NCBI GenBank assembly: GCA_041675285.1
Contig: JBAYTZ010000009.1
Coordinates: 10,601 to 74,600 of the forward strand
Source of the DNA: Candidatus Delongbacteria bacterium
GTDB taxonomy: Bacteria; CAIWAD01
Direction: 5' to 3'
Length of the DNA: 64,000 nt
Under the pieces are notes generated by a model that was not told the origin of the DNA, searched no databases, and was given only the letters and a program-made list of their open reading frames with translations. Position 1 is the stretch's first letter, and each line of letters starts with the position of its first letter. The translations under genes were made by a program, and so were the position numbers. This document shows, one piece after another, positions 1 to 64,000 of this stretch.

Positions 1-1
1 C

Positions 2-214
2 GACCTGACGGTCTCGCCGGACGTCTCGCGCTGGGTGGCCCGGCTGGGCACGCGCCTGGAGCTGAGCGGGCAGAACGTGGATCGCAAGTTCGAGGAGCTG
101 GTGGCCGAGCGGGTCAACGAAGCCATCCTGGCCTCCAGCGGCAAGGCCCTGCGGATCCAGGTCTCCCTGCTCGATGACAAGCTGGAATTGGTCAGCACGC
201 CGCTGGCGGAGTGA
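2..214 (+). CDS. 3' end of an unidentified CDS entering from the left edge (stop TGA 212-214)
   Basis: Hand translation of the frame starting at nt 2: DLTVSPDVSRWVARLGTRLELSGQNVDRKFEELVAERVNEAILASSGKALRIQVSLLDDKLELVSTPLAE*. GC3-rich like neighbouring genes. Absent from the ORF track because it has no start in the window. No family recognised. Confidence 0.5.
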   Translation, partial: DLTVSPDVSRWVARLGTRLELSGQNVDRKFEELVAERVNEAILASSGKALRIQVSLLDDKLELVSTPLAE

Positions 215-241
215 GGGAATCCCGGGCGGGACGGATACACG

Positions 242-265
242 AAACGGCGGCCTGGGCCGCCGTTT
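242..265. terminator. Bidirectional hairpin between the convergent partial CDS and rpmB
   Basis: AAACGGCGGCC-TG-GGCCGCCGTTT: 11-nt arms, A-tract on one side and T-tract on the other. Confidence 0.6.
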
Positions 266-287
266 CCACGTTGGATGCGCTGGCGCG

Positions 288-473
288 TTACTTCGTGATC
301 TTGCCGGCCTGGATGCAGGACGTGCAGACGCGCATGCGGCGGCGTTCGCCGTCCACCATGGCGTGCACGGTCTGCAGGTTGGGCAGGAAGCGGCGCTTGG
401 TGTGATTGTTGGCGTGGGACACGTTGTTGCCGCTCATCGGGCCTTTGCCGCAAATCTGGCAGACTCGGCTCAT
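288..473 (-). CDS. rpmB: 50S ribosomal protein L28
   Basis: 61 aa: [34 protein letters not shown]..., a typical L28 sequence and length. Confidence 0.95.
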
Positions 474-567
474 GGGAACACCTCACTATCCAATTCCACG
501 TCCGGGGCTTCCAACCGCCAATCCCTGCCCGAGAGGGAGCGGCGAGCCGCCGAATTCAAGAGCGAAA

Positions 568-596
568 AGTATAGCACCCCATCCCGGTTGATGCAA
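568..596 (-). promoter_or_regulatory. Candidate sigma70-type promoter for rpmB
   Basis: On the minus strand: TTGCAT-N17-TATACT (plus-strand atgcaa 591-596 and agtata 568-573), about 95 nt upstream of the rpmB start. Confidence 0.45.
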
Positions 597-790
597 TGCC
601 CGGCAAGCGCTTCTCCCGCCGCGGCCCCGGGCCCCGGGCTGGAATCGACTCCCGGGGGGCGTCCAGCGGCCCCGGACCGGCGCTTGCCAGCCCGTCCGCT
701 GTTATCTTGGGCCACCAAACCAACGGATGGTCCCATGTCCCTGCCCCGCACCGGCCACGCCGCCGCTTCGCCCGTTTCCGGATTCCACCC

Positions 791-1882
791 ATGCAGTTGA
801 CCTTCCACAGCGCCCTCGGGGAGTCCCGGATCTGGCTGGGCCACCAGGCTGGCGAGTCCATCGCCGCGGCCCTGGCCGAGTTCCCCGGCCCGCGCCTGCT
901 CCTGACGGAATCCCGCGTGGCCCGGGCCCAGGGGCGCTTCCAGGAGCAGGTCATGGACCGCGTGGACCTGCAGCGCCTGGTGCTGCCCGAGGGCGAGGGC
1001 GCCAAGAACAGCGCCAACCTGCTCACCGTGCTGGGGGAGATGGCCGAGCTGGGCCTGGAGCGCGGCTCGCCCCTCCTGGCCTGGGGCGGCGGGATGGTGG
1101 GCGACCTGGGCGGCCTGGCCGCCAGCCTCTGGAAGCGCGGCGTGCCCTTCTGCTGCGTGCCCACCAGCCTGCTGGCCATGGTGGATGCGGCCGTGGGCGG
1201 CAAGACGGCGATCAACTTCGGCGGGCAGCGCAACTCCGTCGGCAGCTTCTGGCCCGCCCGGGCGATCTGGATCGACCTGGACAGCCTGGCCACCCTGCGT
1301 CCGGAGGACTGGAGCAGCGGCTACGGCGAGCTGCTCAAGGCCGCCTGGCTCCAGGACGATGGCTGGGCGCGGCAGCTGGAGAACCAGCCGGCGGACCTGC
1401 TGCGGGCGGACCACCCGGACCTGCCCGCCCACGTGGAGCGGGCCCTGCGCTTCAAGCTGGAGATTGTCGAGCAGGACGAGCGCGAGGCCGGCTGCCGCGC
1501 GCTGCTCAACCTGGGCCACAGCTTCGCCCATGCGCTGGAGGCCCTGCGGGGCGAGGAACTCAAGCACGGCCACGCCGTGCTGCTGGGCATGCTGGCCGCG
1601 GCCCGCACGGCCCGGCTGGCCGGAGTGGCCGACGCCGCCGCGGCGGACGGGATGGAGGAGCGCCTGCGGCGCGTCCTGCTGGAGCTGGGTCTGTTGCCCG
1701 CGCCGGCCCTGCGCGAGCTGGCGGTGCCCGAGATCCTGGCCCGGATGGCCCAGGACAAGAAGGTGAGCGCGGGCCGCCTGCGGCTGGTGCTGCCCGTGCG
1801 GCCCGGCGCAGCCCGCCTGGAGATCGTGGAGCGGCCGCTGCTGGAGCGCGCGCTGACCGAATGGGGAGGCCTGCTCACATGA
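791..1882 (+). CDS. aroB: 3-dehydroquinate synthase
   Basis: GGGMVGDLGGLAASLWKRGVPFCCVPTSLLAMVDAAVGGKTAINF and LNLGHSFAHALE motifs. Start moved to ATG 791 (MQLTFHS...) because the upstream part of ORF 596 is R/P/G-rich and lies in the divergent promoter region. Confidence 0.9.
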   Translation: MQLTFHSALGESRIWLGHQAGESIAAALAEFPGPRLLLTESRVARAQGRFQEQVMDRVDLQRLVLPEGEGAKNSANLLTVLGEMAELGLERGSPLLAWGGGMVGDLGGLAASLWKRGVPFCCVPTSLLAMVDAAVGGKTAINFGGQRNSVGSFWPARAIWIDLDSLATLRPEDWSSGYGELLKAAWLQDDGWARQLENQPADLLRADHPDLPAHVERALRFKLEIVEQDEREAGCRALLNLGHSFAHALEALRGEELKHGHAVLLGMLAAARTARLAGVADAAAADGMEERLRRVLLELGLLPAPALRELAVPEILARMAQDKKVSAGRLRLVLPVRPGAARLEIVERPLLERALTEWGGLLT

Positions 1883-2310
1883 GGCTGGACGTGATCAACG
1901 GCCCCAACCTGAACGGACTGGGGCGGCGCGAGCCGGAGATCTACGGCACCCAGGGACTGGACGAGCTGGAGCGGCGCCTGCGCGCGGCGTTCCCCGCCGT
2001 GGAGTGGAGTTTCTTCCAGAGCAACCACGAGGGGGCCCTGGTGGACCGCCTGCAGTGGGCAGAGGGTCACGTGGACGGCGTGATCCTCAACCCGGCGGGG
2101 CTCTCCCACACCAGCGTCGTGCTGCTGGACGCCCTGCTGGCCCTCAGCATCCCGGTGGTGGAGGTGCACGTGAGCCAGGTGCTGGCGCGCGAGGAATTCC
2201 GCCGCACCCTGCTGACGGCCCGCGGCGCGCAGGCCCTGATCTGCGGCCTGGGGCTGGCCGGCTACGAGGCGGCGGCGCGGCACTTGCTGAACCCGGAGGC
2301 CGGAGCATGA
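1879..2310 (+). CDS. aroQ: Type II 3-dehydroquinate dehydratase
   Basis: MRLDVINGPNLNGLGRREPEIYG...SNHEGALVDRL...LNPAGLSHTSVVLLDAL. ATGA overlap with the aroB stop. Confidence 0.93.
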   Translation: MRLDVINGPNLNGLGRREPEIYGTQGLDELERRLRAAFPAVEWSFFQSNHEGALVDRLQWAEGHVDGVILNPAGLSHTSVVLLDALLALSIPVVEVHVSQVLAREEFRRTLLTARGAQALICGLGLAGYEAAARHLLNPEAGA

Positions 2311-5048
2311 AGACAGCATCCCTGATTCGCCTGAGCCTGTTGTCGCTGGGCCTGGCCGCAAGTCTCGCGCCGGCGCAGGCCGATCCGCGCCTGGCGGCAT
2401 CCCTGGAACAGGCCGGACTGCGCCAGCAGGATCTGGCCTTTCCGCTGCTGCCCGCGGAACGGGACTCCTTCCGGCTGGCCCGGGTGGACGAAATCCTCAA
2501 GTCCGGCCAGCCGCTGGACAGCTGGGGGGATTCGCTGACCCGGCGCCTGGAGCGGACGGAGACACTGGGCCAATTGGTGCGCCGGCTCTGGCCCGAGCTG
2601 CGACGCGCCGGCGCGCCGGCGACGGAACTGCCCGACCTGCGGCCGGGGGCGCTTCGGGGGCGGGATTGGGAGGACTGGACCGACTGGCTGGGCGGCCTGG
2701 GTCGCCGGCGTCTGCTGGAGCCCGCCCAGGTCCAGGTCCTGGAGCAGGATCTGGGCGACCTGCTGCAGGAGGACGGCGAACTGGGCGAACTCAGCGTCTT
2801 CGAGTTGGACAGCCTGCAGCGGCTTTCGGAGGCCGAGTCCCGCGCCCGGCGCCTGCGCCTGGAGGCCGTCCGGCGGCCCGACCCGGCCGAACTGCTGGGC
2901 CTGTTGGACGAGCTGGAGCAGTTCGTGGCCCAACTGGAGGACTTCCGGGCCGCGGCCGACGGCCTGCGCCCCCAGAAGCACCCGCTCTACGGACCCGTGC
3001 TCTACGCAGACGAATTCCTGGCCGTGGGCACGGAGGCGGTCAACCACTGGACGGGCGGCCTGCCGCCCATCGTCATCGACCTGGGGGGCGACGATCTCTA
3101 CGAGGGCCCGGTGGCCCTGAGCCGCGGCGGAGTCAGCCTGCTGCTGGACCTGCAGGGCAACGACCGCTACCGCAGCGGCGGCGAGCTCGGTCCCGCCGCC
3201 AGCGTGGGCGGGCTGGCCCTGTTGCTGGACCTGGCCGGCGACGACCAGTACGAGGGGCGCTACGCGGCGTTGGGCGCCTCCCTGGGCGGGCTGGCCCTCC
3301 TGGTGGACAGAGGGGGCGACGACCTCTACACGGGGGACACCTTCTGCCTGGGGGCCGGCAGCCTGGGAATGGGCCTCTTGCTGGACGAGGCCGGCAACGA
3401 CCTCTACCGCTGCAGCCTCTACGGCCAGGGCTTCGGCCACGTGGCCGGGCTGGGCCTGCTCCAGGACAAGGCCGGCCACGATCAGTACCTGCTGCAGCCG
3501 CGTTACGTGGACCAGATCCGCTACGACGACCACCACTTGAGCATGGGACAGGGCTTCGGCTTCGGCCAGCGGCCGGATCTTTCCGGCGGCGTGGGTCTCC
3601 TGCACGACCTGGCCGGCAACGACCTCTACTCGGCGGACATCTTCGGGCAGGGCGGCGCCTACTGGTGGGCCCTGGGCGCGCTGGTGGACCGCGCGGGCAA
3701 CGACCGCTACCTGGCCTGGCAGTACGCCCAGGGCGCGGGCGTGCACCTGGCGGCGGGCCTCCTGCTGGACGAGGACGGGCAGGACGTCTACCAAAGCCGG
3801 GGCGTCAGCCAGGGCTGCGGGCACGACCTGGCCCTGGGCTGGCTGCTGGAGCGCGGGGGCGACGACAGCTACACGGCCTGGGACTTGAGCCAGGGCGCGG
3901 GCAGCGCCAACGGCACAGGCCGCCTGACGGACCTGCTGGGCGCGGACCTCTACGCCATGCGCGGTCCGGCCAAGCCCCGGGCCTACGGCGATCCCCGCCG
4001 CCGGACGGGCAGCCTGGGCCTCTTCCTCGACGCCACGGGGGCGGACTACTACCTGGGCAACGGAGCCAACGACAGCCTCTGGAGCGGCAGCCTGCGCGGC
4101 CTGGCCCAGGACTGGGGCCCGCGCCGGACTCCCGCCGGAGCCGGGGCCGCGCCCGCGCTGGCGGCGGCCGCCGCCGCGGACGACCCCGGCCCGCTGGATT
4201 CGCTCTTCGTCGAGACGGATTCCGTCGACCGGCTCTACGTCTGGGCCATCCGCCTGGAACCCAAGTGGCTGCGCGAGCGCGACCTGGCCCGGGCGGCCCT
4301 GGTGCGGCGGCCTGTGGAGACCGTGGACCTGCTCCGCCGCCGGCGCCTGCTGTCCAGCGACATCAGCTGGGAGCGCCACGCCCTGAAGGACGTGGTGGTC
4401 GCGCTGGGTGCGGCGGCCGTGCCCCTGCTGGAGGAGGCCGTGGAGGCCCCCCTGCCGGCGGAGCCCGGCGAGGAGCGGACCCGCCGGCTCTCCGAGCAGG
4501 CCTTCGCCCTCTGGGTCTTTTCCGAGGCCTGCCAGTTGGGGGATCCGGCGCGCTTCGCCGACTGGTGGACGCGCGGGCTGGCCCAGTCCACCCCGGGTTC
4601 GCTTTCTCTGCTCCTGGAGGGCCTGGCCGAACGCGACGGGGACCCGCAGATCCTGCTGGAAGGCCTGCGCCACACGCATCCGGGCGTGCGGCGCTCGGCG
4701 GCCTGGGGCCTGGGGCGCAACCCCGCCGGCCCGGCCGGGCGCGCGGCGCTGCTGGCGGCCCTGGCGGACAGCGTGCTAGCGGTGCGGATCAGCGCTTTCG
4801 AGAGCCTGGCTGCGGACACCACCCTGGACGGCGCGCCGCTGGAGGCCCGGCTCTTCGATCCGCTGGCCCCGGCCCTGGAGCGCCGCGAGCTGTTGCGCCT
4901 GCTGGCGCGCCGGGATCCCGCCCGCTGCCGGGCCTGGCTGCCCAGGCTGGAGGCGGATCCCGTCCTGGCTGTCGACGTGCCCTGGCTCAGCGCCGGACTG
5001 CCCCCGGCGCCGCCGCGCGTGGCCGCACGGCGCCGGGGCCGCTCATGA
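2307..5048 (+). CDS. Secreted repeat protein: signal peptide, acidic/helical N-region, 12 degenerate D-x-x-G-x-D-x-Y (RTX/beta-roll-like) repeats, C-terminal HEAT-like repeats
   Basis: Starts MKTASLIRLSLLSLGLAASLAPAQA. Repeats: DLGGDDLY, DLQGNDRY, DLAGDDQY, DRGGDDLY, DEAGNDLY, DKAGHDQY, DLAGNDLY, DRAGNDRY, DEDGQDVY, ERGGDDSY, DLLGADLY, DATGADYY (about nt 3070-4065). C-terminal HPGVRRSAAWGLGR / LAVRISAFESL segments look HEAT-like. ATGA overlap with aroQ. Confidence 0.75.
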   Translation: MKTASLIRLSLLSLGLAASLAPAQADPRLAASLEQAGLRQQDLAFPLLPAERDSFRLARVDEILKSGQPLDSWGDSLTRRLERTETLGQLVRRLWPELRRAGAPATELPDLRPGALRGRDWEDWTDWLGGLGRRRLLEPAQVQVLEQDLGDLLQEDGELGELSVFELDSLQRLSEAESRARRLRLEAVRRPDPAELLGLLDELEQFVAQLEDFRAAADGLRPQKHPLYGPVLYADEFLAVGTEAVNHWTGGLPPIVIDLGGDDLYEGPVALSRGGVSLLLDLQGNDRYRSGGELGPAASVGGLALLLDLAGDDQYEGRYAALGASLGGLALLVDRGGDDLYTGDTFCLGAGSLGMGLLLDEAGNDLYRCSLYGQGFGHVAGLGLLQDKAGHDQYLLQPRYVDQIRYDDHHLSMGQGFGFGQRPDLSGGVGLLHDLAGNDLYSADIFGQGGAYWWALGALVDRAGNDRYLAWQYAQGAGVHLAAGLLLDEDGQDVYQSRGVSQGCGHDLALGWLLERGGDDSYTAWDLSQGAGSANGTGRLTDLLGADLYAMRGPAKPRAYGDPRRRTGSLGLFLDATGADYYLGNGANDSLWSGSLRGLAQDWGPRRTPAGAGAAPALAAAAAADDPGPLDSLFVETDSVDRLYVWAIRLEPKWLRERDLARAALVRRPVETVDLLRRRRLLSSDISWERHALKDVVVALGAAAVPLLEEAVEAPLPAEPGEERTRRLSEQAFALWVFSEACQLGDPARFADWWTRGLAQSTPGSLSLLLEGLAERDGDPQILLEGLRHTHPGVRRSAAWGLGRNPAGPAGRAALLAALADSVLAVRISAFESLAADTTLDGAPLEARLFDPLAPALERRELLRLLARRDPARCRAWLPRLEADPVLAVDVPWLSAGLPPAPPRVAARRRGRS

Positions 5049-6601
5049 GCCTGACCCGGCAGAGCCTGCTGCTCAGCCTGGGCCGCTCCAGCGCCAGTCT
5101 GGCCCGCCTGCTGGTGAACCTGGGCGTGGCCCGCCTGTTCGGCGAGCGGCTCGAGATCGCCGCCGAGTACCAGAACGTCTGGCTGGTCTTCAACAGCACC
5201 TACATGCTCTTCATCTTTAGCCTGCCCAGCGTGCTGTTCTACTTCCATCCCCGGCTGGACGAGGCGGGTCGGCGCTACCTGATGAGCCTAGTGCACCAGA
5301 TCCTGCTCAGCCTGGGCGTGGTCTACGGCGCGCTGCTCTGGCTGGGGGCGCCCTGGCTGCGGGACTTCTACCACATGAGTCCCGACGCGGTGGGCCACCT
5401 GCGGGTCTTCGCCCTCTACTCCTTCGCCATGGTGGGCTCGGCGGCGATGGAGTCCACCTTCAACCTGCTGGGGCGCTTCAAACTGCTGGCGGTCTGGATG
5501 AGCGTGGAGTCCGCGCTCTTCCTCCTGTTGGCGCTGGGCCCGCTGGTGGCCGGCGCGCAGCCTCAGCTGTTCCAGGGGCCGGCGGCACTGCTGGGCGCCC
5601 TCTGGCCCACGCTCAGCCTGGAGGCCGCCTCCATCCGCGCCGTCTGCTGGCTCTTGAGCGGCATGGCCCTGCTCAAGTGGGCGGTCTTCCAACTGGTGCT
5701 GGCCGCCCGCCATCCGGACATGGCCTGGCACCCGGTGAAGTTCGTCGGCGCGCGCGTCAAGCCCCTGCTCGGCTACGCGCTGCCCATCACGGCCACCACG
5801 CTGGTGGCCTACCTGGCCATGTACATGGACAAGAACATCGTGGCGGCCTGGTTCACGGACAAGGCCGTCTACGCCAAGTTCCAGGCCGGCGCGCTGGAAG
5901 TGCCCTTCGTCTCGGTGCTGGTGGGCAGCGTCTCCGTGGTCATGCTGCCGCATCTCTCGCGCCTGCAGCACGAGGGCAAGCTGGCCGAGATGGCCGACCT
6001 GCTGGCCGAGGGCGTGGAGAAGGTGGCCTGGCTGGTCTTCCCGATCTTCACCCTGCTGATGGTGCTGGCCGACCCGCTCTACGTGTCCTTCTGGGGTCCG
6101 GCCTACGCCGAGTCCGCCCTGCCCTTCCGCCTCTACCTGCTGCTCTTTCCCATGCGCCTGATGTTCTACGGCCAGGTGCTGAACAACCTGGGCCTGCAGC
6201 GCTGGGTGCTGGGCACGGCGGCCGGGGACCTCCTGCTCAACTTCGTCCTGGCCATCATCCTGGTGCGCTTCCACTGGGCCGGACCCGCGCTGGCCACGGT
6301 CATCGCCACCCTGGCCGAAGTGGTGGTGTTCTGGCACCTGCTGCGGCGCGGATTGGGCCAGCCCCTGGCCCGGATCCTCGTGCCCGCGCGGCTCTGGCGC
6401 ATCGCGCGCTACTCGCTTGTGGCCGGGCTGGCCGCGCTGGCGGGCCGGCTGGCGGGGCGCGGGGCGCTGGAGAGCATCCTGCTGGGCGGGACGCTCCACG
6501 GCCTGACCTTCGGGGCCCTGGCCTGGCGGGCCGGACTGGGCGAGCGCGTGATGGGAGAGTGGCGTCGCCGGGCGGCGGCGCGAAAGGAGAGGACGCGATG
6601 A
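5045..6601 (+). CDS. MOP-superfamily (Wzx/MurJ-like) polysaccharide/lipid-linked oligosaccharide flippase
   Basis: About 518 aa, multi-TM throughout (MSLTRQSLLLSLGRSSASLARLLVNLGVARLFG...). Layout typical of the polysaccharide-biosynthesis-protein family. ATGA overlap at both ends. Confidence 0.75.
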   Translation: MSLTRQSLLLSLGRSSASLARLLVNLGVARLFGERLEIAAEYQNVWLVFNSTYMLFIFSLPSVLFYFHPRLDEAGRRYLMSLVHQILLSLGVVYGALLWLGAPWLRDFYHMSPDAVGHLRVFALYSFAMVGSAAMESTFNLLGRFKLLAVWMSVESALFLLLALGPLVAGAQPQLFQGPAALLGALWPTLSLEAASIRAVCWLLSGMALLKWAVFQLVLAARHPDMAWHPVKFVGARVKPLLGYALPITATTLVAYLAMYMDKNIVAAWFTDKAVYAKFQAGALEVPFVSVLVGSVSVVMLPHLSRLQHEGKLAEMADLLAEGVEKVAWLVFPIFTLLMVLADPLYVSFWGPAYAESALPFRLYLLLFPMRLMFYGQVLNNLGLQRWVLGTAAGDLLLNFVLAIILVRFHWAGPALATVIATLAEVVVFWHLLRRGLGQPLARILVPARLWRIARYSLVAGLAALAGRLAGRGALESILLGGTLHGLTFGALAWRAGLGERVMGEWRRRAAARKERTR

Positions 6602-7422
6602 CTCTGCTGCGTCGACTGGGGCAGGCCCTCTGGCTGCCCTGGCGCCCGGGCCGCCGCTGGGCCACGGAGGTGCTGGAGGGCCGGGGCACGGGCCTGCCGC
6701 GCCTGCTGCTGGCGGCCCTCTGCCTGACCCTGGCGCTGGCCTTCCTGGCCAACCGCGAGCTGAACCGCTACCTGGACGAGGCCCCCGCCATCCTGGCCCA
6801 GTTGCCAAAGATGGGCCTGCGCGGCGGTGCGCTCTGGACGGATCCGCCCACTCCGGAGCCGCTCTGGATCCACGACCGCGCCGGCCGGCCGATCCTGCTG
6901 CTGGATCTGGACGCCACCCTGCGGCTGGCCGACCAGCCCGTGGATCTGCAGCTCACCCGCACGCGCCTGCTGGTCAAGGGGGCCGAGAACCAGGTCCAGG
7001 CCTTTCCGCTGGCCAGCCCGGGCCAGCCCGACGGCGAGGTCAAGCCCGCCGAATTGCTGGCCTTCTTGGAGGGTCCCGCCCGTTGGCTGGCCCTCACCCT
7101 CTCCGCGCCCCTGCTCTTCGTGCTGGCCCTGGGCCTGCTCTTCGTGCAGCAGGCCCTGCTCACGTTGATGATCCTGGTGCCCAACCGGCTCTACGACACG
7201 CGGCTGGAGTGGATCGCCCGGCTGCGGCTGATCTCGCTGGCCATCCTGGCCTCCAGCCAGCTCAGCGCCCTGGGCCTTCTGCTGGGGCTGCCTCTGGGCC
7301 GCTCGTGGCTGGTGCCCCTGCTGCTCTCCCTGGCCGGACTGATGAAGGGCGTGCTGGCCGTGCAGGCCGTCCAGGCCGGGCCCGCGCCGCCGCCGGCGGC
7401 GGGAGCGGACCCCGGAGTCTGA
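6598..7422 (+). CDS. Integral membrane protein of unknown function (tentatively DUF1189-like)
   Basis: N-terminal TM (LLLAALCLTLALAFL), roughly 110-aa extracytoplasmic segment, then 3-4 TM helices. ATGA overlap with the flippase stop. Confidence 0.6.
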   Translation: MTLLRRLGQALWLPWRPGRRWATEVLEGRGTGLPRLLLAALCLTLALAFLANRELNRYLDEAPAILAQLPKMGLRGGALWTDPPTPEPLWIHDRAGRPILLLDLDATLRLADQPVDLQLTRTRLLVKGAENQVQAFPLASPGQPDGEVKPAELLAFLEGPARWLALTLSAPLLFVLALGLLFVQQALLTLMILVPNRLYDTRLEWIARLRLISLAILASSQLSALGLLLGLPLGRSWLVPLLLSLAGLMKGVLAVQAVQAGPAPPPAAGADPGV

Positions 7423-7507
7423 GCCCGTCTCGTGGGTCCGTGGTGGCCGGGCGTTGTTCCAGCCGGCCCGTGTGGATACCTTTGAGCACCATCCCAACGG
7501 AAACGCC

Positions 7508-9274
7508 ATGTCGCAGTTGATCACCCCGGACCTGCTGGACAGCCTGCCCATCCGCATCTACCTCGTGGACCGCGAGCACCGCGCCCGGGGACTGGACGGG
7601 CGTGAGCTGGAGACGCCCGGAGCCGTCCACGACTCCGATTGCCGCCTCTGCACGGCCCTGACCGAGCAGTGCCCCATCCGGCTCAGCCTGGCGGACGGGC
7701 GTCGGCGCCACCTGGAGCTGCCGCCCCACATGTGCGGCGGCGAGCACTACCTCGAGCTGGACATCCTGCCCCTCAAGGGACCCGAGGGCGGCGTGCTGGT
7801 CCTGGAGCGCGAGCTGGACCTGCAGGACCTGGAGCTCAGCCGGACGGACGCCGGCCTGGAGCGCCAGATTCGCCAGCTGGACATCCTGAACCAGGTGCTG
7901 GCCGCCCTGCAGCAGAGTCGAGACCTGGACCGCATCCTGCGGATCATCCTGGCCGGCCTGACCTTCGGCAAGGGGCTGGAGTTCAACCGCGCCTTCTTCT
8001 TCGAGCGCCAGGGCGACGAGATCGTCGGCCGGCTGGCGGTGGGCCCGCTCTCCGGCGAGGAGGCCGCGCGGATCTGGAACCGCGGCGACCTGACGGACTT
8101 GAGCCTAGGCGAGCTCTTCCAGAACCTGGGTCCCGAGGAGGACGACCGGCCCATCCAGCGCCGGGTGGAGAGCATCCGCTTCCACCTGCTGGCCGCCGCG
8201 CCTCAGCTGCGCGCGGCCCTGGACCGGCCGGGTTGCACGTGCCTGCGCGTGCCCGAGCTGCGCGAGCCGGGCAGCCTCTGCCTGCTGGACCTGACGGGTA
8301 GCTCCGAGTCCTGGCTGGCGCCCGTGCGCGTGCCGGCCAGTCCGGGCCGCGAGGCGGAGGAGACCCGGGGCTTTCTGCTGGTGGACAACGCCATCACCAA
8401 CCGCCCGCCCACCAGCGACCACCTGGACGCGCTGGTCAGCTGCGCGCGGCACCTGGGCTTCGCGCTGGAGCGCGCCCGCATGAACCAGGAGCTGGACCAC
8501 CGGCTGGAGGAACTCCAGGAGGCCTACCAGCAGCTGGACCGCGGCCAGGAGCTGCTGCTCAAGAGCGAGAAGATGGCCGCCGTGGGACGCGTGACGGGCA
8601 ACCTGGCCCACGAGATCAAGACGCCGCTGATGTCCATCGGCGGCTTCGCACGCCTCTTGGTGCGGGAGTTGGAGGGCCAGGAGAAGCCGCGCTCCCACGC
8701 GGACCTGGTGCTGCGGGAGTGCAAGCGCATCGAGCGGATCCTCGAGGCGCTGATGGACTACGGCGCGCCCCAGATCCTGCGCCGCGACCGGCTGGACCTG
8801 CGCGAGCGTCTGCTGCAGCTGCGCGACCGGCTGGAGGACGCCTTCCGCGAGCGCGGCATCCAGCTCAGCGTGGACACGCCCGCCGAGCCCTGCTGGGTCT
8901 GGGGCGACGTGCTGCGGTTGGATCAAATGCTCCACGCCCAGGTGCAGAACGTGCTGGACCTGAACGAGGTCCGGCGGGACGGCGTGCGGCGCTGCAGCCT
9001 GCTCAGCATCAGCCTGCGCCTGGAGGCCGAGGGTCTCTCGATCTCCGTGGCCGACGACGGACCGGGCGTGCCCGTGACCCTGCTCGACACCCTGTTCGAA
9101 CCCTTTGTCAGCGGCCGGGACGGCGCCCTGGGACTGGGCTTGGCCCAGGCCCGCGACATCGCCCGCCTGCACGAGGGCGAGTTGCGCCTGCTGCAGCCCG
9201 GCCGGCTGGGCGGCGCGGAGTTCATCACCACCCTGCATGGGAGGAATCATGGCCAGGATCCTGTTCGCGGATGA
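7508..9274 (+). CDS. Cytoplasmic sensor histidine kinase (Cys-rich N-domain, GAF-like domain, HisKA, HATPase_c)
   Basis: H-box NLAHEIKTPLMSIGGFARLL. G-boxes DDGPGVP / GLGLAQARD. Start set at ATG 7508 (MSQLITPDLL). Confidence 0.88.
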   Translation: MSQLITPDLLDSLPIRIYLVDREHRARGLDGRELETPGAVHDSDCRLCTALTEQCPIRLSLADGRRRHLELPPHMCGGEHYLELDILPLKGPEGGVLVLERELDLQDLELSRTDAGLERQIRQLDILNQVLAALQQSRDLDRILRIILAGLTFGKGLEFNRAFFFERQGDEIVGRLAVGPLSGEEAARIWNRGDLTDLSLGELFQNLGPEEDDRPIQRRVESIRFHLLAAAPQLRAALDRPGCTCLRVPELREPGSLCLLDLTGSSESWLAPVRVPASPGREAEETRGFLLVDNAITNRPPTSDHLDALVSCARHLGFALERARMNQELDHRLEELQEAYQQLDRGQELLLKSEKMAAVGRVTGNLAHEIKTPLMSIGGFARLLVRELEGQEKPRSHADLVLRECKRIERILEALMDYGAPQILRRDRLDLRERLLQLRDRLEDAFRERGIQLSVDTPAEPCWVWGDVLRLDQMLHAQVQNVLDLNEVRRDGVRRCSLLSISLRLEAEGLSISVADDGPGVPVTLLDTLFEPFVSGRDGALGLGLAQARDIARLHEGELRLLQPGRLGGAEFITTLHGRNHGQDPVRG

Positions 9275-9614
9275 CGACGAGTCCCTGAGGCTGCTCTACC
9301 GCGAGGAATTCGGCGCGGACGGGCACGAGCTGCTCTTCGCCTCCACGGGCCGCGAGGCCGTGGAGCTGGCGCGCCGGGAGCGCCCCGACCTGATCGTGAT
9401 GGACATCCGCATGCCCGAGATGGACGGCCTGGAGGCCATGGGGCGCATCGTGGCCGAGGACAACGAGGTGCCCGTGATCATCTACAGCGCCTTCCCGCAC
9501 CACAAGGAGGACTTTTCCAGCTGGCTGGCCGACGCCTATCTGGTCAAGTCCATGGACCTGGGCGAGTTGAAGCGCGTCATCGATCGCAAACTGGGCGAGC
9601 GCGGACCCGCCTGA
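9249..9614 (+). CDS. Single-domain response regulator (CheY-like receiver only)
   Basis: MARILFADDDESLRLLY...DLIVMDIRMPEMDG...YLVKS; 121 aa with no output domain. Overlaps the kinase 3' end by 26 nt. Confidence 0.9.
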   Translation: MARILFADDDESLRLLYREEFGADGHELLFASTGREAVELARRERPDLIVMDIRMPEMDGLEAMGRIVAEDNEVPVIIYSAFPHHKEDFSSWLADAYLVKSMDLGELKRVIDRKLGERGPA

Positions 9615-9654
9615 GGTCCCGCCGCCCTCCGCCGTCTCACAGAAAGGGGCTTCC

Positions 9655-12399
9655 ATGCCTGCCCGCTTCCACTCTCACGGCCACGCGCTGGGCTTGGCCG
9701 CCCTGCTCCTGCTGGGGCTGGCCGCGCCGCCCGCCGCCCGCGCCGCGGACGATTACGACGCCTTCTTCAGCCTGAGCATCCCGGGTCCCGAGGGCGGGCC
9801 GAAGAAGGGCGGGGCCAAGGACGAGAAGCCGCCCTTCGCCGAGGTGCTGGCCGGGGCGGACACCCTGGGCGGGCTGTTCACGCTCTACCACCTGCCGCGC
9901 ACCGACGCCTGCTGGCTGGAGATCCAGCCCGACCAGTTGGGCCGGGACTATATCCTCTCCTTCACCCAGGAGACCGGCGCGGGCGGGCAGGGCGTGCTGG
10001 CCGGCGTGCCCGCCGGGCACATGGTGGTGCGCTTCGACAAGGTGGGCGAGCGCATCCTGCTCACCCGCCGCAACCTGATGTTCCGCGCCGCGGCCGAGCC
10101 CGCCGCCGCCATGGTGGAGCGTTCGCGCAGCGATTCGCCCCTGGCCAGTTTCAAGCTGGCCGCCCAGGCCGAACCCGAGCGCGGCTCGTGGCTGGTGCCG
10201 CTCAACGACTGGTTCCTGGGCGATCCCCTGCGCACGGCTCAGCGCCTGAAGCATGCCCTGGGCTCGGACTTCAGCCCCGTGGAGGGCCGCGGACGCTGGA
10301 CGCGCCTGCAGAGCTTCCCGGCCAACCTCGAGCTGGGCGCGCGGCTGGGCTTCCAGACCGAGCGGCCCGCCCAGGGCTGGAGCCTGCTGGAGGATCCACG
10401 CGCGCTGGAGATCGAGGTGCGGGCCAGTCTGTCGGAGCTGCCCGCCGCGCCCTTCACGCCCCGCCTGGCCGACCCGCGGGTGGGCTACTTCGAGACGGGC
10501 TGGCGGCTCTGGGGCGACGACGGCCGCGAGGATCCGATGGTCCACGTGGCCAACCGCTGGCGGCTGGAGAAGCGCGAACCGGAGGCCGCCCTGTCCGAGC
10601 CCGTCCAGCCCATCGTCTACTGGCTGGAGAACACCATTCCCGCGGAGTATCGCGCCGCCGTCCGCCGGGGCGCCGAACTCTGGAACCTGGCCTTCGAGCG
10701 GGCGGGCTTCCAGAACGCCTTCGTGGTGAAGCAGATGCCCGACGACGCGGACTGGGATCCGGCGGACATCCGCTACAACACCATCCGCTGGATCTCGTCC
10801 AACGAGCCCTCCTTCGGCGCCATGGGACCCAGCCAGGTCAATCCTTACACGGGCGAGATCCTCAACGCCGACATCGTGGTGGAAGCCGACATGGTGCGGC
10901 GCGTGGCCTGGGGCTGGCGGGCCAGTATCGCGCCGCTGGGTCGGCGCGCGGCGGACGCGGGCCAGGAAGCGGCTCTGCCCGCCGCGGGCGAGGGCCTGCT
11001 GCTGGCGCTCCAGCAGGCGGGCGAACGGCAGGCCGCGGCCTGGGCGGATCCCGAGCAGGGCGGCGTCCACTCCTGCAGCGTCGCCCAGGAGCTGGCCGAG
11101 CAGGCCGGGCTGGCCGGCGCGCGGCTGGCCTCCGCCGGCCAATTGGCGCCGGGTGATCCGCTGCCCTGGCCCATCGTGGAGCAGTACCTGATCCAGGTGG
11201 TGGCGCACGAAGTGGGCCACACCCTGGGCCTGCGCCACAACTTCGCGGCCAGCGCCCTGCTGCCCTTCGCCGGCCTCTGGGACTCCACGGCCACGGGGGC
11301 GACGGGCCTGACCGGCTCGGTGATGGAGTACAACGGGGCCTGCGTGGCCCTGGACCCGGCCCGCCAGGGCGATTACTACACGCGCACCTTGGGACCCTAC
11401 GACCTGTTCGCCATCGAGTGGGGCTACCGGCCCACGGGGGAGACGGATCCCGCCGCGGACGCCCGGGCCCTGCAGCCGCTGCTGGAGCGCTCCGCGCGCG
11501 AGGCGGGCCTGCGCTACGGCACGGACGAGGACGCCTACGACGTGCGCGGCTGGGGCAGCGCCGTGGATCCGGGCATCCGCGTCTTCGACCTGTCATCTGA
11601 CGAGGAGGCCTGGACGCGCCACCAGCTGGAGCTGGCCCGTGCGCTGCTGGCCACGGGGCCGGAGCAGATCCTCACGCCGGGCGACGATCCGGCCCTCTAC
11701 CGGCGCGCCTGGGAGCGGGCCTTCGGCGCCTACTGGGCCGCGCTGGAGCCGCTGCCCCGCTACGTGGGCGCGCTGGAATACCGCCGTCAGCCCTGGGGCC
11801 AGGGGGTGGATCCGCTGCAGGCCTGGGCCGTGGACGAGCAGCGCGCGCTGCTGGACCTGCTGCTGGCGGCGGCGCTGGATCCGGCTCCCTGGCGGGGAGC
11901 GGGCCCGGCCCTGGAGCGCTTCGGACCCGGCTGGAGCTGGAGTTTCGACGGCTCGCGCGAGGTGGAGCGGCTGGACACGCCGCTGCGCGGCTGGCTGGCC
12001 GAGCAACGGGGCCGCCTGCTGGCCGATCTCTACTGCCCGGCCCGGCTCTCCCGCGTGGTGGAGCTGGAGGCCCGCCTGCCCAAGGGGCGCGTGCTGGGCC
12101 TGGACGAGCTCTTCGCCAAGGTGCGGACCGGCATCTGGAGCCAGGCGCCCGCCGATCCGGCGGCCCGCGACCTGCAGCGCCTGCACGTGGGCCTCTTGAG
12201 CGAGCTTTTGTTGGAGAAGAAGCTGCGCGAGCTGCCCGAGGACGCGCGCCTGCTGGCCCGGGCGGACTTGCAGGGCATCCGCGCCCAGCTGGCGGCCTGG
12301 CAGAAGTCGGCGGGCGGCGACCGCCTGCAGGCCCAGCACCTGCAGGACCTGGCGGAGCGAATCACGCTGGCCCTGGAGCGGGAGCGGGCCAAACTGTAG
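9655..12399 (+). CDS. Secreted zinc-dependent metalloprotease (DUF5117/DUF4953-type)
   Basis: Signal peptide MPARFHSHGHALGLAALLLLGLAAPPAARA. HExxH motif VVAHEVGHTLGLRHNF followed by SVMEY. Confidence 0.85.
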   Translation: MPARFHSHGHALGLAALLLLGLAAPPAARAADDYDAFFSLSIPGPEGGPKKGGAKDEKPPFAEVLAGADTLGGLFTLYHLPRTDACWLEIQPDQLGRDYILSFTQETGAGGQGVLAGVPAGHMVVRFDKVGERILLTRRNLMFRAAAEPAAAMVERSRSDSPLASFKLAAQAEPERGSWLVPLNDWFLGDPLRTAQRLKHALGSDFSPVEGRGRWTRLQSFPANLELGARLGFQTERPAQGWSLLEDPRALEIEVRASLSELPAAPFTPRLADPRVGYFETGWRLWGDDGREDPMVHVANRWRLEKREPEAALSEPVQPIVYWLENTIPAEYRAAVRRGAELWNLAFERAGFQNAFVVKQMPDDADWDPADIRYNTIRWISSNEPSFGAMGPSQVNPYTGEILNADIVVEADMVRRVAWGWRASIAPLGRRAADAGQEAALPAAGEGLLLALQQAGERQAAAWADPEQGGVHSCSVAQELAEQAGLAGARLASAGQLAPGDPLPWPIVEQYLIQVVAHEVGHTLGLRHNFAASALLPFAGLWDSTATGATGLTGSVMEYNGACVALDPARQGDYYTRTLGPYDLFAIEWGYRPTGETDPAADARALQPLLERSAREAGLRYGTDEDAYDVRGWGSAVDPGIRVFDLSSDEEAWTRHQLELARALLATGPEQILTPGDDPALYRRAWERAFGAYWAALEPLPRYVGALEYRRQPWGQGVDPLQAWAVDEQRALLDLLLAAALDPAPWRGAGPALERFGPGWSWSFDGSREVERLDTPLRGWLAEQRGRLLADLYCPARLSRVVELEARLPKGRVLGLDELFAKVRTGIWSQAPADPAARDLQRLHVGLLSELLLEKKLRELPEDARLLARADLQGIRAQLAAWQKSAGGDRLQAQHLQDLAERITLALERERAKL

Positions 12400-12421
12400 C
12401 CCGCCCAGCCAGACAGACAAC

Positions 12422-12457
12422 AAAAGCGCGCGTTCCCCGGGGGGACGCGCGCTTTTT
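12422..12457. terminator. Bidirectional rho-independent terminator (metalloprotease / proS convergent pair)
   Basis: AAAAGCGCGCGT-TCCCCGGGGGG-ACGCGCGCTTTT(T): 12-bp stem flanked by A- and T-tracts. Confidence 0.8.
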
Positions 12458-12483
12458 CAGCGTCATGAAGAGCGCCGCAAGGC

Positions 12484-13920
12484 TCAGTAGGCGGTGGCGA
12501 ACAGGACGCGCCGCGCGCTGGGCTGGCCGCTGAACACGCAGGTGCCGGGCTCGTCCGCCCAGTCAAAGGGCAGGCAGCGGATGGTGGCCTTGGTGGCCTC
12601 CTTGATGGCCGCCTCGGTTTCGCCCGTGCCGTCCCAGTGGGCTTCCACCCATTTGCGCTCCTGGATCGCCTGCTGGAACTCCGCCCAGCTCTCCACGCGC
12701 ACGGTGCCCGCCGTGCGTCGCTCCAGCGCCTGCTGGTAGAGTTCGGCCTGCATGGTCTCCAGGATGCCGGCGATCCCGGCCTCCAGCTCGGCCAGGCTGA
12801 GAATCCGCTTCTGGCGGTCGTGGCGTGTCACCAGACAGACGCTGCCCTGGGCCGCGTCGCGCGGGCCGATCTCCAGCCGGAAGGGGATGCCCTGCTGGAC
12901 CCAGCCGAAGAAGCGGTCCGCCGGACGCTTGTCCGTGTCGGAATCCCAGATCACTTTCAACGCGCCCAGTTGGCTCTGCAGCAGCTCAAAGGCCCGGCGG
13001 GCGAAGGGTTCTACCGAGGCCCGCTCCTCGTCGTTCTTCCAGAGCGGCACCACCACGCCCAGCTTGGGGGCCAGCCGGGGCGGCACCACCAGCCCGTCGT
13101 CATCGGAGTGGGCCATGATCAGCGCGCCCACCAGCCGCGTGGAGACGCCCCACGAGGTGGTCCAGGCCAGCTGCTCGATGTTGTCGCGTCCGGTGAATTT
13201 GATCTCGAAGGCCCGGGCGAAGTTCTGCCCCAGGTTGTGGCTGGTGCCCATCTGCAGGGCCTTGCCGTCCTGCATGAAGCCCTCGATGCAGTAGGTGGCC
13301 ACGGCGCCGGGGAACTTTTCTTTCTCGGTCTTGCGGCCCTTGATCACCGGGATGGCCAGCACGTCCTCGGAGAAGGCGCGGTAGACCTCGAGCATCTTCA
13401 GCGTCTCGTCCTGGGCTTCCTCCGCCGTCTCGTGGGCCGTGTGGCCCTCCTGCCAGAGGAACTCGCTGGTGCGCAGGAAGAGGCGCGTGCGCATCTCCCA
13501 GCGCAGCACGTTGGCCCACTGGTTGATCAGGATGGGCAGCTCGCGCCAGCTGGTCAGCCACTTGGCGTACATGTGGCCGATGATGGTCTCGCTGGTGGGG
13601 CGGATGTAGAGCGGCTCGTCGAGCTTCTTGCCGCCGCCGTGGGTGACCACGGCACATTCCGGCGCGAAGCCCTCCACGTGCTCGGCCTCCTTGGTCATGA
13701 AGGACTCAGGGATGAGCAGCGGGAAGTAGGCGTTGACGTGGCCGGTCTCCTTGAAGCGGCGGTCCAGGTCCGCCTGCATGCTCTCCCAGAGGGCGTAACC
13801 CGTGGGACGGATGACCATGGCGCCCTTGACGGGCGAGTAGTCGGCCAGCTGGCCGGCCTTGATGACGTCCAGGTACCACTCGGAGTAGTCCTGGGAACGG
13901 GCGGTGATGTTGCGGGCCAC
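12484..13920 (-). CDS. proS: Proline--tRNA ligase (archaeal/eukaryote-like class II type)
   Basis: ITARSQDYSEWYLDVIKAGQLADYSPVKGAMVIRPTGYALWE...TSHNLGQNFA...FATAY. GTG 13920 chosen as start; the ORF-track start at 14016 adds 32 R/P-rich residues and is less likely. Confidence 0.9.
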   Translation of the reverse strand: MARNITARSQDYSEWYLDVIKAGQLADYSPVKGAMVIRPTGYALWESMQADLDRRFKETGHVNAYFPLLIPESFMTKEAEHVEGFAPECAVVTHGGGKKLDEPLYIRPTSETIIGHMYAKWLTSWRELPILINQWANVLRWEMRTRLFLRTSEFLWQEGHTAHETAEEAQDETLKMLEVYRAFSEDVLAIPVIKGRKTEKEKFPGAVATYCIEGFMQDGKALQMGTSHNLGQNFARAFEIKFTGRDNIEQLAWTTSWGVSTRLVGALIMAHSDDDGLVVPPRLAPKLGVVVPLWKNDEERASVEPFARRAFELLQSQLGALKVIWDSDTDKRPADRFFGWVQQGIPFRLEIGPRDAAQGSVCLVTRHDRQKRILSLAELEAGIAGILETMQAELYQQALERRTAGTVRVESWAEFQQAIQERKWVEAHWDGTGETEAAIKEATKATIRCLPFDWADEPGTCVFSGQPSARRVLFATAY

Positions 13921-14028
13921 GGTGCGTCCTTTGTTGTCAGGGATTGGCGCCCCAAGGTACGCAACGAGGGCCGGCCGGCGGAAGGGGCCAGAAGCCGGCC
14001 GCCGGCGCACTGACAACCTTCAAGACAA

Positions 14029-14055
14029 CTCTGTGTCTCTGTGACTCTGTGGTGG
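14029..14055. repeat. Solo arm of the CACAGAG-type octamer array (element A)
   Basis: CTCTGTG-T-CTCTGTG-A-CTCTGTG-GTGG on the + strand, between the phr stop and the proS start. No partner arm within the spacer. Confidence 0.85.
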
Positions 14056-14075
14056 TTCTCTCCAGCGGCATCAAC

Positions 14076-15452
14076 TCAGGGCCGGGCCCGAAAGCGCTCC
14101 CAGGCCGCCAGCGCTTCCTGCCGACCCTGGACGGGATCCGGCTGCGCCGCCGGGTAGCCCGTGGCCGCCCGCTCAAGGGGTGTCAGCGTCCAGGCCCGGC
14201 GGGCCGTCTCCAGGGAGAGCGAGTTCAGTTCGGGCAGCCAGCGCCTCAGCAGGCGCCCGTCGGGATCTGCGCGCTCGGCCTGCCTTTCCGGGCTGAAGAG
14301 CCGGAACCAGGGCTGGGCGTCCACGCCGCAACCCGCGCACCACTGCCAGTTCATGGCGTTCAGCGCCGGGTCCCAGTCCACCAGCCACTCCTCGAAGACC
14401 TTGAGTCCGTCCGTCCAGGGCTGGCCCAGCTGCTTGACCAGCCAGGTGCCCGTCATCATCCGCAGGCGGTTGTGGATCCAGCCCTCCGCGTAGAGCTGGC
14501 GCTGGGCGGCATCCACGATGGGAATGCCCGTCCGGCCTGCGCGCCAGGCGGCCAGCCGTGCGGCGTCCGGGCGGCGCGGAAAGTCCCGCCAGGCCGGGGC
14601 GACGGGTTCCCAGGCCAGGTCGGGATGCTCGCGCAAGAGGGCCAGGGCGTACTCACGCCAGATCAGCTGGCGCTGCAGGCTGCGGGCCCGGGCCGCCCGG
14701 GCGGGATCCCGCGCCTCCTCGTCCAGGGCCTGCCAGACCGTGCGCGGGCCCAGCTCGCCCCGGGCCAGCCAGGGCGAAAGAAAGGACGAACCGCCGCCGT
14801 CGGCGCGCTCCCAGGCGGCGGGATCCGCCGGCCAATCCGCCTCCCGGAAGGCCTGCAGGCGGGCCAGCGCCGCGGCCTCGCCGGGTTGCCAGTTGCCGGC
14901 GGGCAGGGCCGGGGCGGCGGGGAGATCCGCCAGGCGCAGGCGGTAGTTCGCCAGCTCGGCGGGGAGCGCGCCCAGCCAGGGATGTTGGTCCGGCTCCGGT
15001 CGCGGTGCGCTGATCTCCACCCGGGACACGAAGAGGCGCTGGAAGGCCGAGAAGGAGCGCGGCAGGCGCCCGGCCGGGCCGATCAACAGCTCGGGCTGGG
15101 GACAGAGGCCTGGTTCGTGCAGGATGGGAGTCAGGCCTGCCACCACCAGCCGGGTCCGCGCCGCGGCGGCGGCGGCGGGATCGCCCAGATCCAGCTGCAC
15201 TTCGCGGCGCGGATCCAGCCCGCGCAGCGCGTCCCAGGCCGCTGCGTCCAGTCGGCGGGCGTCCAGCACGGGCCGGCCGGCAGCTTCCGCCTCCGCCAGA
15301 AAGAGGCGCAGGCTGCGGGCGCGCCAGGCACCGGACCGCTCCGGCAGCGGCGGGGCGGGGTCCAGGATCAGCAGCGCGGGTTCGTCCCGGGCCACCGCCA
15401 GAGCGGGATTGTCGTGCCGGCGCAGGCTGTGGGTCAACCAGACGAGAGTCAT
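14076..15452 (-). CDS. phr: Deoxyribodipyrimidine photolyase / cryptochrome family protein
   Basis: MTLVWLTHSLRRHDNPAL N-terminus. FAD-binding region WIHNRLRMMTGTWLVKQL...MNWQWCAGCGVDAQPWFRLFSP. Confidence 0.9.
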   Translation of the reverse strand: MTLVWLTHSLRRHDNPALAVARDEPALLILDPAPPLPERSGAWRARSLRLFLAEAEAAGRPVLDARRLDAAAWDALRGLDPRREVQLDLGDPAAAAAARTRLVVAGLTPILHEPGLCPQPELLIGPAGRLPRSFSAFQRLFVSRVEISAPRPEPDQHPWLGALPAELANYRLRLADLPAAPALPAGNWQPGEAAALARLQAFREADWPADPAAWERADGGGSSFLSPWLARGELGPRTVWQALDEEARDPARAARARSLQRQLIWREYALALLREHPDLAWEPVAPAWRDFPRRPDAARLAAWRAGRTGIPIVDAAQRQLYAEGWIHNRLRMMTGTWLVKQLGQPWTDGLKVFEEWLVDWDPALNAMNWQWCAGCGVDAQPWFRLFSPERQAERADPDGRLLRRWLPELNSLSLETARRAWTLTPLERAATGYPAAQPDPVQGRQEALAAWERFRARP

Positions 15453-15541
15453 GGGGCCTCCTTTCTATTCCAACGTGGCACTTGCTGCGGAGCCCACCGC
15501 CATGCCGCCGCTGTCCAGCGCGCAGGACGAATCGCCGAGTT

Positions 15542-15629
15542 GGTGTCAGGCACCGTGCCTGGCACCGTGCCTGACACGGCAGAGACACCGCGGCGGACAG
15601 CGCTGGTGTCTGGCACGATGCCTGACACC
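15542..15629. repeat. Palindromic GTGCC(T/A)GRCAC cluster (element I) in the phr/GH57 divergent spacer
   Basis: GGTGTCAGGCACCGTGCCTGGCACCGTGCCTGACAC (15542-15577) and GGTGTCTGGCACGATGCCTGACACC (15605-15629). The outer 12-mers are inverted copies (11/12). Confidence 0.8.
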
Positions 15630-15719
15630 AGCCTGCTCAACCTTTGCCCTCAGTCCAGTTGGAATTCCCGTGCCCTCACCCCACCTTCCCTCCGCTTGTC
15701 CAGCTTTGCGGAGATCCTC

Positions 15720-18700
15720 ATGAACCGTCGCACCCTGATGGCTGCCGGCCTCGGCCTGGCCCTGTTGTCCACGGCCCGGGCCGCTGTCTACACCACCTAT
15801 CACTGGCACCAGCAGCAGCCCATCTACTGGCCGCAGACCTCGGCCCTGGGTCCGCCGGCCATCGAGACGGCCTGGGAATCCATCCAGCGTAGGAACGCCG
15901 GAGCCGCCCACCCGGAGAATGACGTGGCCGAGATCTTCAGCGTGGCCGACCGCGTGGCCGCCTACCAGGGCCGGATGCGCGACGCCGTGGGCCTGATGAG
16001 CGGTCCCAGTTCCGGCGCCCAGGTGAGCTACGCGGGCTGCCTGATCGACAACATCGCCAGCCTGGGCGCGCACTTTTCCCTGGGCTACAGCCCGTCGTGG
16101 AACCAGGGCATCCGCCAGGCCCGCGGCTGGCTCACGCCGGGCGGCCTGCCGCGCCTGGACCTGGTGCTGACGCCCTACCACCACAGCATCGCGCCCCTGA
16201 TCGACGAAGAGGCCCTGCGGATGGAGATCCGCATCGCCAAGCTGGCCCACGCCCGGGCCTGGGGCAGCGCGCCGGGGCTCTCGTCGGGCTTCTTCCCGCC
16301 GGAGATGTGCTTCAGCGAACGCATCATCCCCGTGCTGGCGGAGGAAGGAGTTCAGTGGACTTTCGTCCCCAATACCCACCTCAGCCGGGCCTGCGCGAAC
16401 TTTCCGCTGATCCTGGGCACGGGGGGCGAGAACTGTGATCCGCCCAACCGCGCCGACCAGCTCAATCCCGCCCAGAGCACCTGGTGGAGCCGCACCATCA
16501 GCCGCGGCTGCACGCCCACCAATGCCGCTCCCTTTGCGATGCGGCCCCACAAGGCCGAGTATGTGAACCCCGAAACGGGCGTGGCCAGCTCCGTCACCGT
16601 GGTGCCGATGGAGATGGCCATGAGCTGGCAGGACGGCTACCAGATGTACGGGCTGGAGGACATCAACCAGGTGGCGGCGACCAGCGAGGCCGCCCAGCCG
16701 CTGCTCATTGTGCTGGGCCACGACGGCGACAACGCCTGGGGCGGCGGCTACAGCTACTACCTGGAGAGCGTGCCCCAGTTCACCAGCCAGGCCGTGGCCG
16801 CGGGCTACACGCCCACCGTCGTGCAGCAGTATCTGCTAGAGCATCCGGTCTCCGCCGCGGACCTCGTCCACGTGGAGGACGGCGGCTGGGTGAACGCCGA
16901 CGGCGATTTCGGCAGCCCGGATTTCATCAACTGGAACTGGCCCCTCACCGGCCCCGACGGCTTCGACATCCCCGGCGGCTGGGCCGAGGACGAGCGCAAC
17001 TGGGCCGTGATCACCGCCGCCCAGAACTACGTGCAGACCGCCGCCGAGCTGGACGGCAACGTGGATCCCGCCAGCGTGATGGACCCCGTGGCCCATCCGG
17101 CCAGCGCGGCCGAACTGGCGTGGCACCACTTCCTGCCCGCGCTGGAGAGCGGCTACATGTATTACGGCGCGGCGCTGGACATGGAACTCAAGCCCACCGT
17201 GGCCTGCAACACGGCCATCGGCCACGCCAGCCAGGTGATCGGCTCCGGCGCGGGGGAGACCACGCCGCCCACCATCTGGGCGCCCCAGCAACTGCCCCAC
17301 AATCCGGGCGAGACGGGCTTCGGCAGCCTCTGGGGCTACACGCCCACCTTCCACAGCCGCGACTTCTGGATCTGGAGTTTCGTGCACGACGTCTCCGGCC
17401 TGGACAGCGTGAGCTGGCACTACCGCATTGACGCCGACGGACTGAACCCGCTGGGCAGCCACCAGAACGAGACCTTCGCCGGCGGGCCGGAAGTGGGCTC
17501 CTGGCGCAGCCGGCCCATGAACCGCCGCGTGTTTCCCACGGGCAACGTCTACAACGACCCCAACATCAACTTCTCCGTGCTGCCCACGGCCATCGCTGAT
17601 GAATACTGGATCCACGTGACGGAGCCCGAGCTGACCGCCACCGGCGGCCTGCTCATCGACTATTACGTGGAAGCCCGGGACACGCGCGGCAACGTCAAGA
17701 AGAGCCCCATCCTGCACACCTGGATCGGCACGGGCGAGGGCCAGGGCGGCGGAACGGGGGACGAGCGCGTCTCCTGGTGGCCCGTGCCCGCCCAGGCCGG
17801 CCAGGCCTTCACCGTGCAGTACCGGCTGGAGGGCGGTCCGCTGCCGGCGGGAACGAACCCCGTCTATCTGCACTACGGCTTCAACGGCTGGGAGGGCGTG
17901 GCGGACGTGGCCCTCAGCTGGGCGGCAGACAGCGCGGCCTGGCGCGGCACTCTGACCCTGCCCCAGGGCGCCGAGCAGGTGGACTTCGTGTTCCACGACA
18001 ACCTGGGCCACTGGGACAACCACAGCGGCCAGGACTGGCACGTGCCCGTGGAAGGCGCGGCGGCGGACTGGGTAATGGACGGCGCGCTGGATCCGGACGC
18101 CCTGCTGCTGGCCCAGAATGCGGGTCTGCAGCTCTGGGGCGGCTGGAACGGCAGCCGGCTCTACCTGGCGGGCACGCCGGCCCAGAACGCGCGCGACCAT
18201 TTCCTCTTCGTGTCCGCGCCCCCCGGCGCCCTGCGCGCCGCGCCCTGGGCCAAGGCCGGCCAGGTGGCGGGCTGGGGCGGCTATCTGGCCAACGAGGTTA
18301 GCAACGGCTGGTGCGGCTGGTTCGACGCCGGCGCCGGGGCGCCGGTTCAGGCCCGCGGCGCCGTGCTCGAGGGCAGCCTGGATCCCGCCGCGCTCTTCGG
18401 CGCGCTGCCGGACACGGTTTGGCTGGCGCTGGGCGCCTTTGGCAACGCCGATGGCGGCGCTCTGCAGGCGCAGGTCCCGCTCGCGCTCGACGGCGACGGC
18501 AGTCTGGAGGCCGGGGAATGGCTGGCCTTCCCGCTGGCCACGCCCGGGTTCGGGTCGGTGGAGGATTTGAGCATTCTACGGCAGGCGGACGGCAGCATCC
18601 GGCTGGCCTGGACGGCGCCGACCCCGCCGGCGGGCTGGACGCTGGCCGGCTTCGCGGTGGAGGGCTCGCCCACGGGCTACGGCGGCTGGCAGGGCCTGGC

Positions 18701-18791
18701 TCTGACCGGGGCCACCAGCTGGACGGATGGTGCCACCCCCGGCCTGCCCCAGCGCGGCTATCGCGTGCGGGCCCGCTACGAGCGGCGCTGA
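15720..18791 (+). CDS. Secreted GH57-family glycoside hydrolase with long C-terminal carbohydrate-binding-like region
   Basis: Signal peptide MNRRTLMAAGLGLALLSTARA. GH57 hallmarks: YHWHQQQPIYWP, LVLTPYHHSIAPLI, FFPPEMCFSERIIPVLAEEGVQWTF. C-terminal starch-binding-like module VYLHYGFNGWEGV...FVFHDNLGHWDNHSGQDWHV. The upstream part of ORF 13944 is antisense to phr and is rejected. Confidence 0.85.
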   Translation: MNRRTLMAAGLGLALLSTARAAVYTTYHWHQQQPIYWPQTSALGPPAIETAWESIQRRNAGAAHPENDVAEIFSVADRVAAYQGRMRDAVGLMSGPSSGAQVSYAGCLIDNIASLGAHFSLGYSPSWNQGIRQARGWLTPGGLPRLDLVLTPYHHSIAPLIDEEALRMEIRIAKLAHARAWGSAPGLSSGFFPPEMCFSERIIPVLAEEGVQWTFVPNTHLSRACANFPLILGTGGENCDPPNRADQLNPAQSTWWSRTISRGCTPTNAAPFAMRPHKAEYVNPETGVASSVTVVPMEMAMSWQDGYQMYGLEDINQVAATSEAAQPLLIVLGHDGDNAWGGGYSYYLESVPQFTSQAVAAGYTPTVVQQYLLEHPVSAADLVHVEDGGWVNADGDFGSPDFINWNWPLTGPDGFDIPGGWAEDERNWAVITAAQNYVQTAAELDGNVDPASVMDPVAHPASAAELAWHHFLPALESGYMYYGAALDMELKPTVACNTAIGHASQVIGSGAGETTPPTIWAPQQLPHNPGETGFGSLWGYTPTFHSRDFWIWSFVHDVSGLDSVSWHYRIDADGLNPLGSHQNETFAGGPEVGSWRSRPMNRRVFPTGNVYNDPNINFSVLPTAIADEYWIHVTEPELTATGGLLIDYYVEARDTRGNVKKSPILHTWIGTGEGQGGGTGDERVSWWPVPAQAGQAFTVQYRLEGGPLPAGTNPVYLHYGFNGWEGVADVALSWAADSAAWRGTLTLPQGAEQVDFVFHDNLGHWDNHSGQDWHVPVEGAAADWVMDGALDPDALLLAQNAGLQLWGGWNGSRLYLAGTPAQNARDHFLFVSAPPGALRAAPWAKAGQVAGWGGYLANEVSNGWCGWFDAGAGAPVQARGAVLEGSLDPAALFGALPDTVWLALGAFGNADGGALQAQVPLALDGDGSLEAGEWLAFPLATPGFGSVEDLSILRQADGSIRLAWTAPTPPAGWTLAGFAVEGSPTGYGGWQGLALTGATSWTDGATPGLPQRGYRVRARYERR

Positions 18792-18808
18792 GCGTCTCCC
18801 GCGGTTTT

Positions 18809-19074
18809 CACCACAGAGATGCAGAGGCACAGTTTTTTTGGGGGAGTATTGCCGGAGTGGGGGTGGCTTAGCCTGTCAGACATGGTGCACACGAGGGCTT
18901 GAAGAATCAAAGATGAACTGGACCGCGTGAGGTGAAGGCCAGTGGTCTGACCGCCCAGGCACTAGTTCCAACCGCAGGGCAGAGATTGCAAGAGATAGAA
19001 AGGCAGGCTGTGGGATGATCCACGCTCCAGCTTCACTCCAGCTTTCCGTGTCTCTGTGTCTCCGTGTCTCTGTG
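18809..19074. repeat. Paired inverted octamer-array element B (CACAGAG type)
   Basis: Left arm CACCACAGAGATGCAGAGGCACAG (18809-18832) followed by T7. 213-bp core. Right arm CCGTGTCTCTGTGTCTCCGTGTCTCTGTG (19046-19074). Confidence 0.85.
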
Positions 19075-19097
19075 TTTGTTCCAAGAACGGGAAAGGC

Positions 19098-20003
19098 GTG
19101 AGCCCGCTAACGGGCATCGCGGCCGCGCTGGGCGCGGCCCTCCTCTGGGTGTTGGCCACGCGCCTCTTCCAGGGCGCCGGCAGCCGCCTGCCCGCGCTGG
19201 AACTCAACCTCTGCAAGGGCGCCTGCGCTCTGCTGCTCTTCAGCCTGACCCTGCCCTTCACCCTCCCCGGCACTCCGCGGCCCGACGGCGCGGCCCTGGG
19301 CCTGCTGGTCCTCTCCGGTGTGCTGGGCATCGGACTGGGGGACACGGCCTACTTCCGCGCGCTGGGCGTGCTGGGCACCCGCCGGGTCCTGCTGCTGGAA
19401 CTGCTGGCCGCGCCCACGGCGGCCGGGCTCTCCTGGCTGGCGCTGCAGGAGACGCTGCGCCCCGCGGCCTGGCTGGGCCTGGGGCTGACCCTGGTCGGCG
19501 TGGGCCTGGCGGTCTGGGGGGGATTCCGCCCGGAGGGCGCGCGTCGCCTCCCGCCCGCCGCGCTGCTCTGGGGCCTGCTGGCCGCGCTCTGCCAAGGCGG
19601 CGGCCTGGTGCTGGCCCGCGGGGCCTTCCACGCCACCGGAATGGATCCCGCGCTGGCGGCGGGTCTCCGGCTGGCGGCCGGGGAGGCGGCGCTGCTACTG
19701 GCCTGGTCCTTCAGTTCTACCGGGGCGGGCCGGCGGGCCTGGCAGGCTCTGCGCACGGATCGGCTCTGGCTGCGCGTGGCCGGCGCGGCCCTGCTGGGCA
19801 CCTGGCTGGGCATCTGGCTGCAGCAGGTCTCGCTGGCGCGCCTGCCCGCGGGCGTGGCCCAGACCCTGCTCTCCACGGCCCCGCTCTTCGCCCTGCTGCT
19901 GGCCCGCCTGTCCGGACGCCGGACGGGCGCCCTGGCCTGGGCGGGGGCAGCCCTGGCCCTGGCGGGCATCTTTCTGCTCAGCTCGGGCCTCGGCCGGGCC
20001 TGA
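19098..20003 (+). CDS. EamA/DMT-family transporter
   Basis: 10-TM-like profile, two EamA halves (LTGIAAALGAALLWVLATRLF...; ...LLSTAPLFALLLARL). Start set at GTG 19098 because the first 14 codons of ORF 19056 are translated repeat arm (MSPCLCVCSK...). Confidence 0.8.
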   Translation: MSPLTGIAAALGAALLWVLATRLFQGAGSRLPALELNLCKGACALLLFSLTLPFTLPGTPRPDGAALGLLVLSGVLGIGLGDTAYFRALGVLGTRRVLLLELLAAPTAAGLSWLALQETLRPAAWLGLGLTLVGVGLAVWGGFRPEGARRLPPAALLWGLLAALCQGGGLVLARGAFHATGMDPALAAGLRLAAGEAALLLAWSFSSTGAGRRAWQALRTDRLWLRVAGAALLGTWLGIWLQQVSLARLPAGVAQTLLSTAPLFALLLARLSGRRTGALAWAGAALALAGIFLLSSGLGRA

Positions 20004-20030
20004 TCCTGGTTGAAGGTCTCCTGGGTATCA

Positions 20031-20201
20031 CACCACAGGGACACAGAGGCACAGAGAGCTGATGCAGATCAACTCAGGAAGAACATGGTGGGGGTGAGGG
20101 GGCCGAAACCAGTGAGACCTACAACCAGGCTGGCCAATCGACCACTGTCCAATCAGAAGACCACCGCTTGTTTGTTTTCTCTGTGTCTCCGTGGCTCTGT
20201 G
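20031..20201. repeat. Paired inverted octamer-array element C (CACAGAG type)
   Basis: Left arm CACCACAGGGACACAGAGGCACAGAGAG (20031-20058). 120-bp core. Right arm CTCTGTGTCTCCGTGGCTCTGTG (20179-20201). Confidence 0.85.
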
Positions 20202-20272
20202 TTCGTTCCAAGATTGAGCAGGGCCTGAGCCCACTGCCGGGCAACCCGGCGCGCCGCGTGCTACCTTGGGCC

Positions 20273-20896
20273 ATGCGAGGACCACTTCCCACTTTCAACT
20301 TGATTCTCGGTCTACTGCTGAGCGCCTGGACGCTGGGTTGCGGCGGCCGACCCGCCCCCGGACCGGCCAGCCGGCGGGAGGCCGATTTGGTGCGGCCGGT
20401 GGGCCACGCGCTGGCCCAGGCCTTGCAGCACGGGCTGCGGGCCGAGCTGCTGGGCGCGCTGGAAGCCGGCGGACCGGCGGGCGCCGTGCGCGTCTGCAGC
20501 GTCCGGGCCCAGCAGCTGGCGCAGGAGCTGGGCGCGGCGGCCTCGCCTCCAGCCGAGCTGCGCCGGGTGAGCCGCCGGGCGCGCAACCCCCTGGACGCCC
20601 CAGACGAGTGGGATCTCCAGGCGCTGGAGCTGTTCGAGGGCGCGGAGCGCGACTCGGGCCACCTGCCGGAGGACTGGGTGCTGCGTCTGGAGCGGGCGGG
20701 CGAACTGCGCTACCGCTACTACACGCCCATCGTGACGGGCGCGCCCTGCCTGGCCTGTCACGGGGAGACTTTGTCGGACACGGTGCGCGCGGTGCTGGCC
20801 ACGCTCTACCCCCAAGATCCGGCCACGGGCTATCGCGAAGGCGAGCTGCGCGGCCTCGTGCGGGTGGAACTGGACGCCGCCGCTTTTTCCAACTAG
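20273..20896 (+). CDS. DUF3365 (Tll0287-like) lipoprotein with c-type heme motif
   Basis: Lipobox LLSAWTLGCGG. CxxCH motif in APCLACHGE. Conserved tail YREGELRGLVRVEL. Start set at ATG 20273. Confidence 0.75.
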   Translation: MRGPLPTFNLILGLLLSAWTLGCGGRPAPGPASRREADLVRPVGHALAQALQHGLRAELLGALEAGGPAGAVRVCSVRAQQLAQELGAAASPPAELRRVSRRARNPLDAPDEWDLQALELFEGAERDSGHLPEDWVLRLERAGELRYRYYTPIVTGAPCLACHGETLSDTVRAVLATLYPQDPATGYREGELRGLVRVELDAAAFSN

Positions 20897-20905
20897 AGGA
20901 CGAGC

Positions 20906-21517
20906 ATGAATTTTCCCCCGCCCTTCTACCGCTGGCGGCCTCATCCCTGGCACGGTCTGGACGTCGGACCCGAGCCGCCGCGCCGCCTCAATGCCTACAT
21001 CGAAATCACGCCCTTCGACCTGGTCAAATACGAAGTGGACAAGGCCACGGGCTACCTGCGCGTGGACCGGCCCCAGCGCACCAGTTCCCAGCCGCCGGCG
21101 CTATATGGCTTCGTGCCGCGCACCTACTGCGGCCGCCGGGTGGGCGCGCTCTCGCCCACGGCCAGCCGCGGGGACGGCGACCCGTTGGACATCTGCGTGA
21201 TCAGCGAGCGGCCCGTCAACCGCAGCGAAGTCATCCTGACGGCCAAGGTGCTGGGCGGGATCCAGATGGTGGACGGGGGCGAGGCCGATGACAAGATCAT
21301 CGCCGTGCTGGCCAACGACAACATCTGGGGCGGGGCGGAAAGCCTGGACGACGTGCCCCACGTGCTGATCGAGCGTCTGCGCCACTATTTCTCCACCTAC
21401 AAGTTGATCCCGGGCAAGGAGTCCGACATCGAGGCGGAAGTGATCTACGACGTGGAGCACGCGCTGCGGGTGGTGGAGGCCTCCATGGCCGACTACGCCG
21501 AGGAGTTCGGTGGCTGA
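20906..21517 (+). CDS. ppa: Inorganic pyrophosphatase (family I)
   Basis: [16 protein letters not shown]...[11 protein letters not shown]...[14 protein letters not shown]. Confidence 0.92.
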
Positions 21518-22241
21518 GGAACCCTTCCGCGATCCCCTGGCCGAGCTGCTGGGGGAGGCGGGTCTGGGCCGCTGCCTGGACCTGGCCTCCGGCCGGGGCG
21601 CCTTCAGCGGCCGGCTGGCCGCGCTGGCACCGGCCACCTGCTGGATCCTGCTGGACACGGACTTGGCGCAGCTGCGCGAGGCTCGGGCCGGGCTGGGTCC
21701 GCAGCTGGGCGCACCCCTGCTGCCGCTCCAGTCCCGGGCCGAGCGCGTGCCGCTGGCCGCGGGCAGCCTGGACACGGTGGCCCTCTCCTTTTCCCTGCAC
21801 CATCTGGGGCGGCCGGGTCGCGTGCTGCGCGAGGCCTGCCGCCTGCTGAAGCCCGGCGGGCGGCTGATCCTGGCCGAACCGCTGGCGGACGGCCTGCGCC
21901 CGCTGCAGACCATCCACCGCGACCTGCACCACCTCTCGGCCCGGCTGGACCGCCGGCTGGGGCGCTGCCACCGGCCCACCTATCCGCTGCGCGCGCTACG
22001 CCGGCTTTTGGACGGGCTGCCGCTGGCCTGGCGCTCGACCTGCTGGCGGCCGGCGGATCTGCCGCCCACGGAAACGGCCCAGCTGGCTCCCGTGCTGGAC
22101 ACGCTGAGCCGCCTGGACGCCGAACTGCGGCGCCGCCACCTGCCCGGTCTGCGACGCCGGCTGGCGGAGATCCGGGTCCGCGTGGAGCGCGAGGGCTACG
22201 GTTGCCAGACCCAATACCTGGCCGTGGGAGTGCGCCGATGA
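21510..22241 (+). CDS. Class I SAM-dependent methyltransferase
   Basis: Motif [14 protein letters not shown]. Post-I/II region [15 protein letters not shown] start overlapping the ppa stop. Confidence 0.75.
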
Positions 22242-23407
22242 CGACCGCCTGGGAGGGCCCGGCCGAGCTGCGTCAGCAGTTCCTGCTGGACCCGGAGATC
22301 GCCTTCCTCAACCACGGCTCCTTCGGGGCCTGCCCGCGACCTGTGCTGGCCCGCCAGGGCGAACTGCGCACCCGGTTGGAGCAGGAGCCTGTCCGCTTCT
22401 TGTATCACCACCTGCCGGAGTGGCTGGCGGAGGCCCGGGCCGCCCTGGCCAGCGCCTTGGATTGCGCGGGTTCCGAGCTGGCCTACCAGGTCAACGTCAC
22501 GGCGGCCCTGAACCTGGTGATCCGCTGTCTGCCCCTGCAGGCCGGTGACGAGATCCTGCTGGGCGACCACGAGTACGGCGCGCTGCTGCGCGCCTGGCAG
22601 GCCGAGGCCGGGCGGCGCGGGCTGCGGATTCGCGTGGTGGAGCTGCCCTGGCCGCGGCCCACGGCGGAGGCCCTGGTCCAGGCCTTTGAAGTCGCCGCCG
22701 GCCCCGCCACGCGGGTCCTGTTCTTCAGCCACATCTCCTCGCCCACGGCCCTGCGCCTGCCGGCGGAGGAACTGGTGGCCCTGGCCCGCCGGCGCGGCTG
22801 GCTCAGCCTGGTGGACGGCGCCCACGCGCCGGGCCAGCTGCCGCTTTCCATCCGCGCCCTGGACGCCGACGTCTACGCGGGCAACTGCCACAAGTGGCTG
22901 CTGGCCCCCAAGGGTTGCGGCTTCCTGCAGGTGCCGGCGCGCCACCAGGCTTGGGTGGAGCCGCTGGTCACGAGCTGGGGCAACCAGAACCGCCCGGAGG
23001 CCGAGCGGCGCGGCGCCTTCCTGGATGAGCTGGAGTGGGCGGGTACCACGGATCCCTGCGCCTGGCTGGCCCTGCCCGCGGCGCTGGAATTCCGCCGCCG
23101 CTGGGACTGGGACGAGCGCGCCGCCCTGGGCCGGGAACGGCTCCAGGAGTGGGGTGACCGGCTCTGCGCGCGGCTGGGCCTGGAGCGCGTCACCGAGCGC
23201 GACCCGAGCCTGCAGATGCTGGCCCTGGGTCTGCCGCCGCTGGATGCTGTCGCCCTGCACGGCGCTCTGTTCGAGCGCTTCGGCGTGGAAGTGCCGGCCC
23301 ACGAGTTCCGTGGCCGGCCGCTGCTGCGCGTCTCGCTGCAGCCCTATAACCGCGAGGCGGACCTGCTGCGCTTGGAGCAGGCGCTGGCAGCCCTGCTGCC
23401 GCGCTGA
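22238..23407 (+). CDS. Class V PLP-dependent aminotransferase (isopenicillin-N epimerase / cysteine desulfurase-like)
   Basis: AFLNHGSFGACPRPV...; PLP-lysine region AGNCHKWLLAPKGCGFL. ATGA overlap with the upstream gene. Confidence 0.85.
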   Translation: MTTAWEGPAELRQQFLLDPEIAFLNHGSFGACPRPVLARQGELRTRLEQEPVRFLYHHLPEWLAEARAALASALDCAGSELAYQVNVTAALNLVIRCLPLQAGDEILLGDHEYGALLRAWQAEAGRRGLRIRVVELPWPRPTAEALVQAFEVAAGPATRVLFFSHISSPTALRLPAEELVALARRRGWLSLVDGAHAPGQLPLSIRALDADVYAGNCHKWLLAPKGCGFLQVPARHQAWVEPLVTSWGNQNRPEAERRGAFLDELEWAGTTDPCAWLALPAALEFRRRWDWDERAALGRERLQEWGDRLCARLGLERVTERDPSLQMLALGLPPLDAVALHGALFERFGVEVPAHEFRGRPLLRVSLQPYNREADLLRLEQALAALLPR

Positions 23408-23464
23408 GCGCCACGGCGCACGCACAAGGGGGACCGGAGTGGAACACAGCCAAGGAGGTCGGAG

Positions 23465-24826
23465 ATGGGACGCGCACACGGGACGCTCGCACTGTTGGCC
23501 CTGCTGGTCATGAAGGCCGGCGCGCTGGAACCCGTCGCGGACGAGCGCCGGCCGGATCCGCGCTGGGGGCGCCAGGTGATCTACGAAGTCAACCTGCGGC
23601 AGTTCTCGGCGGAGGGGACCCTGGACGCCTTCCGCGGGCACCTGCCCCGGCTGCGCGAGCTGGGCGTGGACATCCTCTGGCTGATGCCCATTTTCCCCGT
23701 GGGCCTGGAGAACCGCAAGGGCGGCCTGGGCAGCCCCTACTCGGTGCGCGACTACCGCGCCGTCAACCCCGAGCTGGGCAGCCTGGAGGATCTGCGCGAG
23801 CTGACGCGGGAAGCCCACGCCCTGGGCATGAGCGTGATCCTCGACTGGGTGGCCAACCACTGCGCCTGGGACAATCCGCTGGTGACCCAGCAGCCCGAGT
23901 GGCTGACCCGCGGGGCGGACGGCCGCCCCCAGCCGCCTGTGGCCGACTGGAGCGACGTGGTGGACCTGGACTACAGCCAGCGCGGGCTGCGCGACTACCA
24001 GATCCAGTCCATGGCCTACTGGCTGCGGATGGCGGACGTGGACGGTTTCCGCTGCGACGTAGCGGGCATGGTGCCGACGGATTTCTGGCAGGAGGTCCGG
24101 CCGGCCCTGGAAGCGGTCAAGCCCGTCTTCCTGCTGGCCGAGTGGGAGGACCCGCTCCTGGCCGGTCCCTTCGACATGAGCTATTCCTGGGACCTGCACC
24201 GCGCCGGCAACGCCTACATGCAGGACAAACTGGGCGTGGACCAGCTGGACTCCCTGCTGCGCGCCGAGGAGGGCCGCTGGCCGGCCGGGCACATCCGCAT
24301 GCGTTTCACCACCAACCACGACGAGAACAGCTGGAACGGCACTGAGGACGAGCGGCTGGGGCCGGCGGCGGACGCCTTCGGCGTGCTGGCCGCCACGCTG
24401 CCGGGCATGCCCCTGCTCTACAACGGGCAGGAGGCCGGGCTGGCCCACCGCCTGAGCTTCTTCGAGAAGGACGAGATCGTCTGGCAGGCCCATCCGCGTC
24501 AGGCGCTCTACGCCAGTCTGAACCGACTCAAGCACCTGAGTCCGGCCCTCTGGGAGACGGACGTGAACGCGGCCAGCTACCGGCGTCTGCCCACGGGCTC
24601 CGCGCCCGGGTCGGAAAAGGTCTGGGCCTTCCTGCGCGGCTCCAGCCAGGAAGACCTGCTCTGCGTGGTCAACCTGGGCGGGGAGCCGATCACCGTGGAG
24701 TTGGCGGATCCCGCGCTCAGCGGCGCCTGGCGCGTCTGGGAGGATGGCGCGCTGGAACACGCTGCCGGCACGCTGCAACTGGAGCTGCCCGCCTGGGGCT
24801 GGCGCCTGCTGCGTCATCCCCGGTGA
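23465..24826 (+). CDS. Secreted GH13 alpha-amylase family enzyme
   Basis: Conserved regions: DILWLMPIF, VILDWVANH, GFRCDVAGMVP, LLAEWED, FTTNHDEN. N-terminal signal peptide. Confidence 0.9.
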   Translation: MGRAHGTLALLALLVMKAGALEPVADERRPDPRWGRQVIYEVNLRQFSAEGTLDAFRGHLPRLRELGVDILWLMPIFPVGLENRKGGLGSPYSVRDYRAVNPELGSLEDLRELTREAHALGMSVILDWVANHCAWDNPLVTQQPEWLTRGADGRPQPPVADWSDVVDLDYSQRGLRDYQIQSMAYWLRMADVDGFRCDVAGMVPTDFWQEVRPALEAVKPVFLLAEWEDPLLAGPFDMSYSWDLHRAGNAYMQDKLGVDQLDSLLRAEEGRWPAGHIRMRFTTNHDENSWNGTEDERLGPAADAFGVLAATLPGMPLLYNGQEAGLAHRLSFFEKDEIVWQAHPRQALYASLNRLKHLSPALWETDVNAASYRRLPTGSAPGSEKVWAFLRGSSQEDLLCVVNLGGEPITVELADPALSGAWRVWEDGALEHAAGTLQLELPAWGWRLLRHPR

Positions 24827-25752
24827 GGCCGACCCCGATCTCCGGATCCACGCCCGCGACCCGCGCCCTGGCCCTGCTGGTGGCGGCCAACCTGCTCTGG
24901 TCCAGCGGCGGCTGGCTGATCAAGGAGATCGACCTGGCGGGTCCGGCGCTGGCCGGTTGGCGCTCGCTGCTCGCCGCCGGCTTTCTGCTGGTCTTCCGCG
25001 CTTGGTTCCGCTCCCGAACCGGCGCGAGCGCGCCCGTGGACTGGCGGCGGCCCGGCCTCTGGCTGGGGGCGGCCAGTTTCGCCCTCAACACGCTGCTCTT
25101 CATCAGCGCCACCAAGCTCACCAGCGCGGCCAACGCCATCCTGCTCCAGTACACGGCCCCCGTCTACGTGCTGCTCTTCGGCGCGCTCTGGCTGGGTGAA
25201 CCCATCCGCCGGCGCGACGTGCTGGCCGTGGGCGGCGCCTTTCTGGGCCTGGCCCTGCTGCTCTCCGAGCGCCAAGGACCCAGCTCGGGCCTGGGCAACC
25301 TGCTGGCCCTGGGGGCGGGCCTGACCTTCGCCGGGACCATCCTGGCGCTGCGCCGGGAGGCCGGTCACGATCCGCTCTTGGTCCCGCTGCTCGGCAACGG
25401 GCTGGCCGCCCTGCTGCTGGCCCCGCTCTGGCTGGGCGCGGCGGTCCCGGCGGGCCAGTGGCCCCTGCTGCTGACGCTGGCCGTGGGCCAGTTCGGACTG
25501 GCCTATGCCTGTTACGCCCTGGGCCTGCGCCACGTCAGCGCCGCCACGGGCGTGCTGACGGCGGCCATCGAGCCCGTGCTCAACCCGCTCTGGGTGGCCC
25601 TGCTGCTCCACGAGATCCCTGGCCCCCGCGCCCTGGCCGGCGGCGCGCTGGTGCTGGCCGCCGTCACCGCCCGCGGCTACTGGGCTTCGCGGGGGGGAAG
25701 GGGTGGTTTTACCACAGAGACACAGAGACACAGAGATGTAAATGGATGTTGA
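24823..25752 (+). CDS. EamA/DMT-family transporter (3' end runs into repeat element D)
   Basis: Two EamA halves (LLVAANLLWSSGGWLIKE...; ...AIEPVLNPLWVALLLHE). The last ~14 codons (FTTETQRHRDVNGC*) are encoded by the left arm of element D. GTG start. Confidence 0.8.
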   Translation: MRPTPISGSTPATRALALLVAANLLWSSGGWLIKEIDLAGPALAGWRSLLAAGFLLVFRAWFRSRTGASAPVDWRRPGLWLGAASFALNTLLFISATKLTSAANAILLQYTAPVYVLLFGALWLGEPIRRRDVLAVGGAFLGLALLLSERQGPSSGLGNLLALGAGLTFAGTILALRREAGHDPLLVPLLGNGLAALLLAPLWLGAAVPAGQWPLLLTLAVGQFGLAYACYALGLRHVSAATGVLTAAIEPVLNPLWVALLLHEIPGPRALAGGALVLAAVTARGYWASRGGRGGFTTETQRHRDVNGC

Positions 25753-25930
25753 GTTGTCTAGAGTCTATCGCATGGTTGTGTTATAATTAAAACAAGTTAC
25801 GAATAAAACCATTTATTTGGATAATAAGCTACTTAAGAATCGAATCTCAACTTTTAATCTGTCACAATTTACAAACAAGCTTCTAGAACCTATCTATAAA
25901 CTCTACTCTGTGTCTCTGTGCCTCTGTGGT
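25711..25930. repeat. Paired inverted octamer-array element D (CACAGAG type) with AT-rich core
   Basis: Left arm ACCACAGAGACACAGAGACACAGAG (25711-25735). Right arm CTCTGTGTCTCTGTGCCTCTGTGGT (25906-25930), which is its reverse complement at 24/25. The 170-bp core (25736-25905) has 50 G+C by hand count (about 29%). Confidence 0.9.
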
Positions 25931-25939
25931 AGATTTCTC

Positions 25940-26878
25940 TCAATCCCCGCGCAGCAGGTCGGGCAATTCGCGCGTGGCCGCGGCCAGACCCGGAGACTCC
26001 GTCCGGGGCTCGGCGCGTTCGAGCGCGGGGGCCGGGGCGGGGTGCGGCACAGGCTCAAGGGCCTGGAAGTGCGGACCAGACAGCCACTGCGTGTCGAAGC
26101 CTTCCTCCGCCAGTTCCAAATTGAGCTGGCGCAGGCGCTCGGTGCCGCGCTCGCAGTGGCCGGGATCCAGCTCGCCGATCCAGTACTGCCGGCCCTCGCG
26201 CACCGCGGCCTCCGCCGTGGACAGGCTGCCGCCGTAGGGATCCAGCACGATCTCCCCGCGCTTGGAGGAGGCCTGGATCATCCGCTGCAGGATGGGCAGC
26301 GGCTTGGACGTGCCGTGCTGGTAGCGCTGGTTGGCCACTTTGGAGAAGAAACTGATGCTGCCCTGCTTGCCCTCGAAGAAGACGTTGGAGGGCCGCTTGT
26401 CCGAGAGCAGCGGGCGCGTGCGGCCTTTGCTGGCGTAGATCACCAGCTCGTGCTGGGGCGCGTAGTTGCCCTGCAGGTCCCCCGAGCCGTGGTTGTTCTT
26501 CACCCAGATCAGGCAGTTCTTGTACTTCAGGCGCTGGGCGGCCTGACGCGGGCTCAAGTCCCGCGAGCGCTCCTGGATGGCTTCGAAAATCGCCGGAAAG
26601 CTCAGGTGGTCGCACCAGCAGTAGAAGTGGCAGCCCGGCTTGAGCACGCGCTCCGATTCCCGGATGAAGCGCGCCAGATCAAAGGTCGAGGCCGAGATGG
26701 CCGTCACCTTCTCGTGGGCCACGGGCCGGTTGGACTGGTAGTCCTTGTAGGGCGGGTCCGTCAGCAGCAGGTCCACGCTGTTGTCGGGTAGCAGCGCGAA
26801 CAGGTCGGCGCAGTCCCCCTGGAAGACCGTGTTGGGGCGCGGAGGCGCCGGCGGGACGGGGGAGGGGCGTACGCTCAT
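25940..26878 (-). CDS. Beta-class N6-adenine/N4-cytosine DNA methyltransferase (N6_N4_Mtase family), no adjacent restriction gene
   Basis: Catalytic motif IV LLLTDPPY precedes the SAM motif I-like VLDPYGGSLSTAEAA (beta-class order). Confidence 0.85.
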   Translation of the reverse strand: MSVRPSPVPPAPPRPNTVFQGDCADLFALLPDNSVDLLLTDPPYKDYQSNRPVAHEKVTAISASTFDLARFIRESERVLKPGCHFYCWCDHLSFPAIFEAIQERSRDLSPRQAAQRLKYKNCLIWVKNNHGSGDLQGNYAPQHELVIYASKGRTRPLLSDKRPSNVFFEGKQGSISFFSKVANQRYQHGTSKPLPILQRMIQASSKRGEIVLDPYGGSLSTAEAAVREGRQYWIGELDPGHCERGTERLRQLNLELAEEGFDTQWLSGPHFQALEPVPHPAPAPALERAEPRTESPGLAAATRELPDLLRGD

Positions 26879-27056
26879 GTTCCGGGCCTGTTCCTTGTTG
26901 TGACACGTTCAAGATAGAACCTGGGCGAGAGCGGGACAAGGGAGGCCTCCGTGGGCCGGCGGCGGGTCATCCGAAGCGCCGGGCGCCGTCCTTGCTTTCG
27001 GAAGGGCACATTTCGATTTTAGGCCCAACACAAATCTCCATGAACCGGGGGTCGCC

Positions 27057-27476
27057 ATGCGCCATCTGTTGCTGCTGACGGGCTTGCTTTTCGTTCTGTC
27101 CTGCGGGGAAAGCAAACCGCCGGCGACCGAACTGCTCAGCAAGGGGGAGATGTATTACAAGGACCGCAAGCTGGTGGAGGCCCTGGACCAGTTCAAGCAG
27201 TTCGTGGAATACTACCCCGATTCCAGCCAGGCGGCGCGCTGCTCGTTCATGATCGGCTTCATCTACGCCAACGATTTCCAGGACACGCTGCGCGCGCGGC
27301 AGGCCTACAAGTCCTTCCTGGACGCGTTCCCCGCGGCGGATCCCGGCCTGCGCATGTCGGCCGAGTGGGAGCTGGAGCACCTGGGCCAGAACATCAGCGA
27401 GCTGGAGTTCCTGAACCCGCCCACCCAGCCGGGCAAGCCGGCCCAGCCCGAGCAGCCCGAGGGCGTCCAACCCTGA
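27057..27476 (+). CDS. Small TPR-like lipoprotein (YbgF/BamD-like fold)
   Basis: Lipobox LFVLSCG. Helical-repeat region YYKDRKLVEALDQFKQFVEYYPDSSQAARCSFMIGFIY. P/Q-rich tail. Confidence 0.7.
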   Translation: MRHLLLLTGLLFVLSCGESKPPATELLSKGEMYYKDRKLVEALDQFKQFVEYYPDSSQAARCSFMIGFIYANDFQDTLRARQAYKSFLDAFPAADPGLRMSAEWELEHLGQNISELEFLNPPTQPGKPAQPEQPEGVQP

Positions 27477-27508
27477 GCCGGCGGTCGGATCTGATCCTTC
27501 GTTCACAA

Positions 27509-27540
27509 GGCGGGAACCTCGGCGGTTCCCGCCCCGTTTG
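27509..27540 (+). terminator. Rho-independent terminator after the TPR lipoprotein gene
   Basis: GGCGGGAACC-TCGGC-GGTTCCCGCC followed by CCGTTTG. Confidence 0.6.
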
Positions 27541-27620
27541 AGGCGCCATTCGTCCGGTCCGGCCGGCCTGCCCGGGACGCTTGCGGCGCCGCTGGACCCC
27601 GTTCCCTAACAGAATCCAAG

Positions 27621-28625
27621 ATGGAGTCGGCAGCCATGCAGATGGATGCGCTGGAAGTGACGCGCCGCGTGGAAGCGGCCTCGGCCTTTCTGGACGGCCT
27701 GGAGCGCGAGGTGCGCAAGGTCCTGGTGGGGCAGCGGGACATGCTGGAGAAACTGCTCATCGGGCTGCTGGCCGACGGCCACATCCTGCTGGAGGGCGTG
27801 CCCGGCCTGGCCAAGACCACGGCCGTCTCCGTGCTGGCCCGGGCCATCGACACGGAATTCAAGCGCATCCAGTTCACGCCGGACCTGCTGCCCGCCGACC
27901 TGCTGGGCACCCAGGTCTACCACCAGGCCACGGGGCAGTTCAGCACGCGCAAGGGTCCGCTGTTCTCGCACCTGATCCTGGCCGACGAGATCAACCGCAG
28001 CCCGGCCAAGGTCCAGAGCGCCCTGCTGGAGGCCATGCAGGAGCGTCAGGTGACCATCGGCGGCGAGACCCACCCGCTGCCCGCGCCCTTCCTGGTGCTG
28101 GCCACGCAGAATCCGCTGGAGCAGGAGGGCACCTACCAGCTGGCCGAGGCCCAGGCCGACCGCTTCATGCTCAAGGTCAAGGTGGACTACCCCGACCGGG
28201 AGGAAGAGCGCGAGATCCTGCGCCGGGTGAGCGGCGTGGATCCCGAGCGCGTGAATCCCGTCTGCCGGGTGGAGGACATTTTGGCCGCCCGGGCCGTGAC
28301 GCGCGACATCCTGCTGGAGAAGCCGGTGGAGGACTACATCCTCAACCTGGTCTTCGCCACGCGCTACCCCGAGGCCCACGGCTTGCGCGACCTGAAGCCC
28401 CTGATCCAGGTGGGGGCCAGCCCGCGGGCCAGCATCTTTCTGGCCCGGGCGGCGCGGGCCCAGGCCTTCCTGCGTCGGCGCGGCTTCGTCACGCCGGACG
28501 ACGTGAAGCGTGTGGCCCGCGACGTGCTGCGCCACCGGCTGGGCCTTTCCTACGAGGCCGAGGCCGAGGGCATCAGCGCCGACGAACTGATCGGCCGGCT
28601 GCTGGACCGGATCGAAGTGGCCTGA
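27621..28625 (+). CDS. moxR: MoxR-family AAA+ ATPase
   Basis: Walker A GVPGLAKT. Walker B LILADEINRSPAKVQSALLEAMQE. Typical ~330-aa length. Confidence 0.93.
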   Translation: MESAAMQMDALEVTRRVEAASAFLDGLEREVRKVLVGQRDMLEKLLIGLLADGHILLEGVPGLAKTTAVSVLARAIDTEFKRIQFTPDLLPADLLGTQVYHQATGQFSTRKGPLFSHLILADEINRSPAKVQSALLEAMQERQVTIGGETHPLPAPFLVLATQNPLEQEGTYQLAEAQADRFMLKVKVDYPDREEEREILRRVSGVDPERVNPVCRVEDILAARAVTRDILLEKPVEDYILNLVFATRYPEAHGLRDLKPLIQVGASPRASIFLARAARAQAFLRRRGFVTPDDVKRVARDVLRHRLGLSYEAEAEGISADELIGRLLDRIEVA

Positions 28626-28629
28626 TCCC

Positions 28630-29505
28630 ATGCTGACGAGCGAACTGCTGGAGCGCATCCGGCGCCTGGAGATCCGCACCCGCCGCCGCGTGCAGACGCT
28701 GCTGGCCGGCGAGTATCACAGCGCCTTCAAGGGCCAGGGCATGGACTTTGCCGAGGTGCGCGAGTACGTGCCCGGCGACGAGGTGCGCTCGCTGGACTGG
28801 AACGTCAGCGCCCGGATGGGCGCGCCCTTCGTCAAAGTTTTCCAGGAGGAGCGCGAGCTGAACGTCCTGCTGGCCGTGGACGTCTCCGCCTCCGGGCGCT
28901 TCGGCTCCGCCGGCAAGAGCAAGCGCGACTGGATGGCCGAGCTGGGCGCCGTGCTGGCCTTTTCCGCCATCCGCAACCGGGACAAGGTGGGCCTGCTGCT
29001 GTTCAGCGACCGCGTGGAGCGCCACGTGCCCCCCGCCAAGGGTTCGCGGCACGGGCTGCGCCTGATCCGCGACCTGCTGGCCCACGAGCCGGAGGGCCGC
29101 GGAACGGACCTGGGCCTGGCCCTGCAGCACCTGCAGCGCACCCAGAAGAAGCGGGCGATCATTTTTTTGATCAGTGACTTCCAGGCTCCGCTCGACGCGC
29201 GCGGGCTGCGCGCCCTGGGCCGCCGGCACGATCTGGTGGCCCTCTGCGTCCAGGACCGCCTGGAAGGGGAGCTGCCGCCCCTGGGCCTGCTGCGCTTGGA
29301 GGACCTGGAGACGGGTCGCCGGCGCTGGCTGGACGCCGGAGATCCCGCCGTGCGCGCCCACTGGCGGGCCCGCTGGCAGGAGCGGCGCCAAACCCTGGAC
29401 CAGACACTGCGCGCGGCCGCCGTGGATCAGGTCCGGCTGAGCGCGGGCGAGGATCCGGGCCGACCGCTGGAGCAGTTCTTTCTGCGCCGGAGTCAACGCA
29501 CATGA
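28630..29505 (+). CDS. DUF58 protein (MoxR partner, VWA-like)
   Basis: FAEVREYVPGDEVRSLDWNVSAR signature. Sits immediately after moxR. Confidence 0.88.
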   Translation: MLTSELLERIRRLEIRTRRRVQTLLAGEYHSAFKGQGMDFAEVREYVPGDEVRSLDWNVSARMGAPFVKVFQEERELNVLLAVDVSASGRFGSAGKSKRDWMAELGAVLAFSAIRNRDKVGLLLFSDRVERHVPPAKGSRHGLRLIRDLLAHEPEGRGTDLGLALQHLQRTQKKRAIIFLISDFQAPLDARGLRALGRRHDLVALCVQDRLEGELPPLGLLRLEDLETGRRRWLDAGDPAVRAHWRARWQERRQTLDQTLRAAAVDQVRLSAGEDPGRPLEQFFLRRSQRT

Positions 29506-30503
29506 GGCACTTCCTGTGGTGGGCCGGCCTGCTGCTCGGGCTGGCCGTTGTGGGGGCCCGGGCCTGGGAGTGGCAGTCCGCCACAGTGGACCGGGACAGC
29601 CTGACCCTGGGCGATCCGCTGACCCTGAGCCTGAGCGTCACCGCGGCTCCGGCTGAAGCCGTGGACTGGCCCCTGCCCCGTCCTGAGCAACTGGGCGGCT
29701 GGCGCCTGCTGGGCGCCGACTCCCTGGCGGAGCAGACCGAGGGTGGTACGCGCACCCTGACCCGCCGGCTGCGTCTGGCCCGCTTCCGGCTGGGCCCGGC
29801 GCCCCTCCCCACCCCCGGACCGCTGCTGGACGGCCAACCCGCTATTGGGGACACCCTGCGCCTGGAGGTTCTCGCCACCCTGCCCGACAGCGCCCAGCCC
29901 GCCGACATCCTGGAGCCCGGCCGCCTGCGGCACGGCTGGCGCTGGTGGCTGCTGCGGGCGGGGGCCCTGCTGGTCCTGGGCGGGCTGGCAGTCTGGGCTT
30001 GGCGCCGCTGGCGGCGGACCGCCAGGCTCGAGCCTGGCGGACCCGCCCTGCCCCCCGACCCCTGGCAGGACTTCCTGGCGGAGCTGGCCCGGATCGAGGA
30101 GCGCGCCCTCTGGCGCGCCGGCCAGGTGGAGAGCCACTACGCCGACCTGAGCCTGGCCCTGCGCGGCCTGCTGGAGGATTGTCTGGGCCTGCCCTGCCGG
30201 GAGCGCTCCACGGACGAGCTGCGCGCCGTGCTGCGTGATTCGCCCTTGACCGACGGCGACCTGCAGGAGCTGTTGCGCCTGCTGGACGAGAACGACTGGG
30301 TGAAGTACGCGCGGCAGTGGCCGGCGGCGGAGACCTGCGCGCGCCAGAGCGGGCGCTATCTCGGCTGGGCCGAGGCGCGTCGCGAGCTGCTGCTGGAGCG
30401 CCACCGGCAGCGCCAGGAGGCCGCGGCCCGGGCCGAATCCGCGCCCGTCCAGCCGGCCAGGCCGCGCCCGCGGCTCCGGCTCGGGCGCAAGGGGCGTTCA
30501 TGA
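29502..30503 (+). CDS. Bat-operon membrane protein (DUF4381-like)
   Basis: N-terminal signal/anchor, central TM WWLLRAGALLVLGGLAVWAW followed by RRWRR. Occupies the position between DUF58 and BatA seen in Bacteroides-type operons. ATGA overlaps on both sides. Confidence 0.65.
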   Translation: MRHFLWWAGLLLGLAVVGARAWEWQSATVDRDSLTLGDPLTLSLSVTAAPAEAVDWPLPRPEQLGGWRLLGADSLAEQTEGGTRTLTRRLRLARFRLGPAPLPTPGPLLDGQPAIGDTLRLEVLATLPDSAQPADILEPGRLRHGWRWWLLRAGALLVLGGLAVWAWRRWRRTARLEPGGPALPPDPWQDFLAELARIEERALWRAGQVESHYADLSLALRGLLEDCLGLPCRERSTDELRAVLRDSPLTDGDLQELLRLLDENDWVKYARQWPAAETCARQSGRYLGWAEARRELLLERHRQRQEAAARAESAPVQPARPRPRLRLGRKGRS

Positions 30504-31480
30504 GCTTCGCCCAACCCCTCTGGCTGGCCGGCCTGCCTCTGCTGGCCGCGCTGTTCGCCTGGCGCTGGTGGCGCCCCTGGCGGGAGAGCGTGCTGCTGCA
30601 CAGTTTGGCGGAAGCTCCCGAGTGCGCGCCCGCCACCGCCCGCACGCGCCTGAAGGCCGGGCTCCCCGACCTGCTGCTGCTGGCGGCCTGCGCCCTGGCG
30701 CTGGTGGCCCTGGCCCGTCCGGTCAGCCACAGCGCGGAGCAGGAGTTCCAGACGGAAGGCCTGGACATGATGCTCTGCCTGGACCTCTCCGGCTCCATGC
30801 AGGCTCAGGATTTCCTGCCCAACCGCTTCGAGGCGGCCCGCCAGGTGGCGCTGGACTTCATCGCCGGGCGGCCGGACGACCGGCTGGGCCTGGTAGTCTT
30901 CGCGGGCGAGGCCTACACCCAGTGTCCGCTCACTCTGGATCACGGCATGCTCTCCAGCCTGATGAAGGACCTGGAGCTGGGGCAGCTGGAGGACGGCACG
31001 GCGGTGGGCCTGGCTCTGGCCACGGGGGTCAACCGCCTGCAGGAGAGCAAGGCCAAGAGCCGCGTGCTGGTGCTGCTGACGGACGGCGTCAACAACCGCG
31101 GGCTGGATCCGCGCACGGCCCTGGACCTGGCGATCACGCTGGGTGTGAAGGTCTACACCATCGGCGTGGGCCAGGAGGGCGTGGCGCCCATCCCCGTCCA
31201 GACGCCCTTCGGCACCGTGGTCCAGCAGATGGAAGTCGATCTGGATGAGGATCTGCTGCGCGAGATGGCCAAGCAGACCGGGGGCCGCTACTTTCGCGCC
31301 CGGGGCCTGAAGGAGCTCAAACAGGTCTATGAGGAAATCGATCGGCTGGAGAAGACGGAGATCACCGTGAAGGAATACCGGCTGACCAAGGAACACTGGT
31401 TCCCCTGGCTGGCCGCCGCGCTGGCCCTGCTGCTGCTGGAGCGGGCCGCCCGGCTCTGGGCGCGGAGGCTGGCCGCATGA
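30500..31480 (+). CDS. batA: VWA-domain membrane protein BatA
   Basis: N-terminal TM pair. MIDAS motif CLDLSGSM. C-terminal TM WFPWLAAALALLLL. Confidence 0.88.
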   Translation: MSFAQPLWLAGLPLLAALFAWRWWRPWRESVLLHSLAEAPECAPATARTRLKAGLPDLLLLAACALALVALARPVSHSAEQEFQTEGLDMMLCLDLSGSMQAQDFLPNRFEAARQVALDFIAGRPDDRLGLVVFAGEAYTQCPLTLDHGMLSSLMKDLELGQLEDGTAVGLALATGVNRLQESKAKSRVLVLLTDGVNNRGLDPRTALDLAITLGVKVYTIGVGQEGVAPIPVQTPFGTVVQQMEVDLDEDLLREMAKQTGGRYFRARGLKELKQVYEEIDRLEKTEITVKEYRLTKEHWFPWLAAALALLLLERAARLWARRLAA

Positions 31481-33225
31481 TGCGCTTCGCCCACCCCTGG
31501 CTGCTCTGGCTGCTGGCCAGCCTGCCGCTGTTGGCCGTGCTGGCCTGGCGCGAGGCCGGTCGGCCGGCCCGCCTGTTGGCCGCCCATGGCGGCGCGGACA
31601 CGTTGCGCCGCCTGCTGCCCGGCTGGTCCCGGGGTCGCAGCCGGGCCAAGGGCCTGCTGGGGCTGCTGGCACTGGCCCTCTGGATCCTGGCCGCCGCCGG
31701 CCCGCAGATCGGCACCCGGCGCGTGGACGTCCAGCGCAAGGGCGTGGACGTGGTGGTGGCCGTGGACGTGAGCCAGTCCATGGCGGCCCAGGATCTGGCC
31801 CCGGACCGGATGGCCCGTGCCCGGCATAGCATCCGTCAGCTGCTCGAACAGCTGCAGGGTGACCGCGTGGCCCTGCTGCCCTTCTCGGGCTCGGCCTTTC
31901 TGCAGCACCCGCTCACCAGCGACTACTCGCTCTCTGGCCTGTTCACCGACCTGCTCAAACCCGGCCTGATCCCCGTCGCCGGCACGGATCTGGGCGGCGC
32001 CATCCGCCGGGCCCTGCTCACCTATCAGGAGAGTTCGCCGGGCGAGCGCGTGCTGATCATCCTCTCCGACGGCGAGGACTTCGAGGACAATTGGCGCCCG
32101 GCTCTGGCCGAGGCGCGCGAGGCGGGCGTGGTCATCCACACGGTGGGGCTGGGAACACCCGAAGGCGCGCCGGTGCCCGATCCGGGCTGGCCCGGAGCCT
32201 ACAAGCTGGACCGCGCCGGGAGCATCGTCCTCTCGCGGCTGGACGAGAGCGTCCTGCAGGAACTGGCGACGGAGGGGGGCGGCACCTACCAGCGCTCCAC
32301 GCCCGGCGGTGACGAACTGGTGAAGATCCTCGAGCGGATCGGCGAGATGGAGGGCCGGGAACTGGGCAGCCGCCTCTATGCAGGCTGGCAGGAGCGCTTT
32401 CCCGTCTTCCTGGTGCCGGGCCTGCTGCTCAGCCTGCTGGCCTGGGCCTGGCCCGCCCGGAGGGCGGCGCGGGTCGGGCTGGGGCTCGCGCTGATGCTGG
32501 CCGTCGCCCCCGCCCGGGCCGACCACGTGACCCGCAACAATCAGGCGCTGAAGGCCTACGGCAAGGGCGAGTTCGGCGCAGCCGCCGAGGGCTTCGGCCA
32601 GTCGTTGGCCGCCCGCGAGACGGCCCAGTCGCGCTTCAACCTGGGGGATGCGCTCTACCGCAGCGGGGATCTGGAAGGCGCCGCGGCCCAGTACCGCCAG
32701 GTGGCGGGCCAGGCCGGCAGCGGCGCGGGGCGCGAGCTGGCCGCCCGGGCCTGGGCCAACCTGGGCCGCGTGCTGTTGGATCAGCAGCAGCTGGACGCCG
32801 CCTGCCAGGCGTTGGAGGAGTCGCTGGTGCTCAAGCCGGACCTCCCCCAAGCGCGGCACAACTTGGAGCTGGCCCTGCGCCGTCAGGAGCAGGAGCAACA
32901 ACAACAGAAGCAATCGGGCGATTCCAAGCAGGACCAGAAACAGGACCAGAAACAGGATCAGCAGCAGGACGGCAAGCCGGAGCCAAAACCGGGCGACTCG
33001 TCGCCTTCGCAGGATGGCAAGCCCCAGCCCGGCCAGGACGGGCAACCCCAACCCCAGGAAGGGCAGGAACAGGCCGGGGACAGCAGCGCCGCGCCGCCCC
33101 AGCGCATCGATCCGGCCCAGCTCCAGCAGCTGCTCAACTCGCTGGAGGCCCAGGAGCGCGAGGCCCAGGAACGCCAGCTGAAACGAATGCCCGGGCAGGG
33201 TCGCAAGGTGGAGAAGGACTGGTAG
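31477..33225 (+). CDS. batB: VWA + TPR membrane protein (BatB-BatC-like fusion) with Q/K/D/P-rich tail
   Basis: MIDAS motif AVDVSQSM. TPR region NQALKAYGKGEFGAAAEGF...RFNLGDALYRSGDLEGAAAQY. Low-complexity tail QEQEQQQQKQSGDSKQDQKQDQKQDQQQDGKPEPKPG. Confidence 0.85.
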   Translation: MMRFAHPWLLWLLASLPLLAVLAWREAGRPARLLAAHGGADTLRRLLPGWSRGRSRAKGLLGLLALALWILAAAGPQIGTRRVDVQRKGVDVVVAVDVSQSMAAQDLAPDRMARARHSIRQLLEQLQGDRVALLPFSGSAFLQHPLTSDYSLSGLFTDLLKPGLIPVAGTDLGGAIRRALLTYQESSPGERVLIILSDGEDFEDNWRPALAEAREAGVVIHTVGLGTPEGAPVPDPGWPGAYKLDRAGSIVLSRLDESVLQELATEGGGTYQRSTPGGDELVKILERIGEMEGRELGSRLYAGWQERFPVFLVPGLLLSLLAWAWPARRAARVGLGLALMLAVAPARADHVTRNNQALKAYGKGEFGAAAEGFGQSLAARETAQSRFNLGDALYRSGDLEGAAAQYRQVAGQAGSGAGRELAARAWANLGRVLLDQQQLDAACQALEESLVLKPDLPQARHNLELALRRQEQEQQQQKQSGDSKQDQKQDQKQDQQQDGKPEPKPGDSSPSQDGKPQPGQDGQPQPQEGQEQAGDSSAAPPQRIDPAQLQQLLNSLEAQEREAQERQLKRMPGQGRKVEKDW

Positions 33226-33226
33226 G

Positions 33227-35785
33227 ATGAGACACGCCGCGCTGCTGTTCTGGCTGATGGTCCTGGGCGCCGGCCCCGTGCGGGCGGCGGCCTTCCATGC
33301 CCGCTTGGGTCTGGAGGGCGACCTGGTGCAGATCACCTACGTCCTCGAGGAGGCCAAGGGGCAGGTGGGGGAACCCGACTTCCCCGAGTTCAAGGGCCTC
33401 AACCTGGTGTCCGGGCCGGCCGTGGGCACCAGTTACCGGATCGTCAACGGCGTCTCAAGCCAGGAGAAGACCTGGAGTTTCAGTTTCCTGCCGGAATCCG
33501 AGCAGGCCCGGAAGATCGGTCCGGCCCGCATCCGCGTGAACGGCGCGCTGCTGACCAGCGAATCGCTGACGGTGCCCGGCCGCTCGGAGAAGCAGGCTGC
33601 GGGTGAGCGTCCGCTGCGCCTGTCCTTCGAGGTGGAGCCCCGCCGGCCCGTGGTGGGCCAGGCCATGCGCCTGCGCCTGCGGCTGGACTTCAGCGTCAAC
33701 GTGCGCGGTTACGACCAGCCCGCGCTGGGCTCGGCCCCGGGCTTCGTGGTGGAGGCGCTGGAGCGTCCGGCCCAGCCGGAGGTGAGCCAACGCACCGTCG
33801 GCGGGCAGACCTGGAACACGGCGATCCTGGGTGAGTGGCTGCTCTTCCCCGTCCGCGAGGGCAGTCTGCATCTGCCGCCCGTCACCCTGCAGGTCCAGGT
33901 GGAAGAGGCCCAGTCGCGCAAGCGGCGCGATCCCTTCGACTTCTTCGGCTCCTCGCTCTTCAACCGACTCAAGACCCTGGCGGTCTCGACGGATCCGCTC
34001 AACTTCAGCGTCGCGCCGCTGCCCGCCGGAGCGCCGGTGGAGTTCAACGGCGCGGTGGGCAGCTTCACCCTGCGCGCCGCCCCGGACAAGACCACGCTCA
34101 AGGCCGGCGAAGCTCTGACCCTGACCGTTACCCTGGAGGGCGCGGGCAACGTGGCGGGGCTAGAGGCGCCGACGATCCGCCACTCGCCGGATCTCGAGCG
34201 CTACGACACGCAGACGGAATCCGACTTCCGGCCCGGCCCGCGCGGGCAGACCGGCCGCCGGGTCTTCAAGACGCTCTTCGTGCCCCGGGTGCCCGGCGAG
34301 CAGCGCATCGAGGCCCTGGCCTTCGCCTTTTTCGACCCGGCCACTGGCAGCTTCAAACGCTTGAGCGCCGGACCCTGGACTCTCCAGGTGAGCCCCGGCG
34401 ACGGCAGCGTCAACCTGCCCGGCGCCCAGGGCCCCGGCGGCCAGCAGGTCACCAGCTATGGCCAGGACATTCGCCAGTTGCTGCCTACGCCCCGGGAACT
34501 CCCCCTGCGCCAGGCGCCCGTCCATCACCGCTGGCCCTGGCTGCTGGGCCTGGCCCTGGCCCTGGCCTGGGTGCCCGGCGCCGCCCTCCTGGCCCGGCGA
34601 CGCGCACGGCTTGCGGAGCTGGCCCCGGCCCTGCGCGGCCGCAGCGCTCTGCGCCGGGCCCGCACCCGCCTGAAGGCGGCGGGCTCCCAGGCGGCCCTCC
34701 AGGAGGAAATTCTCCGCTCCTACCTGGCGGACCGGCTGGGCCGCGCGGCCACCGGCCTGCTGCTGGAGGATTGCCTGCGGGAACTTGCGCTGCGCGGCGC
34801 GGACGCGGCCCTCAAGCGCGAGCTGGAGGAGACCTGGCGCCGGTTGGAATTCCAGCGCTACGGCGGGGGCGCCGGCGACTCCGGCCCGGGCCTGCTGACG
34901 CTCCTGGAGCGGCTGGAAGCCTGGTTCCGCGCCGGCGAGCAGCCCACGCCGCGCCCGCCCCGGGCCGCCCGCGTTCTGCCGGGACTCCTGCTGCTCGTGA
35001 TCCTGAGCGCTTCAGCCGGGGCGGCCACGCCCGAGGAACGCTTCGAGGCGGCCCGCCAGGCCTACGAGGTCGGCGATTTCCCCGCCGCCGCCCAGGGCTG
35101 GCAGGCCTTGCTGGACGAGGGGTACGGCGGATTGGAGCTGGTCTACAACCTGGGCAACGCCTGGTATCGCTGCGGCGACAGCGGCCGGGCGGTGCTGAAC
35201 TGGGAGCGCGCCCTGGCCCTGCAGCCGCTGGACCGGGACGCCCGGGCCAACCTGGAGATCATCCGGCCCAGTCTGGCGGACCGCTTCGAGGCCCCGGTGC
35301 GCCTGCCGATCTGGGACACGCTGGACGGCTGGTTGGCCCTGCTGCCCACGGCCCTGCTGGCCTGGGGCGGACTGTTGTTCGCCCTGGCGGCCGCAGGGGT
35401 GGCCGGCGTGCGGTATGTTCAGCCGGAGCGGCGTTTGTCCCCGACCCTGCGCCTGTTGTTCAGCGTGCTGCTGGTGCCGGCCCTGCTGACCCTGTCGCTG
35501 CTGGCCCTGCAGGACCGGCGCCAGGTCCACTCGCCCCGGGGCGTGATCTTGCCGGCCAAGGTGGAGGTGCGCACGGCTCCCTCCGCCGGGTCCACGGCCC
35601 AGTTCGACCTGCACACGGGCACGGTGGTCCGGTTGGCGCGGGAGAGCGCCGCGGGTTGGCGCGAAATCGTGTTGCCCGACGGCCGCAGCGGCTGGGTCCC
35701 GGTGGGCAGTCTTGAAGCCGTTCACCTGAGTCTGCCAAGCCGGCCTGGGCCGCGGGCACGAGGAGTGGGAGAACTGGATCGATGA
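33227..35785 (+). CDS. batD: BatD (oxygen-tolerance) domain fused to TPR + TM + SH3 (BatE-like) module
   Basis: BatD-like N-terminal half (signal peptide, ...SYRIVNGVSSQEKTWSFSFLPE...). TM segments. TPR region FEAARQAYEVGDFPAAAQGW...YNLGNAWYRCGDSGRA. SH3-like C-terminus VRTAPSAGSTAQFDLHTGTVVRLARESAGWREIVLPDGRSGWV. Confidence 0.8.
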   Translation: MRHAALLFWLMVLGAGPVRAAAFHARLGLEGDLVQITYVLEEAKGQVGEPDFPEFKGLNLVSGPAVGTSYRIVNGVSSQEKTWSFSFLPESEQARKIGPARIRVNGALLTSESLTVPGRSEKQAAGERPLRLSFEVEPRRPVVGQAMRLRLRLDFSVNVRGYDQPALGSAPGFVVEALERPAQPEVSQRTVGGQTWNTAILGEWLLFPVREGSLHLPPVTLQVQVEEAQSRKRRDPFDFFGSSLFNRLKTLAVSTDPLNFSVAPLPAGAPVEFNGAVGSFTLRAAPDKTTLKAGEALTLTVTLEGAGNVAGLEAPTIRHSPDLERYDTQTESDFRPGPRGQTGRRVFKTLFVPRVPGEQRIEALAFAFFDPATGSFKRLSAGPWTLQVSPGDGSVNLPGAQGPGGQQVTSYGQDIRQLLPTPRELPLRQAPVHHRWPWLLGLALALAWVPGAALLARRRARLAELAPALRGRSALRRARTRLKAAGSQAALQEEILRSYLADRLGRAATGLLLEDCLRELALRGADAALKRELEETWRRLEFQRYGGGAGDSGPGLLTLLERLEAWFRAGEQPTPRPPRAARVLPGLLLLVILSASAGAATPEERFEAARQAYEVGDFPAAAQGWQALLDEGYGGLELVYNLGNAWYRCGDSGRAVLNWERALALQPLDRDARANLEIIRPSLADRFEAPVRLPIWDTLDGWLALLPTALLAWGGLLFALAAAGVAGVRYVQPERRLSPTLRLLFSVLLVPALLTLSLLALQDRRQVHSPRGVILPAKVEVRTAPSAGSTAQFDLHTGTVVRLARESAAGWREIVLPDGRSGWVPVGSLEAVHLSLPSRPGPRARGVGELDR

Positions 35786-36702
35786 AAGCGCACATCCTCT
35801 GGACCGGTTTGCTGGCGCTCTGTCTGGGCTGCCTGCGGTCCGCCGTCTCGCCGGACGCGGAGGCGGGTGATCCGGCCCGCCCGGCCGCGAACACACCGCG
35901 TTCCGCTTCGTCCCAGGCGTCGGGACTGCCCGTGGAAGCCGGCAGCGGCGATCAGGCGGAGGGACTGGACCTGCTCCGGCTGCCCGAGCGCGAGCTGCTC
36001 CTGAATGCCAGCTGGCGGCGCAGCCCCGCCCCCGCGCCGCCCCCGGCGGCCGCCGTGGCCGAGCGCGGCGCTGTCGACAAGGCGGCCGCCCGCCGCCCGG
36101 ACGAGCGGGCGGACTCACCGGCCAGGGCCGAGCGCCAGCCCTTCCTGCGCTCCCCCATGGAAACGCCCGAACCGGCGCGGCCGGCGGATCCCCCCGTGCA
36201 GGTCGCCCCGCGTCCCACGAGCCCGGCCCCGGCGACTCCACCGCCCGCGGCGGAGGACCGGCCCGCCCCGCCCCCGGCCCGGGAGACGCGGCGGGCCGCA
36301 GCCCCGGCCCCGGTGACCGCCCCGGTTCCCGACGAACCCGAGCGGCTGGCCCCCGCCAGCCGGGAAAGCGCGGAATTCGACGGTCCGGATCTGCTGGACG
36401 CCGAGGAAGCGGCGGCCCGGGAAGAGGAGGCCGGCCAGGCCCCGGCGGAGATTCCCATTCCCGCGGACGCGCGCTTCCAGATCCAGATCATGTCCACCAG
36501 CGACCCGGAGCAGGCGGAGGACATGCGCATGCAGGCCTTCCTGGTCTTTCCCGGCGAGCACGTGGAGGTGGTCTGGGACCCCCCCAACTACAAGGTGCGG
36601 GTGGGCGCGCTGGTCACCCAGGAGGCGGCGGTGGACTTGAAGCGCCGGGCGCTCCGCCTGGGCTTCCAGAATGCCTGGGTGGTGCCGCGCCGCCAGCCCT
36701 GA
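35782..36702 (+). CDS. SPOR-domain lipoprotein (peptidoglycan binding), P/A-rich linker
   Basis: Lipobox LALCLGCL. C-terminal SPOR-like FQIQIMSTSDPEQAEDMRMQAFL...YKVRVGALVTQEAAVDLKRRALRLGFQNAWVV. ATGA overlap with batD/E. Confidence 0.8.
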   Translation: MKAHILWTGLLALCLGCLRSAVSPDAEAGDPARPAANTPRSASSQASGLPVEAGSGDQAEGLDLLRLPERELLLNASWRRSPAPAPPPAAAVAERGAVDKAAARRPDERADSPARAERQPFLRSPMETPEPARPADPPVQVAPRPTSPAPATPPPAAEDRPAPPPARETRRAAAPAPVTAPVPDEPERLAPASRESAEFDGPDLLDAEEAAAREEEAGQAPAEIPIPADARFQIQIMSTSDPEQAEDMRMQAFLVFPGEHVEVVWDPPNYKVRVGALVTQEAAVDLKRRALRLGFQNAWVVPRRQP

Positions 36703-36747
36703 GAGCGCCCCGCGCCCGCGCGGCGAAGCCGTCGCGCTTGCTATATT

Positions 36748-36930
36748 GGGCCGCGCTCGGTGGAGGGATCGTGGATCCGGGGCCTGCCGGGAGGCGGGCA
36801 CGGCATCCCGGTCTGCCGCATGGGGCCGGTCGAGTGAAGGTGACGGGTACCGCGCGATGACAGATCGCCGAACCCCGTCAGGACCGGAAGGTAGCAGCGG
36901 CAGGTGATCCTGGCTTGTGCCGCGGCCATC
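36748..36930 (+). ncRNA. ffs: Signal recognition particle RNA (boundaries approximate)
   Basis: GTCAGGACCGGAAGGTAGCAGC at 36877-36898 matches the conserved helix-8 core of bacterial SRP RNA (E. coli GUCAGGUCCGGAAGGAAGCAGC) including the GGAA tetraloop. 5' GGCCGCG (36749-55) can pair with 3' CGCGGCC (36921-27). It has the classical position directly upstream of dnaX. A TGcTATATT extended -10-like box lies at 36739-36747. Confidence 0.75.
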
Positions 36931-37019
36931 CGTCATCTTCACTCGGCCGGTCCAATGGGGATGATGGACATCCTCTTCGCCTGCCCTTCCATTCCGCAGC
37001 CGAATTCCCTGGAGTCTGC

Positions 37020-38756
37020 ATGTCCTATCTGGTCCTGGCGCGCAAGTGGCGCCCGCAGCGCTTTTCCGAGGTGATCGGCCAGCGGCATGTGGTCCGGACT
37101 CTCGAGAACGCGCTGAAAAGCGGCCGCATCGCCCATGCCTACGTGTTCAGCGGGCCGCGCGGCGTGGGCAAGACCTCCATCGCGCGCATCCTGGCCAAGA
37201 GCCTCAACTGCGAGCAGGGCCCTTCGGTGGACCCCTGCGGCACCTGCCGCTCCTGCCAGGACGTCCAGGCGGGCACCCATTTCGACGTGATCGAAATCGA
37301 CGGCGCCAGCAACAATTCGGTCAACGACATCCGTGAACTGCGCACCAACGTCAAGTACGGCCCCGGCGAAGCGCGCTGGAAGGTCTACATCATCGACGAG
37401 GTGCACATGCTCTCCACCAGCGCCTTCAACGCCCTGTTGAAGACCCTGGAGGAGCCGCCGCCCCAGACGGTCTTCATCTTCGCCACCACCGAGCTGCACA
37501 AACTGCCGCTGACCGTGCTCTCGCGCTGCCAGCGCTTCGACTTCAAGCGCCTGACTCCGCTGGAGATCGAGGAGAGTCTGGGCCGCGTCTGCGCCAGCGA
37601 GGGCGTGGCGGTGGAGGCGCGCACCCTGCGGCTGATCGCCCGCCGGGCCGACGGTGGCATGCGCGACGCCCAGTCCATGCTGGATCAGGTGCTGAGCTTC
37701 TCCGACGGCGCCGTCCAGCACGACGAGGTGGTCCAGGCCCTGGGCCTGGTGGGCCAGGAACGGCTGGACCAGCTCCTGAACGCCCTGGTGGAGCGCGACG
37801 CGGCCGCCGCCCTGCGTCTGGCGCGGGATCTGGCCGCCGCCGGCGCCGATCTGGGCGAGTTCCTGCTCCAGCTGGCGGACAGCCTGCGCAGCCTGCTGCT
37901 GCTGCGGCTGGAGCCGGAGTCCGCGGCCGCCGAGCTGCCCGAGGATGTGCTGGAGCGCCTGCGCGCGCTGGCGCCGGCCTTCGCCGAGTCCGACCTGATC
38001 CGCATGCTGACCTATCTGGGCGGCCAGATCGACGCCGTGCGCCGGGGCGGACATCCGCGCCTGCGCTTCGAACTGGCCCTGCTGCGTCTGACCCGGATGG
38101 AGCAGAGCCTGGAGCTGCAGGACCTGCTGCGCGGCCTGGCCGGCCTGCCCGCAGCCAGCCTGGAGAGCCTCGCCCCGGCCGAGGGGCAAAAAAAAAAGCT
38201 GACGCCCGCGCCTGAGGCCCGTTCCGCTCCCGCCCGGCCCGCTCCTGCGCCCGTGTCGGCAGCGCCTCCGGCCGCGCAGGCGGCTCCGCTTCCGGGGCCG
38301 GTTCGCGTTCCCGGCCCGCCTGTTCCTGCACCCGCTCCCCCTGCAGACCCCTCCGCCGCCGAACTCGACCTGGAGCGCGTGCGCCGGCACTGGCCGCAGT
38401 TCCAGCAGGAGGTGGAGAAGCGCTTTCCCCTGCTGCTGGAGGGCTTCCTGCAACTGCTGCCCGTCGCGCTGACGGGGGGCCGGCTGCGGCTCAAGGGCGA
38501 GCTGCGCGCCGGACCGATCCGCGACCGGCTGGAGCAGGCCCGGCCCGAGCTCGAGGAGCTGCTGCGCCAGGTGCTGGGCACCTCTACCGGCCTAAGCCTG
38601 AGCCTGGAGGAGGGCGTGCTCAGCGAGTCCGAGCGCTTCCTCAAGGCGCAGCCCACGCATCTGGACGCGGAGAGCCGCTTCGCCGAACTGCGCCGGGAGG
38701 CGCCGCTGCTGGACGACCTGTTCCAGCGCATGGACGGACGCCTGCTGGACGGCTGA
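37020..38756 (+). CDS. dnaX: DNA polymerase III subunits tau/gamma
   Basis: MSYLVLARKWRPQRFSEVIGQ...GPRGVGKTS (Walker A), Zn module CGTCRSC, IIDEVHML. Start at ATG 37020; the ORF-track extension to 36915 overlaps ffs. Confidence 0.93.
   Translation: MSYLVLARKWRPQRFSEVIGQRHVVRTLENALKSGRIAHAYVFSGPRGVGKTSIARILAKSLNCEQGPSVDPCGTCRSCQDVQAGTHFDVIEIDGASNNSVNDIRELRTNVKYGPGEARWKVYIIDEVHMLSTSAFNALLKTLEEPPPQTVFIFATTELHKLPLTVLSRCQRFDFKRLTPLEIEESLGRVCASEGVAVEARTLRLIARRADGGMRDAQSMLDQVLSFSDGAVQHDEVVQALGLVGQERLDQLLNALVERDAAAALRLARDLAAAGADLGEFLLQLADSLRSLLLLRLEPESAAAELPEDVLERLRALAPAFAESDLIRMLTYLGGQIDAVRRGGHPRLRFELALLRLTRMEQSLELQDLLRGLAGLPAASLESLAPAEGQKKKLTPAPEARSAPARPAPAPVSAAPPAAQAAPLPGPVRVPGPPVPAPAPPADPSAAELDLERVRRHWPQFQQEVEKRFPLLLEGFLQLLPVALTGGRLRLKGELRAGPIRDRLEQARPELEELLRQVLGTSTGLSLSLEEGVLSESERFLKAQPTHLDAESRFAELRREAPLLDDLFQRMDGRLLDG
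38188..38197 (+). promoter_or_regulatory. A10 homopolymer in dnaX: candidate recoding / transcriptional slippage site
   Basis: Reading frame 0: GGG CAA AAA AAA AAG CTG. The -1 frame reads GCT GAC GCC CGC GCC TGA (stop at 38213-15). The +1 frame hits TGA at 38200-02. The run sits at codon ~390 of 578. Confidence 0.5.
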
Positions 38757-38793
38757 GCCCGGGCGTGAACATCAACCAAGGGGGACCTCCCGC

Positions 38794-39105
38794 ATGAAGG
38801 GTGGCCTGGGCGGCCTGATCAAGCAGGCCCAAGTGATGAAGCTGAAGCTCGACCAGCTGAAGGAACGGTTGGCCGGCGAGGACTACTCGGCCAGCGCCGG
38901 CGAAGAGGGCTGCTCCGTGCACGTCACCGTGAGCGGTCGCCAGCAGGTGCGCCGCCTGCAGGTGGACCCGGCGGCCGCGGCGGATCCGGCCCTGCTGGAG
39001 GACCTGCTGCTGACGGCCCTCAACCGCGCCCTGGACGAGAGCCGGGCCAAGGCCGAGCGCGAGATGTCCGCCCTGACCGGCGGCGTGCAGTTCCCGGGGC
39101 TCTGA
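38794..39105 (+). CDS. ybaB: Nucleoid-associated protein YbaB/EbfC
   Basis: 103 aa: MKGGLGGLIKQAQVMKLKLDQLKERL...LTGGVQFPGL. Confidence 0.92.
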   Translation: MKGGLGGLIKQAQVMKLKLDQLKERLAGEDYSASAGEEGCSVHVTVSGRQQVRRLQVDPAAAADPALLEDLLLTALNRALDESRAKAEREMSALTGGVQFPGL

Positions 39106-39704
39106 TGACCGAACTCAGCCCCAGCCTCGAGGCTCTGGTGGCCGAACTGGGCAAACTGCCCGGCATCGGCCGCAAGACCGCCCTGCGCCTGGGCCTGCAC
39201 CTGCTGCTCCAGGCCGGCCGCACGCGCGAGCTGGCCGCGGCCCTGTTGCGGGCGGCCGAGCATTGCCATTTCTGCCGCCAGTGCGGCAACCTGGGTGAAG
39301 AGGAACTCTGCCCGGTGTGCCGCAATCCCGCCCGGGACGCGGGGCTGATCTGCGTGGTGGAGCAGGTGCCCGATCTGTTGGCCATCGAGCGCGTGGGCGA
39401 GTACCGCGGCGTCTATCACGTGCTGGGCGGCGTGCTCTCGCCGCTGGACGGCGTGGGTCCGGAGCAGCTGCGGCTGGCGGAACTGGAGCGCCGCGTGGCG
39501 GGCGGCCCGGTGCGCGAGGTGGTGCTGGCCACCAGCGCCACGGTGGAGGGCGACGCCACGGCCCTCTACCTGCAGCGGCGCCTGCAGGGCGGTGAGCTGC
39601 GCATCAGCCGGCTGGCCCGCGGGTTGCCGTCGGGCGGCAGCCTGGAGTCCGCCGACCAGCTCACGCTGGCCCGGGCCCTGGACGGCCGGGAGCGCCTGAG
39701 CTAG
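39105..39704 (+). CDS. recR: Recombination protein RecR
   Basis: LPGIGRKTALRL (HhH), C4 zinc finger CRQCGNLGEEELCPVC, Toprim region ICVVEQVPDLLAIE. Confidence 0.95.
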   Translation: MTELSPSLEALVAELGKLPGIGRKTALRLGLHLLLQAGRTRELAAALLRAAEHCHFCRQCGNLGEEELCPVCRNPARDAGLICVVEQVPDLLAIERVGEYRGVYHVLGGVLSPLDGVGPEQLRLAELERRVAGGPVREVVLATSATVEGDATALYLQRRLQGGELRISRLARGLPSGGSLESADQLTLARALDGRERLS

Positions 39705-39806
39705 ACCCTGCCTGGGCAGGGGATCCCGGCCGGACCGCGCGCGTCCGCCCCGGGAACGGGACCGGCGCGAGGAAGGGGTGCCCCGGGCGCCCGACGGGGA
39801 GGACCC

Positions 39807-40535
39807 ATGTTCACCATTCCCAACTTCCTCACGCTGCTGCGCTTCATCATGGTGCCGGCCTTCCTGATTCTCTTTTTCAGCGACGTCACCCCCCTGCACC
39901 TGCTGGCCACCGCCATCTTCGTGGCCGCCTCCATCACCGACTGGCTGGACGGCTTCCTGGCCCGCTGGCTGCAGCAGGAGTCCCAGTTCGGGCAGTTCGC
40001 CGACCCCCTGGCGGACAAGCTGCTCTCGGTCAGCCTGTTCTTCGCCCTGCTCATGCGCGGCGACCTGGGACAACAGGTGCCCGTGGTCGTGCCCTGCATC
40101 GTGCTGATCGCGCTGGCCGAGCTGGGCATCCTGCTGCTCTCGGTGGTCAGCCTCTACCGCGGCGTGGACCTACATTTCACCCGGATCGGCAAGTGGAAGA
40201 CCGCCGTGCAGTTCATCACCATCCTGCTGGCCCTGTTCCGGCTCAACGTGATGGAGGTGGAGAACCTCTCGCCGGCCTGGCTCTCCCGACTGATGGGCTG
40301 GGACGGCATCCTGGCCTGGATCGGCACGGGCTTCCTGCTCTCGGCGGCCCTCACGCTCTCGACCTTCCTCATCTACCTGCTGCGCTATCCGCGGCACCGC
40401 GAGGCCCTGCGCGAGGCCCGCCGCCAGGCCCGCCAGCAGGCCCGGGTGCGCCGCGAACTGCGCCGGACCCTGCGGGGTGTGGAGGACGAGGAGGAGCGCC
40501 CGGCGCGCCAACCCAGCCTGAAGGAGCGCCCATGA
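39807..40535 (+). CDS. pgsA: CDP-diacylglycerol--glycerol-3-phosphate 3-phosphatidyltransferase (CDP-alcohol phosphatidyltransferase) with basic C-terminal tail
   Basis: DWLDGFLARW...GQFADPLADKLL matches the CDP-alcohol phosphatidyltransferase motif. Confidence 0.85.
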   Translation: MFTIPNFLTLLRFIMVPAFLILFFSDVTPLHLLATAIFVAASITDWLDGFLARWLQQESQFGQFADPLADKLLSVSLFFALLMRGDLGQQVPVVVPCIVLIALAELGILLLSVVSLYRGVDLHFTRIGKWKTAVQFITILLALFRLNVMEVENLSPAWLSRLMGWDGILAWIGTGFLLSAALTLSTFLIYLLRYPRHREALREARRQARQQARVRRELRRTLRGVEDEEERPARQPSLKERP

Positions 40536-40999
40536 GCGCGCGTCTGTTGCGCCTCTGGGCCCTGGGTCTGGGGCTGGGCCGCCTGCCCGTGGCCCCGGGG
40601 ACCTGGGGCTCGCTGTTGGCCTTTCCGCTCTGGTGGCTCTGCGGCGGTCCGCACATCCCGCTGGCACTGTCCCTTCCGCTCACCGTTCTGCTTCTGCTCA
40701 GCGCCTGGGCGGCCTGCGAGGAGGGCGAACGCGCCTGGGGCCACGATCCCGGCCGCGTGGTGGTGGACGAGGTGGCCGGCCAGTGGCTGACTCTCCTGTT
40801 GGGCCCGCCCGCGCTGCTGGCCGGCTGGCCCGGCTGGCTGGGCGCCTTTCTGCTCTTCCGGCTGTTCGACATCTGGAAGCCGGGTCTGGTGGACAAGGCC
40901 CAGCGTCTGCCCGGCGGGCTGGGCGTGCTGATGGACGACCTGCTGGCCGGTCTGCTGGCCGCAGCCGGCCTCTGGGGCCTGGCCTGGTGGCTCGTGTAG
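40532..40999 (+). CDS. pgpA: Phosphatidylglycerophosphatase A
   Basis: LPVAPGTWGSLLAFPLWW...VVDEVAGQWLTLL...FRLFDIWKP...GVLMDDLLAGL. ATGA overlap with pgsA. Confidence 0.9.
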   Translation: MSARLLRLWALGLGLGRLPVAPGTWGSLLAFPLWWLCGGPHIPLALSLPLTVLLLLSAWAACEEGERAWGHDPGRVVVDEVAGQWLTLLLGPPALLAGWPGWLGAFLLFRLFDIWKPGLVDKAQRLPGGLGVLMDDLLAGLLAAAGLWGLAWWLV

Positions 41000-41138
41000 C
41001 CGGGGGCGATCGGGGAACGCGACGACCGGGCAGCACGGAGCCGCTGGCCACCCGTCCCGACCGGCGAAGTGGACGGAGCGCGCCCCACGGCGCCCGGAAG
41101 GCGACAGGGAGGGAACGCTGAGCGAGACGACGCCGTTC

Positions 41139-42485
41139 GTGCCGGGCATTCGGCTGGTGGCCATCGGCGACGAGCTGCTGGACGGCCACACCCAGGACAC
41201 CAACAGCCGCGAGGTGGCCGCCGCCCTGGAAGAACTGGGCTTGCGACCGCTGGACGTCCACCTGATCCGCGACCACGAGGCGGCCATCCGGGCCGAGGTG
41301 GCGGCCCTGCTGGATCCCGCGGGCGGGCTGGAACTGGTGATCAGTTCGGGCGGGCTGGGCCCCACCCTGGACGACCGCACGCGCCAGGTCCTGGCCGCGG
41401 CCTTCGGCGCCGAATTGGTCTTTGACGAGACGCGCTGGCGCGAGCTGCAGGCCTGGTTCGCCGCTCGCGGCCGCGTGCCCGGGGAGCTGCAGCGCAGCCA
41501 GGCCCTCCACCCCGTCCCCGGCGGCGCGTTGCCCAACGAGGTGGGCACGGCCAACGGCCTGCTCTTCGAACGCGACGACCGGCTCTGGATCGCCCTGCCC
41601 GGGGTGCCCAGCGAGCTGCGCCACCTGCTGGCCTCCGGCGTGCTGCCCCTGCTGGCCCGGCGACTGGGCGCCCGGCCCCGGGGCCGCGTGCTGGCCTTCC
41701 GCAGCCGGCGCCTGCCCGAGGCGGATCTCTCCCAGCGGCTGGAGCCCCTGGCCGAGCTGGAGGCCCTGGGCGAGGTGGGCTTCTATCCCAGTCCGGACGG
41801 CGTGCTGTTGCGGCTGCGCCTGCCGGCCCTGGATCCGCCGGAGCTGGAAGCCCGTGCGGCGGCGGCCCGGCAGCTGGTGCGCGAGCGGCTGGGGGACTGC
41901 CTGCTGGCCGAGAGCGGCGCGCCGGTGGTGGAGCTGGTCTTCGCGGCCCTGTGCCGCAGGTCGGCCACGCTGGCCCTGGCCGAGTCCTGCACGGGGGGCT
42001 GGCTGGCCCGGGAACTGACGGATCTGCCGGGCAGCTCGGAGGTCTTTCCCGGCGGCGTGGTGGCCTATTCCAACGCCGTCAAGAGCGAGCTGCTGGGCGT
42101 GCCCCGGGAGCTGCTGGAGGAGCACGGGGCGGTCTCCGAGGCCTGCGCCGGGGCCCTGGCGCTGGGGGTCCGCCAGCGCCTGCGGGCGCAGTGGGGCCTG
42201 GCGCTGACCGGGATCGCCGGTCCTGCGGGCGGCACGCCGGACAAGCCCGTGGGCACGGTCTGGCTGGGGCTGGCCGGGCCGGAGTGTCTGCTCACGCGCC
42301 GGCTGGACCTGCGCGGCAACCGCGGCCAGATCCGCCAGCGGGCGGCGGGTCAGGCCTGGGCTTGGTTGCTTGAGATCCTGCAGGACACGAAGACCCAGAC
42401 GGGACACGCAGCTCACGAAGCTCACGAAGGGCAGGAAGAGCGGGAAGAGCGGGAAGGACCAACAAAGGATAGAGCCCGGCAGTGA
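41139..42485 (+). CDS. cinA: CinA family protein (MoCF-like N-domain + nicotinamide-nucleotide amidohydrolase PncC domain); 3' end runs into repeat element F
   Basis: LVAIGDELLDGHTQDTNS...; C-domain ESCTGGWLARELTDLPGSSEVFPGGVVAYSN. The last ~33 codons (DTKTQTGHAAHEAHEGQEEREEREG...) are translated repeat arm. GTG start. Confidence 0.88.
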   Translation: MPGIRLVAIGDELLDGHTQDTNSREVAAALEELGLRPLDVHLIRDHEAAIRAEVAALLDPAGGLELVISSGGLGPTLDDRTRQVLAAAFGAELVFDETRWRELQAWFAARGRVPGELQRSQALHPVPGGALPNEVGTANGLLFERDDRLWIALPGVPSELRHLLASGVLPLLARRLGARPRGRVLAFRSRRLPEADLSQRLEPLAELEALGEVGFYPSPDGVLLRLRLPALDPPELEARAAAARQLVRERLGDCLLAESGAPVVELVFAALCRRSATLALAESCTGGWLARELTDLPGSSEVFPGGVVAYSNAVKSELLGVPRELLEEHGAVSEACAGALALGVRQRLRAQWGLALTGIAGPAGGTPDKPVGTVWLGLAGPECLLTRRLDLRGNRGQIRQRAAGQAWAWLLEILQDTKTQTGHAAHEAHEGQEEREEREGPTKDRARQ

Positions 42486-42529
42486 ATCCGTTCATGGGCT
42501 CTTCGTGCTCGTCCCGAGTCTTCGTGTCC
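42383..42529. repeat. Paired inverted octamer-array element F (CACGAAG type)
   Basis: Left end GGACACGAAGAC (42383-94) is a perfect 12/12 inverted copy of the right end GTCTTCGTGTCC (42518-29). Left arm continues ...GCTCACGAAGCTCACGAAGGGCAGGAAGAGCGGGAAGAGCGGGAAGG. Right arm is CTCTTCGTGCTCGTCCCGAGTCTTCGTGTCC. Confidence 0.85.
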
Positions 42530-42630
42530 TACGAATCCAAGCCGGAGCGGCGCGCCATGACCGGTCTTTCCTCTTTGGATTTCTTCGCGTCTTCCCTTGG
42601 GCCCTGCGTGTCGGTTCGGAGGCAAGCGAG

Positions 42631-43215
42631 ATGACCCGCCGGTTGTTCATCGCGCTGGCGCTGCCGGAGGAGATCCGCGCCGAGCTGGGCCGCACGCGCG
42701 ACCAGCTTGCCAGCCGGCGGGATCGAATCAACTGGCTGCCCAGGGAGCAGCTCCACCTGACTCTGCGTTTTCTGGGGGACGTGGAGGAGGCGGAGATCCC
42801 TGCGCTGGACGCGCAATTGGAAGAGCTGGCCGCCCGCCACGCGCCGCTGGAGCTGAAGCTGGGCTTGCCCGGGATCTTTGGGCCGCCCGCCGCGCCGCGC
42901 GTGCTCTGGGTGGGGCTGGCCGGGTGGCTGGAGCCCCTGGAGCGCCTGGTGCGGGAGCTCGAGTCGCGCCTGCGCCGGCTGGGCCGGCCCCCGGCGGAGT
43001 CGGGCTTCAAGCCCCACCTGACCCTGGGGCGTGTGAAGCAGTGTCGGGCGGACCTGGCGGCGGCCCATCTGGCCTTTCCGCCCCTGCCCCTGGCCCTGCG
43101 CCTGGGCCACCTGCAGTTGATCGAGAGCCGGCTGCGGCCGGCTGGAGCCGAGCATCATGTCCTGACCCGGCATATCTTGAGTGGAAACGAACGCGAAGCA
43201 TCGACAGCGGAATAA
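42631..43215 (+). CDS. thpR: RNA 2',3'-cyclic phosphodiesterase (2H phosphoesterase, LigT/ThpR)
   Basis: Two HxTx motifs: HLTLRF and [21 protein letters not shown]-terminus. The upstream part of ORF 42370 is repeat-derived. Confidence 0.88.
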
Positions 43216-43223
43216 GAGGACTC

Positions 43224-44243
<1,020 letters not shown>

Positions 44244-44251
44244 GGCGAGGC

Positions 44252-44281
44252 GGGGTCCCGCGCCGGTGCGGGCGGGACCCC
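44252..44281 (+). terminator. GC-rich hairpin after recA
   Basis: GGGGTCCCGC-N10-GCGGGACCCC immediately after the recA stop. No clear T-tract. Confidence 0.45.
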
Positions 44282-44381
44282 GATCACACTGTGGTATTGG
44301 AACGCCCGCTGGGCAGGCCGCGCAACCGCGCGTCCGTCGTGATGGAGGGGAAGTGGGGAGCGCTCCGACCCGCTGCCAGCC

Positions 44382-45029
44382 ATGAGCCTCCTGCTACAGG
44401 CCGCGTTCCTGCTGCCGGCCTGGGGGCTGGGTGGTCTGCCCACCGGGGTCTGGCTTGCCCGCTGGCGCGGCGCGCCGGATCCCACCCAAACGGGCTCGGG
44501 CTCCAGTGGCGCCACCAACGTGGGTCGGCTGCTGGGCTGGCGCTGGGGCCTGCTCACGCTGCTGGTGGACCTGGGCAAGGGGCTGGCCGCCGCCGGACTG
44601 GCGCGCGGGCTGTCGGACTCGTCCGGCCTGGCCGCGGCTTGCGGGCTGGCGGCCGTGCTGGGGCACTGCGCCTCGCCCTGGGCCCGCTTCAAGGGCGGCA
44701 AGGGCGTGGCTACCGGGGCCGGGGCGGCCCTGATCCTGGCGCCGTGGGCCGCGTTGCTGGCCTTGCTGGGCATGGTGCTCGTCCTGCTGGCCAGCCGGCG
44801 GATGGCGCCGGCCTCCCTCGGTGGCGGCCTGCTCTATCCGCTGCTGCAGGGCGTGACCGGCGAGGGCGGCGCAGCCCCGACCGGCTACGCGCTCGGGCTG
44901 GCCCTGTTGCTGCTCTTCACCCATCGCCAGAATCTGGACCGACTGCGCCGCGGCGTGGAACCGACCCTCTGGGGCGCGCCCGCCGGGGATCCGCGCTGGC
45001 GTTCGCGACACGAGGAGCCCGAGCGCTGA
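44382..45029 (+). CDS. plsY: Glycerol-3-phosphate acyltransferase PlsY
   Basis: GSGSSGATNVGR and FKGGKGVATGAG motifs; multi-TM. Confidence 0.9.
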   Translation: MSLLLQAAFLLPAWGLGGLPTGVWLARWRGAPDPTQTGSGSSGATNVGRLLGWRWGLLTLLVDLGKGLAAAGLARGLSDSSGLAAACGLAAVLGHCASPWARFKGGKGVATGAGAALILAPWAALLALLGMVLVLLASRRMAPASLGGGLLYPLLQGVTGEGGAAPTGYALGLALLLLFTHRQNLDRLRRGVEPTLWGAPAGDPRWRSRHEEPER

Positions 45030-45039
45030 AAGGAGATTC

Positions 45040-46086
45040 GTGAACCGCCAGCCAGCACGAAGCCGCGCAACCGCCGCTGCCTCCCCGCGCGTGGCCGTGG
45101 CCGGGATGGGCTCCTGGGGCACGGCCCTGGCCCTGCTCCTGCACCAGCGCGGCTGCCGCGTGCGGGCCTGGGAGTACGACCCGGGCGTGGTGGAACGCTA
45201 CGCCAGGGGCGAACGCGAAGCCGTCTTCCTGCCGGGCATCTTCCTGCCGCCCGCCATTCACGTCCGGCAGGAGCTGGACTGGCTGCTGGAGGACGCCGAC
45301 TGGCTGGTGCTGGCCGTGCCCAGCCACACCCAGCGCGCGCTGCTGGGCCGGCTGGCGCCCCTGCTGCCGCCCGGCCTGCCGCTGGTGAACGTGGCCAAAG
45401 GCATCGAGCAGCGCAGCCTGCTGCGCCTCTCCCAGGTGGTGGCGGAAGTCCTGCCCGGCCACGATCCGGCGGCCTACGTCTGTCTGTCGGGACCCAGCCA
45501 CGCCGAGGAGGTCAGCCGCGACGTGCCCACCGCCGTGGTGGCCGCCGGCGGCTCGGCCGGCCTGCTGGAGGAAGTCCAGCGGCTGTTTTCCAGTTCCACC
45601 TTTCGCGTCTACCGCAACGGCGACCTGACGGGCGTGGAGCTGGGGGGCGCCTTGAAGAACGTCATCGCCCTGGCGGCGGGCATGTGCGACGGGCTGGGCT
45701 TCGGCGACAACACCAAGGCCGCCCTGATGACCCGCGGGATGGTGGAGATGGCCCGGCTGGGCACGGCCCTGGGCGGCCGGCCGGAGACCTTCAGTGGACT
45801 GGCGGGGATCGGCGATCTGATCGTCACCTGCGCCAGCCGCCACAGCCGCAACCGTGCCGTGGGCGAGCAGATCGGCCGGGGTCGCAGCCTGGAACAGGTC
45901 CTGGCCGGAATGGAGATGGTGGCCGAGGGCGTGCGCACCACCGAGGGCGCCCACGAGCTGGCCGGTCGCCTGGGTGTGGCCATGCCTATCACGGCCGCCG
46001 TGCACGCCATCCTCTTTGAAGGGCGCGATCCCCGCGAGGAGGTGGGCCGTCTGATGACCCGCGATCTCAAAGCCGAGGAGGCCTGA
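45040..46086 (+). CDS. gpsA: NAD(P)H-dependent glycerol-3-phosphate dehydrogenase
   Basis: VAVAGMGSWGTALA (Rossmann), NVAKGIE, GALKNVIALAAG. The exact start (GTG 45040 or downstream) is uncertain. Confidence 0.9.
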   Translation: MNRQPARSRATAAASPRVAVAGMGSWGTALALLLHQRGCRVRAWEYDPGVVERYARGEREAVFLPGIFLPPAIHVRQELDWLLEDADWLVLAVPSHTQRALLGRLAPLLPPGLPLVNVAKGIEQRSLLRLSQVVAEVLPGHDPAAYVCLSGPSHAEEVSRDVPTAVVAAGGSAGLLEEVQRLFSSSTFRVYRNGDLTGVELGGALKNVIALAAGMCDGLGFGDNTKAALMTRGMVEMARLGTALGGRPETFSGLAGIGDLIVTCASRHSRNRAVGEQIGRGRSLEQVLAGMEMVAEGVRTTEGAHELAGRLGVAMPITAAVHAILFEGRDPREEVGRLMTRDLKAEEA

Positions 46087-46364
46087 TGCCGCCCCTGATG
46101 CAATCGGAACAGCTGCTCTTCCAGGGGGACGTGCAGGGCGTGGGCTTCCGCTACGCCTTCAGCCGCCTGGCCCGGGAACAGGAGCTGGCAGGCTGGGTGC
46201 GCAACCTGCCCGACGGCTCGGTGGAAGCCGTGCTGCAGGGCGGGCGCGACAAGATCGCCGTGCTGATGCGCAAGGTCATGCTGCTCAGCGGCCGCGTGCG
46301 CATCACCCAGGTGGAGCAGCGCAAGGTCGAGTTGCCGCCCATCACGGGCTTCTCTGTCCGCTGA
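46086..46364 (+). CDS. acyP: Acylphosphatase
   Basis: 92 aa with the VQGVGFRY motif and WVRNLPDGSVEAVLQG. Confidence 0.9.
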   Translation: MPPLMQSEQLLFQGDVQGVGFRYAFSRLAREQELAGWVRNLPDGSVEAVLQGGRDKIAVLMRKVMLLSGRVRITQVEQRKVELPPITGFSVR

Positions 46365-46372
46365 ATCACACT

Positions 46373-46549
46373 CACCACGAAGGGCGGGAAGGGCGGAGAA
46401 GAGCACGAAGCCGCAGAGAGATGCAAGGACTGGGACGGGCCGGGCTGGGGGTGCCAAGGGCTTTCCCAGCCACCCTGTGTCCTGCTGGATCGAGCGGGAT
46501 AGCAGCGAAAAATCTTCGTGAGCTTCGCTGTCCTTCGTGAGCTTCGTGG
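46373..46549. repeat. Paired inverted octamer-array element G (CACGAAG type)
   Basis: Left arm CACCACGAAGGGCGGGAAGGGCGGAGAAGAGCACGAAG (46373-46410). 103-bp core. Right arm CTTCGTGAGCTTCGCTGTCCTTCGTGAGCTTCGTGG (46514-46549). Confidence 0.85.
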
Positions 46550-46581
46550 CGGAGCTTGTGGAATACAACGACGAGGACCAC

Positions 46582-47115
46582 ATGGATCTGGCGAACATCA
46601 TCCGCACCGTGCCGGATTTCCCCAAGCCGGGCATCGGCTTCAAGGACATCACGCCCATCCTGCAACAGCCGGCGGCCTTTGAGTGGTGCCTGCGCCGCCT
46701 GCTGGAGCTCTGCCCGCCCGCCGGTTTCGACGTGGTGCTGGGCATCGAGGCCCGGGGTTTCCTGTTCGGCGCCCCGCTGGCCTTGCGGGCCGGCAAACCC
46801 TTCGTCCCCGCGCGCAAGCCCGGCAAACTGCCCTGGAGGACCGTCAGCCGCAGCTACGAGCTGGAGTACGGGACGGACTCGCTCCAGGTCCACGCCGACG
46901 CCTGCGCGCCCGGCCAGCGCGTGCTGCTGGTGGACGACCTGCTGGCCACCGGCGGGACCCTGCTGGCCGCCGCCGGGCTGGTGCGCGACCTGGGTGGCCA
47001 GCCCGTCGCCGCCGCCTGCGTGCTCAACCTGAGCTTCCTGCCCGGCCGCGCCCGGCTGGAGGCGGCCGGCGTGCCCGTGCACGCCCTGCTGGACGTGGAT
47101 TCGGAAGAGTGCTGA
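46582..47115 (+). CDS. apt: Adenine phosphoribosyltransferase
   Basis: MDLANIIRTVPDFPKPGIGFKDITP...; PRPP motif VLLVDDLLATGGT. Start moved to ATG 46582 because the earlier ORF codons overlap the element G arm. Confidence 0.92.
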   Translation: MDLANIIRTVPDFPKPGIGFKDITPILQQPAAFEWCLRRLLELCPPAGFDVVLGIEARGFLFGAPLALRAGKPFVPARKPGKLPWRTVSRSYELEYGTDSLQVHADACAPGQRVLLVDDLLATGGTLLAAAGLVRDLGGQPVAAACVLNLSFLPGRARLEAAGVPVHALLDVDSEEC

Positions 47116-49265
47116 TGGATCCCGCCCGGCCCCCCGCCAGCCAGGCCGAGCTGGTGGCCCTGACCCGCGACCTGCAGCGCCACGCCCGGCTCTACTACGA
47201 CGAGGCCGCCCCCGAGCTCCCCGACGCCGAGTACGACCGCCGGCTGCAGCTCCTGGCCGCGGCCGAAGCCGAGCATCCGGACTGGGCCCTGCCTGATTCC
47301 CCCACCCGCCGGGTGGGCCAGCGGGAGACGGCGCGTACCGGCCGCCCCGAGGTCCGCCACGAACCCCGCCTCTACAGCCTGGCCAACGCCTACAGCGACG
47401 AGGAACTGGCCGATTTCGCGCGCCGCGTGGCCGAGGCCTTGGCGGCCGCGCCGCCCCAGCCCGACCTCTTTGCCCTTCCCAAACAACTGCCGGAACTGGT
47501 CTGGTCCTGCGAACTGAAGCTGGACGGGGCCAGCATCTCGCTGATCTACGAACAGGGCGAGCTGGTGCTGGCAGCCACGCGCGGAGACGGCGAGTCGGGC
47601 GAGGAAATCACGGCCCAGGCCCGACAGCTGAGCAACCTGCCCGCAACGCTGGCGCTGGACGCGCCGCCCGCCCGGCTGGTGGCGCGCGGCGAGGTGGTGC
47701 TGGAACACGCCGATTTCCAGGCCCTCAACGCCCGCCGCGCCGAGGCCGGCGAACGCCTGTTCGCCAACCCGCGCAACGCCGCCGCCGGCAGCCTGAAACT
47801 GCTGGATGCCGCCGAACTGCGGGCCCGCGGCCTCAAGGTCTTCCTCTACGATCTGGCCGTGCTGGAAGGAGCCGCAGCCCCCGCCACCCAGAGCGCCCAG
47901 CTGGACTGGCTGCGCCACGCCGGCCTGCCGGTCTTTCCGCACGCCGCGCGCTGCGCGGGACTGGCGGAGGTGCTGGCCTACTGCGCGCGCTGGGAGACGG
48001 AGCGCGCCGGGCTGCCGCTGGACACCGACGGCGTGGTGGTCAAGCTGGACGAGATTGCCCCGCGGGCCGGGCTGGGCTGGACGGCCAAGGCGCCGCGCTG
48101 GGCCGTGGCCCGCAAGTTTCCGGCCCAGGCCGTCCAAACCGTGCTGCGCGCCGTCACCTGGCAGGTGGGGCGCACGGGCGTGGTCACGCCGGTGGCCGAG
48201 CTGGAACCCGTCGCCGTGGCCGGTTCGGTCATCGCCCGGGCCACCCTGCACAACGAGGATGAGATCCAGCGCCGGGGCATCCGGCCCGGGATGCGGGTCT
48301 GGGTGGAAAAGGGCGGCGACGTGATCCCCAAGGTCACGGGCCCGGCGGAGGATCCGGCGGGCTTCCCTGCAGTGCAGGCGCCGGCGGACTGTCCGGAGTG
48401 CGGCCATGGGCTGCGGCGGGAGGAGGGGGAGTCGGCCCTGCGCTGCCTGAACCCGGGATGCCCGGCCGTGCGCCAGGCCGCGCTGGAGCATTTCGTCTCT
48501 CGGCCGGCCCTGGACTTGGAGGGGCTGGGGGATCGCCTTGTGGCCGAGTTGATCCGCCTGGGCCACCTGCGCGACGTCTCGGACCTCTTCCATCTGCGCC
48601 CGGAGCAACTGCTGGAATGTGAGCGGATGGGCGAGAAAAGTGTGTCGAACGTCATGCAATCCATTGAGATGGGGAAAACGCGCCCCCCCAGTCGCCTGCT
48701 CTTCGCCCTGGGCATCCGCGGAGTGGGAGCCAAGGCGGCGCGCACGCTGTTGCGGCACGCCGGCAGCCTGCGGGCCCTGGCCGCGCGTCCCGCGGAGGAA
48801 CTGCAGAACCTGGACGGGGTGGGTCCCGTGCTGGCGGCCAGCGTCACGCGCTGGTTCGCCCTCCCGGACAACCAGGAGTTGTTGAAACGACTGGAGTTGG
48901 GCGGCCTGGACCTGACGCGCGAGGAGCCCGACCGCGGTCCCGTGGCGGCCGGCGGCCCCTTCTGGGGACGAACCGTGGTGCTCACCGGCACCCTGGCCGG
49001 CCTGGAGCGCCGGGCGGCCCAGGCGCTGCTCGAAGCCCGCGGGGCCAAGGTCAGCTCCAGCGTCTCGGCCCGGACGCACTACGTGGTGGCCGGAGCGGAA
49101 GCCGGATCCAAGCTGGAGAAGGCCCGCGCCCTGGGCGTGCCCGTGCTGGACGAAGCCCAATTCCAGGCGCTGCTGCAGGCGGGGGACGCGGATTCCGCCG
49201 CGGACGCGAATCCGGAGCGGTTGAATCCAGATCCGCTTAGCCCGTTTGAACAGGAGTCATTGTAG
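47115..49265 (+). CDS. ligA: NAD-dependent DNA ligase
   Basis: Adenylation motif CELKLDG, Zn finger CPECGHGLRREEGESALRCLNPGC, HhH region, BRCT (VVLTGTL...). The ATG overlaps the apt stop. Confidence 0.95.
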   Translation: MDPARPPASQAELVALTRDLQRHARLYYDEAAPELPDAEYDRRLQLLAAAEAEHPDWALPDSPTRRVGQRETARTGRPEVRHEPRLYSLANAYSDEELADFARRVAEALAAAPPQPDLFALPKQLPELVWSCELKLDGASISLIYEQGELVLAATRGDGESGEEITAQARQLSNLPATLALDAPPARLVARGEVVLEHADFQALNARRAEAGERLFANPRNAAAGSLKLLDAAELRARGLKVFLYDLAVLEGAAAPATQSAQLDWLRHAGLPVFPHAARCAGLAEVLAYCARWETERAGLPLDTDGVVVKLDEIAPRAGLGWTAKAPRWAVARKFPAQAVQTVLRAVTWQVGRTGVVTPVAELEPVAVAGSVIARATLHNEDEIQRRGIRPGMRVWVEKGGDVIPKVTGPAEDPAGFPAVQAPADCPECGHGLRREEGESALRCLNPGCPAVRQAALEHFVSRPALDLEGLGDRLVAELIRLGHLRDVSDLFHLRPEQLLECERMGEKSVSNVMQSIEMGKTRPPSRLLFALGIRGVGAKAARTLLRHAGSLRALAARPAEELQNLDGVGPVLAASVTRWFALPDNQELLKRLELGGLDLTREEPDRGPVAAGGPFWGRTVVLTGTLAGLERRAAQALLEARGAKVSSSVSARTHYVVAGAEAGSKLEKARALGVPVLDEAQFQALLQAGDADSAADANPERLNPDPLSPFEQESL

Positions 49266-49298
49266 CCCAATTGGGAATACCGGCGCAATGGATCAGAT

Positions 49299-49327
49299 CG
49301 TGAAAACCAGAATGAACGTTGTTTTCA
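49299..49327 (+). terminator. Hairpin downstream of ligA (possible terminator, no T-tract)
   Basis: GTGAAAAC-N13-GTTTTCAC, an 8-bp perfect stem in an unusually AT-richer spacer. Confidence 0.3.
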
Positions 49328-49480
49328 CATCAGGACGACGGTAAAAGCCCGGTAGGGAAGCGAAAAGGCGGCGAAGAAGCGCGCCCGAGCCCGCCCGAAA
49401 AGCGTCCGCAGGGCTTTTTCTCCAGCGCTTGAATCATAAATTCGACAGCTGGACAGGACAGACAAGGGAGTTCAACGCAG

Positions 49481-50044
49481 ATGGCCTCAACGGCTGATTT
49501 CCGCACCGGCTTGACCGTGATGATCGACGGCGAGATTTTCCGCATCGTCGAGTTCCAGCACGTCAAGCCGGGCAAGGGCGGCGCCTTCGTGCGCACCAAG
49601 ATCAAGAACGTGCGCACGGGCCGGGTGCTGGAACCCACCTTCCGCTCGGGAGAGAAAATCGAGATCGTCCGGTTGGAGAGCCGCAAACTCCAGTACCTCT
49701 ACCAGGACCCCAACGGCTACGTCTTCATGGACAACGAGACCTTCGATCAGCTGCACCTGCCCACCGTCCTGGTGGAGGAGGTCATCGACCTGATGAAGGA
49801 GAACACCGAGGTGGACGTGCTCTTCCACGGCGAGGAGGCCCTGGGCATCGAGCTGCCGGTCACGGTGGATCTGCGCATCGTGGAGACGGAGCCCAACGAC
49901 AAGGGCGACACGGCCCAGGGCGGCAAGAAGCCCGCCAAGCTGGAGACCGGCGCCACGGTCAACGTGCCCTTCTTCGTCAGCGAGGGAGAAGTGATCCGCG
50001 TGGACACGCGCAAGCGCGAATACGTCGAGCGAGTGAAGGGATAA
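49481..50044 (+). CDS. efp: Elongation factor P
   Basis: [43 protein letters not shown]. Confidence 0.97.
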
Positions 50045-50046
50045 GC

Positions 50047-50508
50047 ATGGATTTCAATGAGATCCGCAAGCTGGTGAAACTCGTGGAGGCCTCGGCCATC
50101 TCCTCGCTGGAAGTGGAAGAGGGCGAGCTGAGCATCCGCATCGAGAAGCACACCCTGGCGCCCGCGCCCCTGCAGCCCGCGGGTCTGCCCGGCGGCTACG
50201 CGCCCGCGCCGGCCCCCGTCTACCAGATGGCTCCGGCGGCCGCCCCGCCCGCGCCGGCGACGGCCTCCCACCTGCTGGAGGTCAAGGCGCCCATGGTGGG
50301 CACCTTCTATCGCTCGCCCGGCCCGGACAAGGAGCCCTTCGTCAAGGTGGGCGACATGATCGCCCCCGGCAAGACCCTCTGCATCCTGGAAGCCATGAAG
50401 ATCATGAACGAGATCGAGGCGGAGCTGAGCGGCCGGGTGGTGGAGATCCTGGTGGAGAACGGCCAACCCGTCCAGTTCGACCAGGTCCTGTTCCGCATCG
50501 AACCCTGA
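50047..50508 (+). CDS. accB: Acetyl-CoA carboxylase biotin carboxyl carrier protein
   Basis: A/P-rich linker and the biotinylation motif [14 protein letters not shown]. Confidence 0.95.
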
Positions 50509-50520
50509 GACGAGGCGCCC

Positions 50521-51864
50521 GTGTTCAAACGCATGCTCATCGCCAACCGGGGCGAGATCGCGCTGCGGATCATCCGCGCCTGCCGGGAACTGAACATCGA
50601 GAGCGTGGCCGTCTACTCCACGGCGGACGCCGACAGCCTGCACGTCCGCTTCGCGGACGACGCCATCTGCATCGGTCCCCCGGCGTCCAGCGAGAGCTAC
50701 CTCAACACCCGGGCCATCCTGACGGCGGCCCAAATCACCCAGTGCGACGCGCTCCATCCGGGCTACGGCTTCCTCTCGGAGAATGCCGCCTTCGCCGACA
50801 TGTGCCGCGATCATGACCTGGCCTTCGTGGGCCCGCGCGGCGACGTGATCCGGCGGATGGGCGACAAGGCCGAGGCCAAGCGCACCATGCGCGAAGCCGG
50901 CGTGCCCTGCATCCCGGGCAGCCCGGGCCTGCTGGAGAGCGTGGAGGAGGCCCGCCAGTTCGCCGCCGAGGTGGGCTATCCGGTCATCCTCAAGGCCACG
51001 GCGGGGGGCGGCGGGCGCGGCATGCGCGTGGCCCGCGGTCCCGAAGAGTTGGAGAACGCCTTCAGCACGGCCCGCGCCGAGGCCGAGGCCGGTTTCGGCA
51101 ACCCGGGCCTCTACCTGGAGAAATTCCTCGAGCACCCGCGCCACGTGGAGCTGCAGATCCTGGGCGACAAGAAGGGCAACGTGATCCACCTGTTGGAGCG
51201 CGACTGCTCGGTCCAGCGCCGCCACCAGAAGCTGGTGGAGGAGTGCCCCAGCCCGGCGGTCAGCCCCGAGCTGCGCGAGCGGATGGGGCGCGCGGCGGTG
51301 AACGCGGCCAAGGCCGTGGGCTACGACAGCGCGGGCACGATGGAGTTCCTGGTGGAAGGCGGCGAGTTCTATTTCATGGAGATGAACACGCGCATCCAGG
51401 TGGAGCATCCCGTCACCGAGATGGTGACGGGCGTGGACCTGATCCGCCAGATGATCCGGGCGGCCCACGGCGATGCCATTGAATTCACCCAGGACGACAT
51501 CCGGCTCAATGGCCACGCCATCGAGTGCCGGATCAACGCCGAGGACCCGGCCAAGGGCTTCCGGCCCTTCGCCGGCCTGATCGGCGCGCTCAACGTGCCA
51601 GGTGGGATCGGCGTGCGCGTGGACAGCCACATCTACCAGGGCTATCAGATTCCGCCCAACTACGACAGCCTGCTGGGCAAGCTGATCGTCCACGCTCCCA
51701 CCCGGGAGAAGGCCCTGGACCGCATGCGCCGCGCCCTCAGCGAGTACGTGATCGAAGGGGTGAAGACCACCATCCCCTTCCACCTGCAGCTGATGTCCGA
51801 TCCGGTCTTCCGCTCGGGCGAATTCGACATCAAATTTTTGGAACACTGGACTTTTCAAGGCTAA
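50521..51864 (+). CDS. accC: Acetyl-CoA carboxylase biotin carboxylase subunit
   Basis: [17 protein letters not shown]..., ATP-grasp [30 protein letters not shown] start. Confidence 0.97.
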
Positions 51865-51916
51865 GTCTCACCGGGACCCGCGGGGTCCGGTGGAACCCAC
51901 ATACATGGAGAGACAC

Positions 51917-52297
51917 ATGAACATTCCGGGCAACCTGCTGTACACGGAAGAGCACGAGTGGGTGCTGGTGGAGGACGGAACCGTCCTGATCGGCATCACG
52001 GACCACGCCCAGGGCGAACTGGGGGACATCGTGGACGTGCAGTTGTTCGAGGTCGGGGCCGAGTTCCAGAAGGGACAGAGCATCGGCACCATCGACGCCG
52101 TCAAGGCCACGGCGGACATCTACGCGCCGGTCTCGGGCGTGATCCAGGAGTTCAACGAAGATCTCCCGGACGGACCGGACACCCTGAACCAGGACCCCTA
52201 CGGCCGCGGCTGGATCTACAGGATCCGCCTGACCGACCTAAGCGAGCTGGACGAGCTGCTCAGCCCCGAGGACTACGAAGAGCACATCGACATGTAG
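51917..52297 (+). CDS. gcvH: Glycine cleavage system H protein
   Basis: YTEEHEWV...GITDHAQGELGDIV...; lipoyl-lysine region IDAVKATADIYAPVSG. Start at ATG 51917. Confidence 0.93.
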   Translation: MNIPGNLLYTEEHEWVLVEDGTVLIGITDHAQGELGDIVDVQLFEVGAEFQKGQSIGTIDAVKATADIYAPVSGVIQEFNEDLPDGPDTLNQDPYGRGWIYRIRLTDLSELDELLSPEDYEEHIDM

Positions 52298-52359
52298 TCC
52301 CGCGGCCCGGCGAGGGCCCCGGCCTTCGCCTGCCAGTCCGCTGCCTGCCAGACCCCAAG

Positions 52360-52391
52360 ACGGCGGACCATCCGGTCCGCCGTTTGTTTTT
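52360..52391 (+). terminator. Canonical rho-independent terminator between gcvH and gcvPA
   Basis: ACGGCGGACC-ATCC-GGTCCGCCGT followed by TTGTTTTT. Confidence 0.75.
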
Positions 52392-52429
52392 GAGTTCGCC
52401 CGGCCCGCCGCCGGGAAACCGGAGGATCC

Positions 52430-53803
52430 ATGCCCTACATTCCGCATACAGAGGCCGACCGCCGCGACATGCTGGCGGCCATCGGTGTGGCGCGCTTCGA
52501 GGACCTGCTCGAGAGCGTGCCGGAGTCCCTGCGCCAGACCCGCCCGCTGGAGCTGGCCGAACCGCTCTCCGAGGCCGCGCTGACCCGCCACGTGGGCGAG
52601 CTGGCGGCCCGCAATCAGCCCTGGCCGCCCCAGGACTGCTATCTGGGCGGCGGTTCCTACGTGGGCCACCTGCCCGAGACCGTGCGCAGCCTGGCCATGC
52701 GCTCCGAGTTCATCACGGCCTACACGCCCTATCAAGCAGAAGTAAGCCAGGGCACGCTCCAGACCATCTTCGAATTCCAGACCATGGTCAGCGAGCTGGC
52801 CGGCCTGGAGCTGGCCAACGCCTCGCTCTACGACGGCGCCACCGCGCTGGTGGAGGGCGTGCGCATGGCCCTGTCCGTCAAGCAGGACAAGGAGCCCGCC
52901 CGGCGCCGCGTGCTGGTGGCGGCCCAGCTGAACCCGCGCTGGCTGGACGTGCTGCGCACCTACCTGCATCCCCTGGCGGGCGAGGTGGAGCTGGAACTGC
53001 TGGGCGTCGGCGCCAGCCGGCTCAGCCCGGAGAGCCTGGTCGCCCGGCTGGGTGCGGACGTGGCCGCCGTGGTGGTGCAGAGCCCCAACGCGCTGGGCCT
53101 GATCGAGGACGTGGCCCCGCTGGCCGCCGCCGCCCACGAGGCCGGCGCCCTGCTGGTGCAGGGCTTCGATCCGCTGGCCGTGGCCCTGTTCGAGTGCCCG
53201 GGCGAGGTCGGCGCGGACATCGCCGTGGCCGAGGGCCAGTCCATCTCCCAGCCCCTGCAGTTCGGCGGCCCCTACATCGGGCTGTTCGCGGCCCGCGGCG
53301 ACCTGGTCAAATACATGCCCGGCCGGCTGATCGGCGAGACCCTGGACGCCGTGGGCGCCCGGGGCTACGTGCTGACCTTTCAGACCCGCGAGCAGCACAT
53401 CCGCCGGGAAAAGGCCACCAGCAACATCTGCACGAACCAGGCCCTGGTGGCCACCTTCGCCACCATCCACCTGGCCCTGCTGGGGCCGGTGGGCCTGCGC
53501 GAGAAGGCCCAGTCCCTCTACACCCGCTGTGCCTGGCTGGCCGAGCGCGCGGCCGCGCTGCCCGGCGTGAGCCTGATGGGCGCGGGCGAGCGCTTCCGCG
53601 AGTTCGCCCTGCATGTGCCGCGGCGCGACGCCGTGCTGGCCCGCATGCGCGCGGCCGGGCTGGCTGCAGGCCTGCCCCTGCCCGCGGAGCTGGGCGCCGA
53701 ACTGCTGCTGGTGGCCGTGAACGAACTGCAGGAGCAGGCCGACCTCCAGCGCTGGCTGGACGGGCTGGCCGCCGCCCTGCGCGAGGAGGGAACCCATGCC
53801 TGA
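52430..53803 (+). CDS. gcvPA: Glycine dehydrogenase (decarboxylating) subunit 1
   Basis: MPYIPHTEADRRDMLAAIG...FITAYTPYQAEVSQGTLQTIFEFQTMV... Confidence 0.95.
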   Translation: MPYIPHTEADRRDMLAAIGVARFEDLLESVPESLRQTRPLELAEPLSEAALTRHVGELAARNQPWPPQDCYLGGGSYVGHLPETVRSLAMRSEFITAYTPYQAEVSQGTLQTIFEFQTMVSELAGLELANASLYDGATALVEGVRMALSVKQDKEPARRRVLVAAQLNPRWLDVLRTYLHPLAGEVELELLGVGASRLSPESLVARLGADVAAVVVQSPNALGLIEDVAPLAAAAHEAGALLVQGFDPLAVALFECPGEVGADIAVAEGQSISQPLQFGGPYIGLFAARGDLVKYMPGRLIGETLDAVGARGYVLTFQTREQHIRREKATSNICTNQALVATFATIHLALLGPVGLREKAQSLYTRCAWLAERAAALPGVSLMGAGERFREFALHVPRRDAVLARMRAAGLAAGLPLPAELGAELLLVAVNELQEQADLQRWLDGLAAALREEGTHA

Positions 53804-55247
53804 GTTGATCTTCGAGAAATCCCGTCCCGGCGCCGGCAGCTTCACGGCGGCCACGGGCGGCGTGAATTTCGGCGGCCTGGAGCCGCGCCTGCCCCAGCGG
53901 GGCCTGCGCACGCGACCCCTGGGTCTGCCCGAGGTGGTGGAAGGCGAAGTGGTGCGCCACTACCTGGGCCTTTCCACGTTGAACCACCACGTGGACAAGG
54001 ACTTCTACCCGCTGGGTTCCTGCACCATGAAGTACAACCCCAAGGTCAACGACGGACTGGCCCTTTTGCCCGGCTTCACGGGCCTGCATCCCGCGCAGCC
54101 CGCCGCCGAGGCCCAGGGGGCGTTGACCCTGCTCTGGGAGCTGGGCGAGGCCCTCAAGACCATCAGCGGCATGGACGCCGTGACCCTGCAGCCCGTGGCC
54201 GGCGCCCACGGCGAGCTGACCGCCCTGTTCATGATCCGCGCCTACCACGAAAAGCTGGGCCGGCCGCGCCGCAAGGTGATCATCCCCGACGCCGCCCACG
54301 GCACCAACCCTGCTTCCATCGCCATGTCGGGCTACGAGGTGGTCCAGGTGAAGAGCGCGGCCGACGGCTGCATGGATCTGGAGGCCCTGAAGGCCCTGCT
54401 GGACGAGGACGTGGCCGCCTTCATGATCACCAACCCCAACACGGTGGGGATCTTCGAGCGCCACATCGTGGAGATCAACGAGCTGGTGCACGCCGTGGGC
54501 GCCCTGAGCTACATGGACGGCGCCAACTTGAACGCCCTGCTGGGCATCGTCAAGCCCGGCGAGCTGGGCTTCGACATCATGCACATCAACCTGCACAAGA
54601 CCTTCAGCGTGCCCCACGGCGGCGGCGGCCCGGGAGCCGGCCCCCTGGTGGTCAAGCAGCGGCTGGCGCCCTTCCTGCCCGGACCGCTGCCCGTGCGCGC
54701 CGGCGAGCAGGTGGTCTGGGGCGAGCCCGGCCCGGATTCCATCGGCCCCGTCCACGCCTACTTCGGCAACTTCGGCGCGCTGGTGCGGGCCTACGCCTAC
54801 ATCCGCCGGTTGGGCGCCCGCGGCCTGCGCCGCGTCTCCGAGTACGCGATCCTCAACGCCAACTACGTGCGCGTCGGCCTGCAGGACCTCTACAAGGTCG
54901 GCTTCGAGGGCATCCCCTTGCACGAGGTGGTGTTCAGCGCCATCAACCAGAAGCGGCTGGGCTACAAGGCCAGCCACATCGCCAAGCGCCTGCTGGACTT
55001 CGGCCTGCACGCGCCCACCACCTACTTCCCGCTCATCGTGCCCGAGGCCCTGATGGTCGAACCCACCGAGACGGAGAGCCGGGCCACGCTGGACCGCTTC
55101 ATCGCGGCCATGCGCCAGATCCACCGCGAGTGCGAGGAAAAGAACCCGCTGCTGGAGAGTGCGCCGAACACCACGCCCGTCCGCAAGCTGGACGACGTGC
55201 GGGCCGTCAAGCAGCCGCGCCTGCGCTGGCGAAAGGAACAGGATTGA
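53796..55247 (+). CDS. gcvPB: Glycine dehydrogenase (decarboxylating) subunit 2
   Basis: LGSCTMKYNPK...; PLP-lysine region MHINLHKTFSVPHGGGGPG. Overlaps gcvPA by 8 nt. Confidence 0.95.
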   Translation: MPELIFEKSRPGAGSFTAATGGVNFGGLEPRLPQRGLRTRPLGLPEVVEGEVVRHYLGLSTLNHHVDKDFYPLGSCTMKYNPKVNDGLALLPGFTGLHPAQPAAEAQGALTLLWELGEALKTISGMDAVTLQPVAGAHGELTALFMIRAYHEKLGRPRRKVIIPDAAHGTNPASIAMSGYEVVQVKSAADGCMDLEALKALLDEDVAAFMITNPNTVGIFERHIVEINELVHAVGALSYMDGANLNALLGIVKPGELGFDIMHINLHKTFSVPHGGGGPGAGPLVVKQRLAPFLPGPLPVRAGEQVVWGEPGPDSIGPVHAYFGNFGALVRAYAYIRRLGARGLRRVSEYAILNANYVRVGLQDLYKVGFEGIPLHEVVFSAINQKRLGYKASHIAKRLLDFGLHAPTTYFPLIVPEALMVEPTETESRATLDRFIAAMRQIHRECEEKNPLLESAPNTTPVRKLDDVRAVKQPRLRWRKEQD

Positions 55248-58153
55248 GACCTCCCACCGCCCTGCTGGCCGCCCTGGGGCTGACCCGCTTCGTCGCCCTG
55301 GACCTGGAGACCACGGGGCTCGAGGAGGATTGCGAGATCATCGAGATCGGCCTGGCCTGCTATGAAGCGGGCCAGGTCGCGTCCCGGATCTCCACGCTGG
55401 TGAAACCCTCCGGGCCCGTGCCGCCCCGCATCCTGCACCTGACCGGCATCGATCCGCGCAAGCTCAAGAAGGCCCAGCCGCTGGAGGCCGTCCTGGACGA
55501 GGTCCTGGCGGCCATTGGCGATTCACCCATCGTGGCCCATAATCTGGCCTTTGACCAGGGCGTGCTGCAGCGCTGCGCGGCCCGGGCCGGCCGAGCCTGG
55601 CGTCCGCTGGCGGCGGGGCTGGACACGGTGCCCCTGGCGCGCTGCCTGCTGCCGCTCAATCCCAGCCACCGGCTGGCCGAGGTGGCCGCCACCCTGGCCG
55701 TGCCGCTGGAGAACGCCCACCGCGCGCTGGACGACGCCGAGGCCGCCGGGGAAATCCTGCTCAGCCTGCTGCAGTTGGGAACGGGGCTGGAGCTGCCGCT
55801 GCTGCGACGTCTGGCCCTGCTGGCCGGCGGCACGGGCGATCCGCAGGAAGGGATCTTCCAGGGCCTGCTGGACTGGGTCAAGCGCGAGGGTCCGGGCCCG
55901 GCCTGGCGCCAAGCCCAGCCGCCCTGCCGGGTCAACGTCTACGAATGCGAAGGCGCGGGCGGGGCGGGGGAGTCCGCCTTTGACGCCACCCAGTGGTTTG
56001 GGGCCGACGGGCGCCTGCAGGCCGCCGTGGAGGGCTTTCGGCGCCGGCCCCAACAGGAGGAGCTGGCCCGCGAGGTGGGTCTGTTGCTGGACGCGGCTCC
56101 CGCGGAAGGGAAGACGGCCTGCTGGGTGGCCGAGGCCGCCACGGGCACGGGCAAATCCTTCGCCTACCTCCTGCCCGCCATGCTCACCGGCGCGGCGCGC
56201 CGGGACGCCGGCGGCGGCCCCGTGCTGGTCAGTACGCACACGCGCAACCTGCAGGACCAGCTTTTCGACAAAGACATCCCGCGGCTGGGCCGCCTGTTGC
56301 GCCGGCCCTTCCGCGCCACGGTGCTCAAGGGCCGGGGCAACTACCTCTGCCAGCGTCGGCTGGAGCGCTTGCTGGACGAGGCCCGCGAGCGGCTGTCGCC
56401 CGCCGACCGCCTGGCCCTGCTGCCCGTTGTGAGCTGGGCGGCCCTGACGCGCTCGGGCGACATCGAGGAGTGCACGGGTTTCCGGGCCCACCAGCTGCCG
56501 CGCCTCTGGAGCCAGGTGCGCAGCGAGGGCTCGGCCTGCGCCAACCCGGGCTGCCGCGGCTCGGCCGCCCAACCCGAGGCCCCGGCCGTCTGCTGGGGCG
56601 CCCGCGCCCGCCTGCAGGCCCAGGCTTCGCACCTGGTGGTGGTCAATCACAGCCTGCTCTTGGCCGACCTGGGCGTGGACCACGGCGTGCTGGGCAGCTT
56701 CGACACCTTGATCGTCGACGAAGCCCACCAGTTCGGCCGCAGCGCCGATCAGCACCTGCGGCGCAGTTTCTCCTTCGCCCTGACCGAGGGGCGTCTGCGG
56801 GCCCTGCATGATCCCCAGGGCCAGGGGCGCGGCCTGCTCAAACAGTTGCGCGCCGCCTGGAGCGCGCGGGACGCCGCCCTCCAGCAGGTGGAGCCCGGCC
56901 TGCGCGGGCTGGAGTCCGTGGCCGAGGCCGTGGACGCCGCGCTGGAACCCGTGTTGCGGGCCCGCGCCGCCCTGGCCGCCGTGCAGAAGGAGCGCCACGG
57001 TGCGGCCCTGCAGCGTTCGCGCTACACGCAGAAGGAGCGCCTGAAGGGCGAGAATTCCCCCCTGCGCCTGTTGGCCGAGCCCTGTCGCCAGGTGGAGGAG
57101 GGGCTGGCCGGACTGGCCGGCGCCCTGCGCAGCTGCCTGGGGCTGCTGGAGTCGGCCCGCGAGGAAAACCTGCTGGCCCTGGTGGCCGAGCTGCGCGGCG
57201 AGCAGGAGAACCTGTTGGAGGCCGCGGCCCTGCTGGCTCTGCTGCTCGAGGAGGACGACGAAGGCGGCGAGGCCGTCACTTGGAGCGAGCTGCATCCGGT
57301 GAGCCTGGAGACCACATTCATCCGCCTGCCCGTGGAGGCCGGTCCGCGCCTGCACGAAACGCTCTGGAGTGGCCTGCGGCGCGTGCTCTTCACCAGCGCC
57401 ACGCTGACGGTGGACAGTTCCTTCGACTGGCTGCTGCGCCGGCTGGGCCTGGACCGGCTGCCCGAGCCCGCCCGCACCCTGGTCTTCGACAGCCCTTTCG
57501 ACCTGGCGCGCCAGGCCCGCTGCTACGTGCCCACCTGGCTGCCCGAGGCTTCGGGCTACTCCACCGATGCGTTCGCACTTGAACTGGCGAAACTGCTGGC
57601 CCTGACCTGCGAGCAGTTCGGGCGCGGCACGCTCGTGCTGTTCACCAGCTACACGCTGCTCAGCCGCTGCCAGACAGCTCTCCAGGCGGCCCTGGACACG
57701 GAGCGCTTCCCGCTGCTCGTGCAGGGCCTGGACGGCTCGCGCCACGAACTGCTGGACCGCTTCCGCCAACTGGGCCACGCCGTGCTGCTGGGGGTGGATT
57801 CCTTCTGGGAGGGCGTGGACGTGCCCGGCGAAGCCCTGCAGATCCTGGTGATGACCAAGCTGCCCTTCGACGTGCCGGGCGAGCCGCTGCTGGACGCGCG
57901 CAGCGAGCGCATCCAGCGCACGGGCGGCAACGCCTTCCGCGACCTGAGCGTGCCCGAGGCGGTGATCCGCTTCCGCCAGGGTTTCGGCCGGCTGATCCGC
58001 CACGAGACGGACAAGGGTGCCTTCCTGCTGCTGGACGCCCGGGTGGTGCGCCAGGAATACGGCAAGGTCTTCCTGGACAGCCTGCCGCTGCCCGCGCGGC
58101 CCATGTTGCGGCCGGAGGACTTGCAGCGCGAGCTGCGCAACTTCTTTGCCTAG
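55244..58153 (+). CDS. dinG: DinG-family ATP-dependent helicase with N-terminal DEDDh (DnaQ-like) 3'-5' exonuclease domain
   Basis: Exo motifs FVALDLETTGL, IVAHNLAFD, HRALDDAEA. Helicase motifs AEAATGTGKSFAYLLPA and LIVDEAHQF. The proposed TTG start at 55244 overlaps the gcvPB stop, but the exact start is uncertain. Confidence 0.85.
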   Translation: MRPPTALLAALGLTRFVALDLETTGLEEDCEIIEIGLACYEAGQVASRISTLVKPSGPVPPRILHLTGIDPRKLKKAQPLEAVLDEVLAAIGDSPIVAHNLAFDQGVLQRCAARAGRAWRPLAAGLDTVPLARCLLPLNPSHRLAEVAATLAVPLENAHRALDDAEAAGEILLSLLQLGTGLELPLLRRLALLAGGTGDPQEGIFQGLLDWVKREGPGPAWRQAQPPCRVNVYECEGAGGAGESAFDATQWFGADGRLQAAVEGFRRRPQQEELAREVGLLLDAAPAEGKTACWVAEAATGTGKSFAYLLPAMLTGAARRDAGGGPVLVSTHTRNLQDQLFDKDIPRLGRLLRRPFRATVLKGRGNYLCQRRLERLLDEARERLSPADRLALLPVVSWAALTRSGDIEECTGFRAHQLPRLWSQVRSEGSACANPGCRGSAAQPEAPAVCWGARARLQAQASHLVVVNHSLLLADLGVDHGVLGSFDTLIVDEAHQFGRSADQHLRRSFSFALTEGRLRALHDPQGQGRGLLKQLRAAWSARDAALQQVEPGLRGLESVAEAVDAALEPVLRARAALAAVQKERHGAALQRSRYTQKERLKGENSPLRLLAEPCRQVEEGLAGLAGALRSCLGLLESAREENLLALVAELRGEQENLLEAAALLALLLEEDDEGGEAVTWSELHPVSLETTFIRLPVEAGPRLHETLWSGLRRVLFTSATLTVDSSFDWLLRRLGLDRLPEPARTLVFDSPFDLARQARCYVPTWLPEASGYSTDAFALELAKLLALTCEQFGRGTLVLFTSYTLLSRCQTALQAALDTERFPLLVQGLDGSRHELLDRFRQLGHAVLLGVDSFWEGVDVPGEALQILVMTKLPFDVPGEPLLDARSERIQRTGGNAFRDLSVPEAVIRFRQGFGRLIRHETDKGAFLLLDARVVRQEYGKVFLDSLPLPARPMLRPEDLQRELRNFFA

Positions 58154-58164
58154 GACTTTTGCTT

Positions 58165-58304
58165 GGACACGAAGCACGGGAAGAGATCGAAGAGCACGAA
58201 GGGGAGAACAGGTGGGAGTCATGCGCAGGGCGCTCGAGTTGCCACCCGCGTTCCAAAGCCAATTCAGGCTTCGTGTTCTTCCGAGCTTCGTGGACTTCGT
58301 GTCC
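58165..58304. repeat. Paired inverted octamer-array element H (CACGAAG type)
   Basis: Left arm GGACACGAAGCACGGGAAGAGATCGAAGAGCACGAAGG (58165-58202). 65-bp core. Right arm GCTTCGTGTTCTTCCGAGCTTCGTGGACTTCGTGTCC (58268-58304). The terminal 10-mers GGACACGAAG/CTTCGTGTCC are perfect inverted copies. Confidence 0.85.
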
Positions 58305-58333
58305 ATTTTAAATAGAACAACCGAGGAGTCGAG

Positions 58334-58735
58334 ATGAAGATCGATCGCGTGGACCACATCGGGATCGCGGTGCCCAGCCTGGACGCCGCCCAGCCCTTCT
58401 GGGAGGATAGTCTGGGCCTGGTCTTCCACGGCCGCGAATACGTGGCCGACCAGCAGGTGACCGTGGCCATGGGCGCCGCGGGGGAGACGCACATCGAACT
58501 GCTGGAGCCCGCCGACCCGGCCAGTCCCATCGCGCGCTTCCTGGAGAAGAACCGCCCGGGCATCCACCACATCGCCCTGCACGTGGACAATCTGGAGGAG
58601 GCGCTGGCCCGCCTCACGGCCCAGGGCGCCACTTTGATTGATCAAGTGCCGCGGCTGGGCGCCGGCGGCAAACGCATCGCCTTTGTCCATCCGAAAAGCA
58701 CGTCGGGCGTGCTGCTCGAACTCTGCGAAGGCTGA
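58334..58735 (+). CDS. mce: Methylmalonyl-CoA epimerase (VOC/glyoxalase family)
   Basis: MKIDRVDHIGIAVPSLDAA...IELLEP...SPIARFLEKNRPGIHHIALHVDNLE...KIAFVHPKSTSGVLLELCE. Confidence 0.85.
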   Translation: MKIDRVDHIGIAVPSLDAAQPFWEDSLGLVFHGREYVADQQVTVAMGAAGETHIELLEPADPASPIARFLEKNRPGIHHIALHVDNLEEALARLTAQGATLIDQVPRLGAGGKRIAFVHPKSTSGVLLELCEG

Positions 58736-59001
58736 GCTGGCACGCTGTACCTCCTTCCCTCGCAGTGCGCGCGGGAAGGAAGGCGGATTTGCCTCGCACA
58801 TGCCAAAGGATGCCCCGCTCAAGCTGTGGGATGACAAACAGGACGTGTGAGGTGAAGCCCGCAGGGCTGAACCAGAAAATGGGTGAAGCGCAAAGCGCGA
58901 ACCAATCACCAGCGGATCAGGAAGAGCTTGCTTCGGCCGTCTGTCTGACGGCGGCCGTGAGGCCGCCTAGTTACGGCCGCTGAAAAAGCGCCTCTTTGGC
59001 T

Positions 59002-59030
59002 CCACCTTTCTGGCGCCAGCAGAAAGGTGG
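59002..59030. repeat. 29-nt hairpin motif, copy 1 (flanks the 11-mer array)
   Basis: CCACCTTTCTG-GCGCCAG-CAGAAAGGTGG: 11-bp perfect stem. Confidence 0.8.
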
Positions 59031-59062
59031 AAGACATGGGTCCCAGCCATGCCGGGATCGAG

Positions 59063-59139
59063 CGGTGCCAGGCCGGTGCCAGGTCAGTGCCAGGCCGGTG
59101 CCAGGTCAGTGCCAGGCCGGTGCCAGGCCGGTGCCAGAG
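59063..59139. repeat. Tandem array, 7 x 11 bp, unit C(G/A)GTGCCAGG(C/T)
   Basis: Units: cggtgccaggc, cggtgccaggt, cagtgccaggc, cggtgccaggt, cagtgccaggc, cggtgccaggc, cggtgccagag. All are contiguous. Confidence 0.95.
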
Positions 59140-59145
59140 CACTGT

Positions 59146-59172
59146 CCATTTCTGGCGACAGCAGAAGGGTGG
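59146..59172. repeat. Hairpin motif, degenerate copy 2 (other flank of the 11-mer array)
   Basis: CCATTTCTGGCGACAGCAGAAGGGTGG, a direct, diverged copy of 59002-59030. Confidence 0.7.
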
Positions 59173-59207
59173 AAATCAAGGCGCCCGGCAAGTACCAGGG
59201 ACGAGCC

Positions 59208-59278
59208 ATGGGATCCCAGCTTTCGCTGGGATGACAGTCACGATGCCGTGGGATCCCCCGGTCAAGCCGGGGGATGAC
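59208..59278. repeat. Two adjacent REP-like hairpins sharing GGGAT...GATGAC flanks
   Basis: Hairpin 1: cATGGG-ATCCCAGC-TTTC-GCTGGGAT-GAC (59208-59235). Hairpin 2: cGTGGG-ATCCCCCGG-TCAAG-CCGGGGGAT-GAC (59248-59278). Confidence 0.75.
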
Positions 59279-59308
59279 GAACGGACACATGCTCCACGTC
59301 CATGGAAT

Positions 59309-59332
59309 CTCTGTGCCTCCGTGTCTCTGTGG
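59309..59332. repeat. Solo arm of the CACAGAG-type octamer array (element E)
   Basis: CTCTGTGCCTCCGTGTCTCTGTGG, 53 nt upstream of the uvrC ATG. No CACAGAG partner arm in the 570 bp upstream. Confidence 0.8.
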
Positions 59333-59384
59333 TTAGAACGCTCAGGCGCTACCTTGGCCTCGTCCAAGCAGCAACCGGAGCCTG

Positions 59385-61250
59385 ATGTACCGCTTCGATC
59401 CAGCCGAGTATCCCACCGGTCCCGGCGTCTACCTCTTTCGGGATGCCGCCGGCGCCGTGCTCTATGTGGGCAAGGCGCTGAACCTGCGCCAGCGCCTGCG
59501 CAGCTACGCGGCCGGCGGCGACGGGCGCGCCCAGATCCCCTCCATGCTCAAGCGGGCCGGCGCGCTGGAGGTGATCGTCACCTATAGCGAAGTCGAAGCC
59601 CTGGTGCTCGAGAACAACCTGATCAAGGAGCACCGCCCGCGCTACAACCTCTACCTGCGCGACGACAAGAGCTATCCCTTCGTGCGTATCACCAGCGAAC
59701 TCTTCCCGCGCGTGCTGCTCACGCGCCAGGTGGTGCGCGACGGCAGCCGCTACTTCGGTCCCTTCACCGAAGTGCGCACCCTGCGCGGTTTCCTCAAGGG
59801 CCTGCGCGAGCGCCTGCGCATCCGCCAGTGCGACCTGGCCATCACGGAGGAGAGCATGGCGGCCGGCCGGCACAAGGTCTGCCTGGATTTCCACCTGGGC
59901 GTCTGCCTGGGGCCCTGCGAGGGGCGGCAGGCGGCGACCGCCTACGTCCACTCGGTGGAGGCGGCGCGCCAGATCCTGCGCGGGCGCGGACGCGAGCAGC
60001 GCCGGGAGGAGGAGGCGGCCATGCACGCGGCGGCGGCGCGCCAGGACTACGAGGAGGCCGCCCGGCACCGGGACGCCCTGCAGGCGCTGGAGCAGCTGAT
60101 CCAGGGCCAGAAGGTCGAGGTCCAGGAGGCCGCCGACGCCGACGTGCTGGGCCTGGCCCGGGACGATCACGAGGCCGCCGTGGCCCTGCTGCGGCTGCGC
60201 GATGGCCGCGTGCTGGGCCGCTTCCACACGACCCTGGGCGGCACGCTGGAGAGCGGCGCGGGGGAGATCCTGCGCGTGTTCGTGGCCCAGTACTACGCCC
60301 AGTGCGAGGAGTTGCCGCGCGAGATCTGGCTGCCCGCCGAGCCAGCGGAGGCCGGGCTGCTGACGGCCTGGCTGGGGGAGCGGGCCCGCGAGCTGCAGGC
60401 CCTGGGTGGGGACGGGCGCGTGCCCGAGCTGCTGGTGCCCCAGCGCGGCGACAAGGCTGCCCTGCTGCGGATGGCCACGCACAACGCGGCCCAGGTGTTG
60501 GAAGAGCGCCTGCTGCGGCGCCTGAAGCGCGACCGCGTGCCCGAGTCCCTGCGCGCCCTGCAGCGCGACCTGGGGCTGGCCGGGCTGCCGCGCCGCATCG
60601 AGGGTTTCGACATCAGCCACTTCGGCGGCGAGGCCACGGTGGCCAGTTTGGTGGTCTTCCAGGACGGCCGGCCGCTGAAAAAGGATTACCGCCACTTCCA
60701 CGTGAAAAGCGTCGCGGGCATCGACGACTTCGCCTCGATGGAGGAGGTGGTGGAACGACGCTACCGGCGCCTGCTGGAGGAGGGCCGGCCCCTGCCCGAG
60801 CTGATTCTCATCGACGGCGGCAAGGGCCAACTGGGGCGCGCCCACGCCGTGCTGCGCCGGTTGGGCGTGCCCGATCAGCCGGTCTGCGGGCTGGCCAAGC
60901 GCTTCGAGGAAGTCTACCTGCCCGGCGAGAGCCTGCCGCGCAACATCCCCAAGGACTCGGCCGCCAACCGCCTGCTGCAGCAGGTGCGCGACGAGGCCCA
61001 CCGCTTCGCCCTGCGCTTCAACCAGCACCTGCGGCAGACCCGGGCCCTGCCCGATCCCTTGGCCGGCGTGCCCGGCATCGGCCCGGAACTCAGCCGGCGA
61101 CTGCTCTTACGCTTTGGCGGATTGCGCCAGCTGGTGCGCGCCGGGGAGGACGAACTCTGCGCCGTGCCCGGCGTGGGGCCGGTCCTGGCCCGCCGCCTGT
61201 TGGACCACCTGCGCGGCCTTTCCCCGGCCGACGGCGGGGAGGTGACTTGA
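59385..61250 (+). CDS. uvrC: Excinuclease ABC subunit C
   Basis: GIY-YIG domain GVYLFRDAAGAVLYVGKALNLRQRLRSY...NLIKEHRPRYN; UVR domain; C-terminal HhH (GIGPELSRRLL). Confidence 0.96.
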   Translation: MYRFDPAEYPTGPGVYLFRDAAGAVLYVGKALNLRQRLRSYAAGGDGRAQIPSMLKRAGALEVIVTYSEVEALVLENNLIKEHRPRYNLYLRDDKSYPFVRITSELFPRVLLTRQVVRDGSRYFGPFTEVRTLRGFLKGLRERLRIRQCDLAITEESMAAGRHKVCLDFHLGVCLGPCEGRQAATAYVHSVEAARQILRGRGREQRREEEAAMHAAAARQDYEEAARHRDALQALEQLIQGQKVEVQEAADADVLGLARDDHEAAVALLRLRDGRVLGRFHTTLGGTLESGAGEILRVFVAQYYAQCEELPREIWLPAEPAEAGLLTAWLGERARELQALGGDGRVPELLVPQRGDKAALLRMATHNAAQVLEERLLRRLKRDRVPESLRALQRDLGLAGLPRRIEGFDISHFGGEATVASLVVFQDGRPLKKDYRHFHVKSVAGIDDFASMEEVVERRYRRLLEEGRPLPELILIDGGKGQLGRAHAVLRRLGVPDQPVCGLAKRFEEVYLPGESLPRNIPKDSAANRLLQQVRDEAHRFALRFNQHLRQTRALPDPLAGVPGIGPELSRRLLLRFGGLRQLVRAGEDELCAVPGVGPVLARRLLDHLRGLSPADGGEVT

Positions 61251-61432
61251 ACAAGTTGTTCACTTTCCGACAGGCGTGAGCAGCTTTGGGCACCGTCGGA
61301 AATCGATCCCCCTGTCAAGCAAGAAGATGGGCTCTGGCCTGTCGATTGCAGGTTGAAGCCTGATTGCTATTCAGTTCCTAAGCCCTAACAGGAACGCCCA
61401 AACCTAGTCAGATTCAGAAGAAGGAGATTCGC

Positions 61433-62875
61433 ATGAAGCGTCTCATGGCATTGGCCAGCGTCCTGCTGGTGGCGGGCTCGGCCTCCGCCGCGGTCATCAA
61501 CTGGCAGCTGAACATGAACGTTCAGATCGGCCTGGGCAACTTCGTCCCCGGCGTGGACAACGTGGTCGTGCGCGGCTACTTCAACGGCTGGAGCGGGACG
61601 AACCCCACCCTGACCGATCCGGACAACGACGGCATCTACACAGGTTCTTATGACCAGGGTTCCTTCGCCGGCCCCTACGAGTACAAGTACGTGATCCAGC
61701 ACAGCGTGACCGGCGACGAGTGGGAGTGGGTGGGCAACCGTCCCTACACCTACACCGAGCCCACCATCGACCTGCCGCTGGAGTATTTCAACAACATCAC
61801 CAGCCTGCCCGGCACCTGCGACGTGGAAATCACCTTCCAGGTCGACATGGGCGTGCAGATCGCCACGGGCGCCTTTGATCCGGGCGCGGGCGACCTCGTC
61901 GTCATGCGCGGGCCCTTCAACGGCTGGAGCGGCATCACGCATCAGCTGACCAATGTCGGCGGCACGCTCTACGCCTTGACGGTGCCCTTCGCCGGCCAGG
62001 CGGAGACCAGCCCCATCGAGCACAAGTTTGTCATCGTCTCCGGTGGCGACAATTGGGAGAGCAGCGCCAACCGGTTGGCCTACGGCGACTGCGACTGGGT
62101 GGACAGCGACGCCAACGGCTTCAAGGAAGGCACCCTGGCCCCCGTGTTCTTCAGCGACACCAACTGGGACGCCATCATTGACCACGACATCCTGGTGGTC
62201 ATGGACATCGACGCCTCCCGCGTGTCCTGCTGGTTCGCCAACGGCGGCGCGCCGACCTATGACGGCACGGCCAGCTACGCCGGCGTGAACTTCATCTCCC
62301 TGCACGGCTTCTTCAACGGTTGGCCGGCCTGGGACGGCAACATCTCCCCGCTCTATCGCACGGTCAACAACGGCAGCTGCCACTGGACCGGCTCCCTGTT
62401 CTTCCCGATGGGCTCGGCCAAGAACCAGATCTACAAGCTCGGCCTGAATGGCTTCGACAACGAGGCCGGCTTCGGTCAGGACCACGCCATGGACATCTCC
62501 CTGGACGGCGGCACGGGCGTGACCTACGTCAACGTCGAGTTCGGTTCCAACGGCACCCAGTGGGATTGCTTCACGGGTTGCGTCGAGACGGTGGGCGCCA
62601 CGGATCAGCCCTCCGCCTTCGCCCTCTCCCAGAACGTCCCGAACCCCTTCAACCCCGTGACCACCATCGCCTTCACGATGGACGCCACGGCCCCGGCGAC
62701 CTTGTCCGTCTACGACCTGACGGGCGCCAAGGTGGCCACGCTGGTCAACGGCTTGGTGAATGCCGGCCGCAATGAGATCAGCTTCGACGCCTCCCAGCTG
62801 GCCAGCGGCGTGTACGTCTACACGCTGCAGAGCGAAGGCCGCCTGGAAAGCCGCAAGATGGTCCTGGTGAAGTAA
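61433..62875 (+). CDS. Secreted non-catalytic protein: three CBM20-like (starch-binding-like) modules + T9SS/FlgD-Ig-type C-terminal sorting domain
   Basis: Signal peptide MKRLMALASVLLVAGSASA. Repeated VVVRGYFNGWSG / LVVMRGPFNGWSG / ISLHGFFNGWPAW with YEYKYVI / IEHKFVIVSGGDNWESSANR. C-terminus LSQNVPNPFNPVTTIAFTM...LSVYDLTGAKVATLV...ASGVYVYTLQSEG. Strong AAGGAG RBS. Confidence 0.8.
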   Translation: MKRLMALASVLLVAGSASAAVINWQLNMNVQIGLGNFVPGVDNVVVRGYFNGWSGTNPTLTDPDNDGIYTGSYDQGSFAGPYEYKYVIQHSVTGDEWEWVGNRPYTYTEPTIDLPLEYFNNITSLPGTCDVEITFQVDMGVQIATGAFDPGAGDLVVMRGPFNGWSGITHQLTNVGGTLYALTVPFAGQAETSPIEHKFVIVSGGDNWESSANRLAYGDCDWVDSDANGFKEGTLAPVFFSDTNWDAIIDHDILVVMDIDASRVSCWFANGGAPTYDGTASYAGVNFISLHGFFNGWPAWDGNISPLYRTVNNGSCHWTGSLFFPMGSAKNQIYKLGLNGFDNEAGFGQDHAMDISLDGGTGVTYVNVEFGSNGTQWDCFTGCVETVGATDQPSAFALSQNVPNPFNPVTTIAFTMDATAPATLSVYDLTGAKVATLVNGLVNAGRNEISFDASQLASGVYVYTLQSEGRLESRKMVLVK

Positions 62876-62902
62876 CACCGGCCCCACTTCGTTCGCAGAT
62901 TC

Positions 62903-62944
62903 AGCATCCCCCGTCTCCCCAAGAGGCGGGGGATGCTCCTTATT
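62903..62944 (+). terminator. Rho-independent terminator after the CBM/T9SS gene
   Basis: AGCATCCCCCG-N13-CGGGGGATGCT followed by CCTTATT. Confidence 0.7.
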
Positions 62945-63057
62945 CGCCATTCCCAGCTCCGCCAGCCGCGGGGGCCCGATTCCCAGCCTTGCACATGCGT
63001 GCCGCCGCCGGCTGGGGCGATCTCCGCGCCGGGCAACGAATTTTGGTAATGGGGAAC

Positions 63058-63072
63058 TGGCACGATCCTTGT
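63058..63072 (+). promoter_or_regulatory. Sigma-54-like -24/-12 element upstream of ald (one mismatch at -12)
   Basis: TGGCACGATCCTTGT versus consensus TGGCACG-N4-TTGC. About 78 nt upstream of the ald ATG. Confidence 0.3.
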
Positions 63073-63149
63073 CATGACAGCGAGGTCCGCTCCCGCTCCG
63101 GATGGGAAGGCCGCCGCCGCGGGGGACGCAGGGAAGCAAGGAGAGGTCC

Positions 63150-64000
63150 ATGCAATTCAGTTTGGTCAAGGAGATTCGGCGCGGCGAAAACCGCGTGGCC
63201 CTGACTCCCGCGGGAGTGGGCCTGTTGGTGGCCGCCGGGCACGAAGTCCACGTGCAATCCGCCGCGGGGGCCGCCTCGCATTTCACCGACCAGGAGTACC
63301 AGGACGCGGGCGCCACGGTGGTCTACACGCCGGAGGAGGCCTACGCCCGGGGCGAGGTGGTGGTGAAGGTGTTGCCGCCCAAGGAAGACGAGGCCCATCT
63401 GATCCAGGAGGACCGCTGCCTGGTGAGCTTCCTGCAGATCGCCGCGGGCCGCGACAAGCTGCTGGACACCCTGGTGGCCGAGCGCACCCTGGCCCTGGGC
63501 CTGGAACTAGTCTCCCACGAGGACGGGCGCAAGCCCTTGGTCACGGCCATGAGCGAGATCGCCGGGCAGCTGGCCATCCAGTTCGGCGCCAACTACCTGC
63601 TCAGCGACCACGGCGGCCGCGGCCTGCTGCTGGGCTCCGTGCCCGGCATCAGCGGGGCCACGGTCACCATCCTGGGCGCCGGCACCCTGGGCACCATGGC
63701 CGCGCGCACGGCGCAGGGCATGGGCGCGCAGGTCGTGCTGCTGGACCGGGACATCTCGCAACTGCGGCGGGCCCAGTCCGTGCTGGGACCGGTGGCGACC
63801 ATGATGGCCACGGCCAACAACATCCGCCGGGCTCTGGCCTTCGCGGACCTGGCCATCGGCGCCGTCAGCCTGCCCGGCGACCGTACGCCCCACCTGGCGG
63901 ACCGCGAAATGGTCCGCGGCATGAAGCAAGGCTCGGTGATCGTGGACACCTCCGTCGACATGGGCGGCTGCTTCGAGACCAGCCGGCCCACCACCATCGA
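63150..64000 (+). CDS. ald: Alanine dehydrogenase (5' part; runs off the right edge)
   Basis: Hand translation from ATG 63150: MQFSLVKEIRRGENRVALTPAGVGLLVAAGHEVHVQSAAGAASHFTDQEYQDAGA...MSEIAGQLAIQFGANYL...VTILGAGTLGTMAARTAQGMGAQVVLLDRD. Not in the ORF track because there is no stop in the window. RBS AAGGAGAGG. Confidence 0.88.
   Translation, partial: MQFSLVKEIRRGENRVALTPAGVGLLVAAGHEVHVQSAAGAASHFTDQEYQDAGATVVYTPEEAYARGEVVVKVLPPKEDEAHLIQEDRCLVSFLQIAAGRDKLLDTLVAERTLALGLELVSHEDGRKPLVTAMSEIAGQLAIQFGANYLLSDHGGRGLLLGSVPGISGATVTILGAGTLGTMAARTAQGMGAQVVLLDRDISQLRRAQSVLGPVATMMATANNIRRALAFADLAIGAVSLPGDRTPHLADREMVRGMKQGSVIVDTSVDMGGCFETSRPTTI

Follow-up and report, generated by a model that had tools for sequence, protein, structure and literature searches.

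The 64,000-nt stretch of DNA under study (the window) carries eight arrays of an 8-nt unit, each about three units long, six of which form the inverted ends of three elements (B, C and D), while the other two (14029–14051 and 59309–59331) stand alone as solo arms. The chances are about even that these sites belong, as ORF-less members, to a widespread family of palindromic elements associated with the GxxExxY gene (TIGR04256/PF13366), the complete members of which hold this gene between the arms. The family is apparently undescribed and apparently represents selfish or mobile DNA. Comparison with related genomes shows the elements to be insertions; they persist long afterwards, with cores that drift freely and arms that retain mutual complementarity, and they gain and lose units and join in rearrangements.

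Arrays in the window and in related genomes

The two-unit pattern CACAGAGNCACAGAG, with at most one mismatch allowed, has 14 matches in the window against 0.03 expected. The architecture described in the original prediction, with unrelated cores enclosed by inverted arrays of an 8-nt unit, is real. The eight arrays account for every one of the 18 exact CACAGAG heptamers in the window, and therefore none lies in coding sequence. The sequence is the same in two independent assemblies, which excludes an assembly artefact. Every array site is intergenic and located at a gene boundary, as had been claimed for B, C and D. These three elements stand, and the two solo arms had been left out, as had the duplicated flank of C, the cross-phylum spread and the link to a protein family.

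Element B consists of a degenerate left arm (18809–18832, + strand; CACCACAGAGATGCAGAGGCACAG, 17/21 to the unit consensus), a core of 213 nt (18833–19045) with neither an ORF nor a GxxExxY remnant, and a right arm (19046–19074, − strand) of about 3.5 units of NCTCYGTG. It is followed by a host flank (19075–19123, + strand) that includes the start of an EamA gene (GTG at 19098). In element C, a left arm (20031–20056, +) and a right arm (20179–20201, −) enclose a core (20057–20178) of 122 nt, not the 120 nt originally given; the core lengths given for B and D were correct. The 49 nt 3′ of the C right arm (20202–20250, +) are a diverged copy of the 49 nt 3′ of the B right arm (37/49 nt, or 76%, by BLASTN), and the right arms together with the duplicated flanks form a direct repeat of about 70–80 nt on both sides of the EamA gene. 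The flank following B is the source of the copy following C. Element D has a left arm of three perfect units (25711–25735, +), an AT-rich core of 170 nt (25736–25905) in a genome of about 71% GC, and a right arm (25906–25930, −) that ends 10 nt short of the stop codon of a convergent N6/N4 DNA methylase gene (25940–26878, −). The EamA2 ORF (24823–25752) runs through the left arm of D, so that roughly the final 14 codons of this ORF derive from the element. Solo arm A (14029–14055, −), with three units (CACAGAGT CACAGAGA CACAGAG) and a terminal CCAC, has the photolyase stop (14076) on one side and the proS start (13920) on the other. Solo arm E (59309–59334, −), also of three units, precedes the uvrC start by 50 nt and closes a noncoding stretch of about 570 nt.

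The arms of D are complementary at 24 of 25 positions, as predicted, and those of C at 19 of 23, with mismatches confined to the variable unit positions 4 and 8; complementarity in B is only partial, owing to the degenerate left arm. The three cores show no similarity to one another by BLASTN, again as predicted, and nothing in a phage collection matches the D core. A profile built from 120 GxxExxY proteins has no match in a six-frame translation of the window, and B, C and D are therefore regarded as ORF-less. Nor was the gene found in the relatives' loci that were examined. These negative results, which for the organism itself cover the 64 kb of the window out of a 268-kb contig, count against the preferred reading.

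Comparison with relatives bears on membership of the family, for which insertion relative to related genomes was the test: the B site is empty in the relative L129 and in a third relative, and the C site is empty in L128. The B site of L128 holds two tandem elements with cores different from that of B in the window, and the sequence flanking B occurs in L128 only at the 5′ end of EamA. In the close relative L212, B is orthologous and collinear, with a core identity of 74% compared with 85% in adjacent coding sequence, and solo arm A is orthologous with two units rather than three. Activity in this lineage may therefore be old or absent, given the stable inheritance of these two sites, which counts against the preferred reading. 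L212 lacks EamA and the rest of C, the loss having occurred exactly between the direct repeats of arm plus flank. Neither B, C and D nor the cassettes in L123–L125 have visible direct repeats at their ends, the empty sites in relatives being too diverged for placing insertion junctions; that no target-site duplication is seen counts against the preferred reading. The flanks of B, C, D and the L123–L125 cassettes often prolong the palindrome.

Distribution of the arms and the GxxExxY gene

Arms of this pattern, nearly always in inverted pairs, were found in at least 120 stretches of species-representative genomes spanning more than a dozen phyla, including Acidobacteriota, Planctomycetota, Gemmatimonadota, Pseudomonadota (alpha to zeta), Verrucomicrobiota, Spirochaetota, Bacillota, Nitrospirota, Chloroflexota, Cyanobacteriota and Bacteroidota, as well as in viral contigs, of which at least 120 have them. 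Among the genome matches listed, neighbouring arrays are arranged +/− in 77 cases, −/+ in nine and ++ in two, and viral contigs pair their arms alike (66 +/− among the matches listed). The arrays in the genome matches listed lie outside crude ORF calls in 65% of cases compared with 14% expected (p = 6e-66). No Rfam family covers the arrays and no description of the arm sequences was found in Rfam or the searchable literature, in agreement with the original prediction, which recognized no named repeat family in them.

Family ends are inverted arrays of 2–5 units with the consensus C-R-C-N-G-A-G-N, and the cores between them range from 6 to about 700 nt. The sample collected by arm sequence commonly contains short-loop 'empty' hairpins. 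In Gemmatimonadota the same 10-nt loop (ATGAAGTCGT) is found in short hairpins at several loci and in different genomes, which indicates that ORF-less hairpins propagate as such. Unit variants (CAC or CGC; A, G or C at position 4; CACGAAG, CACCGAG and others) agree between the two arms of one element, with complementarity between arms of 90% at position 2, 73% at position 4 and 82% at position 8, compared with 48, 28 and 33% expected. The frame in which the arms are read differs between elements, some arms lie in the 5′ UTR and the arm-encoded N-terminus of GxxExxY is disordered in the model, so that it is the nucleotides that are conserved and not a peptide.

The only identifiable protein-coding ORF in the cores of arm-sampled elements is GxxExxY, which is encoded in four of them (L033, L069, L116 and L118; cores of about 400–500 nt) and thus in four of the 77 inverted pairs listed; cores of 245–690 nt in L014, L032, L042 and others show no convincing ORF. 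When sampling instead started from the gene, with a GxxExxY query that contained no arms and arrays counted within 250 nt, inverted arrays were found around 68 of 79 genes (62 canonical and six reversed), compared with 0.2% of random placements. GxxExxY, present in the ORF-bearing members, is accordingly a candidate for the RAYT-like mobilizing gene that the original prediction suggested seeking. The gene has about 120–130 codons in complete members, and copies in different phyla share about 70% identity, which implies horizontal spread. The protein has the invariant residues D, E-x-K and Q-x-x-x-Y, and its AlphaFold2 model (pLDDT 89) has lambda exonuclease, LHK-Exo and Cas4 as its best PDB neighbours, although its structural similarity to known nucleases is weak (best E = 5e-3, TM ~0.46–0.5), a point against the preferred reading; the PD-(D/E)XK homing endonuclease domain of I-Bth0305I is also among the weak neighbours. 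The model thus predicts GxxExxY to be a minimal PD-(D/E)XK nuclease of the RecB/Cas4/lambda-exonuclease type.

Relation to known systems

The family resembles the REP/RAYT system in that one small nuclease-type gene lies between inverted copies of the family's own repeat, ORF-less intergenic copies far outnumber gene-bearing ones, inverted doublets are the common form and persistence is long-term and largely vertical. However, RAYT is a Y1 HUH transposase, whereas the gene between the arms here encodes a PF13366/TIGR04256 PD-(D/E)XK protein and is multi-copy and horizontally mobile. A REP unit is an imperfect palindrome of 20–40 nt, often with a GTAG/CGTC tag, whereas a single arm here consists of 8-nt units in direct tandem order, is not a palindrome and has no consistent GTAG/CGTC end; REPs are species-specific, whereas one arm sequence spans phyla here, and the cores, unlike those of REPINs, are long and unrelated. 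Similarities to MITEs include terminal inverted repeats of about 25 nt, a size of 60–270 bp, an intergenic location, presence or absence among relatives and an ORF-bearing version that shares the same ends. MITEs are flanked by target-site duplications, which were not seen here, although the empty sites are too diverged to place the junctions. They differ in their association with a DDE or other known transposase, of which there is none here, and in sharing a core derived from a parent IS; the arms here, moreover, are built of tandem units that vary in number.

The intervening sequences (IVSs) of 23S rRNA, for example in Coxiella burnetii and Leptospira, were acquired horizontally and then inherited (PMC4990558). 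They too are selfish inserts of a few hundred nucleotides whose ends pair in a long stem, often with a small ORF, and an ORF-less state is known for them as well. In contrast to the present elements, they reside in a 23S rRNA helix, whereas the window contains no rRNA and all of 40 GxxExxY loci are outside rRNA genes; their ORF encodes the four-helix bundle S23p and their stems have no shared repeat unit. Excision by RNase III has been shown for IVSs, and the 23–29 bp stems here would in principle be long enough. Foldback (FB) transposons also have inverted arms of tandem short subrepeats in variable number, with a heterogeneous central 'loop' that is unrelated among copies, but they are eukaryotic, with arms of hundreds of base pairs and other or unknown enzymology, and the likeness is one of architecture only.

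Candidate mechanism and alternative explanations

Among the three roles originally proposed, that of a non-autonomous mobile element fits best, given the empty sites and the candidate mobilizing gene. For the mobilizing mechanism, we infer that the arms work as DNA, whether in the form of a duplex array or of an extruded hairpin or cruciform, and constitute a putative recognition site of the GxxExxY nuclease. Nuclease breaks followed by recombinational or template-switch repair would copy the arms, with or without the gene, into new intergenic sites; such repair could also make the two arms of an element uniform and capture unrelated filler DNA as the core. ORF-less copies would rely on a nuclease encoded elsewhere, as REPINs do on RAYTs and MITEs on IS transposases. 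A transcribed stem of 23–29 bp would probably be an RNase III substrate too, as a side effect rather than a selected function. The unrelated cores of B, C and D count against the preferred reading, as simple copy-and-paste of an ORF-less master would not produce them. It is a tentative proposal, somewhat doubtful as it stands, that the arrays and the candidate nuclease make up an unrecognized pan-bacterial class of mobile element, with cross-phylum and phage spread, insertion at operon junctions and cores of captured filler. If true, the logic would be that of REP/RAYT with a minimal RecB/Cas4-type PD-(D/E)XK nuclease as the driver, and the ORF-less palindromes left behind would owe their unrelated cores to filler taken up during the repair of nuclease-made breaks.

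The elements could instead be immobile relics, former GxxExxY cassettes in which the gene was deleted or replaced and the arms have not decayed, with neither movement nor dependence on any enzyme at present. The vertical inheritance of B and solo arm A, the degenerate left arm of B, the lack of a GxxExxY gene in the window and the unique cores would agree with this. It is nevertheless unlikely, as the cores of B, C and D contain no detectable gene remnant, the near-perfect arms of D enclose an AT-rich core for which decay of a copied local gene is excluded as the origin, few of the arm-sampled inverted pairs contain the gene, the Gemmatimonadota hairpins propagate without an ORF and two elements stand in tandem at the B site of L128. 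Alternatively, ORF-less palindromes might pre-exist and spread by other means, with a free-standing GxxExxY protein cutting the centre of the palindrome and copying its gene into it, so that the hairpins would be targets of the nuclease and not its products. The central position of the gene in the palindrome in 86% of cases, the frequency of short-loop hairpins, the I-Bth0305I domain among the structural neighbours and the cross-phylum similarity of the protein are all compatible with such homing. This model is distinctly unlikely, since it requires a separate second mechanism to carry hairpins across phyla, six of the 79 genes have arms of reversed polarity and no filled hairpin was found to have an empty orthologue.

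A host-selected RNA structure, in which the transcript stem serves as an RNase III site, operon insulator or 3′-end stabilizer in the manner of rRNA IVSs, is quite improbable. In its favour, B and C are each flanked by co-directional genes and D by convergent ones, the predicted arm stems form in every fold, 23 of 32 GxxExxY cassettes are co-oriented with both neighbours and are therefore probably transcribed by read-through, and there is precedent in an IVS with an ORF inside an RNase III-cut stem (PMC4990558). However, G·U pairs (65) are not in excess over A·C (67) among arm mismatches, so that there is no signature of RNA wobble, and the folding energies of B and C are no better than those of shuffled sequence (z = −0.95 and −0.29, respectively). 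Relatives have the same sites without the elements, the 40 GxxExxY loci are outside rRNA genes, and an RNA function leaves the use of one 8-nt unit across a dozen phyla unexplained. The originally proposed terminator role, in the sense of an intrinsic terminator (a short GC-rich stem with a U-tract after it), is not supported, as no element has a U-tract or a terminator-like call and T runs are missing from the flanks; this also speaks against a host-selected RNA structure. Iterons, or invertible promoter segments under a host regulator or invertase, are suggested by the resemblance of the inverted tandem units to iteron or operator arrays, by inverton-like core sizes of 120–213 nt and by a promoter-like match within the D core. 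This explanation, which includes the protein-binding arrays of the original prediction, is highly improbable: the same units bracket a single gene family and are shared by viral contigs and more than a dozen phyla, which misfits a lineage-specific regulator, a promoter in D would have no target between convergent genes, loops of 6–10 nt are too short for a promoter, and the orientation of B does not differ between the window and L212.

Inverted arrays in the window and in other genomes

The two-unit pattern CACAGAGNCACAGAG, with at most one mismatch, gives 14 matches in the 64 kb window (0.03 expected). All 18 exact CACAGAG heptamers in the window lie within arrays, so that none falls in coding sequence. 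Position-by-position scoring resolves eight arrays of about three 8-nt units apiece. Three in the CACAGAG orientation form the left arms of elements B, C and D, and five in the CTCTGTG orientation comprise the right arms of B, C and D together with two solo arms, A (14029–14051, between the photolyase stop and the proS start) and E (59309–59331, 50 nt upstream of uvrC). Element B (18809–19074) follows the stop of a GH57/CBM53 gene (18791) and precedes the start of an EamA transporter gene (19098), and C (20031–20201) separates the EamA stop (20003) from the ATG of a Tll0287-like gene; an ATG at 20273 is kept in relatives. Element D (25711–25930) is situated between convergent genes, a second EamA gene (EamA2, 24823–25752), the ORF of which runs through the D left arm, and a DNA methylase gene. 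At all three elements the sequence is as originally predicted. The D arms match at 24 of 25 positions, differences between the C arms are confined to unit positions 4 and 8, and the B left arm is degenerate. BLASTN of B, C and D, the elements of the relative L128 and the solo-arm neighbourhoods matched only arms and a flank common to B and C, in agreement with the initial claim that the B, C and D cores are mutually dissimilar.

The window is a segment of bacterial chromosome with ∼71% GC (metagenome contig ENA ERZ27247358; 268 807 bp) and is 100% identical in two independent assemblies, with no polymorphism between them. Its prolyl-tRNA synthetase (ProRS) most resembles sequences from unclassified 'MAG: bacterium' entries and shows 78% identity to entries labelled Calditrichaeota or Cloacimonadota.

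An exact scan for CACRGAGNCACRGAGNCACRGAG in one genome per species gave at least 120 stretches, with Acidobacteriota, Planctomycetota, Gemmatimonadota, all classes of Pseudomonadota, Verrucomicrobiota, Spirochaetota, Bacillota, Nitrospirota, Chloroflexota, Cyanobacteriota, Bacteroidota and one archaeal bin among the sources, which include several cultured isolates. Among the matches listed, neighbouring arrays no more than 1 kb apart are arranged +/− in 77 cases, −/+ in nine and ++ in two, and 65% of the arrays fall outside ORF calls (p = 6 × 10−66; the calls are crude and cover 86% of the DNA). Preferential pairing in inverted orientation thus extends to other genomes, and neither there nor in the window is the motif dense in coding sequence. 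The cores of the listed loci are 6–686 nt long, mostly exceed their own genome in AT content and are mutually unrelated, and the inverted repeat often runs a few variable bases past the arrays (tcac/gtga, taac/gtta or ctca/tgag). One apparent host-gene fragment captured in a core (locus L014) was rejected and is not used as evidence, its 'right arm' being a weak match within a continuing tRNA-synthetase-like ORF. The arm pattern is also present in at least 120 predicted viral contigs (IMG/VR; L215–L334), paired as in cellular genomes (66 +/−); a pattern-based search of these contigs found just one gene of the GxxExxY family discussed below. In Rfam scans with gathering and E-value thresholds, no family falls on the arrays in the window or in 18 and 40 related loci.

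History of the locus in relatives

Synteny with the window is shared by relatives identified from their EamA and ProRS proteins. The B site is empty in L129 (39 nt), measures 3 nt in a third relative (from gene coordinates) and holds two tandem elements with different cores in L128. The C site is empty in L128 and measures 38 nt in the third relative, and the D site in L129 has a plain GC hairpin after the second EamA gene. The closest relative, L212 (ProRS 96%), has an orthologous element B with 74% core identity, compared with 85% in neighbouring coding sequence, and one right-arm unit fewer. Solo arm A is likewise orthologous there, with two units rather than three.

The 49 nt behind the C right arm repeat, at 76% identity, the 49 nt behind the B right arm, a stretch that takes in the first EamA codons. 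Since L128 has this flank only at EamA, a right arm was copied along with adjacent host DNA. The segment between the two direct repeats, consisting of EamA and the rest of C, is missing from L212, in which B is followed by the copied flank and then by the Tll0287-like gene. As more distant relatives keep EamA, its absence is the result of a deletion between the arm-plus-flank repeats. Comparison of these loci shows that the elements are insertions, that they persist with unconstrained cores, that they change in unit number and that they cause rearrangements. They mediate deletions, the EamA loss being one, and their position at operon junctions may alter expression.

At D, the EamA2 ORF reads through the left arm and stops in the AT-rich core, so that its last ∼14 codons (...FTTETQRHRDVN) derive from the element; the L129 homologue ends ∼10 codons earlier. 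It seems that the original stop codon was displaced. Elsewhere in L212 (GCA_020726405.1, DYSB01000164.1, 3700–5060), the photolyase is reduced to ∼300 nt of its 3′ end, and an Unstab_antitox-type antitoxin gene with another ORF behind it occupies the region up to the GH57 gene. In the third relative, where the photolyase gene persists, an Unstab_antitox gene occupies the equivalent position.

GxxExxY genes between the arms

Four of the loci sampled by arm pattern (L033, L069, L116 and L118) have cores of ∼400–500 nt that consist of an ORF of 120–130 codons. Three of these ORFs, scanned against NCBIfam, match TIGR04256, 'GxxExxY protein' (E = 1 × 10−42 to 5 × 10−45), and the fourth is 46% identical to other copies (family-profile E = 2 × 10−36). 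The family is very large, a homologue search giving at least 8000 matches, of which a representative member (P0109) matches PF13366. Among the best 120 of these matches, most start with MNHRDTEAQR..., which is the translated left arm, and some finish with ...SVSLCLCG, the translated right arm; where both arms are built of CGCAGAG-type units, the peptides read NRRDAETQR ... SASLRLRG instead. In Thiobacillus denitrificans and on two metagenome contigs, complete cassettes have the layout [ATG]AACCACAGAGNCACAGAGNCACAGAGA–ORF–stop–∼10 nt–CTCTGTGNCTCTGTGNCTCTGTGGTT and are squeezed between adjacent host genes.

Metagenomes were also searched with an alignment of the GxxExxY domain alone, which removes the bias of arm-containing queries. 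At the 79 resulting loci with usable flanks, arrays within 250 nt form canonical inverted pairs in 62 and inverted pairs of reversed polarity in six; seven have a one-sided array and four were scored as having none, three of the latter having inverted arrays of other units. Inverted arrays occur at 0.2% of positions placed at random in the window. Conversely, the gene is present in only 4 of 77 arm pairs sampled by arm pattern. Nearly all GxxExxY genes therefore lie within arms while few arm pairs hold the gene, an asymmetry like that of RAYT and REP or of IS and MITE. The genes are co-oriented with both neighbours in 23 of 32 cases, are rarely plasmid-borne (eight records) and were not found in a phage collection. 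Cultured carriers (Gemmatirosa kalamazoonensis, T. denitrificans, Magnetospirillum sulfuroxidans, Pelomonas caseinilytica and Bernardetia sp.) make experiments feasible.

The arm unit is C-R-C-N-G-A-G-N, at times 9 nt, and its variants across the family include CACGGAG, CGCAGAG, CGCCGAG, CACCGAG, CACGAAG and CGGTGAG, with both arms of one element sharing a variant. In 22 strictly 8-periodic elements, complementarity at unit positions 2, 4 and 8 is 90, 73 and 82%, respectively, compared with 48, 28 and 33% expected from composition. Arm mismatches on the ORF sense strand comprise 65 G·U and 67 A·C, with no sign of preferential tolerance of RNA wobble pairs. Depending on the element, the arms are translated in differing frames or lie upstream of the start codon, and the arm-encoded residues 1–9 are disordered in a high-confidence AlphaFold2 model (pLDDT 89). 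Taken together, these features point to conserved nucleotides with a conserved capacity for duplex formation, which is most simply placed at the DNA level, and not to a conserved peptide or a structure formed by RNA alone. Since translation of the arms is uninterrupted in virtually every frame (a single variant unit gives a stop in one of them), gene callers extend ORFs through them, which accounts for the arm-encoded termini above; this extension also affects the annotation of host genes such as EamA2. In the window, irregularly spaced CTTCGTG units form a degenerate array without a partner arm (58265–58300), immediately ahead of a glyoxalase/epimerase-like gene (58334–58735); the reverse complement, CACGAAG, is one of the variants of GxxExxY arms elsewhere.

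Alignment of the domain shows Asp62, Glu72-x-Lys74 and Gln86-x-x-x-Tyr90 to be invariant; they correspond to the PD-(D/E)XK catalytic residues and the QxxxY motif of the RecB/Cas4/λ-exonuclease group. Besides PF13366, Pfam gives faint matches to Cas4 and restriction folds, and defence-system libraries give faint Cas4 similarity only. No related solved structure is detectable by sequence, and the best matches in a fold search are weak (λ exonuclease, LHK-Exo, Cas4 SSO0001 and the AdnAB nuclease; E of 5 × 10−3 or worse). Copies from different phyla are ∼70% identical. PF13366 has been listed as of unknown function with multiple transfers (Steczkiewicz et al., 2012; PMC3424549), and mentions of the GxxExxY name in the text-searchable literature are few and mostly in passing. 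This uncharacterized family thus gains a genomic context.

Several features of the cassettes concern their insertion sites. Three related metagenome contigs (L159, L178 and L199) have a reversed-polarity cassette at the same site, between two subunit genes of a methylmalonyl-CoA-mutase-like operon, and six loci (L137, L140, L144, L154, L157 and L167) share a downstream host gene yet have either CAC-type or CGC-type arms; both sets look like orthologous insertions in which the two arms changed together. The right arm commonly ends in ...GTGGTGAA (L136, L137, L154, L157, L165, L166 and others), with the downstream host ATG 3–20 nt further on. The GGTGA at this end matches the 3′ part of an extended Shine–Dalgarno sequence, so that the displaced host gene may obtain a ribosome-binding site from the element. 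On the left side, the upstream host ORF often stops at the TGA within ATGAACC.

Comparison across these loci shows that arm complementarity is maintained and that the family is tightly linked to GxxExxY genes; B, C and D, which lack the gene, are very probably members of it.

Interpretation and further features of the window

An explanation that may well hold, with about an even chance, is that the GxxExxY nuclease acts on the arms. It would recognize them as a duplex or an extruded hairpin, repair of the resulting breaks would spread and homogenize the arms and capture filler DNA as cores, and ORF-less copies would rely on a GxxExxY gene elsewhere in the genome. Such a model would account for the lack of similarity among cores, the AT-richness of the D core and the flank transduced at C. 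The confinement of almost all GxxExxY genes to a specific cross-phylum palindrome, together with the gene-less occurrence of the same palindrome in intergenic DNA, suggests a new nuclease-based selfish element, which is a testable hypothesis. The system resembles REP/RAYT and MITE/IS in logic, but has no Y1 transposase or palindromic REP unit and no shared core or visible target duplication. In form it resembles eukaryotic foldback elements and the ORF-bearing intervening sequences (IVSs) of rRNA (PMC4990558), but the elements are not in rRNA. As a defining feature of each is missing, the elements fit none of REP/RAYT, MITE/IS and IVS, and a repeat with its own nuclease gene is possibly a genuinely new class of mobile element. 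No description of the family was found in Rfam or in the openly searchable literature (queried with arm sequences, arm-encoded peptides, GxxExxY/PF13366 and repeat descriptors).

The gene-less elements could instead be immobile relics of former GxxExxY cassettes, which is unlikely, as neither tblastn nor a profile search of six-frame translations found a decayed GxxExxY gene in the cores. That the palindromes are homing targets of a homing-endonuclease-like GxxExxY gene is considered distinctly improbable. Slightly more doubtful again is an IVS-like RNA stem selected by the host, against which stand the parity of G·U and A·C mismatches and the unremarkable folding z-scores of B and C; membership of the IVSs themselves was rejected, since Rfam scans place no rRNA in the window and none of 40 GxxExxY loci in rRNA. 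Iterons or invertons are highly improbable. The original prediction also proposed a terminator role, which is not borne out: a terminator search at the elements rejects intrinsic terminators. The AT-rich core of D has no match in a phage collection that would indicate a foreign origin. Chance origin of the arrays is excluded by the excess of two-unit matches, the confinement of the heptamers, the intergenic bias and the rarity of inverted arrays at random placements.

Ahead of solo arm E is a ∼570 nt noncoding stretch (58736–59308) containing an ∼11 nt tandem repeat (GTGCCAGGCCG/GTGCCAGGTCA; ∼59070–59135), two copies of CTGGCGNCAGCAGAARGGTGGAA (∼59010 and ∼59150) and two hairpins based on GGGATCCC. 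The stretch could be what is left of a large core after loss of its left arm. The octamer TACCTTGG occurs three times in the window (0.33 expected), at 13952–13959 (−), 20262–20269 (+) and 59350–59357 (+), each copy preceding a start codon by 4–35 nt (those of proS, the Tll0287-like gene and uvrC, respectively). In L128 the copy ahead of the Tll0287-like gene is conserved, and in L212 nearly so (GTTACCTTGAGCCATG); the octamer may serve as a promoter or leader element in this lineage. Between the photolyase and GH57 genes, 15530–15643 gives weak matches to microRNA precursors and sRNAs on both strands in an Rfam E-value scan, which suggests the presence of a long hairpin outside the CACAGAG family. 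A coding region at 3057–3962 found by a repeat finder has repeats with a period of ∼78–81 nt (GGxxLLxDxxGNDxY-like) and is unrelated to the inverted-array elements. A bacterial small SRP RNA gene is present at 36841–36938 (Rfam RF00169, 68.8 bits).

Follow-up and report, generated by a model that had tools for sequence, protein, structure and literature searches.

Paired arrays of CACGAAG-type units in intergenic spaces of a Candidatus Delongbacteria genome: probable decaying copies of a small foldback-type element

Rows of a short repeated unit that face a complementary row across an unrelated middle raise the question whether they serve the host, as RNA structures or protein-binding sites, or came in as insertions. 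In the 64-kb stretch of DNA analysed (hereafter the window), three such sites, F (between cinA and thpR), G (between acyP and apt) and H (between dinG and mce), consist of CACGAAG-type units spaced at about 9 bp, an unrelated core and then a complementary row (Table 1). A sequence-only reading had located these sites, described the order of left array, unrelated core and complementary array with perfect inverted termini, and named the flanking genes; all of these were confirmed, the gene names by Pfam content. The exact inverted termini are GGACACGAAGAC (42383-42394) and GTCTTCGTGTCC (42518-42529) for F, CCACGAAG (46375-46382) and CTTCGTGG (46542-46549) for G, and GGACACGAAG (58165-58174) and CTTCGTGTCC (58295-58304) for H. 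In the window, 33 copies of CACGAAG (either strand) were counted vs 7.27 +/- 2.95 in shuffles (shuffle maximum, 14), and 15 of the 33 copies are in F, G and H.

The unit spacing in the three sites is 9-10 bp, as exemplified at ~9 bp by the last five units of the left arm of F, and the complementary row points inward, downstream. Degenerate units such as CGGGAAG, GGAGAAG and ATCGAAG are frequent, and the arms of F are unequal (~8 units on the left vs ~3 on the right). No open reading frame was found inside F, G or H. The reading frame of CinA (41139..42485) enters the left arm of F and ends with the tail LQDTKTQTGHAAHEAHEGQEEREEREGPTKDRARQ before its stop codon. The position of F was given correctly in the sequence-only reading, but its length was not: the true start of ThpR is at 42631, and the extra DNA at F thus extends from ~42386 to 42620, beyond the end given before.

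Table 1. Features of paired-array elements and solitary arms in the window
Feature	Position	Strand	Description
F left arm	42383..42458	+	~8 units, 9-bp spacing: CACGAAGAC, CCAGACGGG, ACACGCAGCT, CACGAAGCT, CACGAAGGG, CAGGAAGAG, CGGGAAGAG, CGGGAAGGA
F core	42459..42495	.	unrelated to G and H cores
F right arm	42496..42529	-	CTCTTCGTG, CTCGTCCCG, AGTCTTCGTG, TCC; complement of left-arm units
Extra inserted DNA between F and true thpR start	42530..42620	.	pyrimidine-rich units (CTTTCCTCTTTGGATTTCTTCGCGTCTTCCCTTGG) at ~42560-42612; missing in relatives
G left arm	46373..46410	+	CAC-CACGAAGGG, CGGGAAGGG, CGGAGAAGAG, CACGAAG; begins 9 nt past acyP stop
G core	46411..46513	.	103 bp, own inner hairpins; kept together with arms in L207 and L208 (93% identity)
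G right arm	46514..46549	-	CTTCGTGAG, CTTCGCTGTC, CTTCGTGAG, CTTCGTGG
H left arm	58165..58201	+	GGA-CACGAAGCA, CGGGAAGAG, ATCGAAGAG, CACGAAG; begins 12 nt past dinG stop
H core	58202..58268	.	
H right arm	58269..58304	-	CTTCGTGTT, CTTCCGAG, CTTCGTGGA, CTTCGTGTCC
CACAGAG sister element	25710..25931	.	8-bp spacing; 3 exact left units, 3 right (one with spacer-base substitution)
CACAGAG sister element	20032..20201	.	CCACAGGGACACAGAGGCACAGAGAG ... CTCTGTGTCTCCGTGGCTCTGTG
CACAGAG sister element	18809..19074	.	CCACAGAGATGCAGAGGCACAG ... CCGTGTCTCTGTGTCTCCGTGTCTCTGTG
Solitary right-type arm	14029..14054	-	CTCTGTGTCTCTGTGACTCTGTGGTG
Solitary right-type arm	59309..59333	-	CTCTGTGCCTCCGTGTCTCTGTGGT; end of 650-bp mce-uvrC spacer

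The window also contains elements of the same layout with CACAGAG units. The element at 25710..25931, with the terminus ttttaCCACAGAG / CTCTGTGGtag, has an A+T-rich core of 170 bp in a G+C-rich genome, and the cores are unrelated among all window copies, those of F, G and H and of the CACAGAG elements alike. The mce-uvrC spacer, at the end of which one solitary arm is located, is 650 bp long in the window vs ~125 bp in the relative L527. A relic of a GxxExxY gene (see below) was suspected in this spacer from a tblastn match (E 0.006 in a tiny database), but was not supported by an HMM of 72 sequences and was rejected. The kinship of the two unit types, proposed from the window as two variants of one mechanism, is borne out in other genomes: CACGAAG and CACAGAG units occur within one arm (L455) or each form one arm of the same element (L070), and GxxExxY genes are flanked in some cases by CACGAAG units and in others by CACAGAG units. 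CACAGAG and CATGAAG units play the same role as CACGAAG, and both are mixed with it within one arm.

The spacers of relatives carry the pattern of presence and absence expected for insertions. In L203 and L527, which are syntenic with the window at 82-84% protein identity, the cinA-thpR, acyP-apt and dinG-mce spacers are 9, 55 and 118 bp long and contain no arrays. The cinA-thpR spacer of L205 and L206 is 4 bp, with a further spacer of 123 bp, and no elements are present in L330 and L331. Closer to the window, L207 and L208 (93% identity) carry G, whereas in L209 (89% identity) the G site is occupied by another element. The relatives giving empty sites are too diverged for exact junctions. No joint skipping F or G was detected in the contigs of four metagenomes aligned to 41500-47500, in which relatives were present, and no target-site duplication is visible at F, G or H. 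Judged from these sequence comparisons, F, G and H are insertions, now decaying, and not regulatory signals. They would have entered the spacers of the cinA-thpR-recA, acyP-apt-ligA and dinG-mce rows after the split from the relatives of ~83% protein identity, and their irregular units and unequal arms would reflect the subsequent decay.

Further copies were abundant outside the window. A 24-base arm pattern gave at least 120 matches in the genome collection, where ~0.004 are expected by chance, and CACGAAG-type arms were found in more than 20 phyla of bacteria. The sequence-only interpretation, upheld in part, had missed this very wide taxonomic spread as well as a protein-coding full-length form. 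The family consensus of the arm, read inward, is TTCAC-CACGAAG-GA-CACGAAG-AG-CACGAAG, with a terminus of 30 bp; steps of 9 bp account for 609 of 680 steps in 324 arrays, and the outside flank is T62 T70 C68 A94 C98 (%). Units other than CACGAAG include CACAGAG, CATGAAG and CGCGAAG. When 230 arms of foreign genomes were combined into a profile and this was run by nhmmer over the 64 kb, G, F and H were the three best places. The best match in the window is at G (46551-46529, E 1.3e-4; left arm at 46372-46385, E 0.11), followed by the left arm of F (42414-42433, E 5e-4) and the right arm of H (58304-58286, E 8e-3). Compared with the family terminus TTCAC-CACGAAG / CTTCGTG-GTGAA, the ends of G are ctCAC-CACGAAG and CTTCGTGGcg, and those of F and H have GGA-CACGAAG instead of CAC-CACGAAG, at positions where the family flank is A94 C98 (%).

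Within this family the core ranges from 6 to ~470 bp. The commonest form is a short hairpin with a core of 6-40 bp, a second cluster lies at 374-428 bp, and most array elements contain no open reading frame and have unrelated cores; a shared core, the 24-nt loop TTCGGA-N10-TCCGAA, is confined to one subfamily. Elements nested within elements (L335, L046 and L271) and hybrid arms (L070, L119 and L094) were also observed. Among 127 family members, target-site duplication was not enriched at offsets 0-8 for lengths of 2-8. Where the two arms lie more than 1 kb from each other, the genes between them are ordinary ones (sigma factor, phage portal, capsid and thioredoxin-like proteins); such pairs were rejected as single elements and taken as separate half-sites. 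For the reading frames in some longer cores (L228, L278 and L295) no Pfam match was obtained.

When ~240 loci were picked by the arms alone, the only recurrent gene between the arms was that for GxxExxY, a protein of ~123 aa (PF13366, PDDEXK_3; TIGR04256) assigned to the PD-(D/E)XK nuclease fold, in which E27, D67 and E77-x-K79 are kept. Among the seven elements in the 374-428-bp core cluster, five (L009, L339, L367, L377 and L395) carry complete or near-complete GxxExxY reading frames and two (L358 and L415) gave no match; L409 provides a sixth complete reading frame between arms. Conversely, 35 of 77 GxxExxY genes are preceded by an exact tandem 7-mer array and followed by its complement, vs none of 144 displaced control windows. 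The start codon of the cassette directly adjoins the last unit, and the unit before that supplies GAAGGA at the place expected of a Shine-Dalgarno sequence. In 37 of 40 cassettes the gene upstream has the same orientation, and cultured organisms with this layout are Bacteroides finegoldii, Stieleria tagensis and Mariprofundus EBB-1. The type of flank unit tracks protein relatedness: the nearest protein neighbour has the same flank unit type in 47 of 57 cases (expected, 30.1; maximum, 42). About 10 GxxExxY genes lie between two complete hairpins and not inside one. A sequence search of PDB gave no solved relative of GxxExxY, and the structure model (pLDDT 54) was too poor for a fold search.

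These observations altogether make it probable that F, G and H, which are devoid of reading frames, are degenerate copies of a small insertion element of foldback type that horizontal transfer has carried into many bacterial phyla. Each end of such an element would consist of ~3 tandem 9-bp units, and the complete form would carry a single promoterless gene for the ~123-aa GxxExxY protein; since a host gene of the same orientation lies immediately upstream of the cassette, read-through probably accounts for its transcription. As for the mode of movement, we infer that the GxxExxY nuclease, probably acting as a multimer, would recognise the units repeated at each end and cut at the TTCAC/C boundary, the segment then being moved or copied with no target duplication. 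The forms lacking a reading frame could be moved in trans or be deletion products. Against this explanation, an ORF-less majority with unrelated cores fits the classical burst of one non-autonomous copy poorly, the ~10 GxxExxY genes placed between two hairpins also count against it, and we know of no precedent for a 123-aa nuclease as the sole mobility enzyme. An active GxxExxY partner in this genome would be hypothetical: neither gene nor remnant was found by HMM (E<=10) in the window, L121, L207, L209 and L123, nor was a gene found in 69 kb of the 268,807-bp source contig.

A wider proposal can be offered only tentatively, as one that could easily prove wrong: that GxxExxY proteins (PF13366) serve as mobility nucleases for a class of prokaryotic element not recognised before, a cassette of one gene that lacks a promoter and has foldback ends of tandem 9-bp putative binding sites, which inserts behind host genes with no target duplication and has left thousands of ORF-less hairpins in more than 20 phyla. 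The most serious competitor, which we regard as unlikely, makes the arrays themselves the mobile or recombinogenic ends and GxxExxY mere cargo, for instance a defence or addiction nuclease, with an unlinked host or element enzyme moving them; alternatively, the gene homes into existing array hairpins, which it would cut and into which it would be copied, the 27-bp arms serving as homology. Short hairpins with 6-40-bp cores as the commonest form, the nesting of elements in the arms of others, the hybrid arms and the lack of target duplication all count in its favour. Moreover, the identity of GxxExxY proteins between unit types remains at 59-64%, so that close reading of the unit sequence by the protein may not occur. 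Nevertheless, in the ~240 loci picked by their arms the only recurrent enclosed gene is GxxExxY, the longer pairs holding ordinary genes; genes for a transposase or recombinase were not recurrent in the vicinity of the elements, nor was a transposase found between arms. Homing alone, in addition, leaves unexplained the arrival of arrays at new intergenic sites, for example in the cinA-thpR spacer of 4-9 bp.

The position of F, G and H between co-directional genes had led to their being read as terminators or RNA-stability structures, and a role as terminators, attenuators or mRNA stabilisers kept for a useful hairpin was therefore weighed against the folding data. Each full element does form a long hairpin (z -4.4 to -5.6): the end-to-end fold is -62.7 kcal/mol for F (z -4.39), -93.5 kcal/mol for G (z -5.60) and -67.5 kcal/mol for H (z -5.64), and for each of them none of 200 shuffles was equally stable. 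The elements are located between co-directional genes, 0-14 nt past a stop codon, and H alone is followed by attttaaat (ATTTTAAAT). A T-tract directly 3' of the stem is, however, absent at F (tacgaatcc) and G (cggagcttg), and a consensus terminator scan gave no pattern at the ends of F, G and H. No arm-to-arm covariation was detected at the variable spacer positions, where own partner arms were no more alike than arms of different elements, indicating a constraint on the sequence and not on the pairing; some elements even have non-complementary arms. No Rfam 15 family matched at the gathering score or the E-value threshold, the sub-threshold matches being generic miRNA-precursor hairpins for one minimal element. 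As the orthologous spacers of close relatives lack the elements, these are not conserved regulatory DNA, and the same spacer of L209 holds a different one. The terminator or RNA-stability reading is thus not sustained, and host RNA structures are an improbable explanation; the long hairpins added to the mRNAs by F, G and H would be a by-product.

Similar pairs have been described in Geobacter metallireducens, where class 2 paired tandem repeats consist of three TCTCCGTS[Y] units on opposite strands at variable distance, and classes 1 and 3 of octamer and heptamer units (Aklujkar et al. 2009, PMC2700814). Restricted to their lineage and lacking in G. sulfurreducens, those sites are intergenic, including between proB and proA, and the authors took them for sites bound by IHF/HU or by an unidentified global regulator (PMC2700814). 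The architecture is the same as here, and Geobacter TCTCCGTG, the complement of CACGGAGA, is a similar-looking unit to those in the window. On the other hand, the Geobacter description concerns one genome and links the pairs to no protein-coding form, insertion polymorphism or other phyla (PMC2700814). That the arrays are bound by a global DNA-binding protein of the host, whether IHF/HU-like or some other regulator, agrees with their short repeated units, their pairing on opposite strands, the constraint on sequence rather than pairing, and the same reading of such pairs by Aklujkar et al. (PMC2700814), but it is very improbable as an account of the family: the same 30-bp terminus recurs in more than 20 phyla beside unrelated genes, the sites are patchy among close relatives, the arrays enclose one particular selfish-looking gene, and divergent promoter regions make up only 11 of 71 resolved contexts.

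Local replication slippage of heptamer-to-nonamer simple repeats with no insertion or transfer, to which varying unit numbers between arms and between copies and the documented heptamer excess in bacterial intergenic DNA (Rehm et al. 2015, PMC4692102) would point, is hardly credible and as sole cause already contradicted, since it cannot make unrelated cores or a whole 235-bp block missing in relatives and accounts neither for the conserved non-repeated terminus TTCAC nor for the same unit in many phyla, although unit number may change by slippage. Telomere-like or protein-primed end repeats, integron attC sites, CsrA-type binding repeats and uptake sequences were dropped, as no feature supported them.

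Convergent arrays of GGGAATC in Xanthomonas (70-75 convergent pairs per genome) and of GGGGA(C/T)T in Nostoc are the second published parallel (Rehm et al. 2015, PMC4692102). About 90% of these heptamer arrays are intergenic, mostly between co-directional genes and near the upstream ORF, and their length varies between close relatives; they were interpreted as G-quadruplex formers, and their positions are mostly conserved between two Xanthomonas species (PMC4692102). By description, they share with F, G and H the one-strand tandem 7-mers followed by a complementary array, but differ in their other, G-rich units and in that neither a defined terminus nor an associated gene was reported. Compared by the published descriptions, F, G and H fit the paired-array layout of Geobacter and Xanthomonas, that is, intergenic tandem 7-9-mers with their opposite-strand complement at variable distance. 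Cyanobacteria have tandem heptamers as well, the STRR heptamers.

Known small mobile elements share part of these features. REP and REPIN sequences of Enterobacteria and Pseudomonas are partnered by the RAYT transposase, a Y1 HUH enzyme with usually single-copy genes; REP itself consists of one imperfect palindrome headed by GTAG. Like the present family they are short, many-copy intergenic hairpins, mostly at gene 3' ends, with a small gene in inverted repeats and no target duplication; the present family differs in the PD-(D/E)XK nature of GxxExxY, the rows of 9-bp units, the terminus TTCAC and the size of the GxxExxY family, at least 8000 clusters. MITEs are likewise short, non-coding and intergenic, with inverted ends and presence/absence between relatives, but here there is neither target-site duplication nor a core common to copies, nor a DDE transposase partner. 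The foldback (FB) transposons, which are eukaryotic, also have inverted ends of short tandem repeats around variable middles. A published description of such a widespread small mobile element was not found; literature matches to the CACGAAG string were primers only, and CACAGAGACACAGAG had none in bacteria.

For the window alone the practical result is modest, namely three decaying insertions. Beyond it, paired tandem 7-9-mer arrays, known so far from single genomes and with no established mechanism, are here linked to insertion polymorphism, to a sharp 30-bp terminus in more than 20 phyla and to GxxExxY/PDDEXK_3, a large family of unknown function. An old descriptive puzzle is thereby turned into a testable question, whether the small nuclease binds and cuts the arms; if it does, this would be a very small mobile element of a new kind, with a possible use as a compact sequence-specific nuclease. 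Should the mobility-nuclease proposal be true, it would explain the Geobacter paired tandem repeats and possibly the Xanthomonas and cyanobacterial heptamer arrays. Genome annotation would also be affected, as neighbouring reading frames enter the arms (CinA in this case), and so would metagenome assembly, many GxxExxY genes being located on contigs of 0.5-1.5 kb.

Three spacers of the window, cinA-thpR, acyP-apt and dinG-mce, carry the elements F, G and H, each composed of a left array of CACGAAG-type units, a core and the complementary right array; the positions, the layout and the perfect terminal inverted repeats described by the sequence-only reading were all reproduced (see table). A total of 33 copies of CACGAAG or its complement were found in the 64 kb against 7.27 +/- 2.95 expected from dinucleotide-preserving shuffles (maximum 14), and 15 of the 33 fall within the three elements. 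The units recur with a period of about 9 bp (Tandem Repeats Finder) and are frequently degenerate, for instance CGGGAAG, GGAGAAG and ATCGAAG. A whole-window scan for degenerate units returned only the eight places already recognized by that reading, F, G and H plus five with CACAGAG units, H being detected by the exact-match count alone. Single strands of the elements fold end to end, and for each of them 0 of 200 shuffles was as stable.

Coordinates of the elements and of other features, with terminal inverted repeats and single-strand folding of F, G and H
Feature	Sequence	Position	Terminal repeat	Fold (kcal/mol)	z
F (cinA-thpR)	window	42383-42529	12/12	-62.7	-4.39
G (acyP-apt)	window	46373-46549	8/8	-93.5	-5.60
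H (dinG-mce)	window	58165-58304	10/10	-67.5	-5.64
CinA frame	window	41139..42485			
Extra DNA at F	window	~42386-42620			
More pyrimidine-rich units at F	window	42560-42612			
True ThpR start	window	42631			
Core of a CACAGAG element	window	25737-25905			
Small SRP RNA gene, bacterial (Rfam RF00169, 68.8 bits)	window	36841-36938			
mce-uvrC spacer	window	58736-59384			
11-bp tandem repeat, CGGTGCCAGGC x 6.8	window	59063-59137			
Hairpins with GGGATGAC ends	window	58811-58850, 59208-59285			
N run inside recA	L205	~7900-8000			
Group II intron (RF02005, RF00029)	L395, Planctomycetota contig	4592-5244			
GxxExxY gene and hairpin	L524, Gemmatirosa kalamazoonensis plasmid 1	993392-994556			
Other-unit element	L105	~3330-3480			
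Other-unit element	L271	3276-3461			
Other-unit element	L335	4208-4384			
Other-unit element	L046	3963-4131			
Compound array	L021, Anaerolineae contig	1134-1301			

The window lies within a 268,807-bp landfill metagenome contig (ENA ERZ27247358); among species representatives, the closest is a MAG under the label Acetofilamentum sp. (LigA 91%), and a more distant syntenic contig is labelled Delongbacteria. Syntenic relatives of graded distance were found via homologues of adenine phosphoribosyltransferase (Apt), and the identities given here are those of Apt. At 93% (loci L207 and L208), G is present with arms and core about 85-90% conserved, and at 89% (L209) the acyP-apt spacer holds another element, TCACGAAGAACGCGAAGAACACGAAGG, with an unrelated 170-bp core and a decayed right arm, the F site lying outside all these contigs. 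The cinA-thpR and acyP-apt spacers measure 9 and 55 bp at 84% (L203) and 4 and 123 bp at 82% (L205 and L206), the acyP-apt spacer being without arrays in both cases, and arrays are absent from both spacers at 74% and 71% (L330 and L331). One further relative's contig joins the acyP end to sequence resembling the arm of F. In L527, a locus that shares its contig with L203 (Mce 82%), the dinG-mce spacer is 118 bp long and without arrays. These spacer comparisons indicate that F, G and H are lineage-specific insertions and that the acyP-apt spacer has been struck repeatedly; insertion-like presence and absence at orthologous spacers was what the sequence-only reading had named in support of such an origin. 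In L205, recA was uncalled because of the N run (masking or scaffold gap) inside it.

The start of ThpR was set by comparison with relatives. The CinA frame continues through the left arm of F and ends in the tail ...LQDTKTQTGHAAHEAHEGQEEREEREGPTKDRARQ before its stop; the ancestral last ~6 codons are gone, and at least 28 codons, forming a His/Glu/Arg-rich tail, lie inside F. Arrays are likewise translated as HEEHE... or ...LRDLRDLR tails beside elements in two other loci (L228 and L310). The mce-uvrC spacer is about 125 bp in L527 versus 650 bp in the window, where several hairpins are present and two ~30-bp direct repeats, ctggcgccagcagaaaggtggaagacatgg and ctggcgacagcagaagggtggaaatcaagg, flank the 11-bp tandem repeat.

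When 185,579 species genomes were scanned with CACGAAGNNCACGAAG, complete elements turned up in several phyla (e.g. Methylobacter, Syntrophobacteraceae, Oscillochloris, Phycisphaerales, Desulfobacteraceae and Brocadiia), with the common layout CAC-CACGAAG(NN CACGAAG)n - core - (CTTCGTG NN)n CTTCGTG-GTG. The 24-base pattern CACCACGAAGNNCACGAAGNNCACGAAG gave at least 120 matches against about 0.004 expected by chance in 1.2e12 positions. Hosts among the matches listed include Binatia, Planctomycetota, Verrucomicrobiota, Kiritimatiellia, Victivallales, Acidobacteriota, Gemmatimonadaceae, Gallionellaceae, Thioalkalivibrio, Mariprofundus, Methylomirabilales, Chloroflexia, Thermotogae, invertebrate symbionts and the isolate Methylobacter luteus IMV-B-3098, and among these matches single MAGs often gave several copies; viral or proviral contigs also carry elements. 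Within 324 non-redundant arrays, 609 of the 680 unit-to-unit steps measure 9 bp, the spacers are mainly GA, AG, AA and GG, and the five positions flanking the first unit on its outer side (T 62%, T 70%, C 68%, A 94%, C 98%) form a shared, sharply defined terminus; the consensus arm is TTCAC-CACGAAG-GA-CACGAAG-AG-CACGAAG. When the window was searched with an arm profile built from 230 arms, all of other genomes, the three best places were the right arm of G (E 1.3e-4), the left arm of F (5e-4) and the right arm of H (8e-3), and thus F, G and H appear by sequence to be members, though worn, of this cross-phylum arm family; among them only G retains the CAC-CACGAAG terminus. The L021 array, long, one-sided and compound, consists of eight CACGAAG units interleaved with GGTAAAC and, directly following, eleven TTTCAC(G/T) units, just upstream of a response-regulator-like gene.

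Core length in 105 arm pairs ranged from 6 to ~470 bp, with short hairpins commonest and a cluster at 374-428 bp. Five of the seven elements in this cluster (L009, L339, L367, L377 and L395) enclose a complete or near-complete ORF of ~123 aa, and the other two (L358 and L415) gave no match; a sixth complete copy is in L409, and further copies are truncated by locus ends. The proteins of L071 and L009 match TIGR04256 'GxxExxY protein' (E 1.4e-43 and 3.8e-42), and that of L071 matches PF13366 PDDEXK_3 (E 3e-42). The canonical complete form reads ttTCAC-CACGAAGrrCACGAAGgaCACGAAG-ATGGAATTTGAyGAG...stop, followed by -CTTCGTGnnCTTCGTGnnCTTCGTG-GTGAa; the start codon directly abuts the last unit, and GAAGGA of the preceding unit occupies the position expected for a ribosome-binding site. 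The enclosed proteins, 63-78% identical among Desulfobacteraceae, Chromatiales and Planctomycetota, retain E27, D67 and E77-L-K79, the PD-(D/E)XK set; the structure model was of poor quality. The family is very large; the contigs of many members are only 0.5-1.5 kb long, which is what an assembly-breaking repeat would be expected to produce. Steczkiewicz et al. 2012 (PMC3424549) place PDDEXK_3 among the families of unknown function and give it the entry 'multiple transfers, mixed clades'.

From the protein side, blind to arrays, 77 GxxExxY genes of very diverse lineages were examined for exact tandem 7-mers arrayed within 90 bp on the upstream side, with the complementary array on the downstream side. 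Two-sided exact arrays were found at 35 of the 77 genes versus none of 144 displaced control windows; one side or both bore a tandem array at 66 of the genes versus 20 of the controls. The units were mostly CACGAAG, otherwise CATGAAG or CACAGAG. Among cultured organisms, Mariprofundus sp. EBB-1 mixes CACGAAG and CACAGAG in one arm, Bacteroides finegoldii has an annotated GxxExxY gene between gttCACCACAGAGGACGCAGAGGACACGGAGG and CTCTGTGACCTCTGTGTCCTCTGTGGTGaaa, and Stieleria tagensis has a cassette with CACGAAG arms. The shared layout and the mixed units settle the CACGAAG and CACAGAG families, proposed earlier as kin, as variants of one thing. The enclosure is specific, and no gene other than GxxExxY recurs between arms; longer arm 'pairs', considered as single elements, contain ordinary genes and fit separate sites better. 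Searches of 69 kb of the source contig and of the near relatives' contigs found neither a GxxExxY gene nor a remnant. The CACAGAG element core in the window, ~170 bp and A+T-rich within a G+C-rich genome, is clearly foreign sequence, and coding similarity to GxxExxY was not detectable in it. In L524, a record with three GxxExxY places, the gene is directly followed by a complete small hairpin of CGCAGAG units, CCGCAGAGGACGCAGAGGGCCGCAGAGG ... CCTCTGCGTCCTCTGCGTCCTC; in L395, the group II intron lies ~4 kb from the cassette.

F, G and H are best explained as copies, decaying and without an ORF, of a foldback mini-element that has spread horizontally and whose complete form carries a GxxExxY nuclease gene. 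The nuclease would bind the repeated units and cut at the termini, the ORF-less copies may be moved in trans or derived by deletion, and the RNA hairpins would be a by-product. Flank unit type tracks protein relatedness, the nearest neighbour sharing the type in 47 of 57 cases versus 30.1 expected (500 shuffles, maximum 42), indicating that gene and arms travel together. In a close rival explanation, mobility or recombinogenicity would reside in the arms, and GxxExxY would be cargo or a gene homing into array hairpins. The elements lack a target-site duplication, none being enriched in 127 elements whatever the offset or length. Partner arms match at variable spacer positions in 16 and 14 of 57 cases versus 11.9 and 10.6 expected, hardly more alike than arms of different elements, and therefore the constraint is on sequence rather than on pairing; non-complementary arms exist, for example in L070 (CACAGAG left, CTTCGTG right), L119 and L094. 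Both neighbours were resolved for 71 of 103 elements (42 co-directional, 18 convergent, 11 divergent), and these elements often lie 1-50 nt past a stop codon. The upstream gene is co-oriented with the GxxExxY cassette in 37 of 40 cases, which suggests that the cassette is promoterless and expressed by read-through. Several of the results contradict each of three other readings: F, G and H as the terminator structures suggested earlier from their position, the arrays as sites of a regulator, and an origin by slippage alone.

Precedents for the paired-array architecture exist in single genomes. Geobacter metallireducens has 21 paired sites, each of three tandem repeats of TCTCCGTS[Y], the complement of CACGGAGA, on opposite strands at variable distance and absent from G. 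sulfurreducens, interpreted as sites bound by an unidentified global regulator (Aklujkar et al. 2009, PMC2700814). Xanthomonas has 70-75 convergent pairs of GGGAATC heptamer arrays, intergenic and near the upstream ORF, interpreted as quadruplex formers (Rehm et al. 2015, PMC4692102). Neither report links its arrays to a gene or to insertion polymorphism, neither relates them to other phyla, and the link between arrays and protein was not found in full-text literature under the GxxExxY/PDDEXK_3 family names. REPIN-RAYT is the closest functional analogy but differs in enzyme fold and repeat structure, and membership in MITEs fails on target duplication and shared core. There is a substantial chance that the element represents a new class.

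A minimal 64-bp hairpin subfamily has the loop TTCGGA-N10-TCCGAA in common across lineages. Nested elements occur in L271, L335 and L046. In these loci and in L105, CACGAAG-armed elements adjoin or contain elements built of different units (ACGCCAAG/ACGCAAAG, CGCAAAG), and a homologous nested insert is common to L335 and L046, which come from different MAGs.
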